This document shows, piece by piece, positions 1-64,000 of a stretch of DNA of 64,000 bases. The notes under the pieces were generated by a model. It had not been told where the DNA came from. It saw only the letters and a list, made by a program, of their open reading frames with translations, and did not search any database. The position numbers and the translations under genes are program-made. Location: IMG/VR virus record IMGVR_UViG_3300032093_000084, one strand, 5' to 3'. Within the stretch, counting starts at the first letter, position 1. Every line of letters begins with the position of its first letter. The DNA is from an uncultured virus (IMG/VR IMGVR_UViG_3300032093_000084). Lineage: Duplodnaviria; Heunggongvirae; Uroviricota; Caudoviricetes.

Positions 1-105
1 GAGATAGTAGGAGATGAAATTGAGGAAGCTCCTTTCTACCGCTTAAAGGATATAGCAGAAGAGTTAGAGTTAGAATTAGAGAAAGAGTTTGTTGGCTTAA
101 GTTAG
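1..105 (+). CDS. 3' end of acidic hypothetical early protein (partial)
   Basis: Open frame 1 EIVGDEIEEAPF...EFVGLS ending TAG at 103-105, followed by a terminator. Confidence 0.6.
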   Translation, partial: EIVGDEIEEAPFYRLKDIAEELELELEKEFVGLS

Positions 106-120
106 CCAGCAAACTTTTTT
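82..120 (+). terminator. Intrinsic terminator
   Basis: Stem GTTTGTTGGCT/AGCCAGCAAAC followed by T6. Confidence 0.8.
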
Positions 121-130
121 AACATTTTAT

Positions 131-161
131 TAGGATCGCATTGAAATAAACCTTATCTTTA
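131..161 (+). promoter_or_regulatory. Early promoter copy 1
   Basis: TAGGAT-17nt-TATCTTTA; one of 9 copies, Bacteroidetes TAnnTTTG-like -7 element. Confidence 0.8.
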
Positions 162-185
162 TTATAAGATAAAAAAATAAGAGAT

Positions 186-455
186 ATGACACACAAAGAG
201 TTTAAATTGACAGTTAAGAAAAACATTGTTGAAGATGCTGGTTATGGCAGAACGGCAGTGCATTACCGGGTAGGCGATACATTCACAGTTGATGAAGCAA
301 CGTTTGACAAATTGCAATCCGGAGCCACTATTGAGAGATACACACTAGAAGGTATAATCACACTTGACAAGTATAACTTTGAGAATGAAGTTCAAGTCAC
401 AACTATTACTATTGAGAATAGCACCCGCAAATTAGGACAACGTAAAAACAAATAA
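186..455 (+). CDS. Hypothetical early protein
   Basis: ORF downstream of early promoter with AAGAGAT-ATG start. Confidence 0.8.
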   Translation: MTHKEFKLTVKKNIVEDAGYGRTAVHYRVGDTFTVDEATFDKLQSGATIERYTLEGIITLDKYNFENEVQVTTITIENSTRKLGQRKNK

Positions 456-460
456 GAGTT

Positions 461-913
461 ATGAAAGAATCACAAATCATCCAACAAAGAATTGAGTCAT
501 TAGAAATTGACTTAGCAGAAGCACGCCAAGCGGTAGATGCAGTCAAGCGCGACGAAGCTGCAACCGGCACTAATGCAGAACGCAGAGAGTATGCCCAAGA
601 GTTGTATAGCAAGATCCTTGATCTCGAGTGTGATTCTGTAGACATAGAAAGTGATGCAGTAGATGTATTCATCGAGCGAGTGATTGATCCAGAGCACCGC
701 AAAGAGATTGCTGACGCATTATCCGGATCCGCATTTTTTGGATCTAGACCAATCATCCAAGTGTGCAATGATGCAACGGTTGATAAGATTATCTCGGTAT
801 TAGAAGCTTGTATTGATTATATTGACGACAATGGTGTATTGGATATGTGGGTTACGTATGATCCAGAGACTAATACCATTAAGCCGGAAGATGAAGATGA
901 AGAAGATGCATAA
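461..913 (+). CDS. Hypothetical acidic early protein
   Basis: 150 aa ORF, AAGAGTT-ATG start, N-terminal coiled coil. Confidence 0.8.
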   Translation: MKESQIIQQRIESLEIDLAEARQAVDAVKRDEAATGTNAERREYAQELYSKILDLECDSVDIESDAVDVFIERVIDPEHRKEIADALSGSAFFGSRPIIQVCNDATVDKIISVLEACIDYIDDNGVLDMWVTYDPETNTIKPEDEDEEDA

Positions 914-945
914 AAACATTTTATGAAACTTTTCGGAAAAAAGAT

Positions 946-976
946 TAGGATCTGAACATAAAAATGCTTATCTTTA
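946..976 (+). promoter_or_regulatory. Early promoter copy 2
   Basis: TAGGAT-17nt-TATCTTTA. Confidence 0.8.
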
Positions 977-998
977 AGTATATTAAAAAATAAGAGAT

Positions 999-1175
999 AT
1001 GACAAAAGCAGAACAAAGAGCAATTGCAAAGCAATTAAAAGAGAAAGTGAAGCAATCACAAGAGATGTTTGATGCACATTTTGCAAATCCAACGGATGCC
1101 AAAAGCCTTTCCTTTATAATTGGATTCCTTCAAGGCGCAATTAATTCCGCAACATTTGAGTTGGAACATTTCTGA
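999..1175 (+). CDS. Small hypothetical early protein (58 aa, not in ORF track)
   Basis: MTKAEQRAIAKQLKEK...ELEHF*, own promoter and AAGAGAT-ATG start. Confidence 0.8.
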   Translation: MTKAEQRAIAKQLKEKVKQSQEMFDAHFANPTDAKSLSFIIGFLQGAINSATFELEHF

Positions 1176-1194
1176 AAAAAAGTTTCAAAAAGAT

Positions 1195-1225
1195 TAGGAA
1201 CCGAACATTATTAACCTTATCTTTA
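1195..1225 (+). promoter_or_regulatory. Early promoter copy 3
   Basis: TAGGAA-17nt-TATCTTTA. Confidence 0.8.
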
Positions 1226-1279
1226 TATTAATAAGAGAAAGGGAATAGTCCCAAACCAAATTTGTAAATTGAGAGAGTT

Positions 1280-1678
1280 ATGAAAAAAGTAAATTTAGCA
1301 GACCAATTGAATGCATTTGCATCAGGCAAAATTATTGACAGCGCCGGAGACCAAAATGATTGTTTTAACTTTTATGATTGGTTCTGCAAGGATGCATCAT
1401 TGGAGCGCAAAGCAAATGCATTGTTCCCTAAGGTAAAAAAGTTCATTGCCGCAAATCCAGAGATTGACATTTTAAGCACATATGTGTTCTTTAAGAATAA
1501 TTGTCCGATGAATGGCCCATTGTATGATGATTTCCGTATATGCAATGCGGATGAAGTTTTATTCACAGTAATCCCTAAGTGCAGCCATTCCGGCAAAGCT
1601 GAAATATGGGGAAGAAATGATTCCGGCGTATTTGAATGCTTAAAACAAGCAGAAACATTTTCGAAACTTTTCTCCTAA
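1280..1678 (+). CDS. Hypothetical early protein
   Basis: 132 aa; FYDWFC and FKNNCPMNGPLYDDFRI motifs; GAGAGTT-ATG start. Confidence 0.8.
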   Translation: MKKVNLADQLNAFASGKIIDSAGDQNDCFNFYDWFCKDASLERKANALFPKVKKFIAANPEIDILSTYVFFKNNCPMNGPLYDDFRICNADEVLFTVIPKCSHSGKAEIWGRNDSGVFECLKQAETFSKLFS

Positions 1679-1683
1679 AAAAT

Positions 1684-1714
1684 TAGGTTCGCATTGAAAT
1701 AAACCTTAATTTTA
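1684..1714 (+). promoter_or_regulatory. Early promoter copy 4
   Basis: TAGGTT-17nt-TAATTTTA. Confidence 0.75.
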
Positions 1715-1736
1715 TATAAATTAAAAAATAAGAGAT

Positions 1737-1988
1737 ATGACAAAAGGATTTGAAAGATTTTGCGCAGTAGCTGGTACGAATGCGCAAGCAGCATTAGCTT
1801 CAGCAGTAGCCAAATTGACAAAAAATGGTTTGGAAGATGGCTTTGAAATTGAAGACATTATTGATTATTTAACTTATATGGTTGAAGTGGAAGCTGAGGT
1901 AGCGAAAGATGTACATGACGAGACATATTGGGCTGATGGCATTAACCAAGGCTTAGGATTGGATAATTTGAAAAGAAGGCACCAGTAA
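1737..1988 (+). CDS. Hypothetical early protein
   Basis: 83 aa, promoter plus AAGAGAT-ATG. Confidence 0.8.
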   Translation: MTKGFERFCAVAGTNAQAALASAVAKLTKNGLEDGFEIEDIIDYLTYMVEVEAEVAKDVHDETYWADGINQGLGLDNLKRRHQ

Positions 1989-2016
1989 AAAAGTTTAAAA
2001 AAAGTTTGCAAAAGAT

Positions 2017-2047
2017 TAGGATCGCATTAGATAATTCATTAAATTTA
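2017..2047 (+). promoter_or_regulatory. Early promoter copy 5
   Basis: TAGGAT-17nt-TAAATTTA. Confidence 0.75.
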
Positions 2048-2069
2048 TATAAATAAAAAAATAAGAGAT

Positions 2070-2261
2070 ATGGCTAAAGGCACAAAAAATTCCGGAAAGT
2101 TTCAGCAAGATGCAGTAGTAGGTCGCTTCATGGCAGACGCAAAGAAACCGCAAACGTTGAACGCAGTAGTTAAAGCAGCAATGGCGCAAGCAGAGCGAAA
2201 CAGAATCTATCGCGAAGCACAAGAAGCTAAAGCTAAGTTGAACCCACGCTTTGTTAAGTAA
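2070..2261 (+). CDS. Small basic hypothetical early protein
   Basis: 63 aa Lys/Ala-rich, AAGAGAT-ATG. Confidence 0.75.
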   Translation: MAKGTKNSGKFQQDAVVGRFMADAKKPQTLNAVVKAAMAQAERNRIYREAQEAKAKLNPRFVK

Positions 2262-2353
2262 TGGAAGCGGTAGTATTGATAGGCGCTGGCATCGTTACTA
2301 TAGTGTACTTTGTAGCAGTGATGGCCTTAATCATCATAACATTTGATAGATAA
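2261..2353 (+). CDS. 30-aa single-TM membrane peptide (not in ORF track)
   Basis: MEAVVLIGAGIVTIVYFVAVMALIIITFDR*, TAATG stop/start coupling. Confidence 0.6.
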   Translation: MEAVVLIGAGIVTIVYFVAVMALIIITFDR

Positions 2354-2373
2354 CGAGTTATAAAAAAAGAGAG

Positions 2374-3114
2374 ATGGCAAAAAAGATTCACGTAAGTAAT
2401 GGAGCAATTGTAACCGATGTAGCAAGCACACGTCGTTATGTTAAAGAGATTAAAAAGACTCAAGGTCTTAGCAAAGAGCAAGAGAACCAGTTAGCAACCG
2501 AAGCGCAAGCCGGATCCCTTAAGTCCCGCAACAAGTTGGTAGAAGCCAATCTCAAGTTTGCTATCCAGGTAGCTCGTCAATATCAAGGCATGGGCATAGA
2601 GTTAGAAGACCTCATTGCATTTGCCAATATGGGTTTGCTTGAAGCAGTAGATCGCTTTGACACCACAAAGAATGTCAAGTTCATTACCTTCGCAGTATGG
2701 TATATCAGAGCCGAGTTGCAAAAGGCCCTCAATGATTTGTCTCGCACGGTTAGGATCCCTTCGCACCGTACCAAGACTGAAGAATACTCAACCAAAAGCA
2801 TTCATACTCCAGTAGGCGATGATGAGAACAAAGAGACATATGCAGACCGCTACTTAGAAGCTGAGGCTACACGCTCACGTAGAGACATTGATGACCTTCG
2901 CTTTGATTTGCAACGCGCGTTGAATCAGTTGCCTGAGAAGCAACGCGAAGCCATTACACGCTTTTATGGTATTGACCGCGAGTATGCTCAGTGCATGGAG
3001 CAGATTGCCGAAGAGCTAGATGTTACCGGCGAGCGTGCACGACAATTGGTTAGAGCAGCAGAGAAGACACTCAGCACTATGCAAGGCATTGAATTGCTAG
3101 AACAATATCTTTAA
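2374..3114 (+). CDS. RNA polymerase sigma-70 family factor (RpoD/SigA-like, Bacteroidetes type)
   Basis: Region 2 NLKFAIQVARQY..DLIAFANMGLLEAVDRFD..KFITFAVWYIR; region 4 HTH EQIAEELDVTGERARQL. Confidence 0.92.
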   Translation: MAKKIHVSNGAIVTDVASTRRYVKEIKKTQGLSKEQENQLATEAQAGSLKSRNKLVEANLKFAIQVARQYQGMGIELEDLIAFANMGLLEAVDRFDTTKNVKFITFAVWYIRAELQKALNDLSRTVRIPSHRTKTEEYSTKSIHTPVGDDENKETYADRYLEAEATRSRRDIDDLRFDLQRALNQLPEKQREAITRFYGIDREYAQCMEQIAEELDVTGERARQLVRAAEKTLSTMQGIELLEQYL

Positions 3115-3167
3115 TATATCCAGCATTATACATAAGAAACTTTTATGAAACTTTTTTGCTAAAAGAT

Positions 3168-3198
3168 TAGGATCGCATTGAAATAAACCTTAAATTTA
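3168..3198 (+). promoter_or_regulatory. Early promoter copy 6
   Basis: TAGGAT-17nt-TAAATTTA. Confidence 0.78.
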
Positions 3199-3221
3199 TA
3201 TATCATTAAAAAATAAGAGAT

Positions 3222-3353
3222 ATGAAAAAAGAAAATGTATTAGTAGTAGGATTAATTGGAGTAATGTTTGCAGGATTAATATTGGTAGCATTTGGCAATC
3301 CATTGGGAGCGTTCTTAGTAGCGGGAGTGATAATGATAGGTGCAGGATTGTAA
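3222..3353 (+). CDS. 43-aa two-TM membrane protein (not in ORF track)
   Basis: MKKENVLVVGLIGVMFAGLILVAFGNPLGAFLVAGVIMIGAGL*, own promoter and AAGAGAT-ATG. Confidence 0.75.
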   Translation: MKKENVLVVGLIGVMFAGLILVAFGNPLGAFLVAGVIMIGAGL

Positions 3354-3354
3354 T

Positions 3355-3453
3355 ATGATACCACAAGGATACACACCGGAGCAGTTTGGACGAATAGTTT
3401 GTCAGGCTGTGTTAGCAGTAGAAGCATTAGTATACGTAGAAATTTATAACTAA
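3355..3453 (+). CDS. 32-aa hypothetical peptide (not in ORF track)
   Basis: MIPQGYTPEQFGRIVCQAVLAVEALVYVEIYN* fills the gap between neighbours. Confidence 0.5.
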   Translation: MIPQGYTPEQFGRIVCQAVLAVEALVYVEIYN

Positions 3454-3458
3454 TAGAT

Positions 3459-3662
3459 ATGAAAGTATTTAAGTTTGAAGAAAGGATCCCGGCAACGGTT
3501 GTGCAATGCTATGAGGTAATTGCAGAGACTGAGGAAGAGGCATTGGCAATGGTACAAGATGGTTCCGGATTCCAAAGGGCCTATACATCTACTAATGGCT
3601 ATGGCGAGTTTGAATTGTTTGATACTGAAGAATTGCCAGATCTGGCAAATGATTTGCCATAG
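3459..3662 (+). CDS. Small hypothetical protein (YEVxAExxEEA motif)
   Basis: 67 aa; similar to 4237-4425. Confidence 0.75.
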   Translation: MKVFKFEERIPATVVQCYEVIAETEEEALAMVQDGSGFQRAYTSTNGYGEFELFDTEELPDLANDLP

Positions 3663-3693
3663 TAAAAAAGTTTAAAAAAAGTTTGCAAAAGAT

Positions 3694-3724
3694 TAGGATC
3701 GCATTGAAAAAGTCCTTATCTTTA
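3694..3724 (+). promoter_or_regulatory. Early promoter copy 7
   Basis: TAGGAT-17nt-TATCTTTA. Confidence 0.8.
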
Positions 3725-3771
3725 TTATAAGGAAATAAGGGAAATGGTTCCCGAATTAAAAAAAGAGAGTT

Positions 3772-4158
3772 ATGAAAAAAGAAAATTTGATTGGAAGATT
3801 AGAAGGAGCAAAGTTAATGTCATCACAAGTTGACATCGACAAAGTGATTGAGTTGATCAAGGCATTAGATGAGCCGCAAGCAGTAGGCCCAGTGTTTGAT
3901 GACTTATTAATTGAGCGCTTGAGTGAGGAGATTGAAAGTGCATTAGATTATAACTGCGGAGACTTGTTTGACACAGACACTGCAGAGTTCTCCCTAAACT
4001 ATAACAACCAAATTGAGTTGGAGCGTGTAGAGATTAATGTGCGCGAAGTGATGGAGCATGTGACAGCCAAGATGCAATTGGTGCTTGAGGCATTTGAGTT
4101 AGAAGCTGCAGATGAAGAGGCAGAAGCTGAAGAAGAAGGCACGCTCCGCGATGAATAA
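3772..4158 (+). CDS. Acidic hypothetical early protein
   Basis: 128 aa very Glu/Asp-rich. Confidence 0.8.
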   Translation: MKKENLIGRLEGAKLMSSQVDIDKVIELIKALDEPQAVGPVFDDLLIERLSEEIESALDYNCGDLFDTDTAEFSLNYNNQIELERVEINVREVMEHVTAKMQLVLEAFELEAADEEAEAEEEGTLRDE

Positions 4159-4236
4159 GACATCTAGATCTAGATAGGGATCCGTCCCCGGGCCAGCTCA
4201 AAAGGTTGGCCCATGCGGACGTGTAAAACGAGAGAT

Positions 4237-4425
4237 ATGACAAAGTACACAATTGTAAGACAAGTATTGGTAGAAGAGATCTATGAGGTGGTTGCTGAAT
4301 CATCCTTAGAAGCATTGACATTGGCAAAGGCAGGTACCGGCTTAAATGAATCCTTTATTGTGGATCCGGGAAGCTTCCGAATCGAAGGATTATCCCCGGG
4401 ATATTATCGAGTAAAAAAAGATTAA
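4237..4425 (+). CDS. Small hypothetical protein (YEVxAES motif); start reassigned from 4213
   Basis: GAGAGAT-ATG at 4237 matches the early start motif. Confidence 0.7.
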   Translation: MTKYTIVRQVLVEEIYEVVAESSLEALTLAKAGTGLNESFIVDPGSFRIEGLSPGYYRVKKD

Positions 4426-4442
4426 AAAAGTTCCTAAAAGAT

Positions 4443-4473
4443 TAGGTTAATTGAATAAAAATGCTTATCTTTA
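4443..4473 (+). promoter_or_regulatory. Early promoter copy 8
   Basis: TAGGTT-17nt-TATCTTTA. Confidence 0.78.
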
Positions 4474-4518
4474 TATAAGCAGAAAGGGAAAGGCCCAAGA
4501 CGCATTTTAATTTAAATC

Positions 4519-5478
4519 ATGAGAGAGATGATGAACAATGTTTTTGAACCAGTAAGAGTAAAAGGTAAGTTAATGGGTAAGAATGTGGCCACAGGCCAAT
4601 TCGCATCCAAGGATCAAATCCGACACATTCAATTGCTTAATGCAGAGAAGAACCGTGAGGTATTGTTTGTGTCAGCAACAGGTCGTGTTACACGAGTACC
4701 GGCAGCAGAAGCAGGAGTTGCAACGACTCCACCACCAGTAATGAAGTTATCATTCCTTCAAGCAAAAGAGTCGCAATGTCCGGAGGAGATGTTCCAGAAC
4801 ATTGAGCGACTCACTAAAATGGTAGGCCGCGGCATTCAACCATCCTTAGTAATTACAGGTGGCGCCGGCACTGGTAAGACTCACCTTGTAAAGAGTACAT
4901 TAGAAGGTATGGGCTTGACAGAGTCGACGGACTTCGTTCACTTCAAGGGTCGTGCTACCGCAGCCGGTTTGTTTGTTACCCTTTATGAGAACAGTGACAA
5001 GATTATTGTATTGGATGACTGCGATAGCGTGTTCAAGGATGACGATGCAGTGAATATCCTTAAGGGTGCTTTGGATAGCTATGACACACGCAAGATTAGT
5101 TACATCAGCACCAAGAGCCTCAAAGATGAATATGGCAGTGAAGTGCCGCGCCACTTTGAGTTCTCGGGTCGCATCATCTTCATCAGCAACATATCACAAA
5201 GCAAATTGGATGAGGCAATTCGCTCACGCAGCTTTGTAGCAGATGTAGAGTTGACTACCGAGCAAATGTTTACCAGAATGTCGCAGTTGGCAAACAAGAT
5301 GGAGTCACGCATTCCTCAAGCAGCCAAGGACCAGGCATTGGAATTGATGAAAGAATTGGATAAGGAGTTTGAAGGAGTAGAAGTTAACCTCCGTAGCTTT
5401 ATCAAGGCAGCACGCATTTGCGCAATGGGCTTTGACAATCCGAAGATGATGATTGCAGAACAAATCATCCCCGCATAG
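4519..5478 (+). CDS. AAA+ family ATPase (start may be 4528)
   Basis: Walker A GGAGTGKT, Walker B IIVLDDCD, sensor ISN, Arg finger AIRSRS. Confidence 0.85.
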   Translation: MREMMNNVFEPVRVKGKLMGKNVATGQFASKDQIRHIQLLNAEKNREVLFVSATGRVTRVPAAEAGVATTPPPVMKLSFLQAKESQCPEEMFQNIERLTKMVGRGIQPSLVITGGAGTGKTHLVKSTLEGMGLTESTDFVHFKGRATAAGLFVTLYENSDKIIVLDDCDSVFKDDDAVNILKGALDSYDTRKISYISTKSLKDEYGSEVPRHFEFSGRIIFISNISQSKLDEAIRSRSFVADVELTTEQMFTRMSQLANKMESRIPQAAKDQALELMKELDKEFEGVEVNLRSFIKAARICAMGFDNPKMMIAEQIIPA

Positions 5479-5500
5479 AAATCATATCTCTCAATATGAA

Positions 5501-5528
5501 GGATCCGGCATCGAAAGGTGTCGGATTC
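5501..5528 (+). terminator. 12-bp GAAA-tetraloop hairpin after ATPase gene (terminator or 3' stabiliser)
   Basis: GGATCCGGCATC-GAAA-GGTGTCGGATTC with G-U pairs; weak U-tract. Confidence 0.55.
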
Positions 5529-5565
5529 TACTGTAAAAAAAGTTTAAACAAAGTTGTCAAAAGAT

Positions 5566-5596
5566 TAGGATCCGAACATAATAAACCTTATCTTTA
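5566..5596 (+). promoter_or_regulatory. Early promoter copy 9
   Basis: TAGGAT-17nt-TATCTTTA. Confidence 0.8.
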
Positions 5597-5617
5597 TATA
5601 AATAAAAAGATAGAGAT

Positions 5618-5803
5618 ATGACAAAGAAAGAAATGATTGCAAAGATCCAAGAAGCAGAGCGCAAGGCTTGGGTATCGTATAATGATGCAAAGGAGCTTGC
5701 TGAAACGGATCGCTTCGGCACATTGGCTAACGAGTTAGAGAAACAATCCAGAACACGTTGGGCCACATTGTACGAGTTAATGAATGACTTAGAGATAGCA
5801 TAA
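5618..5803 (+). CDS. Hypothetical early protein
   Basis: 61 aa helical, AGAGAT-ATG. Confidence 0.75.
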   Translation: MTKKEMIAKIQEAERKAWVSYNDAKELAETDRFGTLANELEKQSRTRWATLYELMNDLEIA

Positions 5804-5858
5804 GCATAAAGAGTATAGAGTAAGTAAACCAAGTAACCAATAATAAAAACAAAGAGAT

Positions 5859-6059
5859 ATGGCAAACACAAAAGAGTTCATCCAAGTACAATTGAAAACA
5901 TTAGACAATGGCTTTGTAGCTACTCCAGAGACAAGAGACAACCTAGAAGCATTTGCCAGAGCCAACAACGGAAGCTCGGACATCGTCCTAATGCAAATGG
6001 CAATTCAATATGGCTACAAGCTAGCATTAGAGACAGTGTTAGAGACATTGCCCGAGTAG
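5859..6059 (+). CDS. Hypothetical early protein
   Basis: 66 aa, AAGAGAT-ATG. Confidence 0.75.
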   Translation: MANTKEFIQVQLKTLDNGFVATPETRDNLEAFARANNGSSDIVLMQMAIQYGYKLALETVLETLPE

Positions 6060-6070
6060 GATTTATATAT

Positions 6071-6200
6071 AAGGGGTAGCAATGGGGGGTGTAATAGCCC
6101 CCCTTTTTTTATGGGGCAGCCCCCCCGGTTTGACCCCTATTAGCCCCCCCTAAAACAGGGGGGTGGGGGAGGGTTTCGTTAAGGGGTAAAAGACCCCCTG
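6071..6200. other. G/C homopolymer-run multi-hairpin island
   Basis: Clustered G4-G6 and C4-C7 runs forming several stems in an AT-rich genome. Confidence 0.75.
6084..6110 (+). terminator. Intrinsic terminator closing the early region
   Basis: GGGGGGT-GTAATA-GCCCCCC-T7. Confidence 0.75.
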
Positions 6201-6369
6201 GTTGAGGATGGAGGTTATATATGTTTTTCTCGCACGGGTAAAAATTTTTGCTATATAGGTGCTCTTTATTGATATGACGGTGTCATAGGAGCTATATAAT
6301 AAGGGTAGTACGTTTCGGACCATCATTTCCCGTCGGTCATGATATTCCTCTCCATATTCCCATGACTCT

Positions 6370-6377
6370 ATATTTAT
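6370..6377 (+). promoter_or_regulatory. Late promoter motif ATATTTAT
   Basis: First of about 22 intergenic copies oriented with the downstream gene (all listed in findings). Confidence 0.7.
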
Positions 6378-6400
6378 ATTAAACTAAATACGGATATATC

Positions 6401-6736
6401 ATGAAAAATACATTGGCAGAAAATATGCGACGCTTTGGTACCAAGAACTTGACAGAACAACATGTTAATGCAACAACGGGTGTCGATGCCAATAAAGCAT
6501 ATTTTGAAAAAACACCCACAGGTACCATGCAAACTGACAATAGAAAGCCCGTCATGTTGAACCGCGTCGAAGTAGAACCTGGTACTGAATTAGCAAATTC
6601 TACGATTGCAGATTACAATCTTAAATCAGATAAACGTTTGTATGGCACAAAAACATGGACATACACGTATAAAAATGGCGCATTAAGTCTTCGCGATGAG
6701 CAAGGCTATACTGCATGGATACGAATTTCAAAATAA
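6401..6736 (+). CDS. Putative internal virion protein with LAENMRRFGTKNL leader
   Basis: Leader shared with 8222, 21639(-), 19163(-). Confidence 0.7.
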   Translation: MKNTLAENMRRFGTKNLTEQHVNATTGVDANKAYFEKTPTGTMQTDNRKPVMLNRVEVEPGTELANSTIADYNLKSDKRLYGTKTWTYTYKNGALSLRDEQGYTAWIRISK

Positions 6737-6740
6737 CAAA

Positions 6741-7277
6741 ATGATACGATTAAAAGACTTATTATCGGAAATTACATTGGGGAGCGTGACACCGTACGCG
6801 ACCCAATTTGTGTGGCAAGACAAATATCGAGATGGGGATATGTGGGAAGCTGATATCGCGGCCGATTCCCAGCCCATCAAACTAGTAATGCAACGTTGGA
6901 AAACCCCTATGCCAAATTTTGAATATGAATATCAATTTGCATTCTTTACTAGGGGACGAGACAATTCGGGCTGGTCAACCAGTGCAAGCAATACTGCGGC
7001 AACAGGCGGTTTAAACGTGCTTGCTCTGTTGAAAACAGTTGCACTTGCTATACGCGATTTTGCCGATCAAAATGCTAATGCTGATGTGATTGATGTTACT
7101 GGGGCTGATTCTGATTATGATAAAGGTGAACAAAAAAGTCGCATCTATCAAGCACTATTTGCGGAGAATGGAATGACGTCTGGATTTTCTATGAAATCAT
7201 ATGGCGGTAAATTATATTTAATAAAAACGGGCATCAACGGGCGTACCGCAGATGCAACAGGAGTAAGCAATGATTAA
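6741..7277 (+). CDS. Putative internal virion protein (MIRLKDLLSE leader); start reassigned from 6696
   Basis: ATG 6741 gives the shared 10-aa leader. Confidence 0.7.
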   Translation: MIRLKDLLSEITLGSVTPYATQFVWQDKYRDGDMWEADIAADSQPIKLVMQRWKTPMPNFEYEYQFAFFTRGRDNSGWSTSASNTAATGGLNVLALLKTVALAIRDFADQNANADVIDVTGADSDYDKGEQKSRIYQALFAENGMTSGFSMKSYGGKLYLIKTGINGRTADATGVSND

Positions 7278-7584
7278 AATGAAATCGTTGGTTTTTGAAC
7301 AACCAACAAACACTGTGTCTGAAGGCGGGTTATTAGATGTATTAGAACAATACAAATCTATATTTGGAACGGCTCTTCAAAGCGTTGAAACGCTACAATA
7401 TGATATCGATAGTGAAGACATACTTAAAAACAATGCTATCACTTTGCTTAAAGCATACATTGAATATGTTGATGCAACGGCTGAAACATTTCGCACATAT
7501 GGTGATTCGCAAAGTATTGATGATATTATCTTGGATGCTACGGGTGGCATCAAAACAAATATAGATAACAATTTAGAATATTAA
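7270..7584 (+). CDS. Hypothetical protein (MIKMKSLVFE leader)
   Basis: 104 aa, overlapping coupling. Confidence 0.7.
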   Translation: MIKMKSLVFEQPTNTVSEGGLLDVLEQYKSIFGTALQSVETLQYDIDSEDILKNNAITLLKAYIEYVDATAETFRTYGDSQSIDDIILDATGGIKTNIDNNLEY

Positions 7585-7586
7585 TC

Positions 7587-8123
7587 GTGATTCGTTTGAA
7601 ACAATTGCTTGCGGAATGGACTGGTGAATCATGGAAGTCGTGTCAACAATGGAATTCACATAAAACGGAATTCTTATCTGGAGAAATTGGCGCGAAAATT
7701 AAAATTGTAAAATCTTTATCACGTTTCACACTCATGTATGCTGGTCCTGCTACGGGAATTAGCATTGCTCATGCAAAGGGGTCATCGGGTGATACATTGC
7801 ACCAACTATTCAATGTATTGCTTTGTGAAATCAATCCATGGTTGGCTAACAACAAAGTTAAGCCGCAGATATACAAAGCTACAAGCACATGCAAAAAGAA
7901 TCCCGATGGTTCATATCATATGGTCATTGAAATGCCTTGCGTACCATCGGATAAAAATTGGCAAATCAATCATCGTGGTGGCTGGGGTCATGATCCTGGT
8001 GCAAAATCTGTAGTAGCTGCATCAAATGATAATGAAGGTTTAGAAGGCCCATCAACTGTTGTGGTTACAATTCCGGGTAATGGTGTTATTACAACACACT
8101 TCATGAGATACCCATTACAATAA
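7587..8123 (+). CDS. Hypothetical protein (MIRLKQLLAE leader)
   Basis: GTG start, 178 aa, His-rich motifs AH, LHQ, HRGGWGH. Confidence 0.7.
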   Translation: MIRLKQLLAEWTGESWKSCQQWNSHKTEFLSGEIGAKIKIVKSLSRFTLMYAGPATGISIAHAKGSSGDTLHQLFNVLLCEINPWLANNKVKPQIYKATSTCKKNPDGSYHMVIEMPCVPSDKNWQINHRGGWGHDPGAKSVVAASNDNEGLEGPSTVVVTIPGNGVITTHFMRYPLQ

Positions 8124-8163
8124 CAAGAGCGGGCCTGAAAGGACGCTCTATATGCTTATTACC

Positions 8164-8196
8164 TTTACAACGTACTAAGTTATTTACAACGTACTA
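8164..8196. repeat. 14-bp direct repeat TTTACAACGTACTA x2
   Basis: Copies at 8164-8177 and 8183-8196, abutting ATATTTAT at 8196. Confidence 0.8.
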
Positions 8197-8221
8197 TATT
8201 TATTTTATATAAAGGAAATAA

Positions 8222-8716
8222 ATGATTAAATTAGAAAAATTATTAGCTGAAAATATGCGTCGCTTTGGTACTAAAAATTTACGAGAAGGGGCAATGGCAT
8301 TCGAAGGCGATCCAATTTCTGGTCATCCATTCTTTGATCAAACAATTGTCGTAGATTTAGATGGTAAAAAAATGGAATTATTATTTTCAAATAAACCATA
8401 TGATATGACAGAAGTTGATGCATTAGCTTCAAAAGAAAATGCAAAATTACCAACATTTGGACAACTAGATTCGTTAAGTAACTTAGTAATGCCAGGATAT
8501 ACTGTTGGGACTATTTGGTATGAAATGTCATATGACTCAGAAATGGAAAATTATGCAATGGAACGATTCCGTTTATATGACTTATCAAATAAATCAGATG
8601 TACAAGTAGTAGTACCAAATATGCTTAGAAAAATAGAATCAGATGCATTAGTATTATTAAGGCCAGCAGATGCTGATTATATAATGTATATCAATAAAAA
8701 GGAAACGAATGATTAA
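8222..8716 (+). CDS. Hypothetical protein carrying both leader types
   Basis: MIKLEKLLAE-NMRRFGTKNLRE. Confidence 0.75.
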   Translation: MIKLEKLLAENMRRFGTKNLREGAMAFEGDPISGHPFFDQTIVVDLDGKKMELLFSNKPYDMTEVDALASKENAKLPTFGQLDSLSNLVMPGYTVGTIWYEMSYDSEMENYAMERFRLYDLSNKSDVQVVVPNMLRKIESDALVLLRPADADYIMYINKKETND

Positions 8717-9110
8717 ACTAAAAAATATTTTATCTGAAACATATGCATGGGAACGACGCGCTAACGGTTCGTTACCAACATTAAAAGATGTACAAGAGGC
8801 ATATGATGCTAAAGGTGTAGAAGATGCAGTAGACGAAGGCGCAGAAGGTGCTAAGCCTGATTATATTGATGCTGATGGCGATGGCGATGAAAAAGAATCT
8901 ATGAAAAAAGCATTTGCTGACAAAGAATCTGGTAAAGAAGTTAACGAAGAAGAAACTGAAGAAGAATCAGATCATGCTGCAGATGAAGAAGCTGCGGATA
9001 TGGATGTATTGAATATGGGTTCTTTAGAAGAGTCTACTACATTTTGGGGACGTGTTAAAGGTAACTTGCATGGCCATGAATATATTTTAAGAGAAGCGTT
9101 CCGCAAATAA
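8709..9110 (+). CDS. Acidic putative head-internal protein with DxDxDG motif
   Basis: MIKLKNILSE leader; PDYIDADGDGDEKESMKKA Ca-binding-like loop. Confidence 0.7.
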   Translation: MIKLKNILSETYAWERRANGSLPTLKDVQEAYDAKGVEDAVDEGAEGAKPDYIDADGDGDEKESMKKAFADKESGKEVNEEETEEESDHAADEEAADMDVLNMGSLEESTTFWGRVKGNLHGHEYILREAFRK

Positions 9111-9150
9111 CGCCTGCTACCTTAGGCATAACATTGCAGAGGCCAGTGTT

Positions 9151-9179
9151 AAGAGTGCGTCTTAAGGCGCACTTTTTTT
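9151..9179 (+). terminator. Intrinsic terminator
   Basis: AGAGTGCGTCT-TA-AGGCGCACTTT followed by T-run. Confidence 0.75.
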
Positions 9180-9198
9180 GTGTTCAATATTTATTAAT

Positions 9199-9324
9199 AT
9201 GAATAGGTTATTTGCTTTTATATTAGGATTTGTTTCAATGATAGTCCTAGGGTTATATTCGTTATATGATATTATAAAAAAGGGAATAAATGGCAGCAAA
9301 AGCAAAAACAAACACAGCAAGTAG
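9199..9324 (+). CDS. 41-aa membrane peptide (not in ORF track)
   Basis: MNRLFAFILGFVSMIVLGLYSLYDIIKKG...; ATG 4 nt after ATATTTAT. Confidence 0.5.
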   Translation: MNRLFAFILGFVSMIVLGLYSLYDIIKKGINGSKSKNKHSK

Positions 9325-9436
9325 TTATATTTCGAAGCCGAAAGTAAAACGACCTGGAGTTCATGCAAAAAGTAAAATGAGTAAACTTAAAACAAGTAAG
9401 AATTACGCTAAAGCATATCGCGCACAAGGTAAATGA
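9290..9436 (+). CDS. 48-aa highly basic protein (not in ORF track)
   Basis: MAAKAKT...KRPGVHAKSK...KNYAKAYRAQGK*; ATGA overlap with next gene. Confidence 0.7.
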   Translation: MAAKAKTNTASSYISKPKVKRPGVHAKSKMSKLKTSKNYAKAYRAQGK

Positions 9437-10683
9437 TTAAATTAAAACACATATTAGAACAACGTGGTAATGAACACCCGAAACAGATTCTGTTTATTAC
9501 AGACTATGATATTAATAGAAACTGGCATGTTTTTAGACGTTTACTTAGATCGCAAAATATCACAGGAATCTTTAGATATTATAAAGAAGAAGATTCATCA
9601 GAAATGGTAAATCTATTACATTATAATATAACTAAATCATATGATTTTGTAATATTACAAATTAGTGGTTTAAAAGATAAAAATTCAAATTTAGCAATAC
9701 AAAATTATAAAAGAGCTATACGTTTATGTCAAGATAATGATGTTCCATTAATTATTGTAGCTCCGCCATATCCTAAATTTGCAAAAGAATTAGATCGAAA
9801 TAAAGATTTATTATATTTTGAACGTATCGATGCATGGTTACATGGTGTCGAATCGGATAATCTCATGATGATCGATTTATCTGAATTAGATGATGATGTT
9901 TATTTTGCAAAAAATGGTATTGATTTAAGTAAAACTGGTAATGATGTAATTTATCAAGAACTTATACAATTAATTGATTCATATTCAGAAGAGCCCGAAG
10001 AAATTGAACCGGTGATTGAACCAGAAGAGGAACCAGAAGAGGAACCGAAACCTATTATATTAAAACAATTATTAAAAGGTCATGTTGAAATTGTTGGTAA
10101 TGTTACTAGAGAACAGGAAGATAATATTAAATTAATGATTCAATATATGAATGATTCTGATATAACAGATCCTGTAGCTCAAATTGGAATATTATCTGTA
10201 ATAGGAAAAGAGAGTGATTATGTTCCTCAGACTGAAATAGGTTATGCAACTACACCAAATGATCGTATACAAACTAAATTTAGTAAAACACGTACGTTAA
10301 CGGATGAAGAATTAGATGAATTAAAACAAGATGATGAAGATTTCTTTAATTTTGTTTATGGCGGCCGCTTTGAAAATGAAGACGATGAAGGTTATTTATA
10401 TCGCGGTAGAGGATTCAACCAATTAACATTCAAATCTAATTATCGTATATATGGCAAAAAAGTTAGAAAAAATTTAGTAGCTGATCCAGATCTTGTAAAT
10501 GAACCAGACATTGCAGCAGCAGTAGCTGTTGAATTCTTCACAAAAGGTGCACCGGTACCTGAATTCAAATCTATATCTGACGCAGTTACATATTTTACTA
10601 ATTTAAATGCGGGTGGTGAAGCTGATAGTGAAAATCATGGTAGCGCCCAACGTTATTCAAAACTATTTAAAATAGTACCATAA
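9433..10683 (+). CDS. SGNH-like N-terminal domain fused to GH19 chitinase/lysozyme-like domain
   Basis: C-terminal KES..E and YRGRGFNQLTFKSNY GH19 motif; N-terminal degenerate SGNH blocks; EP-rich linker. Confidence 0.75.
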   Translation: MIKLKHILEQRGNEHPKQILFITDYDINRNWHVFRRLLRSQNITGIFRYYKEEDSSEMVNLLHYNITKSYDFVILQISGLKDKNSNLAIQNYKRAIRLCQDNDVPLIIVAPPYPKFAKELDRNKDLLYFERIDAWLHGVESDNLMMIDLSELDDDVYFAKNGIDLSKTGNDVIYQELIQLIDSYSEEPEEIEPVIEPEEEPEEEPKPIILKQLLKGHVEIVGNVTREQEDNIKLMIQYMNDSDITDPVAQIGILSVIGKESDYVPQTEIGYATTPNDRIQTKFSKTRTLTDEELDELKQDDEDFFNFVYGGRFENEDDEGYLYRGRGFNQLTFKSNYRIYGKKVRKNLVADPDLVNEPDIAAAVAVEFFTKGAPVPEFKSISDAVTYFTNLNAGGEADSENHGSAQRYSKLFKIVP

Positions 10684-10707
10684 TATTTATATTAAAAAAA
10701 GGATACG

Positions 10708-11082
10708 ATGTTTGAAAAATTAATTTCTACATTAATGGCTTCTAGAGACCAAGCACACATTTTCCATTGGCAAACCACAGGCCCAGGTTCATATGCTGCG
10801 CATAAGGCATTAGGTAAATATTATGATGCAGTTCCAGATATGCTCGATGTATTGGTAGAAGCATATCAAGGTAAACATGGAATTTTAAAAGGGTATGAGC
10901 CTGCAGAACGTTTTGATGAGTACTCTAAAGAAAGTACAATCAAATATTTTAAAGCATTAGCTACATACGTGGATCGAGTATACAATAAAATTCCAAAAGA
11001 AGATACAAATATTATTAATCTAGTAGATGGGTTTAAAGATTTAATTTATACTACCATTTACAAATTGGAGAATTTGCAATAA
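10708..11082 (+). CDS. Ferritin/Dps-like four-helix protein
   Basis: HIFHWQT..SYAAHKALGKYYD..D.LVEAYQG pattern of phage Dps-like proteins. Confidence 0.75.
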   Translation: MFEKLISTLMASRDQAHIFHWQTTGPGSYAAHKALGKYYDAVPDMLDVLVEAYQGKHGILKGYEPAERFDEYSKESTIKYFKALATYVDRVYNKIPKEDTNIINLVDGFKDLIYTTIYKLENLQ

Positions 11083-11603
11083 TGAAAATTTTCGATCATA
11101 CCAAACCTAGACATATTGAAATTCTTCAAGAAGAATTGTATCGAGCTAAAAAGATTTTAACAGAATTATATTCTGCAGATCGACTTTGGGGTAATATGAC
11201 TCCTGACGAAAGAAAGGATGCATTAAATGTAGCCAAAGCATCAAATCCAGAAGAATATTTAAACAAACGTTGGGATGATATTCCTCCGGATATGCAAGAT
11301 TTAATTGATTTATCAACGTATGAACGAGCAACTGAAAATCAAACTGGTAGAAGTTTATATCGTGGTACTAAATATGCAATGACACAAGATCCGATGGCTA
11401 ATCGCTTTGTAATGACATTTTTAAAGCAACGTAATAAAGCTGCAATTGAAGAATTAACAGTTGCAGAAATGTCTGATTTAAATGTTAAACTATGGCGCTT
11501 TGTTAAACGCAATGAACCAAAAATTACGTCTTCAGGTCAATCATCAATGACAGCTGACGATTATAAAGCAGGGCAAGGCCGCGGCGGCTGGCAAGGAGAT
11601 TAG
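11082..11603 (+). CDS. Hypothetical protein
   Basis: 173 aa, ILQEE and ILTE motifs near N-terminus. Confidence 0.75.
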   Translation: MKIFDHTKPRHIEILQEELYRAKKILTELYSADRLWGNMTPDERKDALNVAKASNPEEYLNKRWDDIPPDMQDLIDLSTYERATENQTGRSLYRGTKYAMTQDPMANRFVMTFLKQRNKAAIEELTVAEMSDLNVKLWRFVKRNEPKITSSGQSSMTADDYKAGQGRGGWQGD

Positions 11604-11803
11604 AATGGAATCAGGGAGTTACACGTTTTATTTATATCATTGATACTGATAATCAAGGCAATGAAACAAAACGTTTTTTAAATATTGCATGCATTCAACA
11701 AATATTTCAACAAGGCGATGATGTGTATATTGAAATGACGGACTATACAGAAATGTGCGTAAAAAATACTAATATCAACGTATTTATGGATCGTTTTATT
11801 TGA
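11588..11803 (+). CDS. Probable 71-aa protein with non-canonical (CTG) start or frameshift
   Basis: Frame open 11567-11803: (L)ARRLEWNQGVTRFIYIIDTD...FMDRFI*. Confidence 0.45.
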   Translation: MARRLEWNQGVTRFIYIIDTDNQGNETKRFLNIACIQQIFQQGDDVYIEMTDYTEMCVKNTNINVFMDRFI

Positions 11804-11841
11804 TCTAAATATTTATAATAAAATAAAAAAAAAAGGTTTTT

Positions 11842-12027
11842 ATGACATCACAAGAATTATTTGACACGATGAAAGAACATTGGTTATCTTTTGAAGAAAA
11901 TCATGTACGCTTTACAGAAAAAGGAACAAAAGCTGCTGGCGTTAGAGCACGTAAATCAATTAACGAATTAAAAAAATTATCTAGCAAATATCGTTCAACC
12001 CAATTAGCAGAATCTAAAGTAAAATGA
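11842..12027 (+). CDS. Histone H1-like (Hc1-type) small DNA-binding protein
   Basis: EKGTKAAGVRARKS..ELKKL...R motif typical of Bacteroidetes Hc1-like proteins. Confidence 0.8.
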   Translation: MTSQELFDTMKEHWLSFEENHVRFTEKGTKAAGVRARKSINELKKLSSKYRSTQLAESKVK

Positions 12028-12839
12028 AAAATACAATTGTAGAAAATATTATTATTACTACATTGAAACAGATGTTATCTGAACAAGCAGAAACTGCTTC
12101 TGGCAAAGAAACAGATAATGCCGAATCAGATGCAGCTGGTTTTTTATTTACACCTGCCGAAGAAAGATTTTTAGGTAAATTTGACGCATATGGTACTCGT
12201 CATTTAGGTATCATATATTCATTATCTGATATAGGTATCAGAGAATTTATTAGTAGAAGCGGCGCTGATTTAAATATTACTCCAGGCATATTGTTAAAAT
12301 TATACAAACAAGGTATAATTAAATTTACGCAATATGCGGGATGGGGTAGAAATGATGATTATACTATAGAATTACAATTGTCATTGAATGATGTTAAAGG
12401 TTTAGGTGCTGCTGATAAAGAAAAAGCAGAAAAAGGTTCTCAATCATCAGGGGCGGCAGCAGGCGGTGCCGCTCCTATGGGTGGGATGGAAGTTTCTTGG
12501 GTCGTAAAATATGGAGATGTTTTACGAGAAAGTGCAAAAATTATTAAAAATTATCAATCGAAACCATTATCAGAAGCAAAAAAATCTGAAATTGATGTTT
12601 TTGTTGATAAATCTAGAATGTTACGTCAATTTCCAAAAGAATTTATTCGCGATTTAAAACGAATAATTGCTAGAATTGATAAAAAAATGCATACCAGTTC
12701 ACAAAAAGAGCGACTAATTGCAGATATTTTAGATAATTTGCAAGTTAACTTAAAATTAACGCCCAAACAAGTCAAACAATCATTTGAATTTCATAAAGAT
12801 CAAAAGCGTTTGAACAAATATTTAGAAAAATCTAAGTAA
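12024..12839 (+). CDS. Hypothetical protein, probable head-internal protein
   Basis: 271 aa; LKQMLSEQ, VLRES and PLSEA LxE motifs. Confidence 0.7.
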   Translation: MKNTIVENIIITTLKQMLSEQAETASGKETDNAESDAAGFLFTPAEERFLGKFDAYGTRHLGIIYSLSDIGIREFISRSGADLNITPGILLKLYKQGIIKFTQYAGWGRNDDYTIELQLSLNDVKGLGAADKEKAEKGSQSSGAAAGGAAPMGGMEVSWVVKYGDVLRESAKIIKNYQSKPLSEAKKSEIDVFVDKSRMLRQFPKEFIRDLKRIIARIDKKMHTSSQKERLIADILDNLQVNLKLTPKQVKQSFEFHKDQKRLNKYLEKSK

Positions 12840-12843
12840 ATTT

Positions 12844-12871
12844 TTGAAAAAGTTATATTTTTTCTTATTAT
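12844..12871 (+). promoter_or_regulatory. Middle-type promoter
   Basis: TTGAAA-16nt-TATTAT. Confidence 0.5.
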
Positions 12872-12900
12872 ATATGTAAGAATCATAAAATTTTAAACAA

Positions 12901-13110
12901 ATGAGTTATTACATCGCAAAAATCCAATTAACGGATACGGTTGACACACCTAAAGGTCAAAAAGAAAAGAAAGTTACTGAAACTTATCTAGTAGAAGCAC
13001 TATCAGTAACAGACGCAGAAGCTAAAGTTGTTAACGACTTTAAAGGCTACACATTAGATTTTGAAGTAAAATCAGTATCAGCAAGTAAAATCATTAAAAT
13101 TATAGAATAA
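12901..13110 (+). CDS. DUF4494-like protein
   Basis: KKVTETYLVEALSVTDAEAKV resembles the Bacteroidetes DUF4494 motif. Confidence 0.75.
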   Translation: MSYYIAKIQLTDTVDTPKGQKEKKVTETYLVEALSVTDAEAKVVNDFKGYTLDFEVKSVSASKIIKIIE

Positions 13111-13409
13111 TGATATATAAAGCTGGAGATGAAGTTATCGTAACATCGGAAGGTGTTAATCGAGTAGGTGTAGTTTTAGATCGACGAATTATTAATAAAT
13201 CGTCAGTATATGATGTGTTATTAGAAAACCGTAGTGCATTAGTTATGTTAAATACATCTACGAATACAAGAAATTATATTAACAAAATACTTACTGAAAG
13301 ACTATGTGCTAGTGGAGAAATTCAATCTACAATTCCTTATAAGGATCTAGTAGCAAATGAACAATTGCCACATCTAGATGCAAATTCTGCAGGTAAAGCT
13401 TCATGGTAA
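13110..13409 (+). CDS. Hypothetical protein (SH3/KOW-like N-terminus)
   Basis: YKAGDEVIV..GVVLD..YDVLL. Confidence 0.65.
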   Translation: MIYKAGDEVIVTSEGVNRVGVVLDRRIINKSSVYDVLLENRSALVMLNTSTNTRNYINKILTERLCASGEIQSTIPYKDLVANEQLPHLDANSAGKASW

Positions 13410-13429
13410 TTACATAAAACTACAAATTT

Positions 13430-14092
13430 ATGGATGTTAATAAATTAACAAATCAAATCCTAAACAATCTTGAAAATACTAACGAGCAATATCATCAGTG
13501 GGATTCGTTAGAACCAACTGATCCGGATTATATGATGTATAGTCCTAGAGCAGTTGGTTATAATACAACTGCCGAGCAACGCTATTTAATGCAAAATCTA
13601 CTAGTAGGATTTAGCGGCGGGTCTTTATTAGATATCGGTTGCGGCCGTTGTGATTTATACGATGTAGCGCGTGAAATGGCTACGTTAAACGGTGACACTG
13701 TATTCTATAGTGCCATAGACCATAATCCCGTAATGACTGCATTAGGCGAACAAAAATGGGGCTTAGATTCAATTAATGTAGGCCCATTTGAAACTGCTAA
13801 ATTTAATCCGCAAATGTGGGTCGTTGCATCAGGCTTATTTACTCAACGTCGTTGCGAGACTGAAAATGAAGACTTAACTAAATTATTAGATGATATTGAC
13901 AAATTGTATAATATCGCAACTCAAGTAGTTTCATTTAATCTTTTATCTCCTATCAATACATATCATCATGAAGGTTTCTTATATGTTCATCCCGGACTTA
14001 TATTAGATATGTTAATTGAAAAATATCAAAATGTTATTTTACGTCATAACTATTCAAAAGACGTGTATACAGTATTAATTTATAAATTTTAA
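13430..14092 (+). CDS. Class I SAM-dependent methyltransferase
   Basis: SLLDIGCG motif I, YSAID, VVASGLF. Confidence 0.8.
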   Translation: MDVNKLTNQILNNLENTNEQYHQWDSLEPTDPDYMMYSPRAVGYNTTAEQRYLMQNLLVGFSGGSLLDIGCGRCDLYDVAREMATLNGDTVFYSAIDHNPVMTALGEQKWGLDSINVGPFETAKFNPQMWVVASGLFTQRRCETENEDLTKLLDDIDKLYNIATQVVSFNLLSPINTYHHEGFLYVHPGLILDMLIEKYQNVILRHNYSKDVYTVLIYKF

Positions 14093-14101
14093 AAAAACAA
14101 C

Positions 14102-14494
14102 ATGTTAAAAAGTATTAATCAACCATGGGCTATTTCAGAAAAATTCAAACAACGTTATGGCGATACATGGACGAATATGGATTTTGTCTTTGAAGATAAA
14201 ATTTCTGCAGAAAATTTTAAAACAGATCCAATGAATTGTTCAATCGGTACACTTACAGCGGCGGGGCAAACTATTAAGATGCGTTATAAAGATTTAATCT
14301 CATATACAAAAAATTTAGATACATTTACTAGTAATATGTATGCATCTCGTCCAACAAAAACTGAAACATTTTCTGTAGATATCAAAGGACGAACATTAAT
14401 GTTAACAAAACATGAAGTTGCAAAACTTAATGAAACGTTAACTGATGCATTAACTGTTACAATGCGAAGTTACGAATTAGGCTTATATTTATAA
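14102..14494 (+). CDS. Hypothetical protein
   Basis: 130 aa ORF in operon. Confidence 0.75.
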   Translation: MLKSINQPWAISEKFKQRYGDTWTNMDFVFEDKISAENFKTDPMNCSIGTLTAAGQTIKMRYKDLISYTKNLDTFTSNMYASRPTKTETFSVDIKGRTLMLTKHEVAKLNETLTDALTVTMRSYELGLYL

Positions 14495-14512
14495 TAAAAT
14501 AAAGGGCCTATC

Positions 14513-14689
14513 ATGATTTATGTATTTTATTATAAAACTGATAGTGATCGCGAACCAATTGGTCGTGTAATGGCAACGAGTTTGGACGAGGCACGAGAAA
14601 TGATTTCGGAAGTAAAAGCACTTTCTGAAGATTTAATCGATAAATTGTTTATAATTAAAAAACTCGAAGATCATGAAAACAATATTTGA
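14513..14689 (+). CDS. 58-aa hypothetical protein (not in ORF track)
   Basis: MIYVFYYKTDSDREPIGRVMATSLDEARE...*; after ATATTTAT at 14485. Confidence 0.65.
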   Translation: MIYVFYYKTDSDREPIGRVMATSLDEAREMISEVKALSEDLIDKLFIIKKLEDHENNI

Positions 14690-15104
14690 CACCGTATTTA
14701 TTAGTAAATCAGAATATTCGTATTTTGAACAGCTAGACCCAATTGACCAAATCAATTACTTTTTTGATTTATATATTGCAACAATTACTCCTAATAAAGG
14801 AGCAATGGATCTTTCGGCATTTTTTGGTGAAGTTCGTGCTTCATTAGAAGATGCCAAAGTATCATCAACAGACGATATTATTAATGATCAAGATCGAGTT
14901 GATATCATGATTGATAACGAAAATATCATGATCGAGTCAAATAGTTTGCGAGCAGTTCGTCATATTGCATTACAGTTTATAGAAGCTGGTTATATATTAT
15001 CTAGAGATAAAGAAACAGAAAAAATGTTTCGAAAAGACAAAATAACTAGATATATGCGCATTTTTAAAATTATTAATCAAGTATCAACTTTATGTCTTAA
15101 CTAA
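14673..15104 (+). CDS. Hypothetical protein
   Basis: 143 aa ORF. Confidence 0.7.
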   Translation: MKTIFDTVFISKSEYSYFEQLDPIDQINYFFDLYIATITPNKGAMDLSAFFGEVRASLEDAKVSSTDDIINDQDRVDIMIDNENIMIESNSLRAVRHIALQFIEAGYILSRDKETEKMFRKDKITRYMRIFKIINQVSTLCLN

Positions 15105-15664
15105 TGGCAAAAAAATCAAACATTCCTGATAATATTCAAAAACAATTTGAAAAGCCACAATTTAAGATAGGAGACCCTGTATTCTTTACGTGGTTAGGTT
15201 CTAAAAAATATGGTTATGTTACAGCATTTAAAACAGTGGGTTGGGGCATTCAATATACAGTTGAAGAAGACAATGTCCGATATCCTTGCGGCATTGAGAT
15301 TAAAACGCACAAAACAACGTATACAACAGGATATATCCGTTACGACGAAACAAGAGCTATTGGACGAGATGAGCTCATTACACGCATCCAAACCGGACAC
15401 TCAAGCACTTATTCAGAGCTTTTTATCGACACCCGAAGGACAGCGATACAAAGCAGAAGCGAGTCTACAACTAGCAAACGCGTATCTACAAAGAATACTA
15501 AAGGAATTAAATCAACCGAATCTATCACTTCGGGAAAAGATGTTATACAATCTAGCTCTAATGGAAATTCTACGGGAACTAGAAAAAAACGAGGAAATTC
15601 TGAGCTCGATACCGCAATAAAGAAACAACGAGACTTTTTAAACGGTTTTGTTAAAAAAGATTAA
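15104..15664 (+). CDS. Hypothetical protein (SH3-like N-terminus, basic tail)
   Basis: FKIGDPVFF..YGYVT; TAATG coupling. Confidence 0.7.
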   Translation: MAKKSNIPDNIQKQFEKPQFKIGDPVFFTWLGSKKYGYVTAFKTVGWGIQYTVEEDNVRYPCGIEIKTHKTTYTTGYIRYDETRAIGRDELITRIQTGHSSTYSELFIDTRRTAIQSRSESTTSKRVSTKNTKGIKSTESITSGKDVIQSSSNGNSTGTRKKRGNSELDTAIKKQRDFLNGFVKKD

Positions 15665-17532
15665 ATTTCTGTGAATTTCATATATTCTTCATATCGTAAT
15701 ATATACTCACCAAACTGAGTTCTTTCAGCATCAGTTAATAATGATATAATCTCTCTACCTGTAAAAGCACCTGTAGTACGACCGCCATGTTGTATAAAAT
15801 CTCGAATTGCTTGATTTCTTATATTTGTAATCATTATGGTAGTAAGACCTGGATTATTTAATGCTTTTCTAATTACCTCTTCATCAGCTGATGATAATAC
15901 TGTTCCTGGATTTATTTTTTGTATCATTTGTTGTAGTTCGGCTGGAGTGGCTGTTCGAACATTTTTTATAACGTCTTGAATTTGTTGCGGATTTCCTAAT
16001 AGTTTCTTTTGTAATCTTTTTGCAATATATCGTTTTGCGGCCCATCTAATTCCAAAAAATCCTAATAATCCAGAGGCAATAGTTTTAAGTATACCTAAAA
16101 CTATAATACCCGTCATAACATCATCTAAACCAAATTCACCGTCGCCTTCTTGTGGTATTTCTTCAATCGGTTGATACCCGCTAACTTTAAGCCATGAATT
16201 GTACTCTTTTTTAAATGTATTATATGCTTGTATTAATTGTGGACTATCTTTAGGACCGGTAGGATCGACATCCATTTCTTTTGCCCGTTGACTTTTATTA
16301 ATATACATCCAGTTTCTGAAACGATTTGAATCTGTAATGGTTTGGAATGGACTAGTAGCTTCTAATAACAATTTACCATATTCTTCAAAAATAATTTGTT
16401 TTAATTTTATATTTGTAATAGATTCAATAGCTGGTATTGGTCTTTTGCTATTAACAACAGTATTTTTAATTTTATTTAACAACGGTTTCGCTGCATCTTG
16501 TATATCCGCAAGTTGTAATCCAGCTTTTATATAAATCGGATCCCATGCTTTTTCCGCTGCAACTATTGCAGCGTATTGTTTAGCAACGCCTCCGCCTATT
16601 TTTCCTGCTGTAGATACTGATTTTTTCTTAAGAAATTCTGTAACTTGTTTTATTAATGGTTTTTGATGCTCACCTAAAAGTCTAACAATCTTTTTTTCTT
16701 CTTGCGTTAAAATAGGCTTTCCGCCATTTGCAATTATTTTTAATTTAGCAATAAACTTCGTTACTCCAGCTTTGCCTAATGATTTTATTGCACCCGTTAA
16801 TCCTAATTTTGCAGCCAAGCCACCCATACCTGGTATTATTGACAATATAGCCATCATACCAGCAGAATAACGATCTCCTTCGTCCCAATATATTTTAGCA
16901 TCTGCTAAACCAATACCTGCAGAAATATAAGGTCCTACCACCGGTATAATAGCTGTAGCAATTTGAGCTCCTAACATAATTTCGTGTTTATAATCTTTCC
17001 AAAATTCTGCATCTAGATTCGGCCCGCCGGATTTCCATAAGCCTTTTTTTGAATAATATGATATCATTGCAGTAGCTGCATTGCTTTGCCCTGCAGTCTT
17101 AGGTTTGCTTCCAGGAAATGTACTACTATTTAAATATTTAAAATCTTGCCATGGCACAATGTATTCAATTGTCCAAGACCATTGATTTTCTGGTATAAAT
17201 GTTCTAAGATGATTAACTATTTCTAATCTATCAACTAACGTAGTAAATGATTTTAAATATTGACCAATACCTCTACCACCGGTTAGTTTTTGTAAAGACT
17301 TTAAAACTTCTTTATATTGAGTTAAATTCTTTATTTTTTTAATAGCATTTTTTGCGGAGTTTTCATCGTCCCACAATACTCCTTTTGAATCATAGATTTG
17401 TTTAGCTATTTTATCAAAATTTGATAATTTTTTAGTTTTAGATGAGATTCTTTTATCAGGAGTAGTTGTTTGTTCTGATAAAATAGCCGGTATAGCTAAT
17501 GAAATAGTTGTTTTGTTATATTTAGGTTTCAT
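15661..17532 (-). CDS. Large putative virion/ejection protein with annexin-like repeat and hydrophobic hairpins
   Basis: AKQIYDSKGVLWDDE..; IPVVG..ADAKIYWDEGDRYSA..IPG; internal IKLKQIIFEE; likely start ATG 17532. Confidence 0.7.
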   Translation of the reverse strand: MKPKYNKTTISLAIPAILSEQTTTPDKRISSKTKKLSNFDKIAKQIYDSKGVLWDDENSAKNAIKKIKNLTQYKEVLKSLQKLTGGRGIGQYLKSFTTLVDRLEIVNHLRTFIPENQWSWTIEYIVPWQDFKYLNSSTFPGSKPKTAGQSNAATAMISYYSKKGLWKSGGPNLDAEFWKDYKHEIMLGAQIATAIIPVVGPYISAGIGLADAKIYWDEGDRYSAGMMAILSIIPGMGGLAAKLGLTGAIKSLGKAGVTKFIAKLKIIANGGKPILTQEEKKIVRLLGEHQKPLIKQVTEFLKKKSVSTAGKIGGGVAKQYAAIVAAEKAWDPIYIKAGLQLADIQDAAKPLLNKIKNTVVNSKRPIPAIESITNIKLKQIIFEEYGKLLLEATSPFQTITDSNRFRNWMYINKSQRAKEMDVDPTGPKDSPQLIQAYNTFKKEYNSWLKVSGYQPIEEIPQEGDGEFGLDDVMTGIIVLGILKTIASGLLGFFGIRWAAKRYIAKRLQKKLLGNPQQIQDVIKNVRTATPAELQQMIQKINPGTVLSSADEEVIRKALNNPGLTTIMITNIRNQAIRDFIQHGGRTTGAFTGREIISLLTDAERTQFGEYILRYEEYMKFTEI

Positions 17533-17573
17533 ATTAATAAATATCAACAAAATAAATTTAAACCATAAACAGT

Positions 17574-17604
17574 AAAAAAGCTCTTAACTTAATAAGAGCT
17601 TTTT
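17574..17604 (-). terminator. Bidirectional intrinsic terminator
   Basis: AAAAAGCTCTTA-loop-TAAGAGCTTTTT. Confidence 0.75.
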
Positions 17605-17627
17605 AAATTTATTAAAAATATAGTTAG

Positions 17628-19163
17628 TTATTGACCAATTGGCGTTTTATTAAACGTTGCACCTACAAAGAAATTTGGATTTTCTTTTAAACTTATACCA
17701 TATGTAGGAGGTGTTACTGTTGAATCAAACCATGCTGCGCCTTTCCAAAATTTTGGATCGGTAGAAATTTCTGCGGAAACGCCTGGTACACCTGCTGCAG
17801 CTGCGGCTGTAGCAAGATCTTGCAAGTTAATTGTTTTTTCAGAAATAAATTTAAGTGACTTAACTGCAGATTCAGCTTTTTGAATTAATTCTGGAGTATC
17901 TAAATATTTAGCATAAAAACTATGCATTGTACTTTGCGATGTTTGAATACTAATATCTCCAGTTACGCCAAGTGTATTACTAGTATTCGTTAACCATTGT
18001 GAGAGATTAAAACCTGTTATTTCACTTATAGTTTTACTTGCTCCATTTGTAACATTCTCCCAAATCCAACCACTAACAAAATGACCTGTACCTAATAAAA
18101 AATTAGTTCTGCGATCATTTTGAGCATCACCAGCAGAGCCAGCAAAATTGCTACTTTTATTAGCTTGTAAAGGATTACGATCATTGCCGCTCGTTGCCTT
18201 ACCAGCTGCTACTTTAACTAGTTCAGCTTTACGCATCCATCTAAAATTATTTAAATTATCACCAGAGTTATTATCATCCATTGTAATAATTGAGCCGCCT
18301 AAGCCATTTGTAGATTTCCAATTGACACTATAATAAAATTTAGGAAATACTGCAACTGGTTTGCCACCAGTTAATGACCATACTTCACTCACTACCCATT
18401 CTGCTACAAGTTTTATTTTAATTTCCATATCAGGTAACGTCATCGGAGCAATGTATTTTTCTTTTCCTACTACTTGAGCGTTGATAATAAAAGATCTTTC
18501 GTTATCTGTTATTTCCGGAAGTACTGTAATATTTGCTTTGATACCTTTCGATTTAATATAATTAGCTGCAGCATCTCCTCGCTTTTGTGCTAATATTTTG
18601 TTTCCCCATTGTGGATCTGATTTTTGTTTTGCATCAAATTCAGCTTTTGAAGCTGGCGTTATGTTGCCTGCAGCATCAAATTTTAATATACCATTATAAT
18701 CATGATCTATTCGTTTTTTGCCTGTGTTATCTTTAGTATTTGGCGTAGTAGATGCTATAGCTTTTGAAGCTCTAGAAACAATTTTAATATTAATGGCAGG
18801 ATCATCTAAATTAACGCCTTGTTCTTTTAATGTCTCTAATGCTTTATCTATCTCTGCTTTTACCTCAGCAGCGTTTGACATACTATCGATAGTAACAAAA
18901 TTATTCCAGAATGAAACTGGTATACGCAATGGTTCATTTGTTACATCTTTATATGCATTAGTTTTTATTAATTTAGTGCGACCTTCGTTTGCAACTTCTG
19001 TTTCCCATTGTCTAAAAGCATCCATTGCAGCTTTTTCATTTTTCCAACGTTCGATATAGTCAATATCTTGTTCCGTTAAAAATTTCTTAAGTTGATTTAC
19101 ATCTAGATTTTTTGGAGAAAATCTCATGAAATTTTCTACTATAGTATTTTGTAAATTTTTCAT
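17628..19163 (-). CDS. OmpA-like (peptidoglycan-binding) domain protein with leader
   Basis: IKIVSRAS...NKILAQKRGDAAANYIKSKGI; N-terminal IVENFMRFSPKNL..LTEQ. Confidence 0.6.
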   Translation of the reverse strand: MKNLQNTIVENFMRFSPKNLDVNQLKKFLTEQDIDYIERWKNEKAAMDAFRQWETEVANEGRTKLIKTNAYKDVTNEPLRIPVSFWNNFVTIDSMSNAAEVKAEIDKALETLKEQGVNLDDPAINIKIVSRASKAIASTTPNTKDNTGKKRIDHDYNGILKFDAAGNITPASKAEFDAKQKSDPQWGNKILAQKRGDAAANYIKSKGIKANITVLPEITDNERSFIINAQVVGKEKYIAPMTLPDMEIKIKLVAEWVVSEVWSLTGGKPVAVFPKFYYSVNWKSTNGLGGSIITMDDNNSGDNLNNFRWMRKAELVKVAAGKATSGNDRNPLQANKSSNFAGSAGDAQNDRRTNFLLGTGHFVSGWIWENVTNGASKTISEITGFNLSQWLTNTSNTLGVTGDISIQTSQSTMHSFYAKYLDTPELIQKAESAVKSLKFISEKTINLQDLATAAAAAGVPGVSAEISTDPKFWKGAAWFDSTVTPPTYGISLKENPNFFVGATFNKTPIGQ

Positions 19164-19244
19164 ATGTATTTATATTTTTAGTTATTTACATATAAATATG
19201 TATCAGTATAAAAACCGCCTTATATATAAAATACAAACTATTAT

Positions 19245-19273
19245 TTGGATTTTTGAAAAATATTACTTATTAT
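19245..19273 (+). promoter_or_regulatory. Middle-type promoter
   Basis: TTGGAT-17nt-TATTAT. Confidence 0.55.
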
Positions 19274-19294
19274 AATAGTATAAAAATAAGAGAG

Positions 19295-19954
19295 ATGAAA
19301 AATATTTTAATCGTAGCATTTTTAGTTTTTAACAATATTACATTTGCACAAAATGTATATGCTGTTAACAATGTATCTAAATTAGTTAATAACAATGTTT
19401 ATTTTGGAAAAAAGGAAACAAGCATTGTAACTAAATATGATAGTTTAACGCGCTGCGCAATCGAACGATTTATTGTTGATCGTTTTAATTATTACCGAAA
19501 ACAAAAAGGTGCTCAACCTTTAGTTTGGGATGAAACTCTTCGACCGATGACTTACCATCATGTTGTCTACCAAAGATTAACTAAAACACAGGAACATAGT
19601 GAAGATATCAATGTTCCTAATTTCATTGAATTAAATTTTGCAGATCGCGCTAAAACATTGGTTGGATATGATAAGTATAACTTATTTAGTGAAGGATTAA
19701 TTAGTATGTTTAATAACATCTCCGTTCGTCCTGGACAAAATACAACACCAGTTACAATTAAACAAATTGTAGATAAATTTTTTACAGCTGGATATGGTTA
19801 TAATACATGTGCTGCGCACTGGAATCAAATTATGGAGCCGCAATGGGATCGTATTTTTATTTACTATGATTTCAATTGGTTAGATAGTAATGCAATAGAG
19901 AGTAATAGTTACAATAAAGCTAACGTTACAGTTCAATTCGCAGATGCTAAATAA
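19295..19954 (+). CDS. Secreted CAP/SCP-domain protein; start reassigned from 19253
   Basis: Signal peptide MKNILIVAFLVFNNITFA; FNYYRKQKGAQPLVWDETL..HH..H; AHWNQIM. Confidence 0.7.
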   Translation: MKNILIVAFLVFNNITFAQNVYAVNNVSKLVNNNVYFGKKETSIVTKYDSLTRCAIERFIVDRFNYYRKQKGAQPLVWDETLRPMTYHHVVYQRLTKTQEHSEDINVPNFIELNFADRAKTLVGYDKYNLFSEGLISMFNNISVRPGQNTTPVTIKQIVDKFFTAGYGYNTCAAHWNQIMEPQWDRIFIYYDFNWLDSNAIESNSYNKANVTVQFADAK

Positions 19955-21265
19955 TTAAAGAGTTCCTTGACCTACATATACACCACTTTGATAAACATCG
20001 ATATTTGTTAATATTCCATCTTTATCAAAAATGTATAATTCCCCATCAAACCATTTATTATTCTTGATCACACCGGCCCAAGCCAAATCTTGAGATCTAT
20101 TTGGGTCGGTTGCTGCAACCATTTGCGTATAATCTTTATTCCAATACAATCTTTGATAATCTGGTATTTTTGAGAATTGTAATGGAACAGGTATTACTTT
20201 AGTAGGCTTACCTCCTGATTGTGGTGCTGTCGATACTTGACAGTTAATAGATAGTAACCAAGCTGTTGGACCTAAAGGTGCATAAATTTCTACAAAATAT
20301 TCTGTATTTGGAACATTTCCTAAATCAATATTAATTGCAGACGGGGCTTTAATAGTCCCATCATATCCATTTTTAGTTTTACTATTTAATTCAGATAGTA
20401 TAGTACCAAAATCTACTTGTGCCGATACTGGCGTATCAGACACATATCCAGTGTCATGTATTATCTTAGTTGTTTTTTTAGTTTTATCATATTGCGTAAC
20501 TACTAATCTATCTGGTATATATGCCGGTATAAAATTCATAGTTACCTGGCCTGATTTTGTTTCTAATTTGGATCTAAATGCTATAGGATTACCTGATAAT
20601 CCATTGGCTTCTAAATTACCATTACATTTTGCAATTGGTATTTTAACATCGGTATATGATGGAACTGTATATTTCGTTGCAGCTAAATCAAATACTTCTA
20701 CTTTTTTAGTTTTTGGATTTGTGATATTAGTTTTAGGAGTTTGTGCATTATATGTAGTTATAGGAACCACAACAGTTACCATTTTAGCAGTACCAGCACC
20801 ATTACCTGTTTTTGTGATAGTAACTTCAGCAGGTAGCTTTACGAATTTTTTAATGATATATTCAATACCTTGAGCTCTACGATCTGCTAATGTTTGATTT
20901 GAAACCGTAGCACCATTTGAATATGAAAAATCTACTTGAGCTTGATTCCAATTGGTTCCATCTCCTGGAATTTGTTTTGTAGCCGGAGTGCTGCCATCAG
21001 CTGATGCCGATATCGTAATAGCACCTTTAACTAATTTTTTAGCTATAATTGCAGATTTTAACGTATTGATAAAATTTTGCAAATTAGGAGTTAATTGACT
21101 AATTGCTGTTATTTTATCAAATGATGTTATATTTAATTGTTTTGGATTAATTGGCAATACGATATTATCTGGAAAACTATCCTTAAATTCATAAGTTGTC
21201 GTTTGTTCAGTAAGTAAACGTTTATTATATGTTGTTTCTAACAATAATTTTTTTAAAAATATCAT
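19955..21265 (-). CDS. OmpA-like domain protein with MIFLKKLLLE leader
   Basis: ITISASADG...NQTLADRRAQGI; C-terminal beta-rich domain with IPDRLVV, APLGPTAW. Confidence 0.6.
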   Translation of the reverse strand: MIFLKKLLLETTYNKRLLTEQTTTYEFKDSFPDNIVLPINPKQLNITSFDKITAISQLTPNLQNFINTLKSAIIAKKLVKGAITISASADGSTPATKQIPGDGTNWNQAQVDFSYSNGATVSNQTLADRRAQGIEYIIKKFVKLPAEVTITKTGNGAGTAKMVTVVVPITTYNAQTPKTNITNPKTKKVEVFDLAATKYTVPSYTDVKIPIAKCNGNLEANGLSGNPIAFRSKLETKSGQVTMNFIPAYIPDRLVVTQYDKTKKTTKIIHDTGYVSDTPVSAQVDFGTILSELNSKTKNGYDGTIKAPSAINIDLGNVPNTEYFVEIYAPLGPTAWLLSINCQVSTAPQSGGKPTKVIPVPLQFSKIPDYQRLYWNKDYTQMVAATDPNRSQDLAWAGVIKNNKWFDGELYIFDKDGILTNIDVYQSGVYVGQGTL

Positions 21266-21639
21266 GGATATACTTTTAATATTTCATTTTTATCTATAGG
21301 TAAATAAAAAGTCATACCTGGTTTAATTAAGTTTGGATTTTTAATTTCCGTATCCGCCCCCGGCATATCAACATTAAGACTTTTTAATGAATTTGTAGAT
21401 TTAACAATTTGTTTTACAAAATTCATAATTTGTTTGTCTGTTGGGGTTGTAACTTGTGCATATTGTTGCATCCATTTAGTAGCAATTGACCATAATGTAT
21501 CATCTTGTACTACTTTATATGACTTTACTTCAGTAGATCCAGCTGGCGCTGCTAATGTAGTTCCGTTATTCGGATCTGGTTGTTCTTGTAAATTTTTTAC
21601 TTTAAATCTACGTAAATTTTCTGCTAAAATATGTTTCAT
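21262..21639 (-). CDS. LysM domain protein with LAENLRRF leader
   Basis: YKVVQDDTLWSIA...IKNPNLIKPGMTFYLP. Confidence 0.8.
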   Translation of the reverse strand: MKHILAENLRRFKVKNLQEQPDPNNGTTLAAPAGSTEVKSYKVVQDDTLWSIATKWMQQYAQVTTPTDKQIMNFVKQIVKSTNSLKSLNVDMPGADTEIKNPNLIKPGMTFYLPIDKNEILKVYP

Positions 21640-21700
21640 TTATTCCTTAACGGTTACTTATTTTTAAATAAATATCTTGACAAGAAAAAACATCATTACT

Positions 21701-21728
21701 TTGAATTACGCAAAATTTTTCATATAAT
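21701..21728 (+). promoter_or_regulatory. Middle-type promoter
   Basis: TTGAAT-16nt-TATAAT. Confidence 0.6.
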
Positions 21729-21741
21729 ATAAAAAAATCCT

Positions 21742-22767
21742 ATGATACGTTATGGTTATTGTTGTATCAATCAACAACTATCGTCCCAAGGCATTCGTAC
21801 CGGACGTGCAATGATTGACCGCAAATTCAAGCTCGGCGGTTTACAGCTTGCATCTGACATTGCTTTGGCAAATGCCAAGGATTTGTTAACTATTCTGCAA
21901 TGGAATGAGTCGCAAGGTATTCGTTTATTCCGAGTTGGTAGCGAGCTCTTTCCTCGTTGGAATCATTATCGTCTAGAAGATTTACCAGGTATTGATGAGA
22001 TTTCACGACATTTACGTGCTGCAGGTGATTATGCTTTAGCACATGGTCATCGCATTACAACGCATCCTGGTCCATTTCATATCTTAGGTAGTCCTGATGA
22101 TGTAGTTGTTAACAATTCTATTATTGGTCTCGAACGACACGCTGAGCTTTTTGACCTTATGGGCTTTGCACCTAGCTTCGAGAATCTTATCAATATTCAT
22201 ATTGGTGCTACATATGGTGATAAGCCTGGCACTATCGACCGTTGGTTGCGTAACTATGATCGTTTATCTGATAACGTTAAGGCTCGTTTAGTTATTGAGA
22301 ATGATGATAAGGCATCTATGTATTCAGTTCGCGAATTGTACAAGACATTGTATGCATCCGAAGGTATTCCAGTTACATTTGATTATTGGCATCACACTTT
22401 CAATACCGGTGACTTATCCGAAGAAGAAGCATTCTTTATGGCTCGAGAAACGTGGGAGTTCCATGGCGTTACTCAATGCACTCATTACAGTGAATCTCGT
22501 CGACGCGAACAACAACTTCTTATTGAGCGTATGTTTGATCATCATGGCATTTCTTTAGAAGATTTGCCGAAGTGGCCTACCTTCCATAAACAATACAAAG
22601 AGTTTACTAAGATCAAGGAGCAAGCTCATGCTGATTATATTACAACTACTCCCAACACATATGGCGTATTCGATTTAGATATTGAGGTTGAAGCTAAGGC
22701 TAAAGAATTGTCTTGGTGCAATTTAAATTTAGAGTATTGTCAAAATACAGCATTAATTTTAGAATAA
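21742..22767 (+). CDS. uvsE: UV DNA damage endonuclease
   Basis: GYCCIN, LFRVGSELFP, RITTHPG, NIHIG, IENDD, FDYWHH, HYSES, AHADY, EAKAKE motifs. Confidence 0.92.
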   Translation: MIRYGYCCINQQLSSQGIRTGRAMIDRKFKLGGLQLASDIALANAKDLLTILQWNESQGIRLFRVGSELFPRWNHYRLEDLPGIDEISRHLRAAGDYALAHGHRITTHPGPFHILGSPDDVVVNNSIIGLERHAELFDLMGFAPSFENLINIHIGATYGDKPGTIDRWLRNYDRLSDNVKARLVIENDDKASMYSVRELYKTLYASEGIPVTFDYWHHTFNTGDLSEEEAFFMARETWEFHGVTQCTHYSESRRREQQLLIERMFDHHGISLEDLPKWPTFHKQYKEFTKIKEQAHADYITTTPNTYGVFDLDIEVEAKAKELSWCNLNLEYCQNTALILE

Positions 22768-22817
22768 TATATTTATTATATATAATATTAATAATTAAAA
22801 TTTTAATAAAGGTTACT

Positions 22818-23000
22818 ATGAAAGCGGAATATAAATTTCGAGAAAAGATTACGGATGATATTACAGACGCACATGAAATTATTCGGGTTGTTGGTAAAGC
22901 AATTACAGAAGGTAAAATTGATAAACAATCAACATTAGATAATTTATCTAGAGCATTGAAAAAATTAGAATCAGCAAAATATTATATCGATAGAGGATAA
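22818..23000 (+). CDS. Small helical hypothetical protein; start reassigned from 22713
   Basis: AAGG-5nt-ATG after ATATTTAT at 22769. Confidence 0.65.
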   Translation: MKAEYKFREKITDDITDAHEIIRVVGKAITEGKIDKQSTLDNLSRALKKLESAKYYIDRG

Positions 23001-23917
23001 TGAAACGTTATTTTCCGTATGTATTGTTAATTACATCTTTAAGTTTAGCATTTAGTGCAGCATATTATAGTGTATTTGGCTTAAGTAGATTATTTTCATC
23101 ACAATTTTTAGCAGTATCGATACTTGCTGGGACTTTAGAAGCGTCTAAACTTATAACAGCATCATACTTACATCGTGCGTGGGATACTATATCTAAATCA
23201 ATAAAATTTTATTTAACTAGTTCTGTAATTATTTTAATGTGCATAACATCATTAGGTATTTATGGTTTTTTAGTATCAGCATATCAAGATACGGCATATA
23301 AGTTAAATAATTTAGAGACTACCATTAAAAATATCGAATCTAAACGATCTAGATATCAAACACAATTAAATAATATCATTGTTGATAAAAATATAGTTAA
23401 TACTAATATTCAAACATTAACATCAGCCTTATCATCCAATCAACAGCAGCGCGTTGATAAAAATGGCAATTTAATTACTACATCATCGAGTGCTAATAGA
23501 AAATCGTATGAAACACAAATACAATTTTCTATAAATCGTTTAGATGATATAATAAAACAAGAATCCATGTTATCCGATTCGGTTACTGCTTTAGAAATGC
23601 AAATTACTAAATTGCAAACTACAAATACGGTATCAGCTGAAATAGGTCCATTAAAATATATTGCTAAAATATTAGGAACAGAAATGGATATAATTGTAAA
23701 TTGGTTGATTATTGCATTAATTATTGTTTTTGATCCATTAGCTATTTTATTATTAATTTCAGCAAATAAAGAATTTTCAATTCAAACAACAAAAAACAAA
23801 AAATATGTAGATGTACAAGAAGACATAGAAGAAACTACTGAGGAAAATTCTAAACCAAAAATATTATCATATTGGAATAAGTTACGAGATGAAAGAGCGA
23901 AAAAATATAAAAAATAG
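23000..23917 (+). CDS. Membrane protein with three N-terminal TMs, coiled coil and C-terminal TM
   Basis: AAYYSVFGL, LEASKL, TSLGIYGFL, EIGPLKYIA, VFDPLAILLL. Confidence 0.8.
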   Translation: MKRYFPYVLLITSLSLAFSAAYYSVFGLSRLFSSQFLAVSILAGTLEASKLITASYLHRAWDTISKSIKFYLTSSVIILMCITSLGIYGFLVSAYQDTAYKLNNLETTIKNIESKRSRYQTQLNNIIVDKNIVNTNIQTLTSALSSNQQQRVDKNGNLITTSSSANRKSYETQIQFSINRLDDIIKQESMLSDSVTALEMQITKLQTTNTVSAEIGPLKYIAKILGTEMDIIVNWLIIALIIVFDPLAILLLISANKEFSIQTTKNKKYVDVQEDIEETTEENSKPKILSYWNKLRDERAKKYKK

Positions 23918-24062
23918 TCGTGTACCGCGCGGTTACAAGAAAATGCAATGTAAATATTGCGATAATATTTGTCAACGAGTTGATAACAATGCAACTGCAA
24001 TAACCTGTTTTGAATGTACTTCAAAGTTGGTTGCAGGCAAACATTTGGAAATTCGTAAATAA
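23889..24062 (+). CDS. 57-aa zinc-finger protein (not in ORF track)
   Basis: MKERK...QCKYC...ITCFEC...IRK*. Confidence 0.65.
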   Translation: MKERKNIKNSRVPRGYKKMQCKYCDNICQRVDNNATAITCFECTSKLVAGKHLEIRK

Positions 24063-24073
24063 TTTCTTATAAT
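24045..24073 (+). promoter_or_regulatory. Middle-type promoter
   Basis: TTGGAA-17nt-TATAAT, 6 nt before ATG. Confidence 0.6.
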
Positions 24074-24079
24074 AGATTT

Positions 24080-24856
24080 ATGTTAGAAGCAGAAAAAATT
24101 AAATCAAATTGGGAAGCGTATCGCCAAGCGGTAAATGATTATTTTCCGACACGTAAAGATGCATTAAATAGAATGTATGATGACTTCGAAGATAGAATGG
24201 TATTGATGCCAGCATCTTCAATAGCACATTTTCATAATGCATTTGCCGGAGGCTATGTTGACCACGTACTTCGAGTTATTGCTTGCACTGAGAAACTTTA
24301 TGAATCTTGGTCTGAAATGGGTGCAGATATGTCTGGATATACTATTGAAGAACTTCGTTTTGCTGCCATGCATCATGATTTAGGTAAAGTAGGATTTCCG
24401 GGCGATGGTAATGAAGTTTATCAAGTTGAAACATCTGATTGGCATCGTAAGAATCAAAATAAGATGTATAAACACAACGAAAATATTCCATTTACTATGG
24501 TACCAGATTTATCAATTTGGTTGCTTCAACAATATGATGTCAAAATGTCTTGGACTGAATATCAAGCAATTAAGATTCATGATGGAATGTATGATGATGC
24601 AAATAAACCTTATTTCATAGCTCGATCAGCACAAGCTAAATTAAAAACAAATTTACCTATTGTTTTGCATCACGGTGATCATATGGCTGCACAAATTGAA
24701 TTTGAGCGTTGGAGAAATAAAGATAATGCTACACTTAAACCAATTGCAGAAAAAAGCAAAATGACAAAAAGTAATGGTTTAAAAAATCTTGCAGAAAATA
24801 ATCCAGATGTCGAAAAAACATTAACAGATATTTTTAATGCATTTAATCAGGAATAA
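24080..24856 (+). CDS. HD-domain phosphohydrolase
   Basis: PAS..FHNAFAGGYVDHV, MHHDLGK, IHDG, LHHGD. Confidence 0.85.
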   Translation: MLEAEKIKSNWEAYRQAVNDYFPTRKDALNRMYDDFEDRMVLMPASSIAHFHNAFAGGYVDHVLRVIACTEKLYESWSEMGADMSGYTIEELRFAAMHHDLGKVGFPGDGNEVYQVETSDWHRKNQNKMYKHNENIPFTMVPDLSIWLLQQYDVKMSWTEYQAIKIHDGMYDDANKPYFIARSAQAKLKTNLPIVLHHGDHMAAQIEFERWRNKDNATLKPIAEKSKMTKSNGLKNLAENNPDVEKTLTDIFNAFNQE

Positions 24857-24859
24857 AAA

Positions 24860-25177
24860 ATGATTGCATTTAGTATTATTATTTTACTATTATCTGCAGG
24901 TATAACATATCTAGGATATAGAACATGGTTTTTAGCTGGAGTACTAGCAGATCAACAAGATGAAGTAGATGGGTTTATTGGGTATATTTCTAATTTAGAA
25001 AATACAAATCGTTATATGTATGAACAAATTGTTAAAACATATGAAGCAATGCAACAAATTGACCGTATAGGTGCCTTTGAGAAAGATGACGAAGCAGGAA
25101 CAACATTTAGTTTATTAAAACAAGTAATTGAAGAATTAAAAGAAGAATTTAATGGCGCCGAAGAAGAAAAAATCTAA
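24860..25177 (+). CDS. Membrane-anchored hypothetical protein
   Basis: N-terminal TM; D..GAFEKDDEAG. Confidence 0.75.
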   Translation: MIAFSIIILLLSAGITYLGYRTWFLAGVLADQQDEVDGFIGYISNLENTNRYMYEQIVKTYEAMQQIDRIGAFEKDDEAGTTFSLLKQVIEELKEEFNGAEEEKI

Positions 25178-25853
25178 TGTTTATTTTACAAAAGTAACAG
25201 ACTTTGCAATTGCTGCATATAATCGAACTGCAGAACAGCCGGCGTTACGAGAAAAAATATATCGTCGGTTTATTTATCCAGCGTTCATGAAAATGGCTGA
25301 GAATCTAATTAATAAAATTAAACCAACATATATTGATTCATCATTTACTGATTTACAAACAGACCTTGTTACCTATCTAACAGAACGATTGAATAAATTT
25401 AATCCAGAAGCTGGTAAAGCGTATTCATATTATACTAGAACTTCATTTAATTATTTAATTGCTGAAAATCAAAAGGCATATTCTAAGTTAAAAGCTGATG
25501 CATTAGAAATAGATGTTGATGAACAACGTAATATCATTATAGAAATACATAATGATGATATGCGAGAAACATTGCAATATTTTATGGATGCGTATATTAA
25601 TTATTGTTATGATAATTTAAATTATATTTTTACAAATCCAACAGATATTCACGTAGCTGATTCAGTTTTACATATTTTTGAGACTAGAGAAAATATAGAA
25701 AACTTTAATAAAAAAGCTCTTTATATTTTTATTAGAGAACGTACGGGTTTAGAAACTACTAATATTACACGGGTAATTAAAACACTCAAACAAATTTACG
25801 TTGATAACTTTAAAGAATATGAACAATCTAATTTCGTAAAATTGCCGTTTTAA
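25152..25853 (+). CDS. Late-transcription sigma factor (T4 gp55-like)
   Basis: NVYFT, KMAENL, LNKFNPEAGKAYSYYTRTSFNYLI region-2 pattern. Confidence 0.7.
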   Translation: MAPKKKKSNVYFTKVTDFAIAAYNRTAEQPALREKIYRRFIYPAFMKMAENLINKIKPTYIDSSFTDLQTDLVTYLTERLNKFNPEAGKAYSYYTRTSFNYLIAENQKAYSKLKADALEIDVDEQRNIIIEIHNDDMRETLQYFMDAYINYCYDNLNYIFTNPTDIHVADSVLHIFETRENIENFNKKALYIFIRERTGLETTNITRVIKTLKQIYVDNFKEYEQSNFVKLPF

Positions 25854-25879
25854 TATTTATTATTAAAGGATTTTACGTT

Positions 25880-26320
25880 ATGGATAGAAATGATGAATTA
25901 TTTAAAGGAACAACCTTTGCAGATTTGATGTCTGATGTCTATCATAATTCTAAAAAGAAAGATAGACAAATTAATCAACTTATTGCTCAGTTACAGCCAT
26001 TAATAAAAAATGCATCAGATGCAACAATCATTGTTCCATTAATCAAGGAATATTTAGATGTTGCAGTTAAAAATGATGATCATCTTGTTAAATTAACGGC
26101 AATCGTTCAACGTTATATTTCAACTAAACAAACTATTACTGGAGCGGATAGTTTATTAAGCGATGAAGAAAAACAACAATTACTTCGTGTTGCAGAACAA
26201 ACACTTTCTGACGAGTTGTCTGATGAATTAGATGTTTTTGATAAAGAAGATGTAGCATTAAATGAACGCATTCGACAAACTAAAGAAAAATTAGATCAAA
26301 CAAAGGATTTAAATGTCTAA
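25880..26320 (+). CDS. Helical hypothetical late protein
   Basis: 146 aa after ATATTTAT and AAGGA. Confidence 0.75.
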   Translation: MDRNDELFKGTTFADLMSDVYHNSKKKDRQINQLIAQLQPLIKNASDATIIVPLIKEYLDVAVKNDDHLVKLTAIVQRYISTKQTITGADSLLSDEEKQQLLRVAEQTLSDELSDELDVFDKEDVALNERIRQTKEKLDQTKDLNV

Positions 26321-27329
26321 GCGAATTGAATGGGATGTTGCTGAAGTATTAGAATATGATTATACATACCAATGGATTCCAGAAACGGAACCAGATTCTA
26401 CTACTAATAAACTTTTTGCATTAAAAGTAAGATCATGTAGTTCATATTTTAATGATAGAACATATATTGCTAAGCCAGCAAATATAAACATGAAACAAAT
26501 TCCATTAATTGGCGAATTTGTTTTAATTTATAAAACATTTAATCAAGAATCTACAACTAATAGATGGAGAGAAGCTTGGTATTATGTTTCATCTATTGAT
26601 ATTCAATCTTCAATGAATGAAAACATGTTGCCTGGATTATCTAATAGTGCAAATCAAGAAGAAATTGATAATGTAAAACCAGGTAAAACATTTACGAAAC
26701 AGTCAATATCTCCATTACAGCCATATGAAGGTGATTTTTTAATTGAAGGTCGCTTTGGTAATAGTATTCGATTTGGTAATAGTGTTGATACCAATAATAT
26801 TCCTGCTGGCTATTATCATAAAAATCCTACGTGGTTTACTCAAAATTTAACATATGATCCTATAATTATATTATCAAATGGACATACTAATTTGTCTGGA
26901 AAAGAATTTGTTGTTGAAGATATTGAACGAGATTCATCATCGTTATATTTAACTAGTAATCAACAATTAACTACATTAAAACTATCTAGATCATTAACTG
27001 TTAATAATAATTTTGCTGGGTCACAATTTGTTGCAATAGGTGACAGAATTATTTTACGTGCTAAAAAAGATATTGCAGTTATTGATGCTGAACGTGGTAT
27101 TATTTTAAATACTAATGAAACAGTAAAAATTGGTGCAGATGATGCAAATGAGCCTTTACCGCATGGTACTGTGTTATTACAAATATTAAATAAATTAATA
27201 GCTGCAATTCAACTTGGTACTACTGGTGCTGGCGGGCCTGGGGTGCCAATTGGTATCCCGGAATTAACAGAAGCAGCTACACTTATTGCTGAATTAAATA
27301 GTAACAAATATTTTATAAAGAAAAATTAA
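26313..27329 (+). CDS. Putative baseplate hub/spike protein (gp5-like)
   Basis: IPLIGEFVLI OB-like part, EGD..IEGRFGNSIRFG, beta-repeat C-terminus; precedes gp25/gp6. Confidence 0.55.
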   Translation: MSKRIEWDVAEVLEYDYTYQWIPETEPDSTTNKLFALKVRSCSSYFNDRTYIAKPANINMKQIPLIGEFVLIYKTFNQESTTNRWREAWYYVSSIDIQSSMNENMLPGLSNSANQEEIDNVKPGKTFTKQSISPLQPYEGDFLIEGRFGNSIRFGNSVDTNNIPAGYYHKNPTWFTQNLTYDPIIILSNGHTNLSGKEFVVEDIERDSSSLYLTSNQQLTTLKLSRSLTVNNNFAGSQFVAIGDRIILRAKKDIAVIDAERGIILNTNETVKIGADDANEPLPHGTVLLQILNKLIAAIQLGTTGAGGPGVPIGIPELTEAATLIAELNSNKYFIKKN

Positions 27330-27330
27330 T

Positions 27331-28167
27331 ATGGCAGTAGCACCACCGTTTGATCTAATAATTGAAAAAATTCCAACCGCAATTTCTAAAATAGAACGTG
27401 TATTCCAAAAAATACAAACGAAAATAACAGACGTTGCATTAGATATTTCAAAAGAATCAGTACAGCTTCCTAATCGTATTAGTTGTTCAGATCCTAGGGT
27501 AGTTAGATTAAAAAATTTATTAACTAAATTGTCATTTTATATTCAAGAATTACTTAAATATTTAAGTTGGCTGAATATAGCAACTGCAATATTATCAGTT
27601 GTTGCATCTGCCGGTGCTGCATATGTTGCATTTCGTTTGGCAATTCCACAACCGTTGATTGCAGTAGATTCTGAAACTATTAATTTTCAAAAAGAATTAT
27701 TTGCAACAATAAAATCAGTAATTAAAAAGTTTGCACCAATATTAGCTTTAATTACTGCATCAGTTGCTACATCATCTGTTATCATCGCTCCTGCTATTAA
27801 TATAATTTCGCAAATTTGTGTTAATGAAGAATTACCAATAAATGCATATACGCAAGCAGCTATTGCACAAATACAACAAACGGCTGTTGAAGTAGAAGGC
27901 GTGGCGATTTCCGAATCACGTTTTTATCAAGATGTTAATGTATCAGAAGATGATATACAATCTAGAGCAGATGCCTTACAAGCACTAATTGATCAACAAC
28001 GTTCATTAACTGATTTATTAGAGGCTCCTAGCACTGTAATATTAGTTGTAGGTCGACCTGATAATTCTATAGGTAAAGCTGGAGATTATGCAATAAATCG
28101 ACGAGCAAAAATTATATATGGTCCAAAACCATCTGATTCTGAATGGAATGAGGGCATAAACTACTAG
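27331..28167 (+). CDS. Hypothetical structural-module protein with hydrophobic segments
   Basis: 278 aa; C-terminal P...G..GDY..N....IYGPK. Confidence 0.65.
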   Translation: MAVAPPFDLIIEKIPTAISKIERVFQKIQTKITDVALDISKESVQLPNRISCSDPRVVRLKNLLTKLSFYIQELLKYLSWLNIATAILSVVASAGAAYVAFRLAIPQPLIAVDSETINFQKELFATIKSVIKKFAPILALITASVATSSVIIAPAINIISQICVNEELPINAYTQAAIAQIQQTAVEVEGVAISESRFYQDVNVSEDDIQSRADALQALIDQQRSLTDLLEAPSTVILVVGRPDNSIGKAGDYAINRRAKIIYGPKPSDSEWNEGINY

Positions 28168-28194
28168 TACTAATATTTATTAATAAAGTATCAT

Positions 28195-28689
28195 ATGGAT
28201 TCAAAAACACTTGTAAAAGCACTAAAAGTAGCCGTACGTGAGGTTATAAAAGAAGAATTAACAGAAATTCTTCGCGAAGGATTACAATCTACTATTATGG
28301 AAATGAAACAGCCACAGACACAACGACAAGCGCCGGCTACGCCTGCAGCACCGAAACGTAAGACGGTGCAATTCTCCGAAAATCGTTGGGCTTCGGTTTT
28401 AAATGAAACAGAACCTATTGTAGAGCAAGGTCCAAATGTAATGAATAGTTTTGCTGATATAATGAATGAGGGTATGGATGAAATTCGAATGACATCTAAA
28501 GATGCTGTTAATTTTGGTATGATGCGTCAATCTATGAAAGAATCTTTAGGAATGGCACCTGCAGCACCTAAAATAATGGAAGATCCAGAAACTGGTAAAA
28601 CATTTGAAGTTCCTGTTGAAGTTCAACAAGCCATGACACGTGATTATTCTTCATTAATGAACGCAATGAATAAGAAAAAAGGTATATAA
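28195..28689 (+). CDS. Hypothetical late protein
   Basis: AVREVIKEEL.EILRE N-terminus; TRDYSSLM C-terminus. Confidence 0.7.
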   Translation: MDSKTLVKALKVAVREVIKEELTEILREGLQSTIMEMKQPQTQRQAPATPAAPKRKTVQFSENRWASVLNETEPIVEQGPNVMNSFADIMNEGMDEIRMTSKDAVNFGMMRQSMKESLGMAPAAPKIMEDPETGKTFEVPVEVQQAMTRDYSSLMNAMNKKKGI

Positions 28690-28696
28690 GGATAAT

Positions 28697-29137
28697 ATGG
28701 CATATAAACTCATATCAGTTGAAAATCAAACAACAAAAAATGTAGCTTTAGGTATTTCATATCAAGCTAATAATGGAGTTTTTACGCCAGTATATACAAC
28801 TAATGCACAAGCTATTTTAAATTTAAAAACATTATTATTAACGCGCGTTGGTGAACGATATGGATTTCCAGAGTATGGAACATTTTTATTAAATGTAATT
28901 TTTCAGCCAATAACTAATGATATCAAAAAGCAAATTGAGGATTTTATTATACCTCAGGTAAATAAATTTTTATCATATATAACAATTGAACGTATTGATG
29001 TTGTTACATTAGAAGATGATCCTACATTAGATCATCTAGTTACTGTAACAATAAATTTTACAATCGATAATATTAATACTAGTAGTCTACAAATTTCTGC
29101 AAATGAAGATGGCACATTATTAGTTAATGAACTTTAA
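28697..29137 (+). CDS. Baseplate wedge protein, gp25-like
   Basis: NLKTLLLTRVGERYGFPEYGT.L...FQP. Confidence 0.85.
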   Translation: MAYKLISVENQTTKNVALGISYQANNGVFTPVYTTNAQAILNLKTLLLTRVGERYGFPEYGTFLLNVIFQPITNDIKKQIEDFIIPQVNKFLSYITIERIDVVTLEDDPTLDHLVTVTINFTIDNINTSSLQISANEDGTLLVNEL

Positions 29138-29145
29138 GGATTATA

Positions 29146-31026
29146 ATGGAAACTAAAAAAGATGTTTCATATTTAGGTAAAGATTTTAGTCAATTTAAAA
29201 AAAATTTAATTGACTTTAGCAAACAATACTTTCCGTCAACATATACTGATTTTAATGAATCTTCTCCTGGAAGTTTGTTTATAGAAATGGCAGCATATGT
29301 TGGAGATGTATTATCATTTTATGCTGATACTAATTTAAAAGAATCATTATTAGAACAAGCATCAGAACGTAGTAATATATATGATATTGCTCGAGCATTA
29401 GGATATAGACCATTAAATGTAGTTCCAGCACATGTTACATTAGATATATTTCAAATTGTTCCAGCAATCGGCTCGGGCGCATCAATAAGACCGGATTTTA
29501 ATTATGCACTATCTATTAAGCCTGGTATGCGAATAAAACAAGCAGCTGGCACTTCAATTTTTAGAACATTAGATAGTATAGATTTTGGATTCTCTTCATC
29601 TTTTAACCCCACTGAAATAACAGTATATGAAAGTGATCCTAGCACATTACAACCTACATATTATTTATTAAAGAAACAAGCGCCGGCAGTATCTGGAGAT
29701 GTAAAAACAGCAACATTTACATTTAATGCGCCAGTAGCATATGATAAAATAGTTTTACCAGAAACAAATATAATAGAAATTATTTCAGTAACAGAATCAG
29801 ATGGTGACAACTGGTATGAAGTTCCGTATTTAGCACAAGATACAATTTTCGAATCTATACCTAATTTAGCAGAGAATGATCCGGATTTATCGATATATCG
29901 ATCATCGTCTCCTAGTTTATTAAAATTAAAAAAGACAGCTAAACGTTTTATAACTCGTTTAAGAAGTGATAATCGTTTAGAATTGCAATTCGGAGCAGGT
30001 ATATCAGATAATAATGATGAAGAATTAGTTCCAAATCCAACCAATGTAGGAAATGGATTGTCAGCTTTACGTAGATCGGTTGATGTTAATATCGATCCAT
30101 CGAATTTTTTATATACTAGAACTTATGGTCAAGCTCCATCGAATACTACATTAACTATTACATATACTGTCGGTAATGGTATTGCTGATAATGTTCCTGC
30201 AAATGTACTAAATTCTATAGATTTTATTGAATATGATGAAGATGTTAATTCTATAGCTGCAATAGGCATTGTAAATTTTGTTAAAAATACAGTAGCTGTA
30301 ACAAATTCAGCTCCAGCAACGGGTGCTAAAACAGCTGATAGTTTACAAGATATTAAAAATAATGCTATGGCAAGTTTTGCTACTCAAAATAGATTAGTTA
30401 CTAGAGATGATTATATTATACGAGCATATTCAATGCCAGCTAAGTATGGTAGTATTGCTAAAGCATATATCGTCCCTGATGATCAAATTGCACAATCAGA
30501 TTATCAAGGAACTCGTATACCAAATCCATTGGCTATGAATTTATATGTTTTAGGTTTCAATCAATCTAAACAATTGGTTGAATTAAATGATGCAGTTAAA
30601 AATAATTTGCAAACGTATTTAGATTATTATAGAATTTTAACTGATGCTGTAAATATTAAGGATGCATTTGTTATTAACATAGGTTTAGATTTTGAAATAT
30701 CAGTATTATCAAACTATAACAGTAATGAAGTTTTATTAAATTGTATCGACGCACTTAAACAATTTTTTGATATAGATCGTTGGCAAATAAATCAACCAAT
30801 TGTGTTATCTGATATATTTAATGTATTGGTTAATACTAAAGGTGTTCAATCTGTAGTTAATGTTAATTTTAAAAATTTGTATGATTCAGATCAAGGATAT
30901 TCTGGAAATGTATATGATTTAAATGCAGCTACTAAAAATAATGTAATTTATCCTTCATTAGATCCTAGTATCTTCGAAGTTAAATTTTTAAATAAAGACA
31001 TTCGGGGACGTGTTGTAAATTATTAA
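29146..31026 (+). CDS. Baseplate wedge protein, gp6/baseplate J-like
   Basis: YLGKDF, DFNESSPG, AYVGDVLSFY, QNRLVTRDDY. Confidence 0.85.
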   Translation: METKKDVSYLGKDFSQFKKNLIDFSKQYFPSTYTDFNESSPGSLFIEMAAYVGDVLSFYADTNLKESLLEQASERSNIYDIARALGYRPLNVVPAHVTLDIFQIVPAIGSGASIRPDFNYALSIKPGMRIKQAAGTSIFRTLDSIDFGFSSSFNPTEITVYESDPSTLQPTYYLLKKQAPAVSGDVKTATFTFNAPVAYDKIVLPETNIIEIISVTESDGDNWYEVPYLAQDTIFESIPNLAENDPDLSIYRSSSPSLLKLKKTAKRFITRLRSDNRLELQFGAGISDNNDEELVPNPTNVGNGLSALRRSVDVNIDPSNFLYTRTYGQAPSNTTLTITYTVGNGIADNVPANVLNSIDFIEYDEDVNSIAAIGIVNFVKNTVAVTNSAPATGAKTADSLQDIKNNAMASFATQNRLVTRDDYIIRAYSMPAKYGSIAKAYIVPDDQIAQSDYQGTRIPNPLAMNLYVLGFNQSKQLVELNDAVKNNLQTYLDYYRILTDAVNIKDAFVINIGLDFEISVLSNYNSNEVLLNCIDALKQFFDIDRWQINQPIVLSDIFNVLVNTKGVQSVVNVNFKNLYDSDQGYSGNVYDLNAATKNNVIYPSLDPSIFEVKFLNKDIRGRVVNY

Positions 31027-31034
31027 GGAAATAG

Positions 31035-32150
31035 ATGTTTAGAATATTTTATGCAGAAAAAGATGCAACTTTATATGAATCATATCCAACGCAAAATACT
31101 GGATTAGATGAAATATTAGAAATTGGAAAACGATTAAATGATGATGGGGACGTATTATTAAAATCTAGAAGCGTTCTTAAATTTGATATGTCTGAAATTT
31201 CATCATCATTATCAAAATATGGAAAAACAGTTAATGATTGCAAGTTTATTATGCAGTTATTTACATCGGATGCAAAATCATTGCCAGCGTCATATACCGT
31301 TACTGCAAAAATGATTGGTGAAGAATGGAACAATGGCACTGGCTATTTATCTACTCTAACTAGTAATGGTGTTACATGGGATGGCCCTACATCTGGGTCA
31401 AGTTGGATATCAGGAAGTCAAAAAATAGAAATTGGTACAAGTGATTTATATATTTCAGGATCAGGAAAAGGCGGAAATTATCTTTATTATTCAGGTTCAA
31501 ATATTGCACCGGTGCTACAAGTTTCTGAATCATTCTCTTATAGAACTAGCGATGTTAATTTAAATGTAACATCTCCTTTAAAGATTTGGTTAAGTGGTAG
31601 TAATAATCAATCAATTCCAAATTATGGTTTTTTAATACAAATGTCCGATTCAAACGAGATAGATAATAATATACAAGGATATGTAAGATTTTTTAGTAGA
31701 GATACTCATACTATATACGTTCCTAAATTAATCATGTATTGGGATGATACTACATATAGTACAGGCTCACTATCAGAAATTGATTTAGAATCATATAGTA
31801 TATACACATCAATTAAACCAATATATAAAGACACGGAGATTGCAAAAATTAGAATATATAGTAGAGACAAATATCCTAGAAAATCACCAACAAATGTATT
31901 TCCATATGAAACCGTGAAAGTATTACCAGACACTACTTATTATTCAGTTGTTGATGCAGCTACAGATGAAGTCATTATTCCATTTGACAATATTTATACT
32001 AAAGTAAGTTGCGATAGTACTAGTAATTTCATTTATTTAGATTTTAATGGTTTAATGCCAGAACGATCATATCGTTTACAATTGAAAATCGTAGATGGAT
32101 TTATAGAACAATATATCGATGACCAAATATATTTCAAAGTAGTTAGATAA
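31035..32150 (+). CDS. Virion structural protein (DNRLRE/CBM96-like)
   Basis: KDATLYE...N.G.DEILE, RSVLKFD, NYGFLI, FFSRD...PKL. Confidence 0.6.
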   Translation: MFRIFYAEKDATLYESYPTQNTGLDEILEIGKRLNDDGDVLLKSRSVLKFDMSEISSSLSKYGKTVNDCKFIMQLFTSDAKSLPASYTVTAKMIGEEWNNGTGYLSTLTSNGVTWDGPTSGSSWISGSQKIEIGTSDLYISGSGKGGNYLYYSGSNIAPVLQVSESFSYRTSDVNLNVTSPLKIWLSGSNNQSIPNYGFLIQMSDSNEIDNNIQGYVRFFSRDTHTIYVPKLIMYWDDTTYSTGSLSEIDLESYSIYTSIKPIYKDTEIAKIRIYSRDKYPRKSPTNVFPYETVKVLPDTTYYSVVDAATDEVIIPFDNIYTKVSCDSTSNFIYLDFNGLMPERSYRLQLKIVDGFIEQYIDDQIYFKVVR

Positions 32151-32998
32151 TGGCAAAACAACAAAATATACCAGTTGATTCTTTAACAAATGAAGTAAAT
32201 GCTAAGTATCAAAAAAATGGCTTAACATATATTTCAAATATTCCAACTGTTAATGTACGAGATGAAGCTGGCAACATTAGATTTGTTGAAGATCAAAAAA
32301 ATCCGTTAGTTATAATAGAACCAGTATCTACAAATATAACAACAAAATCTATAATAAAAGTATTAAATACGCAGTTTAATTATTTTAAATTCCCAGCTCG
32401 AACTACAGTTGTAGAAGAAGATGCATTAGATATCGATTTAGATGTTGCAATTTTAGATTTAGAACAAGATCCTATTTTTGCAAGATATAAACCATCTGAA
32501 AATCGTAAGATAATTGCAATTGCAGCTCCTACATATTCTGGTATATTATTAGATGTTGTAGAAGATGGTCAATTTCAACGACAACCTAATGGTTATTATA
32601 TAACTAGAGAAGTAAAACAATCTGGAAAAGATTTAAGATTTCGTGTGCAGATACTTCATTCATTTACATCATTAGATAATTCATTAACTGCGTCTGTAGC
32701 AGCATTTAGTATAATAAAGAATTCCGGCGCTCAAGTTATACGAAACTATATAGCGCCATTTTATGCGAATGATTCTAGTAGTTCTGGAACTGGCGCTGTT
32801 ACAGAAGGTGAACATGTTACTGAAATAGATGTTGTAATTCTAAATTCAGAATTTGAACAAGGTGATATATTTTCGGTAGGTGCTAGAGCTGATCATAATA
32901 ATGCAAATAATTATCATACAATTGTTGCAGATAGAACGGTCTTGTCAGTAACAGATGCATCACTTAATGTTGATACATTTAATAATGAAATAGAATAA
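32150..32998 (+). CDS. Hypothetical structural protein
   Basis: 282 aa, coupled in baseplate operon. Confidence 0.7.
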   Translation: MAKQQNIPVDSLTNEVNAKYQKNGLTYISNIPTVNVRDEAGNIRFVEDQKNPLVIIEPVSTNITTKSIIKVLNTQFNYFKFPARTTVVEEDALDIDLDVAILDLEQDPIFARYKPSENRKIIAIAAPTYSGILLDVVEDGQFQRQPNGYYITREVKQSGKDLRFRVQILHSFTSLDNSLTASVAAFSIIKNSGAQVIRNYIAPFYANDSSSSGTGAVTEGEHVTEIDVVILNSEFEQGDIFSVGARADHNNANNYHTIVADRTVLSVTDASLNVDTFNNEIE

Positions 32999-35900
32999 TG
33001 TTAAATCAATATAAAAATATCGAAGAAATTAAAACGGCTAAAGGAGCTGTTTCTGCAGATCGTATTAATCGTACGAAAAAAGAATTTTTATCATATGATT
33101 TACAACAAACATATTTTTCTAACAAAGACATTTTAAATGTAACAAATGATTCTAGACTAGAACTACATGTTTATTCGGGTGACAATTGGATTACTGGTAA
33201 TCATAAAATTTCATTTCGAACTAAAATACCGAAGTTTAGAGATCAAAAAAATAATTTAATTAATATTGATTCTGGGATTGGTATTGATTTATACAGTCAA
33301 TTACAATCATTAAAATTAACTAGTGGTAAATTTAAATTTGCTGTTAACTTTTTTAAAAATTTAATTGGAAGTTATGAACATCAACACTTAAGAATTGACG
33401 AAATTTCACCGGATCGTACGGAGATTAGATTACGTGCAATCGATGATCAAGACCCAGAATTTTTACAACAAATAACAAAATATATTCAAACTGTAGATCA
33501 AACTGGATCTATAACGTATAAAACGTATTTATTAAATTTTAGCCGCAATCAAACTATATTATTTGTTAATAGTGTAGTTATAGGTGAGTATTTATATGTA
33601 AAACTTCATGAGCCATTACCGGAACAATATCAAGTAGATTTTAAATGTTGGGTAGTTGAAGAACAAAAACAACCATATATTGATAATGTTTCGATTCTAT
33701 CAAAAGTTGTAACAAAACAATTTAATACATTATCTGGTCCAAATTGGCAAGCAAATTATTCGTTTGATACTTCAGCTGAAACGGAATTAAAAACATGGAC
33801 AGATTTATTAGGTTCGTCTATACAAACTTCACAACAAATTGTTGATTCATATTTTTCTGGAAGTTTAGGAACAGTAAAATTAAATATAGATTATTCAGAT
33901 TTTAATAATTTTATTTTTTATAGTTCAGCGACAGAACGATTGTCTAATTTTAGATATAAATTAGAATTAATTGAATATTATACTTCACAAAGTAATTACA
34001 TATCTACATTATCTGGGTCTGTTCCTACAACTAATGCAGAAGATTTTACCTCATTAAAAACTACTTTAATTGGAGGATTTGATTCATTTGAACAATATTT
34101 GTATTATCAATCGTCTTCTATTTTAACAACAAATAATATACCTTCGATATCGGCGACAGTGCTAGATTTAACTGGTAGTTATATTACGCCAGTGCCGAAA
34201 ATTAATACTAGTAAACCATATATAACATATTCAGTTAATAGTGTAGAATTTAAAGATTGGTACGATTCATTATATGTTACTGCATCGCAATATGATTCGT
34301 TGAATTATAATTCATTATTAAATACAATTCCAGAATATATTAGATTTGATTCATCGAATGAAAATCTATTGATATTCACTAACATGTTAGGTCAACATTA
34401 TGATATAATATATTCATATATTCATAATATGACAAAAATTAACAGTCGAGAAGAAAATCCTAAACTCGGTATGCCAAATGAATTATTATATTCTGTAGCA
34501 AAACAGTTTGGCTGGAATTTAACTAATGGACAACAATCTAGCGATCTTTGGGAATATGTATTAGGAACTAACGAAGCTGGCATACCTTATACAGGTTCAT
34601 TATCAGTAGGCGATCCTGCGATATCGAAACAAGATATGACATATACAGTATGGCGTCGTATTGTCAATAATATTCCAATGCTTTTGAAAAGTAAAGGAAC
34701 TAAGAGAAGTATATACGCTTTGTTAGCCTGTTATGGAATTCCGAAATCATTCCTTACTATAAAAGAATATGGCGGTCCTAGAATTGATAGAGCGCCTGTA
34801 TATGAAAAATTAAATTTTGATTATGCATTAGATTTGAGTGGTAGTTCGTCTGGCACAGTTTCTGTTAATTATTCGCAATCTCTACAAACGATAGAGATGC
34901 GTTTTAGAACCGTAGATGTATTAAAATATCCAACGTTACCTAGTACAATGAATTTATATACAATTGGCTCTAACGCAGTTACAATTGATTTTAGTAGCGG
35001 TACTATGGGTAGTATACAAATTAATGGTACTAGTTCTGCAGATTTTGAGATATTTAATGGAGATTGGATTACAACTACTTTACGTGCCCGAGGTACGAAT
35101 CTAGATATAATTGCCAAAAAATCTAAATATGGTAAAATTGTTACAACTGTATCTGCGTCAGCAACGGGATCAATACCTTATTCCAATACATTAACAATTG
35201 GAAGTACGTCGACGGGAGCTAGTAGATTAATTGGACAAATTCAAGAACTTCGTTTTTGGTCGTCTAGTTTGCAAGATTCAGTTATAAATAATCACACAAA
35301 AGCACCAGGTGCATATGATGGTAATTCTGATACATATTCCGAATTAATTTTTAGATTGCCATTAAATCAAAATATAAATCATTCATTAACATCTAGTATG
35401 CAAGGTGTACAACCAGCACCTTCTGAAATTTCAGCATCATTTATAGGCTGGTCTTTAGCAACGCCATATGATTCAATTGAAGAAACATATTATTATGATG
35501 CGCCTTCGATCGGTGGAGGAACATATGATGATAATAAAATACGATTAGAATCAAATGAATTGGTTGGAACATTAGATGTTAAATCTAGAGCAGAACGTAG
35601 TCAATTTGATAAAGCTCCTTTAGATAGTAATCGTTTAGGTGTATATTTTTCTCCACAGACCATGATTGATGAAGATATAATTGCACATTTAGGTTTTGAA
35701 GATTATGACGATTATATAGGCGATCCTGGATCGGTAAATACTAAATCATATCCAGATTTAATTAGAGTTGCACAATCATATTGGAAAAAATATCAAAATA
35801 AAAATGATATTAATTCATATATTAATATGTTTACGTTGTTTGATTTATCATTTTTTAAACAATTGGAACAATTATTACCGGCAAGAGCTGATAAAATTAC

Positions 35901-36585
35901 TGGTATTTTAATACAACCGAATTTATTAGAACGAAGTAAAGATATAATTTTACCGGTAATTAATAGATTTATTTCTAATTACGATGCTGTGATTTATCAG
36001 ATATCTCCTACAGCTAGTTCTGAATATATATTTTTAAACGCTAATGTAGATGGAAATATTTTATCTGTATCAGGTGAAGATGATAATCAGTGGCAAGCAT
36101 ATTTAACGGCATCTACAGCTGAAAAATATGATAGTATGCCATACTCATATGAATACATAATACGTTCTGGTAGTACCTGGATTACGGCATCATCGCCATA
36201 TTGGTTAAGTGATGTACTTCAACCGATATATATAAATTCAATTCCGTCTACAACTAAATTAATAGATGGAACGCAAACTTATACCACAGCATCGGGCGGA
36301 TCTGGTATCACTGCTACATATGGAACAGGAACATATGGAACAAGTACATATTATTCTGATCCAGTAGGTGCCGGTTGGTCTGGAACATTAGCAGATGTAC
36401 AAGATTATTTGCCAACTGGTATACGTAATCAAAGATATGCTGGATGTAAATTAACTTCGCCAGCATTTAATATTAGTTCACCACAAACAATAGACGGCGG
36501 CCCGGTTGTTGAATGGAGAACATCAAATCCAAATCAGTTAATATATCAACAATATAATAACCAAGGAAGTTTTGTTTTACAATAA
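32998..36585 (+). CDS. Large baseplate protein (gp7-like) with LamG-like segment
   Basis: IPEYI, GQHYD, LLKSKGTKRSI..L...G motifs; G.IQELRFW LamG-like end. Confidence 0.65.
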   Translation: MLNQYKNIEEIKTAKGAVSADRINRTKKEFLSYDLQQTYFSNKDILNVTNDSRLELHVYSGDNWITGNHKISFRTKIPKFRDQKNNLINIDSGIGIDLYSQLQSLKLTSGKFKFAVNFFKNLIGSYEHQHLRIDEISPDRTEIRLRAIDDQDPEFLQQITKYIQTVDQTGSITYKTYLLNFSRNQTILFVNSVVIGEYLYVKLHEPLPEQYQVDFKCWVVEEQKQPYIDNVSILSKVVTKQFNTLSGPNWQANYSFDTSAETELKTWTDLLGSSIQTSQQIVDSYFSGSLGTVKLNIDYSDFNNFIFYSSATERLSNFRYKLELIEYYTSQSNYISTLSGSVPTTNAEDFTSLKTTLIGGFDSFEQYLYYQSSSILTTNNIPSISATVLDLTGSYITPVPKINTSKPYITYSVNSVEFKDWYDSLYVTASQYDSLNYNSLLNTIPEYIRFDSSNENLLIFTNMLGQHYDIIYSYIHNMTKINSREENPKLGMPNELLYSVAKQFGWNLTNGQQSSDLWEYVLGTNEAGIPYTGSLSVGDPAISKQDMTYTVWRRIVNNIPMLLKSKGTKRSIYALLACYGIPKSFLTIKEYGGPRIDRAPVYEKLNFDYALDLSGSSSGTVSVNYSQSLQTIEMRFRTVDVLKYPTLPSTMNLYTIGSNAVTIDFSSGTMGSIQINGTSSADFEIFNGDWITTTLRARGTNLDIIAKKSKYGKIVTTVSASATGSIPYSNTLTIGSTSTGASRLIGQIQELRFWSSSLQDSVINNHTKAPGAYDGNSDTYSELIFRLPLNQNINHSLTSSMQGVQPAPSEISASFIGWSLATPYDSIEETYYYDAPSIGGGTYDDNKIRLESNELVGTLDVKSRAERSQFDKAPLDSNRLGVYFSPQTMIDEDIIAHLGFEDYDDYIGDPGSVNTKSYPDLIRVAQSYWKKYQNKNDINSYINMFTLFDLSFFKQLEQLLPARADKITGILIQPNLLERSKDIILPVINRFISNYDAVIYQISPTASSEYIFLNANVDGNILSVSGEDDNQWQAYLTASTAEKYDSMPYSYEYIIRSGSTWITASSPYWLSDVLQPIYINSIPSTTKLIDGTQTYTTASGGSGITATYGTGTYGTSTYYSDPVGAGWSGTLADVQDYLPTGIRNQRYAGCKLTSPAFNISSPQTIDGGPVVEWRTSNPNQLIYQQYNNQGSFVLQ

Positions 36586-36635
36586 CACCAAAAATACATA
36601 ATATGTATATTTATATTAAATAAGGCAAAAAAATT

Positions 36636-37301
36636 ATGGGATATTTAGATAATTCTAGTGTTACAGTTGACGCAATTTTAACATTAAAGGGACGTGAACT
36701 TTTAGCTAAAGGTGGTAATGCATTTAACATTACACAATTTGCAGTAGGTGATGATGAAATTGATTATTCGTTATGGAATCCAGATCATCCACTAGGAACT
36801 GCATATTATGGTGTTATTATAGAAAACATGCCAGTAACTGAAGCAATTCCGGATGAAACTCAAGCATTAAAATATAAATTAGTAACATTACCAAAACAAA
36901 CAACTAATATTCCTGTTGTTAATGTTGGCAATACTTCTATTATATTAGCCGCTCCGGGAGATAGTTCGATTATTTCGCCAAATACAAGTAATTTCCAAGG
37001 CGGTAACTCTACATTAGGATATACAGCAATTCTTTCTGATTCAACAGTTGCAGACATACAAGTTACTAGAGCATTACAAAATTCAGTTCTTCCGACTACA
37101 CCTCGTTTCGTTGGCGATAATGAAGATGCACAAAGTGTAGCAGTAGCAGGATTTGAATTCCGTATTATTGGAAAAACTCAAATGCTTGAAGATAAAACTG
37201 CAACAATTACAATAATCGGAAATGAAACAGGTGGAAGCGTTACAATTAACTTAACCGTTAAGCGTGTAACAACTGCAACAGTTAATAGTGCAACTGCATA
37301 A
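36636..37301 (+). CDS. Baseplate/tail-collar structural protein
   Basis: AILTLKGRELLA...ITQFAVGDDEIDY. Confidence 0.6.
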   Translation: MGYLDNSSVTVDAILTLKGRELLAKGGNAFNITQFAVGDDEIDYSLWNPDHPLGTAYYGVIIENMPVTEAIPDETQALKYKLVTLPKQTTNIPVVNVGNTSIILAAPGDSSIISPNTSNFQGGNSTLGYTAILSDSTVADIQVTRALQNSVLPTTPRFVGDNEDAQSVAVAGFEFRIIGKTQMLEDKTATITIIGNETGGSVTINLTVKRVTTATVNSATA

Positions 37302-37312
37302 AAAAGGTAAAC

Positions 37313-38629
37313 ATGCAAATGAAAAATTTCATTAAAACATTAAAACAACAACCTAGACATGGGGGTGTACCATCAAATTTATTAGCTGCGGTTGGCCAAG
37401 CTAATCAAGCTACTAGAACACCAATTACACCAACGCCAGCACCTGCTGCAGCTGGCACGTCTGCAGCTTCTACTGCGGTAATTAACGAACAAGTAAGAAA
37501 TTTAGCTCAACAATTGGCTAATCAAATTATTGCAGAACGAGATCAATCACAGATATTAGCAAGAAATGGTCGTGTATTTACAAAGTTTGATCCAGTAAAT
37601 GATATTATATCAAATCAAACAGAAGTTGTTACTGCAGGTTTATGGAGTGACAATTTAGCAAGTTTAACGACATATTTTACAGCATCAACTCAAACAACGA
37701 CACAACGAAGATATTATGTTGATGTTTATCAAGAAACGCCTAGTGCAGAAGGTTCAGCTGTACAATTTTCATTAGCATTCGGGCACGCACTAGGAAGTGG
37801 TTCAGATTCACAAGGACAATTAAATGACTCTGCTGCAAAAGCAATTTATTCTCAATACAAACAATTATTATTGAATCCGTCAGATACTAGATTTACAACA
37901 GCCGGATCTGGAAGTACTGATTATATTTATGTAGTTAATTTTAAACGAGATAGAGTTAAAGAACGATTAGATGCGGGTAATTGGGAATTGCCATTAGTTT
38001 CAATTGCATCTCACGCTGTAAATGCAACGGGATCGGTTGTTACAGGTAGTGGCATTATACAATTGATTGATGATTCTTCAATTTCAACTGCAACAGTAGG
38101 AGATTCAGGAAAAATTTATAATATAGTGTCTGGTTCTATAGGCGCCGGCGTTTATAATCCAAGTGCTCCAGTTTATTATGGATTAGCATATCCAGACTTC
38201 GGAACGTTGATTTTAGATGGTAAAATGTTAGATCAACAATTGAATTTTGATACAAATGTAAGTTCTAGTTCGGAAGGTAATAATCATTTTATTTTATTTC
38301 ATTCAATATCAGGATCGGCAGTTTTTACAGATCCTGCAACATCTGATCCGTTTGGATTTCAAGCACGTAATTCTGAAAAAGTAACAAGTACGCATTATTT
38401 TGTAAGAATTAAAAATGCTGAATATAATTTTTCAAATAATCCTTCTTACGTAACTGGTTCAGTGGGACAAATTTCACAAACAACATTTGTTGGTGATCCT
38501 AAAACATATATTACTACAGTTGGTTTATATAATGACAGTCAAGAATTATTAGCTGTTGCTAAATTATCACAACCATTATTGAAATCATTTCAACGTGAAT
38601 CATTAATACGTGTTAAATTAGATTTTTAG
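37313..38629 (+). CDS. Tail/baseplate structural protein
   Basis: C-terminal YITTVGLYND..ELLAVAKLSQP..K...IRVKLDF. Confidence 0.65.
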   Translation: MQMKNFIKTLKQQPRHGGVPSNLLAAVGQANQATRTPITPTPAPAAAGTSAASTAVINEQVRNLAQQLANQIIAERDQSQILARNGRVFTKFDPVNDIISNQTEVVTAGLWSDNLASLTTYFTASTQTTTQRRYYVDVYQETPSAEGSAVQFSLAFGHALGSGSDSQGQLNDSAAKAIYSQYKQLLLNPSDTRFTTAGSGSTDYIYVVNFKRDRVKERLDAGNWELPLVSIASHAVNATGSVVTGSGIIQLIDDSSISTATVGDSGKIYNIVSGSIGAGVYNPSAPVYYGLAYPDFGTLILDGKMLDQQLNFDTNVSSSSEGNNHFILFHSISGSAVFTDPATSDPFGFQARNSEKVTSTHYFVRIKNAEYNFSNNPSYVTGSVGQISQTTFVGDPKTYITTVGLYNDSQELLAVAKLSQPLLKSFQRESLIRVKLDF

Positions 38630-38649
38630 ATTTTAAAATAACGTATATT

Positions 38650-38688
38650 TAAACCCTGTTATATTTATATTAAATGTAGCAGGGTTTA
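38650..38688 (+). promoter_or_regulatory. 18-bp hairpin containing late promoter and pairing with downstream RBS
   Basis: TAAACCCTGTTATATTTA-TAT-TAAATGTAGCAGGGTTTA. Confidence 0.7.
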
Positions 38689-38695
38689 TACTATC

Positions 38696-40276
38696 ATGTC
38701 TCTAATTAATATAGAAAATTCAAATCAATCGCCATATGATGGAGCATACCCATCTGTATTTAAAAAAATAGATATTTCAGATGTACGAGTAAATTCATTT
38801 CAATCTTATAAGAAATGGACATTATTATCTGGCAGTCTTACTAGTAGTGCATTACCGTTGCAAGGTATATATTCATCTATATTGCCAGCATTAGGATCTG
38901 AATTAACATATAATGATGCTAGTAATATTAATGGTAGTTTACAATCAGTAACATATTATTCTATTAATCATTTTTATTATAAAAATAAAAAAGAACCATT
39001 AAAAACTTTTGGACCGACCGATTTAACTAAAACTTCAAAATTTTTATATCAATCAGCTTCTATATTATCTATTCCACAAAATAAAATTGGAGAAGGTATT
39101 AAAGCTGCATCATTTTCATTTACGTCATCAGTATCTGGGTCATATGCATCGGATAGATATGGTAATATATACGATATTAATATTTTACCATCATCAATTA
39201 TATCCGGTGTTAAATTTTATGAAGGATTTAATGAATATTTTGACATTAATAGAATTGAATTTAATAAATGGGCAAATATAACATTTGAACCTGGTATTAC
39301 TACAACAAACGGTAGACAACTTCCTATAGGATTATCAAGTAAATTTTCGGGCACGGGATATATTGAAACGTCATTAGATGGTTATTATAATAGAAATAAT
39401 GATTATGCAATTTCATTTTTTATAACGGCATCTAATTCAACTGCAGATAATCAATTAATAATTGCAAAAGCAAGTTCATCAGTTGATCCAGTTTTTCCGT
39501 TTAAAGTTGAATTAAATTCTAACGATCAGATATTATTTACAGTAGGCGGCTCAACATCATTTACTACATTTATAAGTTCGTCAACAAATGTAACAAGTTC
39601 ATGGAATCATATTTTATGTCAAAAATCTGGTAGTTATATTCAATTATATGTTAATGGTACTTTAGAATCACAAGCAACAAGTACATTGCTGTATGACCCG
39701 ATGTCACCATTTAGTGCTTCAGCACGTATTGATAATGTACACCCACTTAAAATAGGGGGCTATGATGCTAGTAGTTACAATCTAACAGGCTATTTAGATG
39801 AAATTAGAGTCTTTAATAAGTCACTTACAACATCGCAGATAAGTGCGTTAAACGACCGAACTGAGGGTGGTACTGTTTTACAAACTAGAAATGTAGGTAA
39901 TGTTTTTAGTAAACAAGGCATTATTGTATTTTCTAGTCCAGATTATAGAATACATGATATTTTAAAAACCCCGTATACTGCATCATATCGTAGTACTGTT
40001 AGTATTCATGAATTAAGCATATTATCAAAAATTGATGCCGGCGATTTTAATATGTCAACAAATATTACATTAACACAAGATAATGATCAAACATATTATT
40101 CATTTGTATCCGGTAGTGATTTTTCTCCATATATTACTACGATTGGTTTATATAACGATTTCGGACAATTGTTAGCAGTTGCAAAATTAGCACAACCGAT
40201 TAAAAAACGTAGCGATGTTGATATGAACTTTTTAATACGTTTAGATTTGGACAATAATATTGTATTTAAAGGATAA
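38696..40276 (+). CDS. LamG/concanavalin A-like domain tail protein
   Basis: ISFFI, WNHI, LYVNG, IGG...GYLDEIRVFNKSLT; C-terminus paralogous to 37313 gene. Confidence 0.8.
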   Translation: MSLINIENSNQSPYDGAYPSVFKKIDISDVRVNSFQSYKKWTLLSGSLTSSALPLQGIYSSILPALGSELTYNDASNINGSLQSVTYYSINHFYYKNKKEPLKTFGPTDLTKTSKFLYQSASILSIPQNKIGEGIKAASFSFTSSVSGSYASDRYGNIYDINILPSSIISGVKFYEGFNEYFDINRIEFNKWANITFEPGITTTNGRQLPIGLSSKFSGTGYIETSLDGYYNRNNDYAISFFITASNSTADNQLIIAKASSSVDPVFPFKVELNSNDQILFTVGGSTSFTTFISSSTNVTSSWNHILCQKSGSYIQLYVNGTLESQATSTLLYDPMSPFSASARIDNVHPLKIGGYDASSYNLTGYLDEIRVFNKSLTTSQISALNDRTEGGTVLQTRNVGNVFSKQGIIVFSSPDYRIHDILKTPYTASYRSTVSIHELSILSKIDAGDFNMSTNITLTQDNDQTYYSFVSGSDFSPYITTIGLYNDFGQLLAVAKLAQPIKKRSDVDMNFLIRLDLDNNIVFKG

Positions 40277-40815
40277 TGATGATACGATTAAAACAACTTC
40301 TTCGCGAAATGTCTGAAAAAGATTTAGATCGTTGTTTAGATAAAATACGAAACAAACAATTTCGTTTTATAGCAGCAGGCGACAATGGCAGAGTTTACGA
40401 AATTGATGGAGAAGATAAAACATTTAAAATCACTAAAGAACAAGATGAATATGAAGTTGCAGATATTATTGTAAATCGCTATAATGAATTTACAACATTT
40501 ATTCCAGTATATTATGTTGACGGTAAAAACATGTATATAATGGCGAATGCTTCAGAATTACCAATACGCATTAAAAAATCAATTGATATGTTTATGCAAG
40601 ATTTTGTTTTGTTTGCTCGCGACGAAGGCGGCGAAGTTTCTATATTTGATTTTATTTCCGAAACTGATAGTTTAGATCCGATACTAGATAATTTTTTAAA
40701 TGCATTATATGAAGATGTTAAAAAGTTAAATATTCCGGAATTTGATTTAGATATTGATTTTCGTTCAGAAAACATCATGATGTGGAATGGTAAAATGGTA
40801 ATGGTTGATTGGTGA
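40276..40815 (+). CDS. Minimal protein-kinase-like enzyme with MIRLKQLLRE leader
   Basis: AAGDNGRVY loop, FKIT lysine, DEYE, DFRSENIM catalytic loop, terminal VMVDW. Confidence 0.7.
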   Translation: MMIRLKQLLREMSEKDLDRCLDKIRNKQFRFIAAGDNGRVYEIDGEDKTFKITKEQDEYEVADIIVNRYNEFTTFIPVYYVDGKNMYIMANASELPIRIKKSIDMFMQDFVLFARDEGGEVSIFDFISETDSLDPILDNFLNALYEDVKKLNIPEFDLDIDFRSENIMMWNGKMVMVDW

Positions 40816-40846
40816 TACATATTTATATAATATATTAGGTTAAAAC

Positions 40847-41731
40847 ATGAAAAAAGATATTTTAGAACATATAATTGAAAATGTTTTATTAGAACGTGTA
40901 CGTAAAGCAATTGCTGTAAATGCATCTAAAAAAGAAGTAGAACAAGCAAAAGCAGGTGGAGCTGTGGCAGTTGCTACTGTAAAAATCAAGGGTAAAGGAT
41001 CATTTAATGAAATTACAAGTAATATATTTAGTGCAATTTCAGCGACACCGCAAGTAGGTATTAGATCGAAATATGCTTATGGTTTAGGCCCAGATTATTA
41101 TGTATATGTATATGCAAAGCCGTTAATAAATGTTCGTAAACAAAGAATTCCAGTCTGGATTTATAAATTTACTAAACCATTTAAAATACAAGGTAATGTA
41201 TCCTCAGTTGAATATGAAATATATACAGGCCTATTTGATTTAGGTGAGTCGCCAATGATGTCGAAAACAACATTTGAAGAAGTATTAAAAAAGCAAGATA
41301 TGTGGGAACAAGAGGCAATAAAATTGCAGCAGCTTCAAGCACAAGAAGAAACAGAAGAAGATGAAAAGATTAATACAGCTAATGCAGCACTAGCTAAACG
41401 ACAAGAATGGTTAGATCAAAATGACACCGAAAATGTAACTTTTCCATATGCTTGGCATACGTATGATTTAGCTAAAAATCAACAATTATATAATGTATAT
41501 AAAGAAACTATCTTAGATAATGTACCGTATTTATATTTTTATGAAAAACAAAATGATATATTTTTCGTTATGAAACGTATTGATCAATTTTTGCCAACAA
41601 TTATAAAAGAACAATTGAAACCTAATTTTTCCGGTGTTGAATGGCAAAAATTATGGGATCAAATTGATATATCAACAGTTACACCAGAAGAAAATACTAA
41701 ATTACAAGCAATTTATCAAAAAGAAAAATAA
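40847..41731 (+). CDS. Hypothetical late protein
   Basis: 294 aa after ATATTTAT; IIENVLLE N-terminus. Confidence 0.75.
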   Translation: MKKDILEHIIENVLLERVRKAIAVNASKKEVEQAKAGGAVAVATVKIKGKGSFNEITSNIFSAISATPQVGIRSKYAYGLGPDYYVYVYAKPLINVRKQRIPVWIYKFTKPFKIQGNVSSVEYEIYTGLFDLGESPMMSKTTFEEVLKKQDMWEQEAIKLQQLQAQEETEEDEKINTANAALAKRQEWLDQNDTENVTFPYAWHTYDLAKNQQLYNVYKETILDNVPYLYFYEKQNDIFFVMKRIDQFLPTIIKEQLKPNFSGVEWQKLWDQIDISTVTPEENTKLQAIYQKEK

Positions 41732-41737
41732 TTAGTT

Positions 41738-42217
41738 ATGCGAAAAAATCATTTTCATAGTTCTGGAAATTCTAAACGAGCTAACGCATTAAAACATGGT
41801 TACAAATCTGGCTTAGAATTATCTGTGTCAATGCAAATAAATCAAACAGATTATCCTTTAAATTATGAGACGGAAACACTAAAATATGTAGTACCAGAAC
41901 GCAAAGCAAAATATACTCCAGATTTTGTATTTATAAAACAGAATAGTGAAATTATGTACATTGAAACGAAAGGCCGTTGGACTACGATTGATCGAACTAA
42001 GATGAAACATGTTTTAGCATCAAATCCTGGAATTGATATTAGAATGGTATTTCAGAATCCGGGGCAAAAAATTACAAAGGGTTCGCCAACTACATATGAA
42101 GCATATGCTAAAAAATTAGGTATTCAACATGTTGCAAAGAAAGATATTCCAAGTGAATGGCTTGAAGAATGTTTGAAAAAAGGCGAAGAACCAAAAAAAG
42201 TTATAAAATTCTTTTGA
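41738..42217 (+). CDS. Endonuclease I-like Holliday junction resolvase
   Basis: YKSGLE, YE...KY, YTPDF, IETKGR, DIRMVF as in T7 gp3 family. Confidence 0.88.
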   Translation: MRKNHFHSSGNSKRANALKHGYKSGLELSVSMQINQTDYPLNYETETLKYVVPERKAKYTPDFVFIKQNSEIMYIETKGRWTTIDRTKMKHVLASNPGIDIRMVFQNPGQKITKGSPTTYEAYAKKLGIQHVAKKDIPSEWLEECLKKGEEPKKVIKFF

Positions 42218-42241
42218 TTTACGAAAAATTTTTAATATATT
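42214..42241 (+). promoter_or_regulatory. Middle-type promoter facing non-coding AT-rich region
   Basis: TTGATT-16nt-TATATT; close match to 21701-21728. Confidence 0.5.
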
Positions 42242-42353
42242 GTTCATGTATTAATGAAATTTATTTTATTAATAGATTGATGAATTTATTGAATCGATCG
42301 TTAAGCCAGGAATGTAATGTATGTGCTTAACTAATATTAATTTATTATATTAA

Positions 42354-42382
42354 TTGGAATCCTTACAGAATTTTATTATTAT
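42354..42382 (+). promoter_or_regulatory. Middle-type promoter for primase
   Basis: TTGGAA-17nt-TATTAT, 7 nt before ATG. Confidence 0.6.
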
Positions 42383-42389
42383 TTAAATA

Positions 42390-43334
42390 ATGAAGAATCT
42401 TAAGTTATTGCAATTACTCGAATCAGTATTAGGTAAAGGAAAATCTACTTCTGGTAATAATATTGCATTCTTCTCCCCATTTACTTCACATTACAAGCCG
42501 AAATTAGAAATTGATATCAATACAACACATTCCGGCGAAAATGCTTGGCACTGTTGGATATCTGATAAAAAAGGTCGATCTATTTCTAGTTTGTTTAAGC
42601 AAATGAACTTGCCTAAACAATATCATGAACAATTAGAACGCATTGTGCAATCATCTCGTTATCGAACTCAAGAAGAAACAAAACGAGAAAATGCTAGTAT
42701 ACAATTGCCGCAAGATTATATTCCATTATGGAAACCAAAGAAAACTCCTGATTATAGAAATGCAATTTCATATTTAAAAAATCGAGGAGTAACAATGTTT
42801 GATATTTTAAAGTATCGAATTGGTTATTGTGAAAACGGAGAATATTCTGGTAAAATAATCATACCAAGTTATGACGATGCGGGACAATTAAATTATTTTG
42901 TTAGCCGAGCTTTTTATAAGGCGGATAAACAAAAACATAAGAATCCTAAAATTTCAAAAGATATTATTGGTTTTGATTTAACTATCAATTGGAATGAACC
43001 GATTATTCTTTGTGAAGGTGCTTTTGATGCAATTGCAATAAAACGCAATGCTATTCCATTATTTGGAAAAATCATTCAACCAGCTTTACAAAAAAAGATT
43101 ATAGAAAAACGAGTACGAGACATTTACATTTGTTTAGATGCCGATGCATTAAAGAATGCAATTCAAATTGCAGAACGATTCATGGCAGAAGGATTAAATG
43201 TACATTTCGTAGAATTACAGGATGCAGATGCATCTGAATTAGGATTCGAACGTATTCGCGAAATATTAAATGATACAGATATTTTAACTTTTGAGGGCAT
43301 AATGCAACTCAAAATGGGCATGTTATGGACATAA
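42390..43334 (+). CDS. DNA primase (DnaG-like Toprim)
   Basis: YLKNRG, IIIPSYD, LCEGAFDA, CLDADA motifs. Confidence 0.88.
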   Translation: MKNLKLLQLLESVLGKGKSTSGNNIAFFSPFTSHYKPKLEIDINTTHSGENAWHCWISDKKGRSISSLFKQMNLPKQYHEQLERIVQSSRYRTQEETKRENASIQLPQDYIPLWKPKKTPDYRNAISYLKNRGVTMFDILKYRIGYCENGEYSGKIIIPSYDDAGQLNYFVSRAFYKADKQKHKNPKISKDIIGFDLTINWNEPIILCEGAFDAIAIKRNAIPLFGKIIQPALQKKIIEKRVRDIYICLDADALKNAIQIAERFMAEGLNVHFVELQDADASELGFERIREILNDTDILTFEGIMQLKMGMLWT

Positions 43335-46300
43335 GACACATAGACACTAGTATTGAAAAAATTGACAAAATATTCCACATTTCAGATGTGCATATTCGTA
43401 CATTGAAACGACATAAAGAATATCGTCAAGTATTTGAAAATTTATTCAATTACATTGAAACTCACGCAACTGAAAATAGTGTTGCAGTAGTTACCGGAGA
43501 TATCGTTCATAGCAAATTAGATATGTCACCGGAGCTAGTTCAAATGCTTGTAGATTTTTTCAATGGATTTACAATTCCTACTGTTGTTATTTTAGGTAAT
43601 CATGATATGAACCTAAATAATATGCACCGTGTAGATGCAGTCTCGCCTGTCTTAGATGTTATCAAGAATCCTAATATACATTTTATTAAAGAAAATGGTT
43701 TATTTGAATTAGGCGGTGCTACATGGAATCATATGGCGGTTGATAAGACACCTGCAGATTATATTCGTGCAAAAGATTTTGATGCTACATATAAAATTGC
43801 AATGCACCATGGTGCAGTAAATACTGCTAAAACAGATATTGGTTATCAAATATCAAATGAACATGTTGGCGTCGATTTGTTCGAAGGACACGACATTACA
43901 TTATTAGGAGATATTCATAAACCAGCACAATTTTTAGATGCCGAAAAACGAATTGCATATCCTGGTTCATTGATTCAACAAAATCATGGCGAAGCATTGA
44001 TACATGGGATATTAGTTTGGGATCTAGAACGATGCACTGCAGATTTTGCTGAAATTGAAAATGAATATGGGTATGTGACAATTGAAACGCAAGGTGCTTC
44101 AATTGTCAATGCTCCAGCACGTATGCCACAACGTCCTAGGATTCGTATTAAATTTAATGATACTTCTGCGGCAGATATGAAAAAACTTATTGCATCGTTA
44201 CGCAAAAAGTATTCTGTAGAAGACATTACAATTCAAAGAACAATTGGTAGTGCAGCAACTGCAGCTTCTTCATCATTAGCAATAGGCAATGTACGAGATG
44301 TTGAATATCAAAATACATTGTTAACAGAATTCATTGATAATCATTTTCCACAAGCAACGCCAGCTGAAATCGATGCAATTCGTCATATTAATAGAACTAT
44401 CAATTCAAAACTACCTGCAGTAGAATCAGTTCGACACACAACATGGCATCCTATATCTTTTGAATTTGATAACATGTTTTCATATGGCGAAGGTAATATT
44501 TTAAATTTTGAAAATCTGCAAGATGTATGTGGTTTATTTGCCGCAAATACATCTGGTAAGTCTTCATTGCTTGATGCAATTACTTATACTATTTTCGATA
44601 AATGTAGTAAAACAGGTAAAGCAAATGAAGTATTAAACAATAAAAAAACATGGTTCCGAGGCACATTTAAATTTGAAATGAATGGCACGGTATATACTAT
44701 TGAAAGACGTGGCACTCAAAATAAGAAAAAAGAAACACACGTTAAAGTAGATGTTGATTTTTATACTGAATCAGAAAATTTAAATGGAGAAGAGCGTAGT
44801 GAGACAAATAAAAATATTCGTCGTTACTTAGGTACATATGATGATTTTATTTTAACTGCATTTTCGTTGCAAGCTGACAACAATAATTTTATTGAAAAGT
44901 CTCAACGAGAAAGAAAAGACTTGCTATCGCAATTTTTAGATATTACAGTATTTGAACAACTTTACCAACTTGCTGCAGATGAAATTAAAGAAACTGCAGG
45001 TAAATTGAAAGAATACAAGAAAACGGACTTTGCACAAATTATAATAGAAGCTGATGCTATTATAAATGAAAACCATGATACTATTCAATCATTAGAAACT
45101 GAAGAAGATAAATTGCAAGAATATAGAAATGACTTACAAAATCGAATCGTTGAACTTATTGAATCTAAACTTCCAACTACATATGATGGTCCAGATATTA
45201 AAATATTAGAACAACAAGAAACTGTATTAGTTGATAAAATTGAAACGTTACAATCTGATATTGAAACGGCAGAACAAACAATTTTTGAATTGAAGCAACA
45301 AAATGCTTCACAAAAGTCTCTTATTCAATCTCAATACAATTTAACAGAAATACAAACAAATATTGAAACGCATAAAAAACTAATTGAACAGCATAATGAT
45401 ATTAATGCGCGCATAAAAGAACAACAAGGAATAATTGATGCAAAAGAACGAAAAATTAAGCATCTTGAATCTCATGAATATGATCCGAACTGCAAATACT
45501 GTACATCTAACGTTTTTGTGCAAGATGCAATCGAAGCCCAGGATACGATTGATCAAGATAGAGCAATATTAACAGAATTAGAACGACAGTTTGATGAATT
45601 AGAAACAGAAATAGAATTAGTTTCAATATATCAAGTTCAATATGATGAATTAACACAATATTCTCAGACTATTAAATCAACAGCAACTAATATTGAACGA
45701 AAAGAACTTCAACTACAACTTGCAGAATCTGAATTACAAACTCGAGAATCTGAATTAGAAACGGTATTAGAACGACAAGATTTATTTAGAAAAAATGAAA
45801 CAGCAATCAGCCATAACAAATTAATTGATACTAAAATTACTTTATGTAAAGATGATATTGAAATGTATACGGAAGACATAAAAGAAATTCAATCACAAAT
45901 TAAATCACTCTTCGGCGCAATTGAAGTTGCAAAAACTAAACGCAGCACAGCAATGACGCAATTAGATTCATATCGTCAACTTGAAACTGAATATAAAGCA
46001 TATGAATATTATTTAGATGCAGTGAAGCGCGATGGCGTACCTTATGAAATAGTTGCAAAAGCTCTTCCTAAAATTGAATCTGAAATAAATAATGTACTCA
46101 ATCAAATAGTTGATTTCAATATGGTATTGAATACGGATGGTAAAAATATTAATGGATATATTATTTACGATGAAGATAACTATTGGCCATTAGAATTAAC
46201 AAGTGGCATGGAACGATTTATTTCATCTTTAGCAATTCGCATAGCACTTATCAATGTATCTGCATTACCTCGTCCAAATTTTATTGCAATTGATGAAGGT

Positions 46301-46474
46301 TGGGGAAGTTTAGATTCAGAACACATCTCATCAGTAGTAAATTTATTTGATTATTTCAGAACTAAATTTGATTTCTCAATTATTATTTCACACGTTGATT
46401 CTATGCGTGATATGGTTGATAATTTAATCGAAGTAAACAAGACAAACGGTTTTAGCCAGATTCATCACTCGTAA
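43325..46474 (+). CDS. Fused Mre11/SbcD nuclease - Rad50/SbcC ATPase (gp47-gp46-like)
   Basis: SDVH, GDIVH, GNHD, GDIH phosphoesterase motifs; NTSGKS, CKYC hook, SGME, IDEG, ISH. Confidence 0.92.
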   Translation: MDIRHIDTSIEKIDKIFHISDVHIRTLKRHKEYRQVFENLFNYIETHATENSVAVVTGDIVHSKLDMSPELVQMLVDFFNGFTIPTVVILGNHDMNLNNMHRVDAVSPVLDVIKNPNIHFIKENGLFELGGATWNHMAVDKTPADYIRAKDFDATYKIAMHHGAVNTAKTDIGYQISNEHVGVDLFEGHDITLLGDIHKPAQFLDAEKRIAYPGSLIQQNHGEALIHGILVWDLERCTADFAEIENEYGYVTIETQGASIVNAPARMPQRPRIRIKFNDTSAADMKKLIASLRKKYSVEDITIQRTIGSAATAASSSLAIGNVRDVEYQNTLLTEFIDNHFPQATPAEIDAIRHINRTINSKLPAVESVRHTTWHPISFEFDNMFSYGEGNILNFENLQDVCGLFAANTSGKSSLLDAITYTIFDKCSKTGKANEVLNNKKTWFRGTFKFEMNGTVYTIERRGTQNKKKETHVKVDVDFYTESENLNGEERSETNKNIRRYLGTYDDFILTAFSLQADNNNFIEKSQRERKDLLSQFLDITVFEQLYQLAADEIKETAGKLKEYKKTDFAQIIIEADAIINENHDTIQSLETEEDKLQEYRNDLQNRIVELIESKLPTTYDGPDIKILEQQETVLVDKIETLQSDIETAEQTIFELKQQNASQKSLIQSQYNLTEIQTNIETHKKLIEQHNDINARIKEQQGIIDAKERKIKHLESHEYDPNCKYCTSNVFVQDAIEAQDTIDQDRAILTELERQFDELETEIELVSIYQVQYDELTQYSQTIKSTATNIERKELQLQLAESELQTRESELETVLERQDLFRKNETAISHNKLIDTKITLCKDDIEMYTEDIKEIQSQIKSLFGAIEVAKTKRSTAMTQLDSYRQLETEYKAYEYYLDAVKRDGVPYEIVAKALPKIESEINNVLNQIVDFNMVLNTDGKNINGYIIYDEDNYWPLELTSGMERFISSLAIRIALINVSALPRPNFIAIDEGWGSLDSEHISSVVNLFDYFRTKFDFSIIISHVDSMRDMVDNLIEVNKTNGFSQIHHS

Positions 46475-46500
46475 TATTTATATAAAAGAATATATCGTGC

Positions 46501-48948
46501 ATGAAACGCAAAGAAGCTGTTTATAGAGGTTTAGAGTTTATTGATGTTTATTTTAATGATACATCAGCAACGTCGACGGAATATTTTCAAATATCTGAAT
46601 TTCCATTACGATTAACTTCAGGAAAAAATCTATTTAAACTTCGAGGACATCCCACGAATTTAAAAGTAGGCGGCGTTTTAAATTTTGAAGTTTTAGATTA
46701 TAATGGTGTTCCTATATATTCGCAAGTTATTGATTATATTGATGAAGATAAAAGTCGCGTAATTGCAATTTATGTGTATGAAGATACATCTCCTGGTGAT
46801 TGTACTATTACATTATTAGCAGAAGCATCTACTATTAATGGTTTACCAGTGCCACAAGAATGGCAAGGCCGGGCGAATGTTAAATGGACTAAAACAATAC
46901 CAGTTAATCCAAATGTTTCAAATACGTCGGAAATTATTTTTGAACAAGAACCTATAGTTACTGTACAAGAATTAATTGGAGTACAATTAGATAGAACATT
47001 TCCTGGAGGAGTTCAGTTTCCTACATACTCAACAGGTACTGTAAGATTCTTTTCATATAACAATCAGCCGGCAGTAGAAATACAAGGAGGAACATTTACA
47101 AGTGATATGTCTACAGGGACTATTACCGTTACAACTCCGATTAATCCTACGCCTACGCCTAATTACAACATATCTACAACGCCATATGTATCTACGATTA
47201 AAAAGATATTAAACCCAACAACGGCTTTATTAGATCGAGAATATACGGTTTTAAGTAGCCAAAGTATATTTCCTCATACATATAATGAATTTGCTAATTC
47301 GTCGTTTTCATTAACATATGAAGTAACCCCAACATATGTTGAAACAGAAAATTCTCAATCATTTGCATTTATCGAAGTACAAGGTTTAGAGCCAGCAACT
47401 GGCGATGTTTCTAGAGTTAAAGTATTTACTAATAATAACGGTACAGTTGGAACATGGGAATTAGTTAATGATATTGAATTAGAAGAAACAGAAATATTTG
47501 TTCCTAGTACATCATCATTATATCCAGATAAATCAATAGGAGTATTTACATCTCAAAGTATTATCGATACATATTGGCAAGGTAAATCATATAATGGAAC
47601 CCAAATATTAGCTCCTGCAACATTAACATGGACGACTGCTTCTATAGAAAATGGAATGTTAATTACATCTAGTTCACTAAATTTAGATGCAACAAATCAA
47701 GTTTTAATAGCACAAATTAAATCTAATTATGCTGGAGTATTTTTAGCAAGTTCTTCTTATAAAGTATCATTAGATGCAATTGGAACATCGATTAGTAATG
47801 AACCTGCAAAATTATCTATATATTTATCTGGTAGTAGTTTTGTACAAAATACCACTGATATATTTAATCAAGAATTTTCTACTAAGTTAGGAAAACGGGT
47901 AGGAGAAATAACAATTGCAGGAACTCAACAACGTTTTGATGATAAAACATTTAGTTTTGAAGCAGACAATTCCGGCAATGCTACGTTATTATTAGTAGTA
48001 GAAGCTGGCCAATGGATAGTATCAGATATACATGTTACATCAGATAATGATGCTGGATATACTCCTAATTACACAAGAATTAAATCTTATATAAATACAA
48101 CACATAAAATTAACAATCAGATTAATTTTAAAGTTGAATATTACAATGTTAATGGCGAAAAGAGCAAACAAATATCATATGTAAATAACAAAGATTGGCA
48201 AGGCGGTAATCGTTATATCGATGGCGATTATTCAATGCTTACTGGTTCATTGTATGTTGCAGATTCATTGAATAGCGGAGTAGCAATTAGTGGATATCCT
48301 AATTCTGGATTTGTAAGATCATTAGGATATGAAGGCTTCGATGCAGGATTTCCAGGATTCTTATTATGGTCCGGATCAGCTATGCCAGGCCAAACATCTA
48401 AAGGACAACCTTATTCAGGTGTTGGTTTAGAACTTTATGCTAATACTGCAAGTTATTTTAGATATGCAACTTCAGGTTCAGAAATTGATGTTCGAACAGA
48501 CAAATTCTTTTTTGGAAATCCATTAACAACATTTATAAGTGGTAGTAATGGTTTATTACAAATATCTTCAAGTAACTTTCATTTAAAAGCAAATGGCGAT
48601 GTAACAGCTAGTAATGCAGATATAGCCGGCGTTGCTCAAGCAAATGTCATTCGACAAAAATCAGTAACAATTACTTCAGCAAATTCAGCATCATATTTAC
48701 AACCGTTAGGTACCGGTCTTGTTGGAGATCCTTTTCTTTATAATTTACGTTTAGATGGAGCATTAGGCGGACAACAAATACAGCGAGTGATATTTGATGT
48801 AGATATACCATTTAGTAGACCTTTAGCAGGATTTTATTTGCCGAATATTACTACAGGGCAATCTGGATTTGTATACATTGAAATAGCAGTAAGTCGATCA
48901 GTTCATATTGATGATACAATCGGTGATATGGGAGCTGCAGCAAAATAA
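46501..48948 (+). CDS. Large virion/tail structural protein
   Basis: 815 aa Ser/Thr-rich beta-type composition; late promoter. Confidence 0.65.
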   Translation: MKRKEAVYRGLEFIDVYFNDTSATSTEYFQISEFPLRLTSGKNLFKLRGHPTNLKVGGVLNFEVLDYNGVPIYSQVIDYIDEDKSRVIAIYVYEDTSPGDCTITLLAEASTINGLPVPQEWQGRANVKWTKTIPVNPNVSNTSEIIFEQEPIVTVQELIGVQLDRTFPGGVQFPTYSTGTVRFFSYNNQPAVEIQGGTFTSDMSTGTITVTTPINPTPTPNYNISTTPYVSTIKKILNPTTALLDREYTVLSSQSIFPHTYNEFANSSFSLTYEVTPTYVETENSQSFAFIEVQGLEPATGDVSRVKVFTNNNGTVGTWELVNDIELEETEIFVPSTSSLYPDKSIGVFTSQSIIDTYWQGKSYNGTQILAPATLTWTTASIENGMLITSSSLNLDATNQVLIAQIKSNYAGVFLASSSYKVSLDAIGTSISNEPAKLSIYLSGSSFVQNTTDIFNQEFSTKLGKRVGEITIAGTQQRFDDKTFSFEADNSGNATLLLVVEAGQWIVSDIHVTSDNDAGYTPNYTRIKSYINTTHKINNQINFKVEYYNVNGEKSKQISYVNNKDWQGGNRYIDGDYSMLTGSLYVADSLNSGVAISGYPNSGFVRSLGYEGFDAGFPGFLLWSGSAMPGQTSKGQPYSGVGLELYANTASYFRYATSGSEIDVRTDKFFFGNPLTTFISGSNGLLQISSSNFHLKANGDVTASNADIAGVAQANVIRQKSVTITSANSASYLQPLGTGLVGDPFLYNLRLDGALGGQQIQRVIFDVDIPFSRPLAGFYLPNITTGQSGFVYIEIAVSRSVHIDDTIGDMGAAAK

Positions 48949-48956
48949 AGTATTAT

Positions 48957-49418
48957 ATGGGAAGAGTAAAATTACAACAAGGCGGCGTTTATACGATAAC
49001 TACTCAAGGCAATACTAGCACTACGCCTAGGTCTATGACTGGAACAGAAGAAATTTTTGAAAAAACGTTTTTAGAAGGCATAAATAATACTGGCTCAATG
49101 AAAATTGGCAAATATATAGAAACATCAAACCCGACATATACACCAACTACAACTGATACATTTATTGCCGTGAATACAACATCAAATGCAGTAACTGTAG
49201 TATTACCGGCTGCAAACATTGCTGGAGTTGGTAGAATTTTTTATATAAAAAAAATCGGCGGCGCAAACACATTAACACTTAATCCATCTGGTACAACACC
49301 GATTGATGGAGCTTTAACAAGAGCTACAACAGATGCATCGTCATCGATACAATTATATTCAACTGGCGATACTACAAAAGGATATTATATAATATCTGCA
49401 TATGGTTCTTGGACATAA
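48957..49418 (+). CDS. Tail fibre-like protein
   Basis: D..I.VNT...AVTV.LP.A...GR...IKK....N...I....IDG fibre-domain pattern. Confidence 0.65.
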   Translation: MGRVKLQQGGVYTITTQGNTSTTPRSMTGTEEIFEKTFLEGINNTGSMKIGKYIETSNPTYTPTTTDTFIAVNTTSNAVTVVLPAANIAGVGRIFYIKKIGGANTLTLNPSGTTPIDGALTRATTDASSSIQLYSTGDTTKGYYIISAYGSWT

Positions 49419-49443
49419 TATATTTATATAAAACGGAAACACG

Positions 49444-51450
49444 ATGAATAAAATAACAGTTTTATTTCCTGGCGGATTTAAACCTTTAACGGGAGCACAT
49501 TTAGCATTAGCACAACGCTATGCTCAACATCCCGAAGTGGAACGAGTAATTCTTTTAATTGGTCCAAAAGAACGAGAAGGTATTACTAGAGATAAAACTA
49601 TTGAATTATTCAATATTTTAAATTCAAATCCTAATGTAGAAATACAACCTACTGAATTTAATTCTCCTATCATGGCTGCATATGAATATTTATTTGCACT
49701 GCCGGAAGATGCAATAGGTCGATATGCCATGGCTGCATCAACTAAAGGAGATGATTATGTACGTGCAAAAGATTTTGTTCCTAATGTTGATAAATATATT
49801 ACAATTGGCGACAAAAAAGGTCGACAAATGCCAGCTGGGATTGATGCAACGGAATTAAGTGTAGACGTCGATCCATTAGCATATAAAAATGGAGAACCTA
49901 TTTCCGCAACCGTAGTAAGAAATGCATTAGCATCAGACAATTACGAAGCATTTCGAGCATCATATCCAAATAATAATGATGCTGAAGTTAAAAATGCTTG
50001 GCAAATACTTAAAGGTGTTCAAGAAGCTGCTACATTTTCTAAAGATTGGTGGACGAATGAATTGCAAGAAGAAATTGAAGAAGTATTTGCAGCTACAATG
50101 AATAAAGCTGAAACTCAACGACATAAAAAGAAAATTAATAAACTAAATAAATTTTTAGATCGTCAAGGTGATGAATCATTTGTTTATGATTTTGATGAAT
50201 TCCCGAAAACAGTGATGGGCGCTGTTTTAACTGAAGGAGGCGCTGCAGGACATATGGCACATCCATATGACGACCATGGATTAACTTTCAATGATATTAA
50301 AGAAATTATTTCTCGCGGATTAGAAGGACGTTTAGATATCGAAGCAGCGGTTACTGAAAAGACTGATGGTCAAAACATTCAAGTTACGTGGAAAGACGGA
50401 CAAATCGGATTTGCTAGAAATAAAGGTACTGTAATTAATCCAATGTCAGTGCAAGAAATTCAAGCAAAATTTGATAATAGAGGCCCTATATCAGATGCAT
50501 TCGGAGGGGCAGCGGAAGATTTATCTGAAGCATTTAATAAAGTTAATCCAGCTACTCTAAATCAAATATTTAAAAATGGCCGCGTATTTGCTAACATGGA
50601 AATTATTTATCCTGCAACTAAAAATGTTATTTCATATGAAGTTGCAGTATTACAATTTCATAATTTAGTTGAATATGATGAACAAGCAAATATTGTTCAA
50701 ACTGATTTAACTGGGGGTGCTACAGTACAACGCATTATACAAGATGCAAATGCACATCTTCAAAAAACATTTTCATTTATTCCGCCACAACAAATTAAAA
50801 TGGGTAGAATATCTAATTTTGAAGATCAACAAGCTGCATTTTTTAATGAAGTAGATCAATTACGTAATCGATATAATTTAAAAGATACTGATCGAGTTAC
50901 TGAATATCATAAAGCATGGTGGAGAGATGTTATTCAATCAAAAGCTAAACAAGTAGGATATGAAATTCCGGAAGATATTTTAACGGCATTAATTTATCGC
51001 TGGGGCTTCTTTGATAAATCTGCAAATTTAACTGGACTTAAAAAACAAATAACGAATCCAGAATTTTTAAATTGGGTGTTAGATTTTGATAAAAAAGAAT
51101 TCAAACAATATTATAAACAAAACATGGAACCGTTTGAAACTATCTTTTTAAGATTAGGCGCGGTGGTTTTAAAAAATGCTACAAATTTCTTAGCAGCAAA
51201 TCCATCAAAGTCAGTACAAGAAATCAAACAAGAAATGGCACAACTGATTCGAGATTTACAAAACAATCCAAACCCTGATACAATTTCTAAATTAGAACAA
51301 GAATTAAAACGCATAGAGCGATTAGGTGGGTTTGATGCAATTGTACCATCAGAAGGTGTAGTATTTACATATGGCGGCAATACATATAAATTAACAGGTG
51401 CATTTGCTCCAGTTAATCAGATACTAGGAGTATTGAAATACGCACGTTGA
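49444..51450 (+). CDS. HIGH-type nucleotidyltransferase fused to ATP-dependent ligase-like domain
   Basis: FPGGFKPLTGAH and ISATVVR; second half GHMAHP, TEKTDG, SEGVVF, YKLTG. Confidence 0.7.
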   Translation: MNKITVLFPGGFKPLTGAHLALAQRYAQHPEVERVILLIGPKEREGITRDKTIELFNILNSNPNVEIQPTEFNSPIMAAYEYLFALPEDAIGRYAMAASTKGDDYVRAKDFVPNVDKYITIGDKKGRQMPAGIDATELSVDVDPLAYKNGEPISATVVRNALASDNYEAFRASYPNNNDAEVKNAWQILKGVQEAATFSKDWWTNELQEEIEEVFAATMNKAETQRHKKKINKLNKFLDRQGDESFVYDFDEFPKTVMGAVLTEGGAAGHMAHPYDDHGLTFNDIKEIISRGLEGRLDIEAAVTEKTDGQNIQVTWKDGQIGFARNKGTVINPMSVQEIQAKFDNRGPISDAFGGAAEDLSEAFNKVNPATLNQIFKNGRVFANMEIIYPATKNVISYEVAVLQFHNLVEYDEQANIVQTDLTGGATVQRIIQDANAHLQKTFSFIPPQQIKMGRISNFEDQQAAFFNEVDQLRNRYNLKDTDRVTEYHKAWWRDVIQSKAKQVGYEIPEDILTALIYRWGFFDKSANLTGLKKQITNPEFLNWVLDFDKKEFKQYYKQNMEPFETIFLRLGAVVLKNATNFLAANPSKSVQEIKQEMAQLIRDLQNNPNPDTISKLEQELKRIERLGGFDAIVPSEGVVFTYGGNTYKLTGAFAPVNQILGVLKYAR

Positions 51451-51478
51451 TATATTTATATTAAAATTGGATAATAAA

Positions 51479-52354
51479 ATGGCTGAAAAACATAAAAGCA
51501 AATATAAAGCACCAAAAGATTTAGAAAAATCACAAAAACCAAAATCTAGAAAAGATCTTAAAGATTACACACTGGATGATAAGGATGGTAAATTAAACCC
51601 AAAATCTACTGGTGAAAAGGCATTAGGATTACGTAAAACAGATAAGCCGATGCAAGATGATGGCAAGATGTATCCAAAATATAATGCAGATGATCGTCTT
51701 TATAAAGATATTGAAGAAGGCGAATATGATCCTAAGGATGCTGCAAAAAAAATGAAAAAACGTGTTGAAACTGAAAAGAAAGATGTAGAAGCTGTGTTAA
51801 AAGATAAAATTGAAAATTTAACATCTGAACAAAAAGAACGTTTAGTTCGAGAATATATACGTAGAAAAATTGCAAAAGTTTTACAAGAAAGTACATTAAA
51901 CGAACAACCTGCAGACGATGCAGCAGCACCAGAAGACGAAACTGCTGAAACACCGGACGCAGCAGCAACACCAGACGCAGCAGCAACACCTGATACAACT
52001 ACGCCTACTCCGGACGCCGCTCCAGCTACTGACACTGCAGCAACACCTGACGCTGCTCCAGCTACTGACACTGCAGCAACACCTGACGCAGCAGCACCTG
52101 CAACACCAGACGCAGCAGCACCTGCAGCACCTGCTACAACAGCAGCTGCACCTGCAGAAACGCCAACTATTAATATTACTGCTAAAGATTTAGAGCAATT
52201 AACACAAGGCGGTACTGTTACAAAAGTAAAAAAATTAAATGGAATTTTAGATAAATTAATGCAAGATAGTGATACTGCAGATGTAAGATCATTTTATCAA
52301 TTATTAGCTAGGTTATCTATTAAAAAAATGCGATCTGTACAAGCAGAAAAATAA
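51479..52354 (+). CDS. Putative head-internal protein with TPDAAA repeats
   Basis: Charged N-terminus, LVREYIRRKI..VLQE..LNEQ, low-complexity tract. Confidence 0.7.
   Translation: MAEKHKSKYKAPKDLEKSQKPKSRKDLKDYTLDDKDGKLNPKSTGEKALGLRKTDKPMQDDGKMYPKYNADDRLYKDIEEGEYDPKDAAKKMKKRVETEKKDVEAVLKDKIENLTSEQKERLVREYIRRKIAKVLQESTLNEQPADDAAAPEDETAETPDAAATPDAAATPDTTTPTPDAAPATDTAATPDAAPATDTAATPDAAAPATPDAAAPAAPATTAAAPAETPTINITAKDLEQLTQGGTVTKVKKLNGILDKLMQDSDTADVRSFYQLLARLSIKKMRSVQAEK
51950..52152 (+). repeat. Coding tandem repeats (TPDAAA, DAAPATDTAATP x2)
   Basis: Repeated ACACC.GACGC.GC units and a near-exact 36-nt duplication. Confidence 0.85.
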
Positions 52355-52367
52355 AAAGTTATAATAT

Positions 52368-53018
52368 ATGTCTAAAAAGTTACAAAACGTTAAAGCTATT
52401 CAACAAATGTTGGACGGCACCCATAAGTTTCAAACTAAAAAAACAATTGGATTTTCTGATGCTAAAGAAACGGCAAAAAAATCTGAACATCGTGAAATAG
52501 GAGATGTTTGGGAAGAAACTGATTCTTCTGGTACTGTATATATAGTAGAACAACGCAATGGGTTTCGAATTCGAAAAACAAAAAATTCAGATGTATTTCA
52601 ATCGATTCGCGAAGAACTACGCGCATTTCCTAATTGTAAAAAAGATGTATGTACATGTAATGGCACACATCCGCTAGATCAAAAAATGCGAGGAATTCAT
52701 GGAATGTGTTTTGACTGCGTAATTGAGATGGAACATGAAATGAAAAAAGATGGTACATTTGATGAATATGCTCGAAATAAAGTAAAAGAAAATGCATTAG
52801 CATGGTTACGTGATGCTGAACGAGATGTTGCACTTTTAAAACAAACATATACTCAAGCATCACAATTTATTACGAATACAGACGGCGAAACGGAATCGTG
52901 GGCAGCAAAAATGACCACTGAAGAATTTGAAGAAACTATACAAAAAGAATTCGATAAATTCAAAGAAAATTTTTTAAATAAATTAAATGGAGTTGAAGAA
53001 ATAAATGAAAACAATTAA
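52368..53018 (+). CDS. Cys-rich hypothetical protein
   Basis: NCKKDVCTC...MCFDC possible Zn site. Confidence 0.75.
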   Translation: MSKKLQNVKAIQQMLDGTHKFQTKKTIGFSDAKETAKKSEHREIGDVWEETDSSGTVYIVEQRNGFRIRKTKNSDVFQSIREELRAFPNCKKDVCTCNGTHPLDQKMRGIHGMCFDCVIEMEHEMKKDGTFDEYARNKVKENALAWLRDAERDVALLKQTYTQASQFITNTDGETESWAAKMTTEEFEETIQKEFDKFKENFLNKLNGVEEINENN

Positions 53019-53340
53019 AAACATTGTATTAGCAATTGCCGGAATCATTGGAGCTGTAGTTGCATTTTTCTTATTTACAGGAAAAAGAAAATCAAAACAA
53101 ATTGAAAAGATTGACGTCGCTGTTGCAGAAAAAAAGCAACATGTAGAACGCATTGAAACTGAAGTAAAGCAAGTTGCAAAGAAACGAAAAGCAGTTAAAA
53201 AAGAAATTGCTGAGATAAAAGAACAAATTGTTGACTTAGAATTGCAGAAAGAAAATCTAGTAGTAGAAGAAAAACCTGCAGAAGAAGTAAAAGACAATAT
53301 CTTAAAACAAACACGCAGAGGTCGTCCTAAAAAGGCATAA
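53005..53340 (+). CDS. Membrane-anchored coiled-coil protein (possible spanin)
   Basis: N-terminal TM followed by long coiled coil. Confidence 0.55.
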   Translation: MKTIKNIVLAIAGIIGAVVAFFLFTGKRKSKQIEKIDVAVAEKKQHVERIETEVKQVAKKRKAVKKEIAEIKEQIVDLELQKENLVVEEKPAEEVKDNILKQTRRGRPKKA

Positions 53341-53341
53341 T

Positions 53342-53740
53342 ATGAAAAACGTATTATTTATTTTCTTGTTTGTTTCTGTTTTAGGTTTTGCTCAAAAAAC
53401 TAAAAAACAAGCACCTGATACAGTTTGTTTTACTAAAGAGCAAGCAGCAGATATTTCTTTTGTTTTAGATTCATTATGGGCAGCAGATGATATTAATAAT
53501 GAATTAATTGCATCTTACAAACGATTAGCAAAAAAGCAAGATTCTTTAATTGCATTAGATTCAATTCAACTTGACAAGCAAGATAGCATTATTGTGTATC
53601 AAAAAAACATTGTAACAGATTTAGAAAAGAAAATCGAATTACTACAACCAAAATGGAATGATAAAAAATCAGTTTGGTTCGGATTCGGTTTTATCACTGC
53701 ATTAGGTTCTGGTATATTAGTTAATCAACTTATAAAATAA
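53342..53740 (+). CDS. Secreted coiled-coil protein with C-terminal TM (possible spanin partner)
   Basis: Signal peptide, DS repeats, WFGFGFITALG C-terminus. Confidence 0.5.
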   Translation: MKNVLFIFLFVSVLGFAQKTKKQAPDTVCFTKEQAADISFVLDSLWAADDINNELIASYKRLAKKQDSLIALDSIQLDKQDSIIVYQKNIVTDLEKKIELLQPKWNDKKSVWFGFGFITALGSGILVNQLIK

Positions 53741-53741
53741 T

Positions 53742-55322
53742 ATGAGTCAAAATATAAAACAGATCATACAACAGCAGTACACAATGTGTGCTAAAGATCC
53801 TGTTTTTTTCATGAGACAATATTGTTATATTCAACACCCGAAAAAAGGTAAAATTAAATTTAACCTATATCCGTTTCAGGAAGATTCATTAACGGAATTA
53901 CGTGATAATCGATACAATGTAATTCTTAAGTCTCGTCAGTTAGGTATATCAACTCTTTCAGCAGGGTTTGCTCTTTGGAGTATGTTATTCAAAGAAGATT
54001 TTAACGTACTAGTTATTGCAACAACTCAAGAAGTAGCAAAAAACCTAGTAACAAAAGTACGTGTCATGCATGACAATTTACCTAGTTGGTTAAAGGGTAA
54101 TATTGAAGCAGATAACAAACTTTCTCTTAAATTTAAAAACGGCTCACAAATTAAAGCAGTATCATCAGCAACTACCGGTGCACGTTCAGAAGCACTTTCA
54201 TTGCTAATTATAGATGAGGCTGCCTTCATTCGTAACATTGAAGAAATTTGGGTAGCATCGCAAGCAACATTATCTACAGGTGGTGGTGCTATTGTATTAT
54301 CAACACCTAACGGGGTTGGTAACTGGTTTCACTCAGTATGGTCTGAAGCAGAACAAGAAATTAATGGATTTCATACAATCAAGCTGCATTGGACGGTACA
54401 CCCGGATCGAGATCAATATTGGCGCGATGAACAAACCAAACTTCTTGGTGAACGAGGCGCTGCACAAGAATGTGACTGTGACTTTATTAGTTCTGGACAT
54501 ACTGTAATAGATGGTGCTATATTGATGGATTATGAAATAAAATGTACTGATCCTATCGAAAAGCGAGGCTTTGACAATGCATATTGGGTTTGGGAATATC
54601 CGAACTATGAAAAAGATTATATAGTAGTAGCTGACGTTGCACGAGGCGATGGAGGCGACTGGTCTACATTTCACGTTATTGACGTACAAGATGTTGTACA
54701 AGTTGCAGAATATAAAGGTAAACTTCCTCCTAAAGATTTTGGTAACATGTTAGTATCAGTTGCAACAGAATGGAATAATGCATTATTAGCAATTGAAAAT
54801 GCCAATATTGGATGGGCTGCAATTCAACCTGTATTAGACCGTAACTATGAAAATTTATTCTATACATATAAAGATGATGGTTATGTAGATGTCGATGTTC
54901 AACTTAAAAAAGGTTATGATATGAAAGATAAGAGCCAAATGGTTCCGGGAGTATCAACAACATCTCGAACTCGTCCATTAATGATATCAGCTCTAGAAAT
55001 GTATATGCGAGAAAAAACACCTGTTATACGAAGCAAAAGATTAATTCAAGAATTATTTGTATTTGTTTGGTTAAACGGAAAAGCTCAGTCGCAAACTGGA
55101 TATAATGATGACTTAGTAATGGCATTTGCTATCGGTTTATGGCTTCGAGATACATCTTTAAAATTACGTCAACAAGGAATTGAACTTCATAAGAAAACAT
55201 TATCGCAATTCCAAAAATCACAAAATACAACAATTTATACTGGTAAGCCTTCTAGTAATATAGACGGTTGGAGTTGGAATAATGGTTATGATAACGAAGA
55301 CCTAACATGGTTGATACGTTAA
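53742..55322 (+). CDS. terL: Terminase large subunit (gp17-like)
   Basis: LYPFQ, KSRQLGIST, IIDEAAF, STPNG, DVARG...D.S, NDDLVMA. Confidence 0.95.
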   Translation: MSQNIKQIIQQQYTMCAKDPVFFMRQYCYIQHPKKGKIKFNLYPFQEDSLTELRDNRYNVILKSRQLGISTLSAGFALWSMLFKEDFNVLVIATTQEVAKNLVTKVRVMHDNLPSWLKGNIEADNKLSLKFKNGSQIKAVSSATTGARSEALSLLIIDEAAFIRNIEEIWVASQATLSTGGGAIVLSTPNGVGNWFHSVWSEAEQEINGFHTIKLHWTVHPDRDQYWRDEQTKLLGERGAAQECDCDFISSGHTVIDGAILMDYEIKCTDPIEKRGFDNAYWVWEYPNYEKDYIVVADVARGDGGDWSTFHVIDVQDVVQVAEYKGKLPPKDFGNMLVSVATEWNNALLAIENANIGWAAIQPVLDRNYENLFYTYKDDGYVDVDVQLKKGYDMKDKSQMVPGVSTTSRTRPLMISALEMYMREKTPVIRSKRLIQELFVFVWLNGKAQSQTGYNDDLVMAFAIGLWLRDTSLKLRQQGIELHKKTLSQFQKSQNTTIYTGKPSSNIDGWSWNNGYDNEDLTWLIR

Positions 55323-55370
55323 TAGCCATGGTTCTGTAACAAGTTATATTTATTATAAAATATTATTATT

Positions 55371-57209
55371 ATGGCGTCATTAAGAAAACGTTTACAAAAT
55401 CTATTTTCTACGAATGTTATTGTTCGTGCATATGGAAAAGATAAATTAAAAGTAGTTGATACTAATCGATTACAAAGTGTCGGTAACTTAGCTCAAACTA
55501 AAGTTGCAGACAGATACACTAGAATGCACGGTGCTAATAAGCACATGGTTGGCGGAATGGGTGGATATGATTCCAACTATTACCAACAACAACATCGTAT
55601 GCAGCTTTATGCTGATTATGAGATGATGGATAAAGACCCTATTATTAGTTCCGCTTTAGATATTTATTCGGATGAGTCTACATTATCTGATCAATTTGGA
55701 GATTTATTAACAATTAAATGTAATAATACACAAATTCAAAAAATACTTTATAATTTATTTTATGATGTTTTAAATATTGAATTTAATCTTTGGACATGGA
55801 TTCGAAACATGACAAAGTATGGAGATTTCTTTTTAAAATTAGATATTGCTGAAGAAATTGGTATATTAAATGCACGGCCGTTATCTAGCTATGAGTTAGA
55901 ACGATGGGAACAATATGACGAAGTTACTGGCGAATATACTATTAAATTTAAACATGTTTCTGATATTAGAAATGAATTTGATACATTTGAAATAGCACAT
56001 TTTCGTATGTTATCTGATTCTAATTTTTTACCATATGGTAGATCAATGTTAGAAGGTGCTCGTAAGGAATTTCAAAAATTAATGATGATGGAAGATGCAA
56101 TGTTAATACATCGTATCATGCGAGCTCCAGAAAAACGTATTTTTAAAATTGATATTGGTAATATTCCACCGAATGAAGTAGATTCATTTATGGAACAAAT
56201 TATCAATAAAATGAAAAAAGTTCCACATATAGATCCACAAACCGGTAATTACAATCTTCGATTCAATCTAAATAATATGTTAGAAGATTATTACTTGCCA
56301 GTACGAGGAGGTAACTCAACTACTTCGATTGACACATTACCAGGAATGACATTTACTGGTTTAGATGATATTGAATATGTAAAAAATAAAATGATGGCTG
56401 CCTTAAAAATTCCTAAGCCATTTTTAGGATATTCTGAAGCAGTAGAAGGTAAAACTACATTAGCATCGATGGATATTCGTTTTGCTAGAACCATCGAACG
56501 CGTTCAAAAAATCGTTGTTTCAGAATTAACTAAGATTGCAATAGTACATTTATATGCACAAGGTTTTGAAGGAGAAGATTTAATTGGATTTGATTTAGAA
56601 TTAACAGCACCTTCGATTGTTTATGATCAACAAAAAGTTGCTTTGATGACTGAAAAAATGACATTAGCAACAGCAATGAAAGATAGTAAATTAGTTTCTG
56701 ATAAATACATATATGAATTTATATTTAATATGTCTGAAGATCAATGGTTGCAAGAAAGAACTAATGTTATTGAAGATTTAAAACTTCGATTCCGTCAAAA
56801 TCAAATTGAGCAAGAAGGAAATGATCCTACAATAACGGGAGTTTCATTTGGTACACCACACGATATGGCCTCACTCCATATGTCATCTAATAATGTAGAA
56901 GAAAAAGATAAAGGAGGCCGTCCACCAGAAGGAATCAAATTTGGACAACATAAAAATGCATTAGGATGGGATCCAACGGGCGGCAAAGAAATTAAACAAG
57001 CATTTAATCCAGAAAATCAAAAATCTACATTTTTACCTAATACTAGAACTGATCGAAAAGTAAAAGTTTTTTCTTCTGAAAATTTAGATTTTTTAAAAAA
57101 TATGAAGAATAAAAACAAAACAATTATTACCGAATCATTAAAAACATCATATGAACGAAGAGAAGACACAGATTCGGGTACGTTGTTAGATGAAAACAAT
57201 ATTTTATAA
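55371..57209 (+). CDS. Portal protein (gp20-like)
   Basis: ALDIYSDE, MEDAMLIHRIMRAPEKRIFKIDIGN, EDYYLPVRG, ALKIP. Confidence 0.95.
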   Translation: MASLRKRLQNLFSTNVIVRAYGKDKLKVVDTNRLQSVGNLAQTKVADRYTRMHGANKHMVGGMGGYDSNYYQQQHRMQLYADYEMMDKDPIISSALDIYSDESTLSDQFGDLLTIKCNNTQIQKILYNLFYDVLNIEFNLWTWIRNMTKYGDFFLKLDIAEEIGILNARPLSSYELERWEQYDEVTGEYTIKFKHVSDIRNEFDTFEIAHFRMLSDSNFLPYGRSMLEGARKEFQKLMMMEDAMLIHRIMRAPEKRIFKIDIGNIPPNEVDSFMEQIINKMKKVPHIDPQTGNYNLRFNLNNMLEDYYLPVRGGNSTTSIDTLPGMTFTGLDDIEYVKNKMMAALKIPKPFLGYSEAVEGKTTLASMDIRFARTIERVQKIVVSELTKIAIVHLYAQGFEGEDLIGFDLELTAPSIVYDQQKVALMTEKMTLATAMKDSKLVSDKYIYEFIFNMSEDQWLQERTNVIEDLKLRFRQNQIEQEGNDPTITGVSFGTPHDMASLHMSSNNVEEKDKGGRPPEGIKFGQHKNALGWDPTGGKEIKQAFNPENQKSTFLPNTRTDRKVKVFSSENLDFLKNMKNKNKTIITESLKTSYERREDTDSGTLLDENNIL

Positions 57210-57252
57210 AAGTAAACATATTTATTTAATATAAAAAGAACTGTGTAACAAA

Positions 57253-58101
57253 ATGACTAAATTGAAACATTCGAAATATAAGAACACTGGCATTCTTTTT
57301 GAACTGTTAGTTAGAAAATTAACATCAGAAACATTATCTTCAGATAAATCAGTTACTATTGATATAATTAAAAAATACTTCGGTAAAAATACAGAACTAG
57401 CTAAAGAATTACAATTATATAATTCTTTATTAAAAGAACAATTCCGCAGCGAAGCTCAAGCATTAGATTATATTCGTACTATTAAATCAACTCATAACAA
57501 ATTGAATCATTCTTTACTAAGACGTCAGCGATATAATTTAGTTAAAGAAATTTCAGAAAAATTTATTTTTGCAAATATGGCTAAAGCTCATATTAACAAT
57601 TATAAAAGTTTAGCTTCAATTTATATGATTTTTGAATATGACGAATCTTCTAATCCTAAACAATTATTAGAATGTAAAAATGTAATCATTAAAAATAATA
57701 TGATGGTTGAAAAACGAGTTGAAATAAAAGATCCACTCATTGAAGCATTTGAATCACAGCCAAAAGATATTAGATTATTAACATATAAATTAATGATTGA
57801 TAAATTCAATGATAAGTATTCCGTTTTAGACGAATCACAAAAACGTTTATTGAATAAATATATTATTAATGTTAATGATACTGAAGCATTAAAAGAATAT
57901 ATTGAAAAGATTATTCCTCAAATTAAAAATGAATTATCGATTCAAGCAAAAGTAATCTCTGATAAAGCAACACAAATTAAAGTTCAAAAACTTTCAGAAA
58001 TGCTTTGTACTGTTGAAAATATGAAAACAATTAAAGAATCTCACGTACTTTCATTATTACGTTATTTTGATTTAATTAAAGAATTGAAAGGTTTGCATTA
58101 A
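57253..58101 (+). CDS. Head-module hypothetical protein
   Basis: KHSKYKNTGILFELL; between portal and protease. Confidence 0.75.
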   Translation: MTKLKHSKYKNTGILFELLVRKLTSETLSSDKSVTIDIIKKYFGKNTELAKELQLYNSLLKEQFRSEAQALDYIRTIKSTHNKLNHSLLRRQRYNLVKEISEKFIFANMAKAHINNYKSLASIYMIFEYDESSNPKQLLECKNVIIKNNMMVEKRVEIKDPLIEAFESQPKDIRLLTYKLMIDKFNDKYSVLDESQKRLLNKYIINVNDTEALKEYIEKIIPQIKNELSIQAKVISDKATQIKVQKLSEMLCTVENMKTIKESHVLSLLRYFDLIKELKGLH

Positions 58102-58568
58102 TGAGATCGCTTTTGAAAGAAATGGAAGAAAAATTCATAGAAATTGAAGAAGAATTAGCATCTGAAGAACAAGATTCTGATTTAGAAGAACAAAATGTAA
58201 CTAGTGCAATAGCTGGTTATAATACTCCAAAAGCCTTTGCAAAGAAACCTAATAAAAAAACTGCAGAACAATTGGGTTATAAAATAGTTCAAGAAGCAAT
58301 GGATGAAAAATATGAAAAGCTAATAGAAAGCTATAGCGATTTTAAAAAAATTGGAGATAAAAAACCTTCGATGCATATTAAAGATTCTATCAGAGAGATT
58401 GCTAAAAAATTACAAGAAATTGAAACAATTGTAAATCATACATCAAAATATAAGAATGAATCTGGTATTGCATCTTCACAATACGGTCCAGCTGCAGGAA
58501 AAGCAATGACAAAAATTGCCGAACGATTAACTAGAATATCAGAACGTGTAAGAGCATTAGGGGAGTAA
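58101..58568 (+). CDS. Putative prohead core protein
   Basis: Acidic N-terminus with LxE sites, GYNTPKAF. Confidence 0.6.
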   Translation: MRSLLKEMEEKFIEIEEELASEEQDSDLEEQNVTSAIAGYNTPKAFAKKPNKKTAEQLGYKIVQEAMDEKYEKLIESYSDFKKIGDKKPSMHIKDSIREIAKKLQEIETIVNHTSKYKNESGIASSQYGPAAGKAMTKIAERLTRISERVRALGE

Positions 58569-58569
58569 T

Positions 58570-59202
58570 ATGTCAAAGAATTTAATTGTAGAATACATAC
58601 CATTTAAGCCAGTTGGTTCATTAACTGAGCAAAGTGGTGCTGCATATGGAATTCCAGGCGGCTTTGTTGTTCAAGGAGTTTTACAGAGAGCTGGCGCAAA
58701 AAATCAAAACGGACGAGTATATCCTAAACATATTCTAGAAAGAGAGTGCCAACGTTATCAAAAAGAATATATTGATCAACATCGTGCATTAGGCGAATTA
58801 GATCACCCAGAATCATCAATTGTTAACTTAAATAATGTTTCGCATAATGTTTTAAAAATTTGGTGGAATGGTGATGATTTATTAGGAGCTGTTCAAATTT
58901 TAGAAACACCATCTGGCAAGATTTTAAAAGAATTATTTAAAGCGGGTATTACATTAGGTATTTCGTCTCGAGGTTTAGGATCAGTCAAAGAATTACGTAG
59001 TGAAGGCGTAGTCGAAGTTCAAGAAGATTTTGAATTAATATGTTGGGACTTCGTTTCTAATCCTTCTACACATGGGGCTTTTATGCGGCCTACGAGCATG
59101 AATGAATCTGCGAATAAAAGTATTCAATTAAATAAATATAATAAAGTAAACGACATCATTACATCAATTTTATGCGAAGATGGTAAATGTAGGATAATAT
59201 AA
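58570..59202 (+). CDS. Prohead protease (gp21-like)
   Basis: NQNGRVYP, GELDHP, VSH, TPSGKIL, GISSRGLG, DFVSNPS. Confidence 0.95.
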   Translation: MSKNLIVEYIPFKPVGSLTEQSGAAYGIPGGFVVQGVLQRAGAKNQNGRVYPKHILERECQRYQKEYIDQHRALGELDHPESSIVNLNNVSHNVLKIWWNGDDLLGAVQILETPSGKILKELFKAGITLGISSRGLGSVKELRSEGVVEVQEDFELICWDFVSNPSTHGAFMRPTSMNESANKSIQLNKYNKVNDIITSILCEDGKCRII

Positions 59203-59579
59203 TGAGAACACCAAATTTAAAATTTATTCTAGAAACAATATTAGAAGACCAGCCTCAGCCGATGTCTAAAGAAGAAAAACAAGATTTTGTTGAAACGGTA
59301 AAAAACTTTTCAGCATTAGGTAATTCTGTATATGGCAAGGGTGATATAGAAGAAATCGTTGAACGTGTTAAAACAATTGTTGAACGAGCAGAACGCATCA
59401 TGACAGAAAGTGATGATTGGATGACAAATGTTGCACATAAAAAAGGCAATAAAAGAATGCATGAAGATTATCGCGATTTTGAACAGGCAGCTCGTGAATT
59501 GAAAGAAGCTCAAGAACGAATGGCACTTGCATATGAAAATATTGGACAACATTTAAATCGTTATTTTGAAGTTGGATAA
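59202..59579 (+). CDS. Head-module hypothetical protein
   Basis: LKFILE leader; coiled coil; YE.IG..LNRYFE. Confidence 0.7.
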   Translation: MRTPNLKFILETILEDQPQPMSKEEKQDFVETVKNFSALGNSVYGKGDIEEIVERVKTIVERAERIMTESDDWMTNVAHKKGNKRMHEDYRDFEQAARELKEAQERMALAYENIGQHLNRYFEVG

Positions 59580-59580
59580 T

Positions 59581-59609
59581 TTGGATAATTAATATATTAT
59601 TATTATAAT
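59581..59609 (+). promoter_or_regulatory. Middle-type promoter upstream of bS21 unit
   Basis: TTGGAT-17nt-TATAAT. Confidence 0.55.
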
Positions 59610-59618
59610 ATAGGTAGA

Positions 59619-60095
59619 ATGATGAATACCATAAAAAAATTATATAAAGAATTTTTTGGTTTAAATGAAGAAACAATGCCGATTCCTAAAATTGGCGACG
59701 CAGACATTGAGCAGCTAGAAAAATACAATGATGTTTTAAAACAAATAAAACAAACAATGGCTGAAGAAGAAAATATCGACGAAGCTCAGTTAATTAATCA
59801 TATTTACGATTATCGAGGCGGCGTTGAGTATGTGTTACGAGATCCATCTCAAGCTAAAGATGTTGCTGCACAAATTCAAGAATGGACAACTAAAAAAGGA
59901 TTTACAGTAGTTAAACATACTTTATCAAAATCAGGTAAAATAGGTTATTTCTACTTTAGATTAGGAGAAGACCCAGAACGAGAAGCACAACGCATTCAAG
60001 GTTATTTTTCTTCGAAGATAGAAATTAAATTTTTCCGTTTTAAAGTTAAAGAAGAACAAACGCCACAAAGAACAATCGCACAATCAAAAATTTAA
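59619..60095 (+). CDS. Hypothetical protein
   Basis: 158 aa directly upstream of bS21. Confidence 0.7.
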   Translation: MMNTIKKLYKEFFGLNEETMPIPKIGDADIEQLEKYNDVLKQIKQTMAEEENIDEAQLINHIYDYRGGVEYVLRDPSQAKDVAAQIQEWTTKKGFTVVKHTLSKSGKIGYFYFRLGEDPEREAQRIQGYFSSKIEIKFFRFKVKEEQTPQRTIAQSKI

Positions 60096-60104
60096 ATTAG
60101 TTAT

Positions 60105-60350
60105 ATGAATAAAAAACAAAAACAACACCAAACTACGGTAGCAGGAAATCCATTAGCAGTTAATGTAATTGGTTCTGCAAGAGAAGATTTAGCATTTGCA
60201 TTGAAAGCTTGGAAACGTAAAGTAAAAGCATCAGGTATTTTAGAACGAGTTAAAGATCTCAAAGAATTTGAAAAACCTAGTGTAACAAAACGAAAACAAC
60301 TTCAAGCAGCACAATTTATTCAAAAAATTAGAAGTGCAAATCAAGATTAA
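60105..60350 (+). CDS. rpsU: Phage-encoded ribosomal protein bS21
   Basis: DL..ALK.WKRK...SGIL..VK....FEKPSVTKR S21 signature. Confidence 0.85.
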   Translation: MNKKQKQHQTTVAGNPLAVNVIGSAREDLAFALKAWKRKVKASGILERVKDLKEFEKPSVTKRKQLQAAQFIQKIRSANQD

Positions 60351-60372
60351 TTAAAATTTTTATATAAAGTAT

Positions 60373-60403
60373 AAGCCTTAACAAAAAAAGTTAGGGCTTT
60401 TTT
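60373..60403 (+). terminator. Intrinsic terminator after bS21
   Basis: AAGCCTTAAC-A-run-GTTAGGGCTT then T-run. Confidence 0.75.
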
Positions 60404-60424
60404 ACTGTTTTTTAAAACATGCTC

Positions 60425-60432
60425 ATATTTAT
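60425..60432 (+). promoter_or_regulatory. Late promoter for scaffold-capsid operon
   Basis: ATATTTAT followed by about 100-nt structured leader and AAGGAG. Confidence 0.7.
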
Positions 60433-60534
60433 TTGTAAATACGCTATCTCTTATATAGTGTCTAGTATTTATAAACTTTCTATTAAGATTCATAATAATC
60501 TTATTTCCAAAACAAAAATTTAAGGAGAAAAACG

Positions 60535-61566
60535 ATGGCAAAATCAGACTTGCTAAAAGAAGCAATCGCTGACGCAAAAGCTGTTAAAGAAACTGCTTTA
60601 GCTAACGCTAAAATTGCTTTACAAGAAGCTTTTTATCCTAGAATTCAAAGCCAAATCGCTGCAAAGCTAGCTGAAGAATTAGAGGATGAAGAAGAAGTTG
60701 ATGTTACTGCCGATGCAGGTATGGAACCAGAAATGGGAGATATGCCAGCTGAAGAACCAGTAGCTGACGACAACACAGCAGGCCTTGATGTTGGTGATTT
60801 ATCAATCGATGTTGATCAAGACGGAGAATTTGATGAATTTGATATCATGGCACGCGACGGAGAAATGGGTGCAGCTGCACCAGGTGAAGAAGAGGTGATG
60901 AGTGATGAAGAAATGAATGATGAATTCAATGAAGAACTTAACCTTGAAGCAATTATTCGCGAATTAGAAGAAGACTTAAATGCTGAAACCGACGCAGAGG
61001 AAAAAGTAATTGAAGGTATGTATTCAGAAACAGACGAAGATCCATCAGATGAGCATTCGAAAGATATGATGGCAACTGAATCGATTGATGAAATTATCGA
61101 AGCTATTCTTCGCGAAGAAGAAGAAGGTATGATGGGTCATAAACATGATGATGCGGGAGATGCACCAGTTGAAGAAGGAGAATATCCAGAAAAAGAAAAA
61201 ATGGAAATGGAACTTCAAGAAGCATATGCAACGGTTAAGCAACTTCAAGGAATTCTGTCAGAAGTAAATCTTCTTAACGCAAAACTTCTTTACACAAACA
61301 AATTGTTCCGCAATTTTGAATTATCTGAAAATCAAAAAATGAAAGTAATTGAAAACTTTGATCGTGCAGGTAATACAAGAGAAGTAAAATTAGTATTTAC
61401 AACATTAGCTGAGTCTTTCAGTCGTCCGACTAAAAAACGTGTAGTTAAAGAATCATATGCTAGCAAACCAGCTGCATCAACAGCTCCTAGCAAAGAAACA
61501 ACACAAGTATTGTCAGAAGGATTTGAATTGGCAAATCGCTGGAAAAAATTAGCAGGATTGCTATAA
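60535..61566 (+). CDS. Prohead scaffolding protein (gp22-like)
   Basis: Highly acidic, LLKEAIADAK, EVNLLNAKLLY, directly upstream of MCP. Confidence 0.85.
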   Translation: MAKSDLLKEAIADAKAVKETALANAKIALQEAFYPRIQSQIAAKLAEELEDEEEVDVTADAGMEPEMGDMPAEEPVADDNTAGLDVGDLSIDVDQDGEFDEFDIMARDGEMGAAAPGEEEVMSDEEMNDEFNEELNLEAIIRELEEDLNAETDAEEKVIEGMYSETDEDPSDEHSKDMMATESIDEIIEAILREEEEGMMGHKHDDAGDAPVEEGEYPEKEKMEMELQEAYATVKQLQGILSEVNLLNAKLLYTNKLFRNFELSENQKMKVIENFDRAGNTREVKLVFTTLAESFSRPTKKRVVKESYASKPAASTAPSKETTQVLSEGFELANRWKKLAGLL

Positions 61567-61587
61567 CATTAAAAAAAAAGGAAAATC

Positions 61588-63234
61588 GTGAGTATTTCAA
61601 ATTTATTACAAACAAACGATTTCGTACAACGCAACCAAGCTAAAGCGTTGGCATCGAAATGGGAAAAGACCGGTCTATTAGAAGGTCTTCGTGGCGAAAC
61701 CGAAAAAGCAGGTATGGCCCAATTGCTTGAGAACCAAGCACGTCAATTAGTAAAAGAAGCTTCTTCAACTGGTACATCAGCTGGTTCAGAAGAGTGGGCA
61801 GGTGTAGCTCTTCCATTGGTACGTCGTATCTTTGCTGAGTTTGCTGCTAAAGAATTCGTTTCAGTTCAACCAATGAACTTGCCATCAGGTCTTATTTTTT
61901 ACTTAGACTTTAAATATGGTACAGCTCAACCAGGATTTGACGCTGACAATCTTAACCGTACAGGTGATCCATTTGGTTCTCCAAATGCTGATGATTCAAT
62001 GTTTGGTGTAACAACAACTTCAGGTGATCCATCGGGTGGTCTTTATGGTGCAGGTCGTTTTGGTTATTCAATCAACGAAACAGCTAGCATTGTTTCTGCA
62101 GCAACTGGTTCTCAACCAACAGCCGCACAAGTAAATGGTGATTCTACATATTCTGGTTCATCTGATTATAAAATGATAACAGTAAATGTACCTACGGAAG
62201 CAGATTTATATGCAGTTCGTTCATTTATTCTTCGTTCTGGTTCAGCTCAAACTAATATCGTACCAGTTCAAGCATTTTCATCAATTGACAGCAATTACAC
62301 TGCATCATTTGTTGTAACAACTACTCAAGCAGCTGCAATTTCATCTTCAATTGGTGCTGGTAATTTGCGTTTAGTATATAGCAAACAACCAACTGATATT
62401 ACACGTGGTGATTTTGAAGACAACAAAGGTGCATTCTCTAACGGATACAATACTGATATTGATATTCCAGAAATTAACCTTGAAATGCAATCTGAGCCAA
62501 TCGTTGCTAAGACTCGTAAGTTGAAAGCAGTTTGGACTCCTGAATTTGCTCAAGACTTAAATGCATACCATTCAATTGATGCTGAAGCTGAATTGACTTC
62601 AATGTTGTCTGAGTATGTATCTATGGAGATCGACTTAGAGATCTTAGATATGTTGATTGCAGCAGCTCCTACAACTGAGTATTGGTCAGCTCGTAACAAT
62701 ACAATTTGGAATGGTACTTCATTTACAACTTTAGCAGCTGGTACAGCTACTCCAGGATTAGGTGATGGATTCTACAACACTCAAGGTGGTTGGTTCCAAA
62801 CTTTAGGTACTAAACTTCAAAAAGTATCTAATAAAATTCACCAAAAAACATTGCGTGGCGGTGCTAACTTCTTAGTAACATCTCCTGCAGTTGCAACTAT
62901 CCTTGAGTCTATCCCAGGATTTGCTGCTGACACAGATGGTACTAAAATGGAATTTGCGGCAGGTGTACAAAAAATTGGTTCAATCAATAACCGTTACACT
63001 GTATACAAAAACCCATACATGTTAGAAAACGTAATCTTAATGGGATTCCGTGGTGCACAGTTCCTTGAAACAGGTGCTGTATTTAGCCCTTATATTCCTT
63101 TGATTATGACACCGCTTGTATATGATCCGATTAACTTCACTCCACGTAAAGGTGTTATGACACGTTACGCGAAGAAAGTAGTTCGTCCAGAATTCTACGG
63201 AAAAGTATACGTACACGGTCTTAACACTCTTTAA
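61588..63234 (+). CDS. Major capsid protein (gp23-like)
   Basis: KW...GLLEG, LLENQ, PLVRR, VQPMNLPSGLIF, AKTRKLKA.WT.E.AQDL...H..DAE.EL, TRY; GTG start. Confidence 0.96.
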   Translation: MSISNLLQTNDFVQRNQAKALASKWEKTGLLEGLRGETEKAGMAQLLENQARQLVKEASSTGTSAGSEEWAGVALPLVRRIFAEFAAKEFVSVQPMNLPSGLIFYLDFKYGTAQPGFDADNLNRTGDPFGSPNADDSMFGVTTTSGDPSGGLYGAGRFGYSINETASIVSAATGSQPTAAQVNGDSTYSGSSDYKMITVNVPTEADLYAVRSFILRSGSAQTNIVPVQAFSSIDSNYTASFVVTTTQAAAISSSIGAGNLRLVYSKQPTDITRGDFEDNKGAFSNGYNTDIDIPEINLEMQSEPIVAKTRKLKAVWTPEFAQDLNAYHSIDAEAELTSMLSEYVSMEIDLEILDMLIAAAPTTEYWSARNNTIWNGTSFTTLAAGTATPGLGDGFYNTQGGWFQTLGTKLQKVSNKIHQKTLRGGANFLVTSPAVATILESIPGFAADTDGTKMEFAAGVQKIGSINNRYTVYKNPYMLENVILMGFRGAQFLETGAVFSPYIPLIMTPLVYDPINFTPRKGVMTRYAKKVVRPEFYGKVYVHGLNTL

Positions 63235-63283
63235 TCGTTAATTTGATTTAATCATTTAACCAATTAATTAGTTAAGGTAAAAT

Positions 63284-63313
63284 AAGAGAGGGTGGCTTCG
63301 GTCACCCTTTCTT
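63284..63313 (+). terminator. Terminator after major capsid gene
   Basis: AAGAGAGGGTGGC-TTCG-GTCACCCTTTCTT. Confidence 0.85.
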
Positions 63314-63345
63314 ACTATTCGAATATTTATATTAAAATAAAGATC

Positions 63346-63621
63346 ATGGCAGTAGAAAGACACAAATATTCAATGCAAGCGATAATCAGATATGATGGTC
63401 GTTTAGTAGATGTTCTAGATCGTATACGAGCTATACGTTTAGTATTAATGGTACATATCGAACAAGACTTAGGCCCAGATAAAGAATTAGTTACTATTAA
63501 AGTGATGACTGCATATCCTCCTAGAGAAACATATCATGCAATTAGAAAAATAGGTTTAGGAAAAATAGAAACCCTTAAAGATATGACGCTTCAAGAATCT
63601 ACACTTACAAAATTGTTTTAA
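63346..63621 (+). CDS. Hypothetical late protein; start reassigned from 63292
   Basis: ATG after ATATTTAT at 63323. Confidence 0.7.
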   Translation: MAVERHKYSMQAIIRYDGRLVDVLDRIRAIRLVLMVHIEQDLGPDKELVTIKVMTAYPPRETYHAIRKIGLGKIETLKDMTLQESTLTKLF

Positions 63622-63637
63622 ATTAATTAAGGTTGTT

Positions 63638-64000
63638 ATGGCTACACAAAATCGGGAAAAAACTCCACCGAAAACTGATATTAAGTTTTCAATTACACTA
63701 TCAGAAGAACAAAAACAAGCAAAAGCAAAAATTATAGAAACCCCATTTAATTTTATTCTAGGAAAAGCGGGTTCGGGTAAAACATTATTAGCAGTTCAAA
63801 TTGCGTTAGATATGTTTTTTAAAAGACAAATCAATAAGATTATTATAACAAGACCCACTGTATCAAATGAAGATAACGGATTTCTTCCTGGTTCATTGGC
63901 AGAAAAAATGGATCCGTGGTTAGTTCCTTTACGTAGTAATATGCGTAAAGTATATAATAAACCAGAGATTCTAGATAAAATGGAAAAAGAAGAAAATATT
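63638..64000 (+). CDS. phoH: PhoH-like ATPase (partial, runs off window)
   Basis: LSEEQ, GKAGSGKT, IIITRP, GFLPG..EKMDPW. Confidence 0.92.
   Translation, partial: MATQNREKTPPKTDIKFSITLSEEQKQAKAKIIETPFNFILGKAGSGKTLLAVQIALDMFFKRQINKIIITRPTVSNEDNGFLPGSLAEKMDPWLVPLRSNMRKVYNKPEILDKMEKEENI

Follow-up and report, generated by a model that had tools for sequence, protein, structure and literature searches.

Two classes of translation start regions, and a tentative role for a phage-encoded bS21, in part of a putative T4-like genome

In Flavobacterium johnsoniae, Tyr54 of ribosomal protein bS21 stacks on A1534, turning the 16S tail into a pocket. The pocket residues are reported to be conserved across the class Bacteroidia (PMC7797042). 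Wild-type F. johnsoniae ribosomes, for which a bS21 occupancy of approximately 0.8 is reported, fail on rpsU mRNA with one Shine-Dalgarno (SD) mismatch; bS21-deltaC ribosomes are reported to initiate on the one-mismatch mRNA, and bS21-free ribosomes to prefer SD-led mRNA (Naeem 2026, PMC13000453; McNutt 2023, PMC9976891). As far as the latter report describes it, the gain is limited to very strong SD sequences, below -13 kcal/mol, and the rpsU gene of the host has a very strong SD sequence (PMC9976891).

The DNA analyzed here (the window: 64,000 nucleotides of the uncultured virus IMGVR_UViG_3300032093_000084) is best explained as approximately 40% of the roughly 160-kb genome of a T4-like myovirus whose host has transcription of the Bacteroidia type, like Flavobacterium, and its genes are best explained as two classes that differ in promoter as well as in translation start region. 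The labels early and late are assigned from promoter type and gene content, and the 16S tail of the host was taken as equal to that of F. johnsoniae. Fourteen starts were called in 186-5859 (early) and 66 elsewhere; six of the starts were picked with knowledge of a motif instead of by longest ORF, four in the earlier note (4237, 4528, 19295, 22818) and two here from the promoter box (51479, 63346). Class 1 would comprise 14 small genes at 186-6059 plus the gene at 19295, and class 2 all remaining genes, with A-rich leaders downstream of ATATTTAT(A/T)(A/T) boxes (Table 1).

The earlier note had placed AGAG(A/T)T directly before ATG at 186, 461, 999, 1280, 1737, 2070, 3222, 3772, 4237, 5618 and 5859, and AGAGAG at 2374, 4528 and 19295, and these coordinates hold. 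The pattern AGAGWKATG (AGAG[AT][TG]ATG) occurs 15 times in the window, with a mean of 1.95 expected from 100 dinucleotide-preserving shuffles (standard deviation 1.32, largest 5); 14 of the matches are on the + strand, all at ORF starts, and the fifteenth, on the - strand at 5483-5491, belongs to a separate conserved element, the anti-TIR of Table 1. Thirteen of the 14 starts in 186-5859 have the pattern, the lone exception being 3459, which has AATAGAT instead, and one further match lies outside, at 19295. No SD-like site, defined as AAGG, AGGA, GGAG or GAGG ending 4-10 nt upstream of the start, was found at any of the 14 early starts. Repeat search of the window recovered a 32-nt start-region family in 11 copies and, before early genes, a host-type promoter cassette (-33-like TTAGG, -7-like TAHHTTTA) in nine copies. 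Among unique start regions from the early loci of 29 relatives, SD-like sites precede 5 of 197 early-box starts (4 in a mock window 24-30 nt upstream), of which 152 have AGAG or GAGA within -12 to -1, versus 25 of 40 ATATTTAT starts (1 in the mock window), of which one has AGAG or GAGA. In 181 boxed start regions the leader consensus is A (0.82) at -6, G (0.71) at -5, A (0.75) at -4, G (0.60) at -3, A (0.83) at -2 and T (0.71) at -1, with C at no more than 0.04 over -24 to -3 and at -1 and at 0.08 at -2, and the box ends 22-24 nt upstream of ATG in 105. Among orthologues of the early genes (sigma, AAA and others), GAGAG stays near the ATG regardless of any preceding cassette or hairpin leader, and because it persists in this way the motif appears to be kept by selection. 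If the host start-site rule holds, the class 1 leader would be approximately 18 nt long, C-free and purine-only, with A at -14 to -10, AGAG(A/T)(T/G) abutting AUG and no SD sequence, and the motif may be read as an SD-independent start context suited to unmodified host ribosomes. On the same explanation the motif would at least once double as an RNA pairing target, with the conserved anti-TIR, 3' of the AAA gene, masking the start of the following gene in read-through RNA.

AAGG precedes all 14 starts named as late in the earlier note, with a 9-nt spacer at 60535 and 5-6 nt at the others. That list was partial, as the SD-like rule finds positives of the AAAGGA or AAGGAG type at 23 of 66 non-early starts, versus 2 of 66 in the mock window (Fisher p 2.7e-6; early versus rest, p 0.0077). 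A lack of AAGG enrichment over shuffled sequence, which according to the earlier note would refute its idea, was not observed: AAGG at a spacer of 4-7 nt precedes 15 of 66 non-early starts, versus 1.66 in dinucleotide-preserving shuffles (largest 8 of 2000), 0.87 expected from mononucleotide shuffles of the upstream 30-mers, and 19 of 1296 non-start ATGs on the + strand (1.5%). Across the whole window regardless of genes, AAGG-N5/6-RTG is modestly enriched (20 versus 10.9 and 18 versus 11.3), and pairing at -7 kcal/mol or below is found in only three start regions of the window. In 617 unique start regions of the clade, G peaks at 0.33 at -9, versus about 0.10 elsewhere, and late-site k-mers are restricted to spacers of 5-10. 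The site occurs mainly as AAAGGA (76), AAAGG (43), AGGAG (39) and AAGGAG (34), and longer forms (AAAGGAG, AGGAGGT, AAAGGAGGTG) follow the 16S complement. Retention differs by gene, the site being present for the major capsid protein in 46 of 49 unique TIRs and for portal in 0 of 21. Comparison of these start regions supports a late motif that acts like a short SD site complementary to 5'-UCCUUU-3' of the 16S tail. Such sites would be kept on proteins required in large amounts (capsid, the protein preceding capsid, protease, baseplate), and terminase, portal, replication genes and bS21 itself would lack them.

The ATATTTAT boxes lie 22-36 nt upstream of about 18 starts in the window, and the candidate for their reader is probably the sigma-70 family factor encoded in the early class. 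The SD-like site is not part of this promoter, because 15 of the 23 sites lie inside operons, more than 50 nt from any ATATTTAT box. The label late is too narrow for the class, as ATATTTAT promoters also stand before replication genes, which are without an SD-like site.

Table 1. Features of the window (SD-like sites with spacer to the start; kept, fraction of relatives' TIRs retaining the site).
Position	Strand	Feature	Start or gene	Remarks
111..185	+	Cassette copy (-33-like TTAGG, -7-like TATCTTTA)	186-455	repeat families and sequence
926..1000	+	Cassette copy	999-1175	repeat search
1162..1239	+	Cassette copy	1280-1678	long leader with hairpin GGGAATAGTCCC; repeat search
1651..1738	+	Cassette copy	1737-1988	repeat search
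1984..2071	+	Cassette copy	2070-2261	repeat search
3135..3222	+	Cassette copy	3222-3353	repeat search
3661..3748	+	Cassette copy	3772-4158	long leader with hairpin; repeat search
4410..4487	+	Cassette copy	4528-5478	long leader with hairpin; repeat search
5533..5620	+	Cassette copy	5618-5803	repeat search
180..188	+	AGAGAT-ATG context		pattern count versus shuffles
455..463	+	AGAGTT-ATG context		no cassette; preceding gene's TAA inside motif
993..1001	+	AGAGAT-ATG context		
1274..1282	+	AGAGTT-ATG context		long leader
1731..1739	+	AGAGAT-ATG context		
2064..2072	+	AGAGAT-ATG context		
2368..2376	+	AGAGAG-ATG context	sigma factor	no cassette
3216..3224	+	AGAGAT-ATG context		
3766..3774	+	AGAGTT-ATG context		long leader
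4231..4239	+	AGAGAT-ATG context		no cassette
4522..4530	+	AGAGAG-ATG context	AAA ATPase	long leader
5612..5620	+	AGAGAT-ATG context		predicted anti-TIR partner in read-through RNA
5853..5861	+	AGAGAT-ATG context		no cassette
19289..19297	+	AGAGAG-ATG context	CAP-domain gene	early-type unit outside early block
2374..3114	+	Sigma-70 family factor		regions 1.2, 2, 4; early class
5483..5494	+	Anti-TIR CATATCTCTCAA		exact reverse complement of TTGAGAGAT-ATG; 5 nt past AAA gene stop
5500..5529	+	Conserved 13-bp hairpin		3' of anti-TIR; compensatory changes in 5/13 pairs
6370..6377	+	ATATTTAT promoter-like box	6401	31 nt before start
8196..8203	+	ATATTTAT box	8222	
10683..10690	+	ATATTTAT box	10708	
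11809..11816	+	ATATTTAT box	11842	
14485..14492	+	ATATTTAT box	14513	
19192..19199	-	ATATTTAT box	19163	
21668..21675	-	ATATTTAT box	21639	
22769..22776	+	ATATTTAT box	22818	
25853..25860	+	ATATTTAT box	25880	
28173..28180	+	ATATTTAT box	28195	
36607..36614	+	ATATTTAT box	36636	
38661..38668	+	ATATTTAT box	38696	
40819..40826	+	ATATTTAT box	40847	heads replication/repair genes too
46474..46481	+	ATATTTAT box	46501	
49420..49427	+	ATATTTAT box	49444	
51452..51459	+	ATATTTAT box	51479	implies this true start, not TTG 51467
55346..55353	+	ATATTTAT box	55371	portal
57218..57225	+	ATATTTAT box	57253	
63323..63330	+	ATATTTAT box	63346	implies this true start, not GTG 63292
7259..7263	+	SD-like AGGAG, 6	7270	
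8211..8216	+	SD-like AAAGGA, 5	8222	
8698..8703	+	SD-like AAAGGA, 5	8709	
10698..10703	+	SD-like AAAGGA, 4	10708	
11832..11836	+	SD-like AAAGG, 5	11842	Hc1-like
14501..14505	+	SD-like AAAGG, 7	14513	
21644..21648	-	SD-like AAGGA, 4	21639	
22808..22812	+	SD-like AAAGG, 5	22818	
24849..24852	+	SD-like AGGA, 7	24860	
25865..25870	+	SD-like AAAGGA, 9	25880	
26302..26307	+	SD-like AAAGGA, 5	26313	
28688..28692	+	SD-like AAGGA, 4	28697	gp25-like baseplate wedge
29136..29140	+	SD-like AAGGA, 5	29146	baseplate wedge
31025..31029	+	SD-like AAGGA, 5	31035	
36622..36625	+	SD-like AAGG, 10	36636	
37303..37307	+	SD-like AAAGG, 5	37313	
53331..53335	+	SD-like AAAGG, 6	53342	kept in only 1/15
58086..58091	+	SD-like GAAAGG, 9	58101	kept 17/21
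58562..58565	+	SD-like GGAG (in TAGGGGAG), 4	58570	prohead protease; kept 25/32
59191..59194	+	SD-like AGGA, 7	59202	kept 14/15
60522..60527	+	SD-like AAGGAG, 7	60535	kept 38/39
61577..61582	+	SD-like AAAGGA, 5	61588	major capsid protein; kept 46/49
63629..63632	+	SD-like AAGG, 5	63638	PhoH; kept 24/40
60105..60350	+	Phage bS21		81 aa; 17-residue basic N-terminal extension; own start without SD
60535..61566	+	343-aa head-module protein		unknown family; directly before capsid gene
61588..63234	+	Major capsid protein		Gp23 family

The observation of the earlier note, that start sites fall into two classes matching two classes of genes in DNA that also encodes bS21, is confirmed; the bS21 gene matches PF01165 in a profile search (36.5 bits, cut-off 27) and is syntenic in 54 loci. 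In 49 unique clade sequences of phage bS21, the position equivalent to Tyr54 is F or Y in all and that equivalent to Ile55 is I, M or L in 43, and in the anti-SD-locking signature A69 is invariant and Q73 is present in 48; judged by sequence alone, phage bS21 resembles a protein that locks the anti-SD rather than one that frees it. SD-like sites precede 502 of 1052 head-region starts in 64 bS21-positive loci (mock 28) and 37 of 556 in 37 bS21-negative loci (mock 40), and an SD-like capsid start region is present in 48 of 53 bS21-positive versus 0 of 35 bS21-negative loci. Late sites are lacking in two complete genomes that are bS21-negative and share this type of early promoter box; SD-like sites precede 3 of 115 starts of immuto and 2 of 36 of the complete genome G005, both without bS21. 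Counting against the association, three bS21-negative loci reach 25%: L132 (5 of 13), L170 (2 of 8) and L198 (3 of 10). The bS21 trait requires a single change on the tree of major capsid proteins (quick IQ-TREE, 77 rows) and two once G005 is added (FastTree, 41 rows); therefore the concordant loci amount to one or two independent contrasts, and the bS21-SD link is correlative. No bS18 or bS6 gene was found in three near-complete relatives, in a search whose control matched in 10 of 14 genomes.

The best explanation, held at a probability of approximately 0.4, is two promoter/start classes, the early one with an SD-independent context and the late one with SD sequences used on ribosomes altered by phage bS21. 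Because replete Bacteroidia ribosomes cannot, according to the published biochemistry, use sites so weak, the late sites should pay only on ribosomes with a freed anti-SD in infected cells, and phage bS21, a product of the head operon, would be the best candidate for freeing it. The interpretation of the earlier note, late translation on ribosomes remodelled by phage bS21, is partly supported: the late sites behave like SD sites and relatives without bS21 lack them, but bS21 is a candidate cause only, given the one or two trait changes and locus L203, which has bS21 but SD-like sites at only 1 of 19 starts, and the locking residues kept count against a simple unmasking of the anti-SD by the phage protein. 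Also counting against the preferred explanation, bS21 is expressed from the late operon that holds the genes it would serve, and 43 of the 66 class 2 genes are without an SD-like site.

It is somewhat unlikely that the early motif serves chiefly as a common target through which the early class is shut off after transcription, instead of as a translation enhancer, the agent being an RNA such as the anti-TIR or a protein like T4 RegA/RegB, an alternative compatible with every reading of the late sites. The motif is exclusive to the early class, and a single-stranded exact complement of motif plus AUG, conserved in relatives, precedes a covarying hairpin. Predicted anti-TIR duplexes average -12.8 kcal/mol with early start regions (13 of 15 at or below -10) versus -4.8 kcal/mol with other start regions (1 of 61), but complementarity gives this contrast by construction; there are just one or two anti-TIR copies per genome, and masking of the following gene in cis, in read-through RNA, requires no trans action. 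A search for RegA/RegB families in three complete relatives gave no match, and its control likewise matched nowhere.

Unlikely, too, is that the late sites are true SD sequences independent of phage bS21, read by those host ribosomes that naturally lack bS21 or by ribosomes stripped of host bS21 by another phage function, while phage bS21 does otherwise, for example keeping ribosomes replete without the autoregulated rpsU of the host. The reported host occupancy and SD preference of bS21-free ribosomes (PMC13000453, PMC9976891) favor this alternative, as do the retained locking residues and the start of phage bS21, with an SD sequence in 0 of 40 start regions of relatives versus the very strong one of host rpsU; however, it does not predict that the sites are also missing in relatives lacking bS21, and the gain reported for very strong SD sequences only (PMC9976891) counts against it.

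That the early motif is a functionless passenger of mobile promoter cassettes of the PeSL kind, homogenized by recombination, would fit the repetition of the cassette and of the start-region family, and contigs from RNA libraries join cassettes while skipping the intervening genes (1180 to 1676, 2013 to 4457, 977 to 5536), although the flanks are short and the evidence weak. It is nevertheless distinctly unlikely, as the cassette-less genes at 461, 2374, 4237 and 5859 still have the motif at ATG, three genes with long hairpin leaders also have it directly at ATG, and orthologous genes of relatives retain it in altered surroundings.

A difference in host, such that the bS21 clade infects SD-reading bacteria and the bS21-free clades SD-blind ones with incidental co-occurrence, is improbable. 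The trait split amounts to one or two tree events, therefore a host shift could explain it, and in some bS21-positive relatives (L069, L072 and L079) most genes are preceded by GGAG and bS21 is generic, lacking the aromatic residue. Against it, the early genes, on unmodified host ribosomes, are nearly devoid of SD-like sites in the window and in relatives, immuto, which infects a Flavobacterium, and G005 have an early box of this kind, the bS21 of the clade is of the Bacteroidia type, and the pocket residues are reported to be conserved across that class (PMC7797042). Most improbable is recognition of AAGG/AGGA other than by the anti-SD, as an RNA-binding-protein site or a stability or processing signal near the starts of abundant late messages, which the 4-6 nt length of most sites and the alternation of AAGGTTAT with AAAGTTAT in PhoH orthologues would suit, but which the extension of longer forms along the 16S complement and a position profile equal to that of SD sites oppose.

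On the preferred explanation, phage bS21 gains a testable but unproven job from SD sites that host ribosomes should ignore. Compared with known systems, the early box matches the host -7 element at only five of six nearly invariant positions, with A replacing G at -5, and the early leader has G at -3, unlike the A reported to be favored there (Baez 2019); both count against the preferred explanation. The late sites of the clade share with E. coli SD sites a reported G peak at -9 (Baez 2019, PMC6847099).

The start codons of the window fall into two classes, as the earlier note had claimed, and this observation is confirmed and extended here: the small early genes (186-6059, plus 19295) have an AGAG-type motif directly at ATG, and many of the other genes have AAGG a few nucleotides upstream. 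Every coordinate in that account was correct on rechecking, and AAGG is present at all 14 late starts that had been named, with a spacer of 5-6 nt, or 9 nt at 60535 (a 343-aa head-module protein). With a Shine-Dalgarno-like (SD-like) site defined as AAGG, AGGA, GGAG or GAGG ending 4-10 nt before the start, and a mock window 24-30 nt upstream, 23/66 non-early starts of the window are SD-like (mock 2/66), compared with 0/14 early starts (mock 0/14), which likewise had been described as lacking SD sites. In Flavobacterium phage immuto, which has no bS21, the numbers are 3/115 for non-early starts (mock 12/115) and 0/23 for early starts (mock 2/23). AAGG with a spacer of 4-7 nt occurs at 15/66 non-early starts of the window, compared with 1.66 in dinucleotide shuffles of the upstream sequence (0/2000 reach 15) and with 1.5% of non-start ATGs; by spacer, the counts are two at 0-3 nt, 15 at 4-7, four at 8-11, one at 12-15 and none at 16-23. 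The sites share with Shine-Dalgarno sites a fixed window upstream of the start and enrichment over chance at true starts. They are concentrated on virion genes and are absent from all six genes at 41738-49418.

The T4-type head and baseplate genes of the window encode portal Gp20, prohead protease, capsid Gp23, gp25, gp6-like wedge proteins and large terminase; a primase and an SbcCD-like nuclease are also encoded, and other features are listed in the table. G+C content is 0.36-0.43 over the first 8 kb and 0.28-0.35 past that. No tRNA gene was found in the window, which has no Rfam match at gathering score over its whole length, and megablast of 29146-36585 against phage records gave no match. 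Immuto is the nearest cultured relative (capsid identity 57.5%), and there are numerous uncultured relatives at 75-91% capsid identity, three of them near-complete genomes of about 159 kb. A scan of genome contigs with the UvdE protein found no relative, so the baseline for host start sites was taken from the literature.

Features of the window, their start regions, and SD-like sites among unique start regions of relatives
Feature	Coordinates	Start region	SD-like in relatives	Profile match
An early gene		AAUAAGAGAU-AUG		
Sigma-70 family factor	2374-3114			
AAA ATPase	4528-5478			
Hc1-type histone-like protein and DUF4494 protein	11842-12027 and 12901-13110			PF07432, 54.7 bits (Hc1-type)
bS21	60105-60350		0/40	PF01165, 36.5 bits (cut-off 27)
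343-aa head-module protein	start 60535	AAGGAGAAAAACG-AUG	38/39	
Major capsid protein	start 61588	AAAGGAAAAUC-AUG	46/49	
Gene at 59202	start 59202		14/15	
Gene at 58101	start 58101		17/21	
Prohead protease			25/32	
PhoH			24/40	
Large terminase			1/12	
Gene at 57253	start 57253		1/29	
Portal	start 55371		0/21	
Gene at 52368	start 52368		0/11	

In 50 head loci with bS21, a profile of the 617 unique start regions has G at a frequency of 0.33 at -9 over a baseline of about 0.10, with the k-mers confined to spacers of 5-10 nt; a G peak at -9 is likewise described for E. coli (PMC6847099). The commonest forms of the site are AAAGGA, AAAGG, AGGAG and AAGGAG, with rarer longer forms up to AAAGGAGGTG. 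AAAGGA, AAGGAG and the longer forms match the complement of ACCUCCUUUCU, a Flavobacterium johnsoniae 16S tail that was pieced together from residues in PMC7797042 with U1540 filled in and that may not be the tail of the host. The sites are weak: only three start regions of the window reach -7 kcal/mol, the level that Jha et al. called strong, and host rpsU is below -13 (PMC9976891). Retention depends on the gene (table), and the intergenic spacer before the capsid gene varies in length and sequence while the AAGGA within it is conserved. In addition, bS21 has a conserved AAGTTAT-ATG context without an SD site in 40/40 start regions of relatives, and the gene at 52368 starts in the same context, which may be a third type.

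A second promoter-like motif, ATATTTAT(A/T)(A/T), lies 22-36 nt before about 18 starts of the window and is also found in immuto. That AAGG might be part of this promoter or of its transcription start site was considered and rejected, 15/23 sites having no box within 50 nt; since these 15 are operon-internal, the SD-like sites are not part of the motif. The name "late", used for this class in the earlier note, proved too narrow and "not early" fits, the ATATTTAT motif also heading replication genes. Two longest-ORF starts, GTG 63292 (ORF 63292-63621) and TTG 51467 (ORF 51467-52354), sit upstream of a ATATTTAT box; the true starts are probably ATG 63346 and ATG 51479, and relatives' sequences align from 63346. 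The two types of start region sort by promoter in 29 early-side loci of relatives, found via the AAA ATPase: of 197 start regions behind the early box, five are SD-like (mock four) and 152 have AGAG or GAGA within -12..-1, and of 40 behind the ATATTTAT box, 25 are SD-like (mock one) and one has AGAG or GAGA there. Position, gene-specific retention and the link to a promoter class point to the late sites being Shine-Dalgarno sites.

The early motif AGAGWKATG occurs 15 times in the window (1.95 expected; maximum of five in 100 shuffles) and is present at 13/14 called starts in 186-5859, the exception being 3459 (AATAGAT); the CAP-domain gene at 19295 has both the motif and an early-type upstream region. 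Nine copies of a 75-100 nt cassette at 111-5620 consist of AAAAGATTAGG, 19 nt, a box (TATCTTTA, TAAATTTA or TAATTTTA), 21-24 nt that are A-rich and C-free, and AGAG(A/T)(T/G)ATG. The box matches five of the six nearly invariant positions of the Bacteroidia -7 element (T-12, A-11, T-8, T-7, T-6 and G-5 in TAHHTTTG; PMC6847099), with A replacing G at -5; it appears to work like a Bacteroidia primary promoter (-33 TTTG / -7 TAHHTTTG), though not to be a strict one. Transcription in F. johnsoniae begins 4-5 nt past the -7 element (PMC6847099), so the early leaders should be about 18 nt long. The motif is more than cargo of the cassette, because it is found directly at ATG in four cassette-free genes (461, 2374, 4237 and 5859) and in three genes with long hairpin leaders (1280, 3772 and 4528). 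The long-leader stretches (1236-1263, 3735-3760 and 4481-4508, respectively) have the usual leader start ATAAGAGAAAGGG, then a short GC hairpin (GGGAATAGTCCC and similar), then a second GAGAG start region, and relatives alternate the short and the hairpin form of the leader at one and the same gene.

Among relatives, the 29 early-side loci, which were not deduplicated, contain 214 exact copies of the early pattern on the strand of the genes and 43 on the opposite one. The box precedes 181 of 469 unique start regions around the AAA ATPase gene, and of these 181, 149 have AGAG or GAGA within -12..-1 and 93 have AGAG exactly at -6..-3. From -6 to -1 their consensus reads A (0.82), G (0.71), A (0.75), G (0.60), A (0.83) and T (0.71), behind A at 0.84-0.91 over -13..-10; C does not exceed 0.04 over -24 to -3 and at -1, and is 0.08 at -2. 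Orthologues of sigma, the AAA ATPase and other early genes keep GAGAG beside ATG while the preceding sequence varies (cassette, none or hairpin leader), and this retention in changed surroundings argues for selection on the start region itself. Variants are AAGAGAA and AGAGAGTAAA in one relative (G004/L085), AAAGAAT in the more distant complete genome G005, and AAAACA-N6-9-ATG, its end often GTT, in immuto.

Two ways for the early motif to pair with 16S rRNA were considered. GAGAU is complementary to AUCUC, and the early GAGA could have been an SD site for the alternative anti-SD 5'-UCUCA-3' described for Chryseobacterium-like Flavobacteriales (PMC9976891); this was rejected because no spacer separates the motif from AUG and the tail that fits the late sites is the canonical CCUCC one. 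Pairing of AGAG(AG) to the 3' end of the tail (CUUUCU) would make at most six pairs, weak ones (-2.4 to -6.5 kcal/mol), and was rejected because its geometry is about 11 nt out of register and the nucleotides are described as held by bS6 and bS18 (PMC7797042). The early class also departs from the Kozak-like rule for Bacteroidia (A at -3, -6, -12 and -13): A reaches 0.91 at -12, 0.88 at -13 and 0.82 at -6, whereas at -3 G (0.60) outweighs A (0.27).

Gene content between cassettes varies among relatives. Small parts of 1-10000 are contained in six RNA-library runs, and the four examined yielded contigs covering, for example, pieces of the sigma and AAA genes; such contigs give no information on strand, timing or where transcripts begin, and may include carried-over DNA. 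Some of them join cassette to cassette and skip the intervening genes (1180 to 1676, 2013 to 4457 and 977 to 5536), as expected if related strains gain or lose genes at cassettes; with short flanks of 21-56 nt, these joints are weak evidence. G and C runs at 6060-6330, GGGGGGTGTAATAGCCCCCC then T7, next GGGGCAGCCCCCCC and CCCCCCCTAAAACAGGGGGGTGGGGGAGGG, mark where the early block stops and may be a terminator or a module boundary; folding of the G/C-rich stretch 6055-6200 is no better than that of shuffles (z = 0.14), and GGGGGGGTGGGGAGGGTTTCGTTAAG in a relative's locus (L105) resembles these runs.

The sole minus-strand match to AGAGWKATG in the window is CATATCTCTCAA at 5483-5494, 5 nt past the stop of the AAA gene. 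This complement of the early start region (anti-TIR) is the exact reverse complement of TTGAGAGAT-ATG. The equivalent place in relatives has ATCTCT or CTCTCT in 13/24 and variants in others, and an alignment of 18 sequences has an invariant TCTC core with varying flanks. Directly after it is a 13-bp hairpin (5500-5529) with compensatory changes in five pairs. In the predicted fold of read-through RNA 5476-5632 (-38.3 kcal/mol, compared with -19.5 ± 3.3 for shuffles; z = -5.7), 5482-5491 is paired with 5612-5621, where the next gene starts, and in 15/22 relatives whose next ORF is more than 100 nt downstream, the 35 nt immediately behind the stop pair with at least seven of the 12 positions -8..+4 of the following start region. 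The anti-TIR is thus predicted to mask the start codon of the next gene in read-through RNA, and a transcript from the cassette's own promoter would escape masking, the masking strand being absent from it. The anti-TIR could also act in trans on all early messages, and the element at 5483-5529 could be the 3' part of a small regulatory RNA. Its predicted duplexes average -12.8 kcal/mol with early start regions and -4.8 with other start regions, a contrast that follows by construction. A second copy of the anti-TIR lies before another gene in two relatives (G002 and G004).

Phages encode bS21 more often than any other ribosomal protein. Bacteroidia ribosomes are described as keeping the 16S tail in a pocket formed by bS21, bS18 and bS6 and as ignoring SD sites (PMC7797042), with which the earlier note's account of host SD-blindness agrees. 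Wild-type F. johnsoniae ribosomes are reported to fail on rpsU mRNA after one SD mismatch, and those without the C-terminal part of bS21 to initiate on the mismatched mRNA (PMC13000453; PMC9976891), so sites of 4-7 nt should count only with an open pocket. Among solved structures, phage bS21 aligns best to Bacteroidota bS21 (best relatives 9i5v_9 and 7jil_z), and it has the marks of a Bacteroidia-type bS21 in its PF01165 score and in the aromatic and neighbouring residues that contact the 16S tail. The equivalents of Tyr54 and Ile55 in the window are Phe71 and Ile72; among 49 unique clade sequences from 54 syntenic loci, the first position is F in 24 and Y in 25, the second is I, M or L in 43, A69 and R63 do not vary, and Q73 occurs in 48. 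With these locking residues kept, phage bS21 seems, on sequence, capable of locking the tail in the manner of the host protein. The 49 sequences also share a basic N-terminal extension (MNKKQKQHQ..), fixed at 17 residues, which, as a matter of speculation, would be the place to look if phage bS21 opens the pocket. Public data contain 195 clusters of bS21 relatives at E <= 1e-5, and 120/120 among the matches listed have a length of 80-81 residues. The three near-complete relatives yielded no bS18 or bS6 gene. In more distant relatives (loci L069, L072, L079, L202, L203 and L204), phage bS21 is of another kind that has no aromatic residue and, in most cases, no MNKKQKQ extension; most of these loci have GGAG before most head genes, and L203 has almost none.

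Whether bS21 and the sites travel together can be judged from 161 head-region records (80 gathered around the capsid gene of the window, 79 around that of immuto, the window and immuto), of which the 101 that had five or more ORFs and 3 kb or more of sequence upstream of the capsid gene were kept, with bS21 detected by an iterated profile. SD-like starts are 502/1052 (mock 28) in 64 bS21-positive loci and 37/556 (mock 40) in 37 bS21-negative loci, and the capsid start region is SD-like in 48/53 versus 0/35. The exceptions are two bS21-positive loci poor in sites (L203 and L023) and three bS21-negative loci with at least 25% SD-like starts (L132, L170 and L198). The bS21-negative loci form one clade (SH-aLRT 99 in a quick IQ-TREE capsid tree of 77 rows), so one trait change suffices and the 101 loci are not independent observations. 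The complete 197-kb genome G005 has no bS21, an early promoter box of the same kind, and SD-like sites at 2/36 head-region starts; adding it to a FastTree tree of 40 hand-picked representatives raises the minimum number of bS21 trait changes to two. One clear counterexample is L203, whose bS21 is without the aromatic residue. With two concordant contrasts and this counterexample, the link between bS21 and SD-like sites goes no further than being suggestive. The phage's own early genes, which have no SD sites and must be read by unmodified host ribosomes, are the best internal control.

These observations can be combined into a switch at the level of the ribosome, to which a probability of about one in five is assigned: phage bS21 would enable SD reading late in infection, and AGAGAU-AUG would be a separate early address. 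The extended phage bS21 would replace host bS21; ribosomes of the normally SD-blind Bacteroidia type, with the phage protein, would read short AAAGGA sites, giving priority to bulk virion proteins; AGAGAU-AUG would be read well only by unmodified ribosomes, or be silenced through the conserved anti-TIR RNA; and initiation would thus be the step at which the phage times protein synthesis. bS21-free relatives with a similar early promoter box have neither the AAAGGA-type nor the AGAGAU-AUG signal. The proposal of the earlier note that late translation may run on ribosomes remodelled by phage bS21 stands as a reasonable and testable hypothesis with correlative support, with retention of the locking residues against its simplest form. 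The idea that phage bS21 may take the place of its counterpart in Bacteroidetes ribosomes, with phage mRNA favoured late, has already been published (PMC9723584; PMC9976891); the literature searched contained no report of SD sites on virion genes in such phages, of an early-class start motif, or of an anti-TIR. The sequences of this clade suggest a concrete, falsifiable assay for what phage bS21 does, in that short SD sites are kept on exactly the bulk proteins and are absent from early genes, despite the SD-ignoring ribosomes of the host class. Whether a viral ribosomal protein re-tunes message acceptance could be tested by reporters in F. johnsoniae, where the biochemistry is already worked out, and the early motif with its conserved complement is a second testable layer of start-site control. 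In practical terms, the motifs serve as a rule for placing gene starts in such phages and for assigning genes to temporal classes.

The T4 genes e, soc, 49 and I-TevI reportedly have starts that are masked in long read-through RNA and free in RNA from a proximal promoter; the putative masking element of the window differs in that its sequence is conserved and complementary to a motif present throughout the early class. RegA and RegB of T4 control early messages, and both systems involve a start-region motif specific to the early class; the RegA and RegB families (PF01818 and PF10715) have matches in 0/3 near-complete relatives, and the control was also silent in 14/14 genomes. The cassettes resemble PeSL cassettes (Arbiol et al. 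2010, PMC2839356) in that an early promoter, described as strong in PeSL, is repeated among small non-essential genes where a T4-type genome is plastic, but the promoter in the window is of Bacteroidia type rather than sigma-70 and the cassette includes a fixed start-codon context. PeSL cassettes include a stem-loop terminator, for which the hairpin at 5500-5529 was the one examined in the window. Early start regions are like the Kozak-like ones of Bacteroidia (Baez et al. 2019, PMC6847099) in the lack of SD, A at -12/-13 and -6, and a short unstructured leader, but have G rather than A at -3 and -5, and the predicted leader of about 18 nt compares with a host mean of 33 nt. A basic N-terminal extension of phage S21, proposed to serve in ribosome binding or choice of phage mRNA, was described by Al-Shayeb et al. 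(bioRxiv 10.1101/572362); in the present clade its length and sequence are fixed. Chen et al. 2022 (PMC9723584) found bS21 of Bacteroidetes-infecting myoviruses beside terminase, portal, protease and capsid genes, and proposed its substitution into host ribosomes, favouring phage mRNA at late times of infection. Those phages are like the window in having bS21 in the head block and an aromatic residue at the Tyr54 position, but their bS21 is on the reverse strand, whereas that of the window is on the head-gene strand; the accessible text mentions neither late-gene SD sites nor an early start motif, and the words "UTR" and "promoter" are absent from it. The logic of the pocket is the same as in F. 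johnsoniae, where SD is reported to count only without bS21 or its C-terminal part (PMC7797042; PMC9976891; PMC13000453), and McNutt et al. speculate on exchange with phage bS21 (PMC9976891). The known target in F. johnsoniae is one gene, rpsU, with an SD of 9-13 bp, whereas in the window many phage genes have sites of 4-7 nt and the phage protein retains the locking residues.
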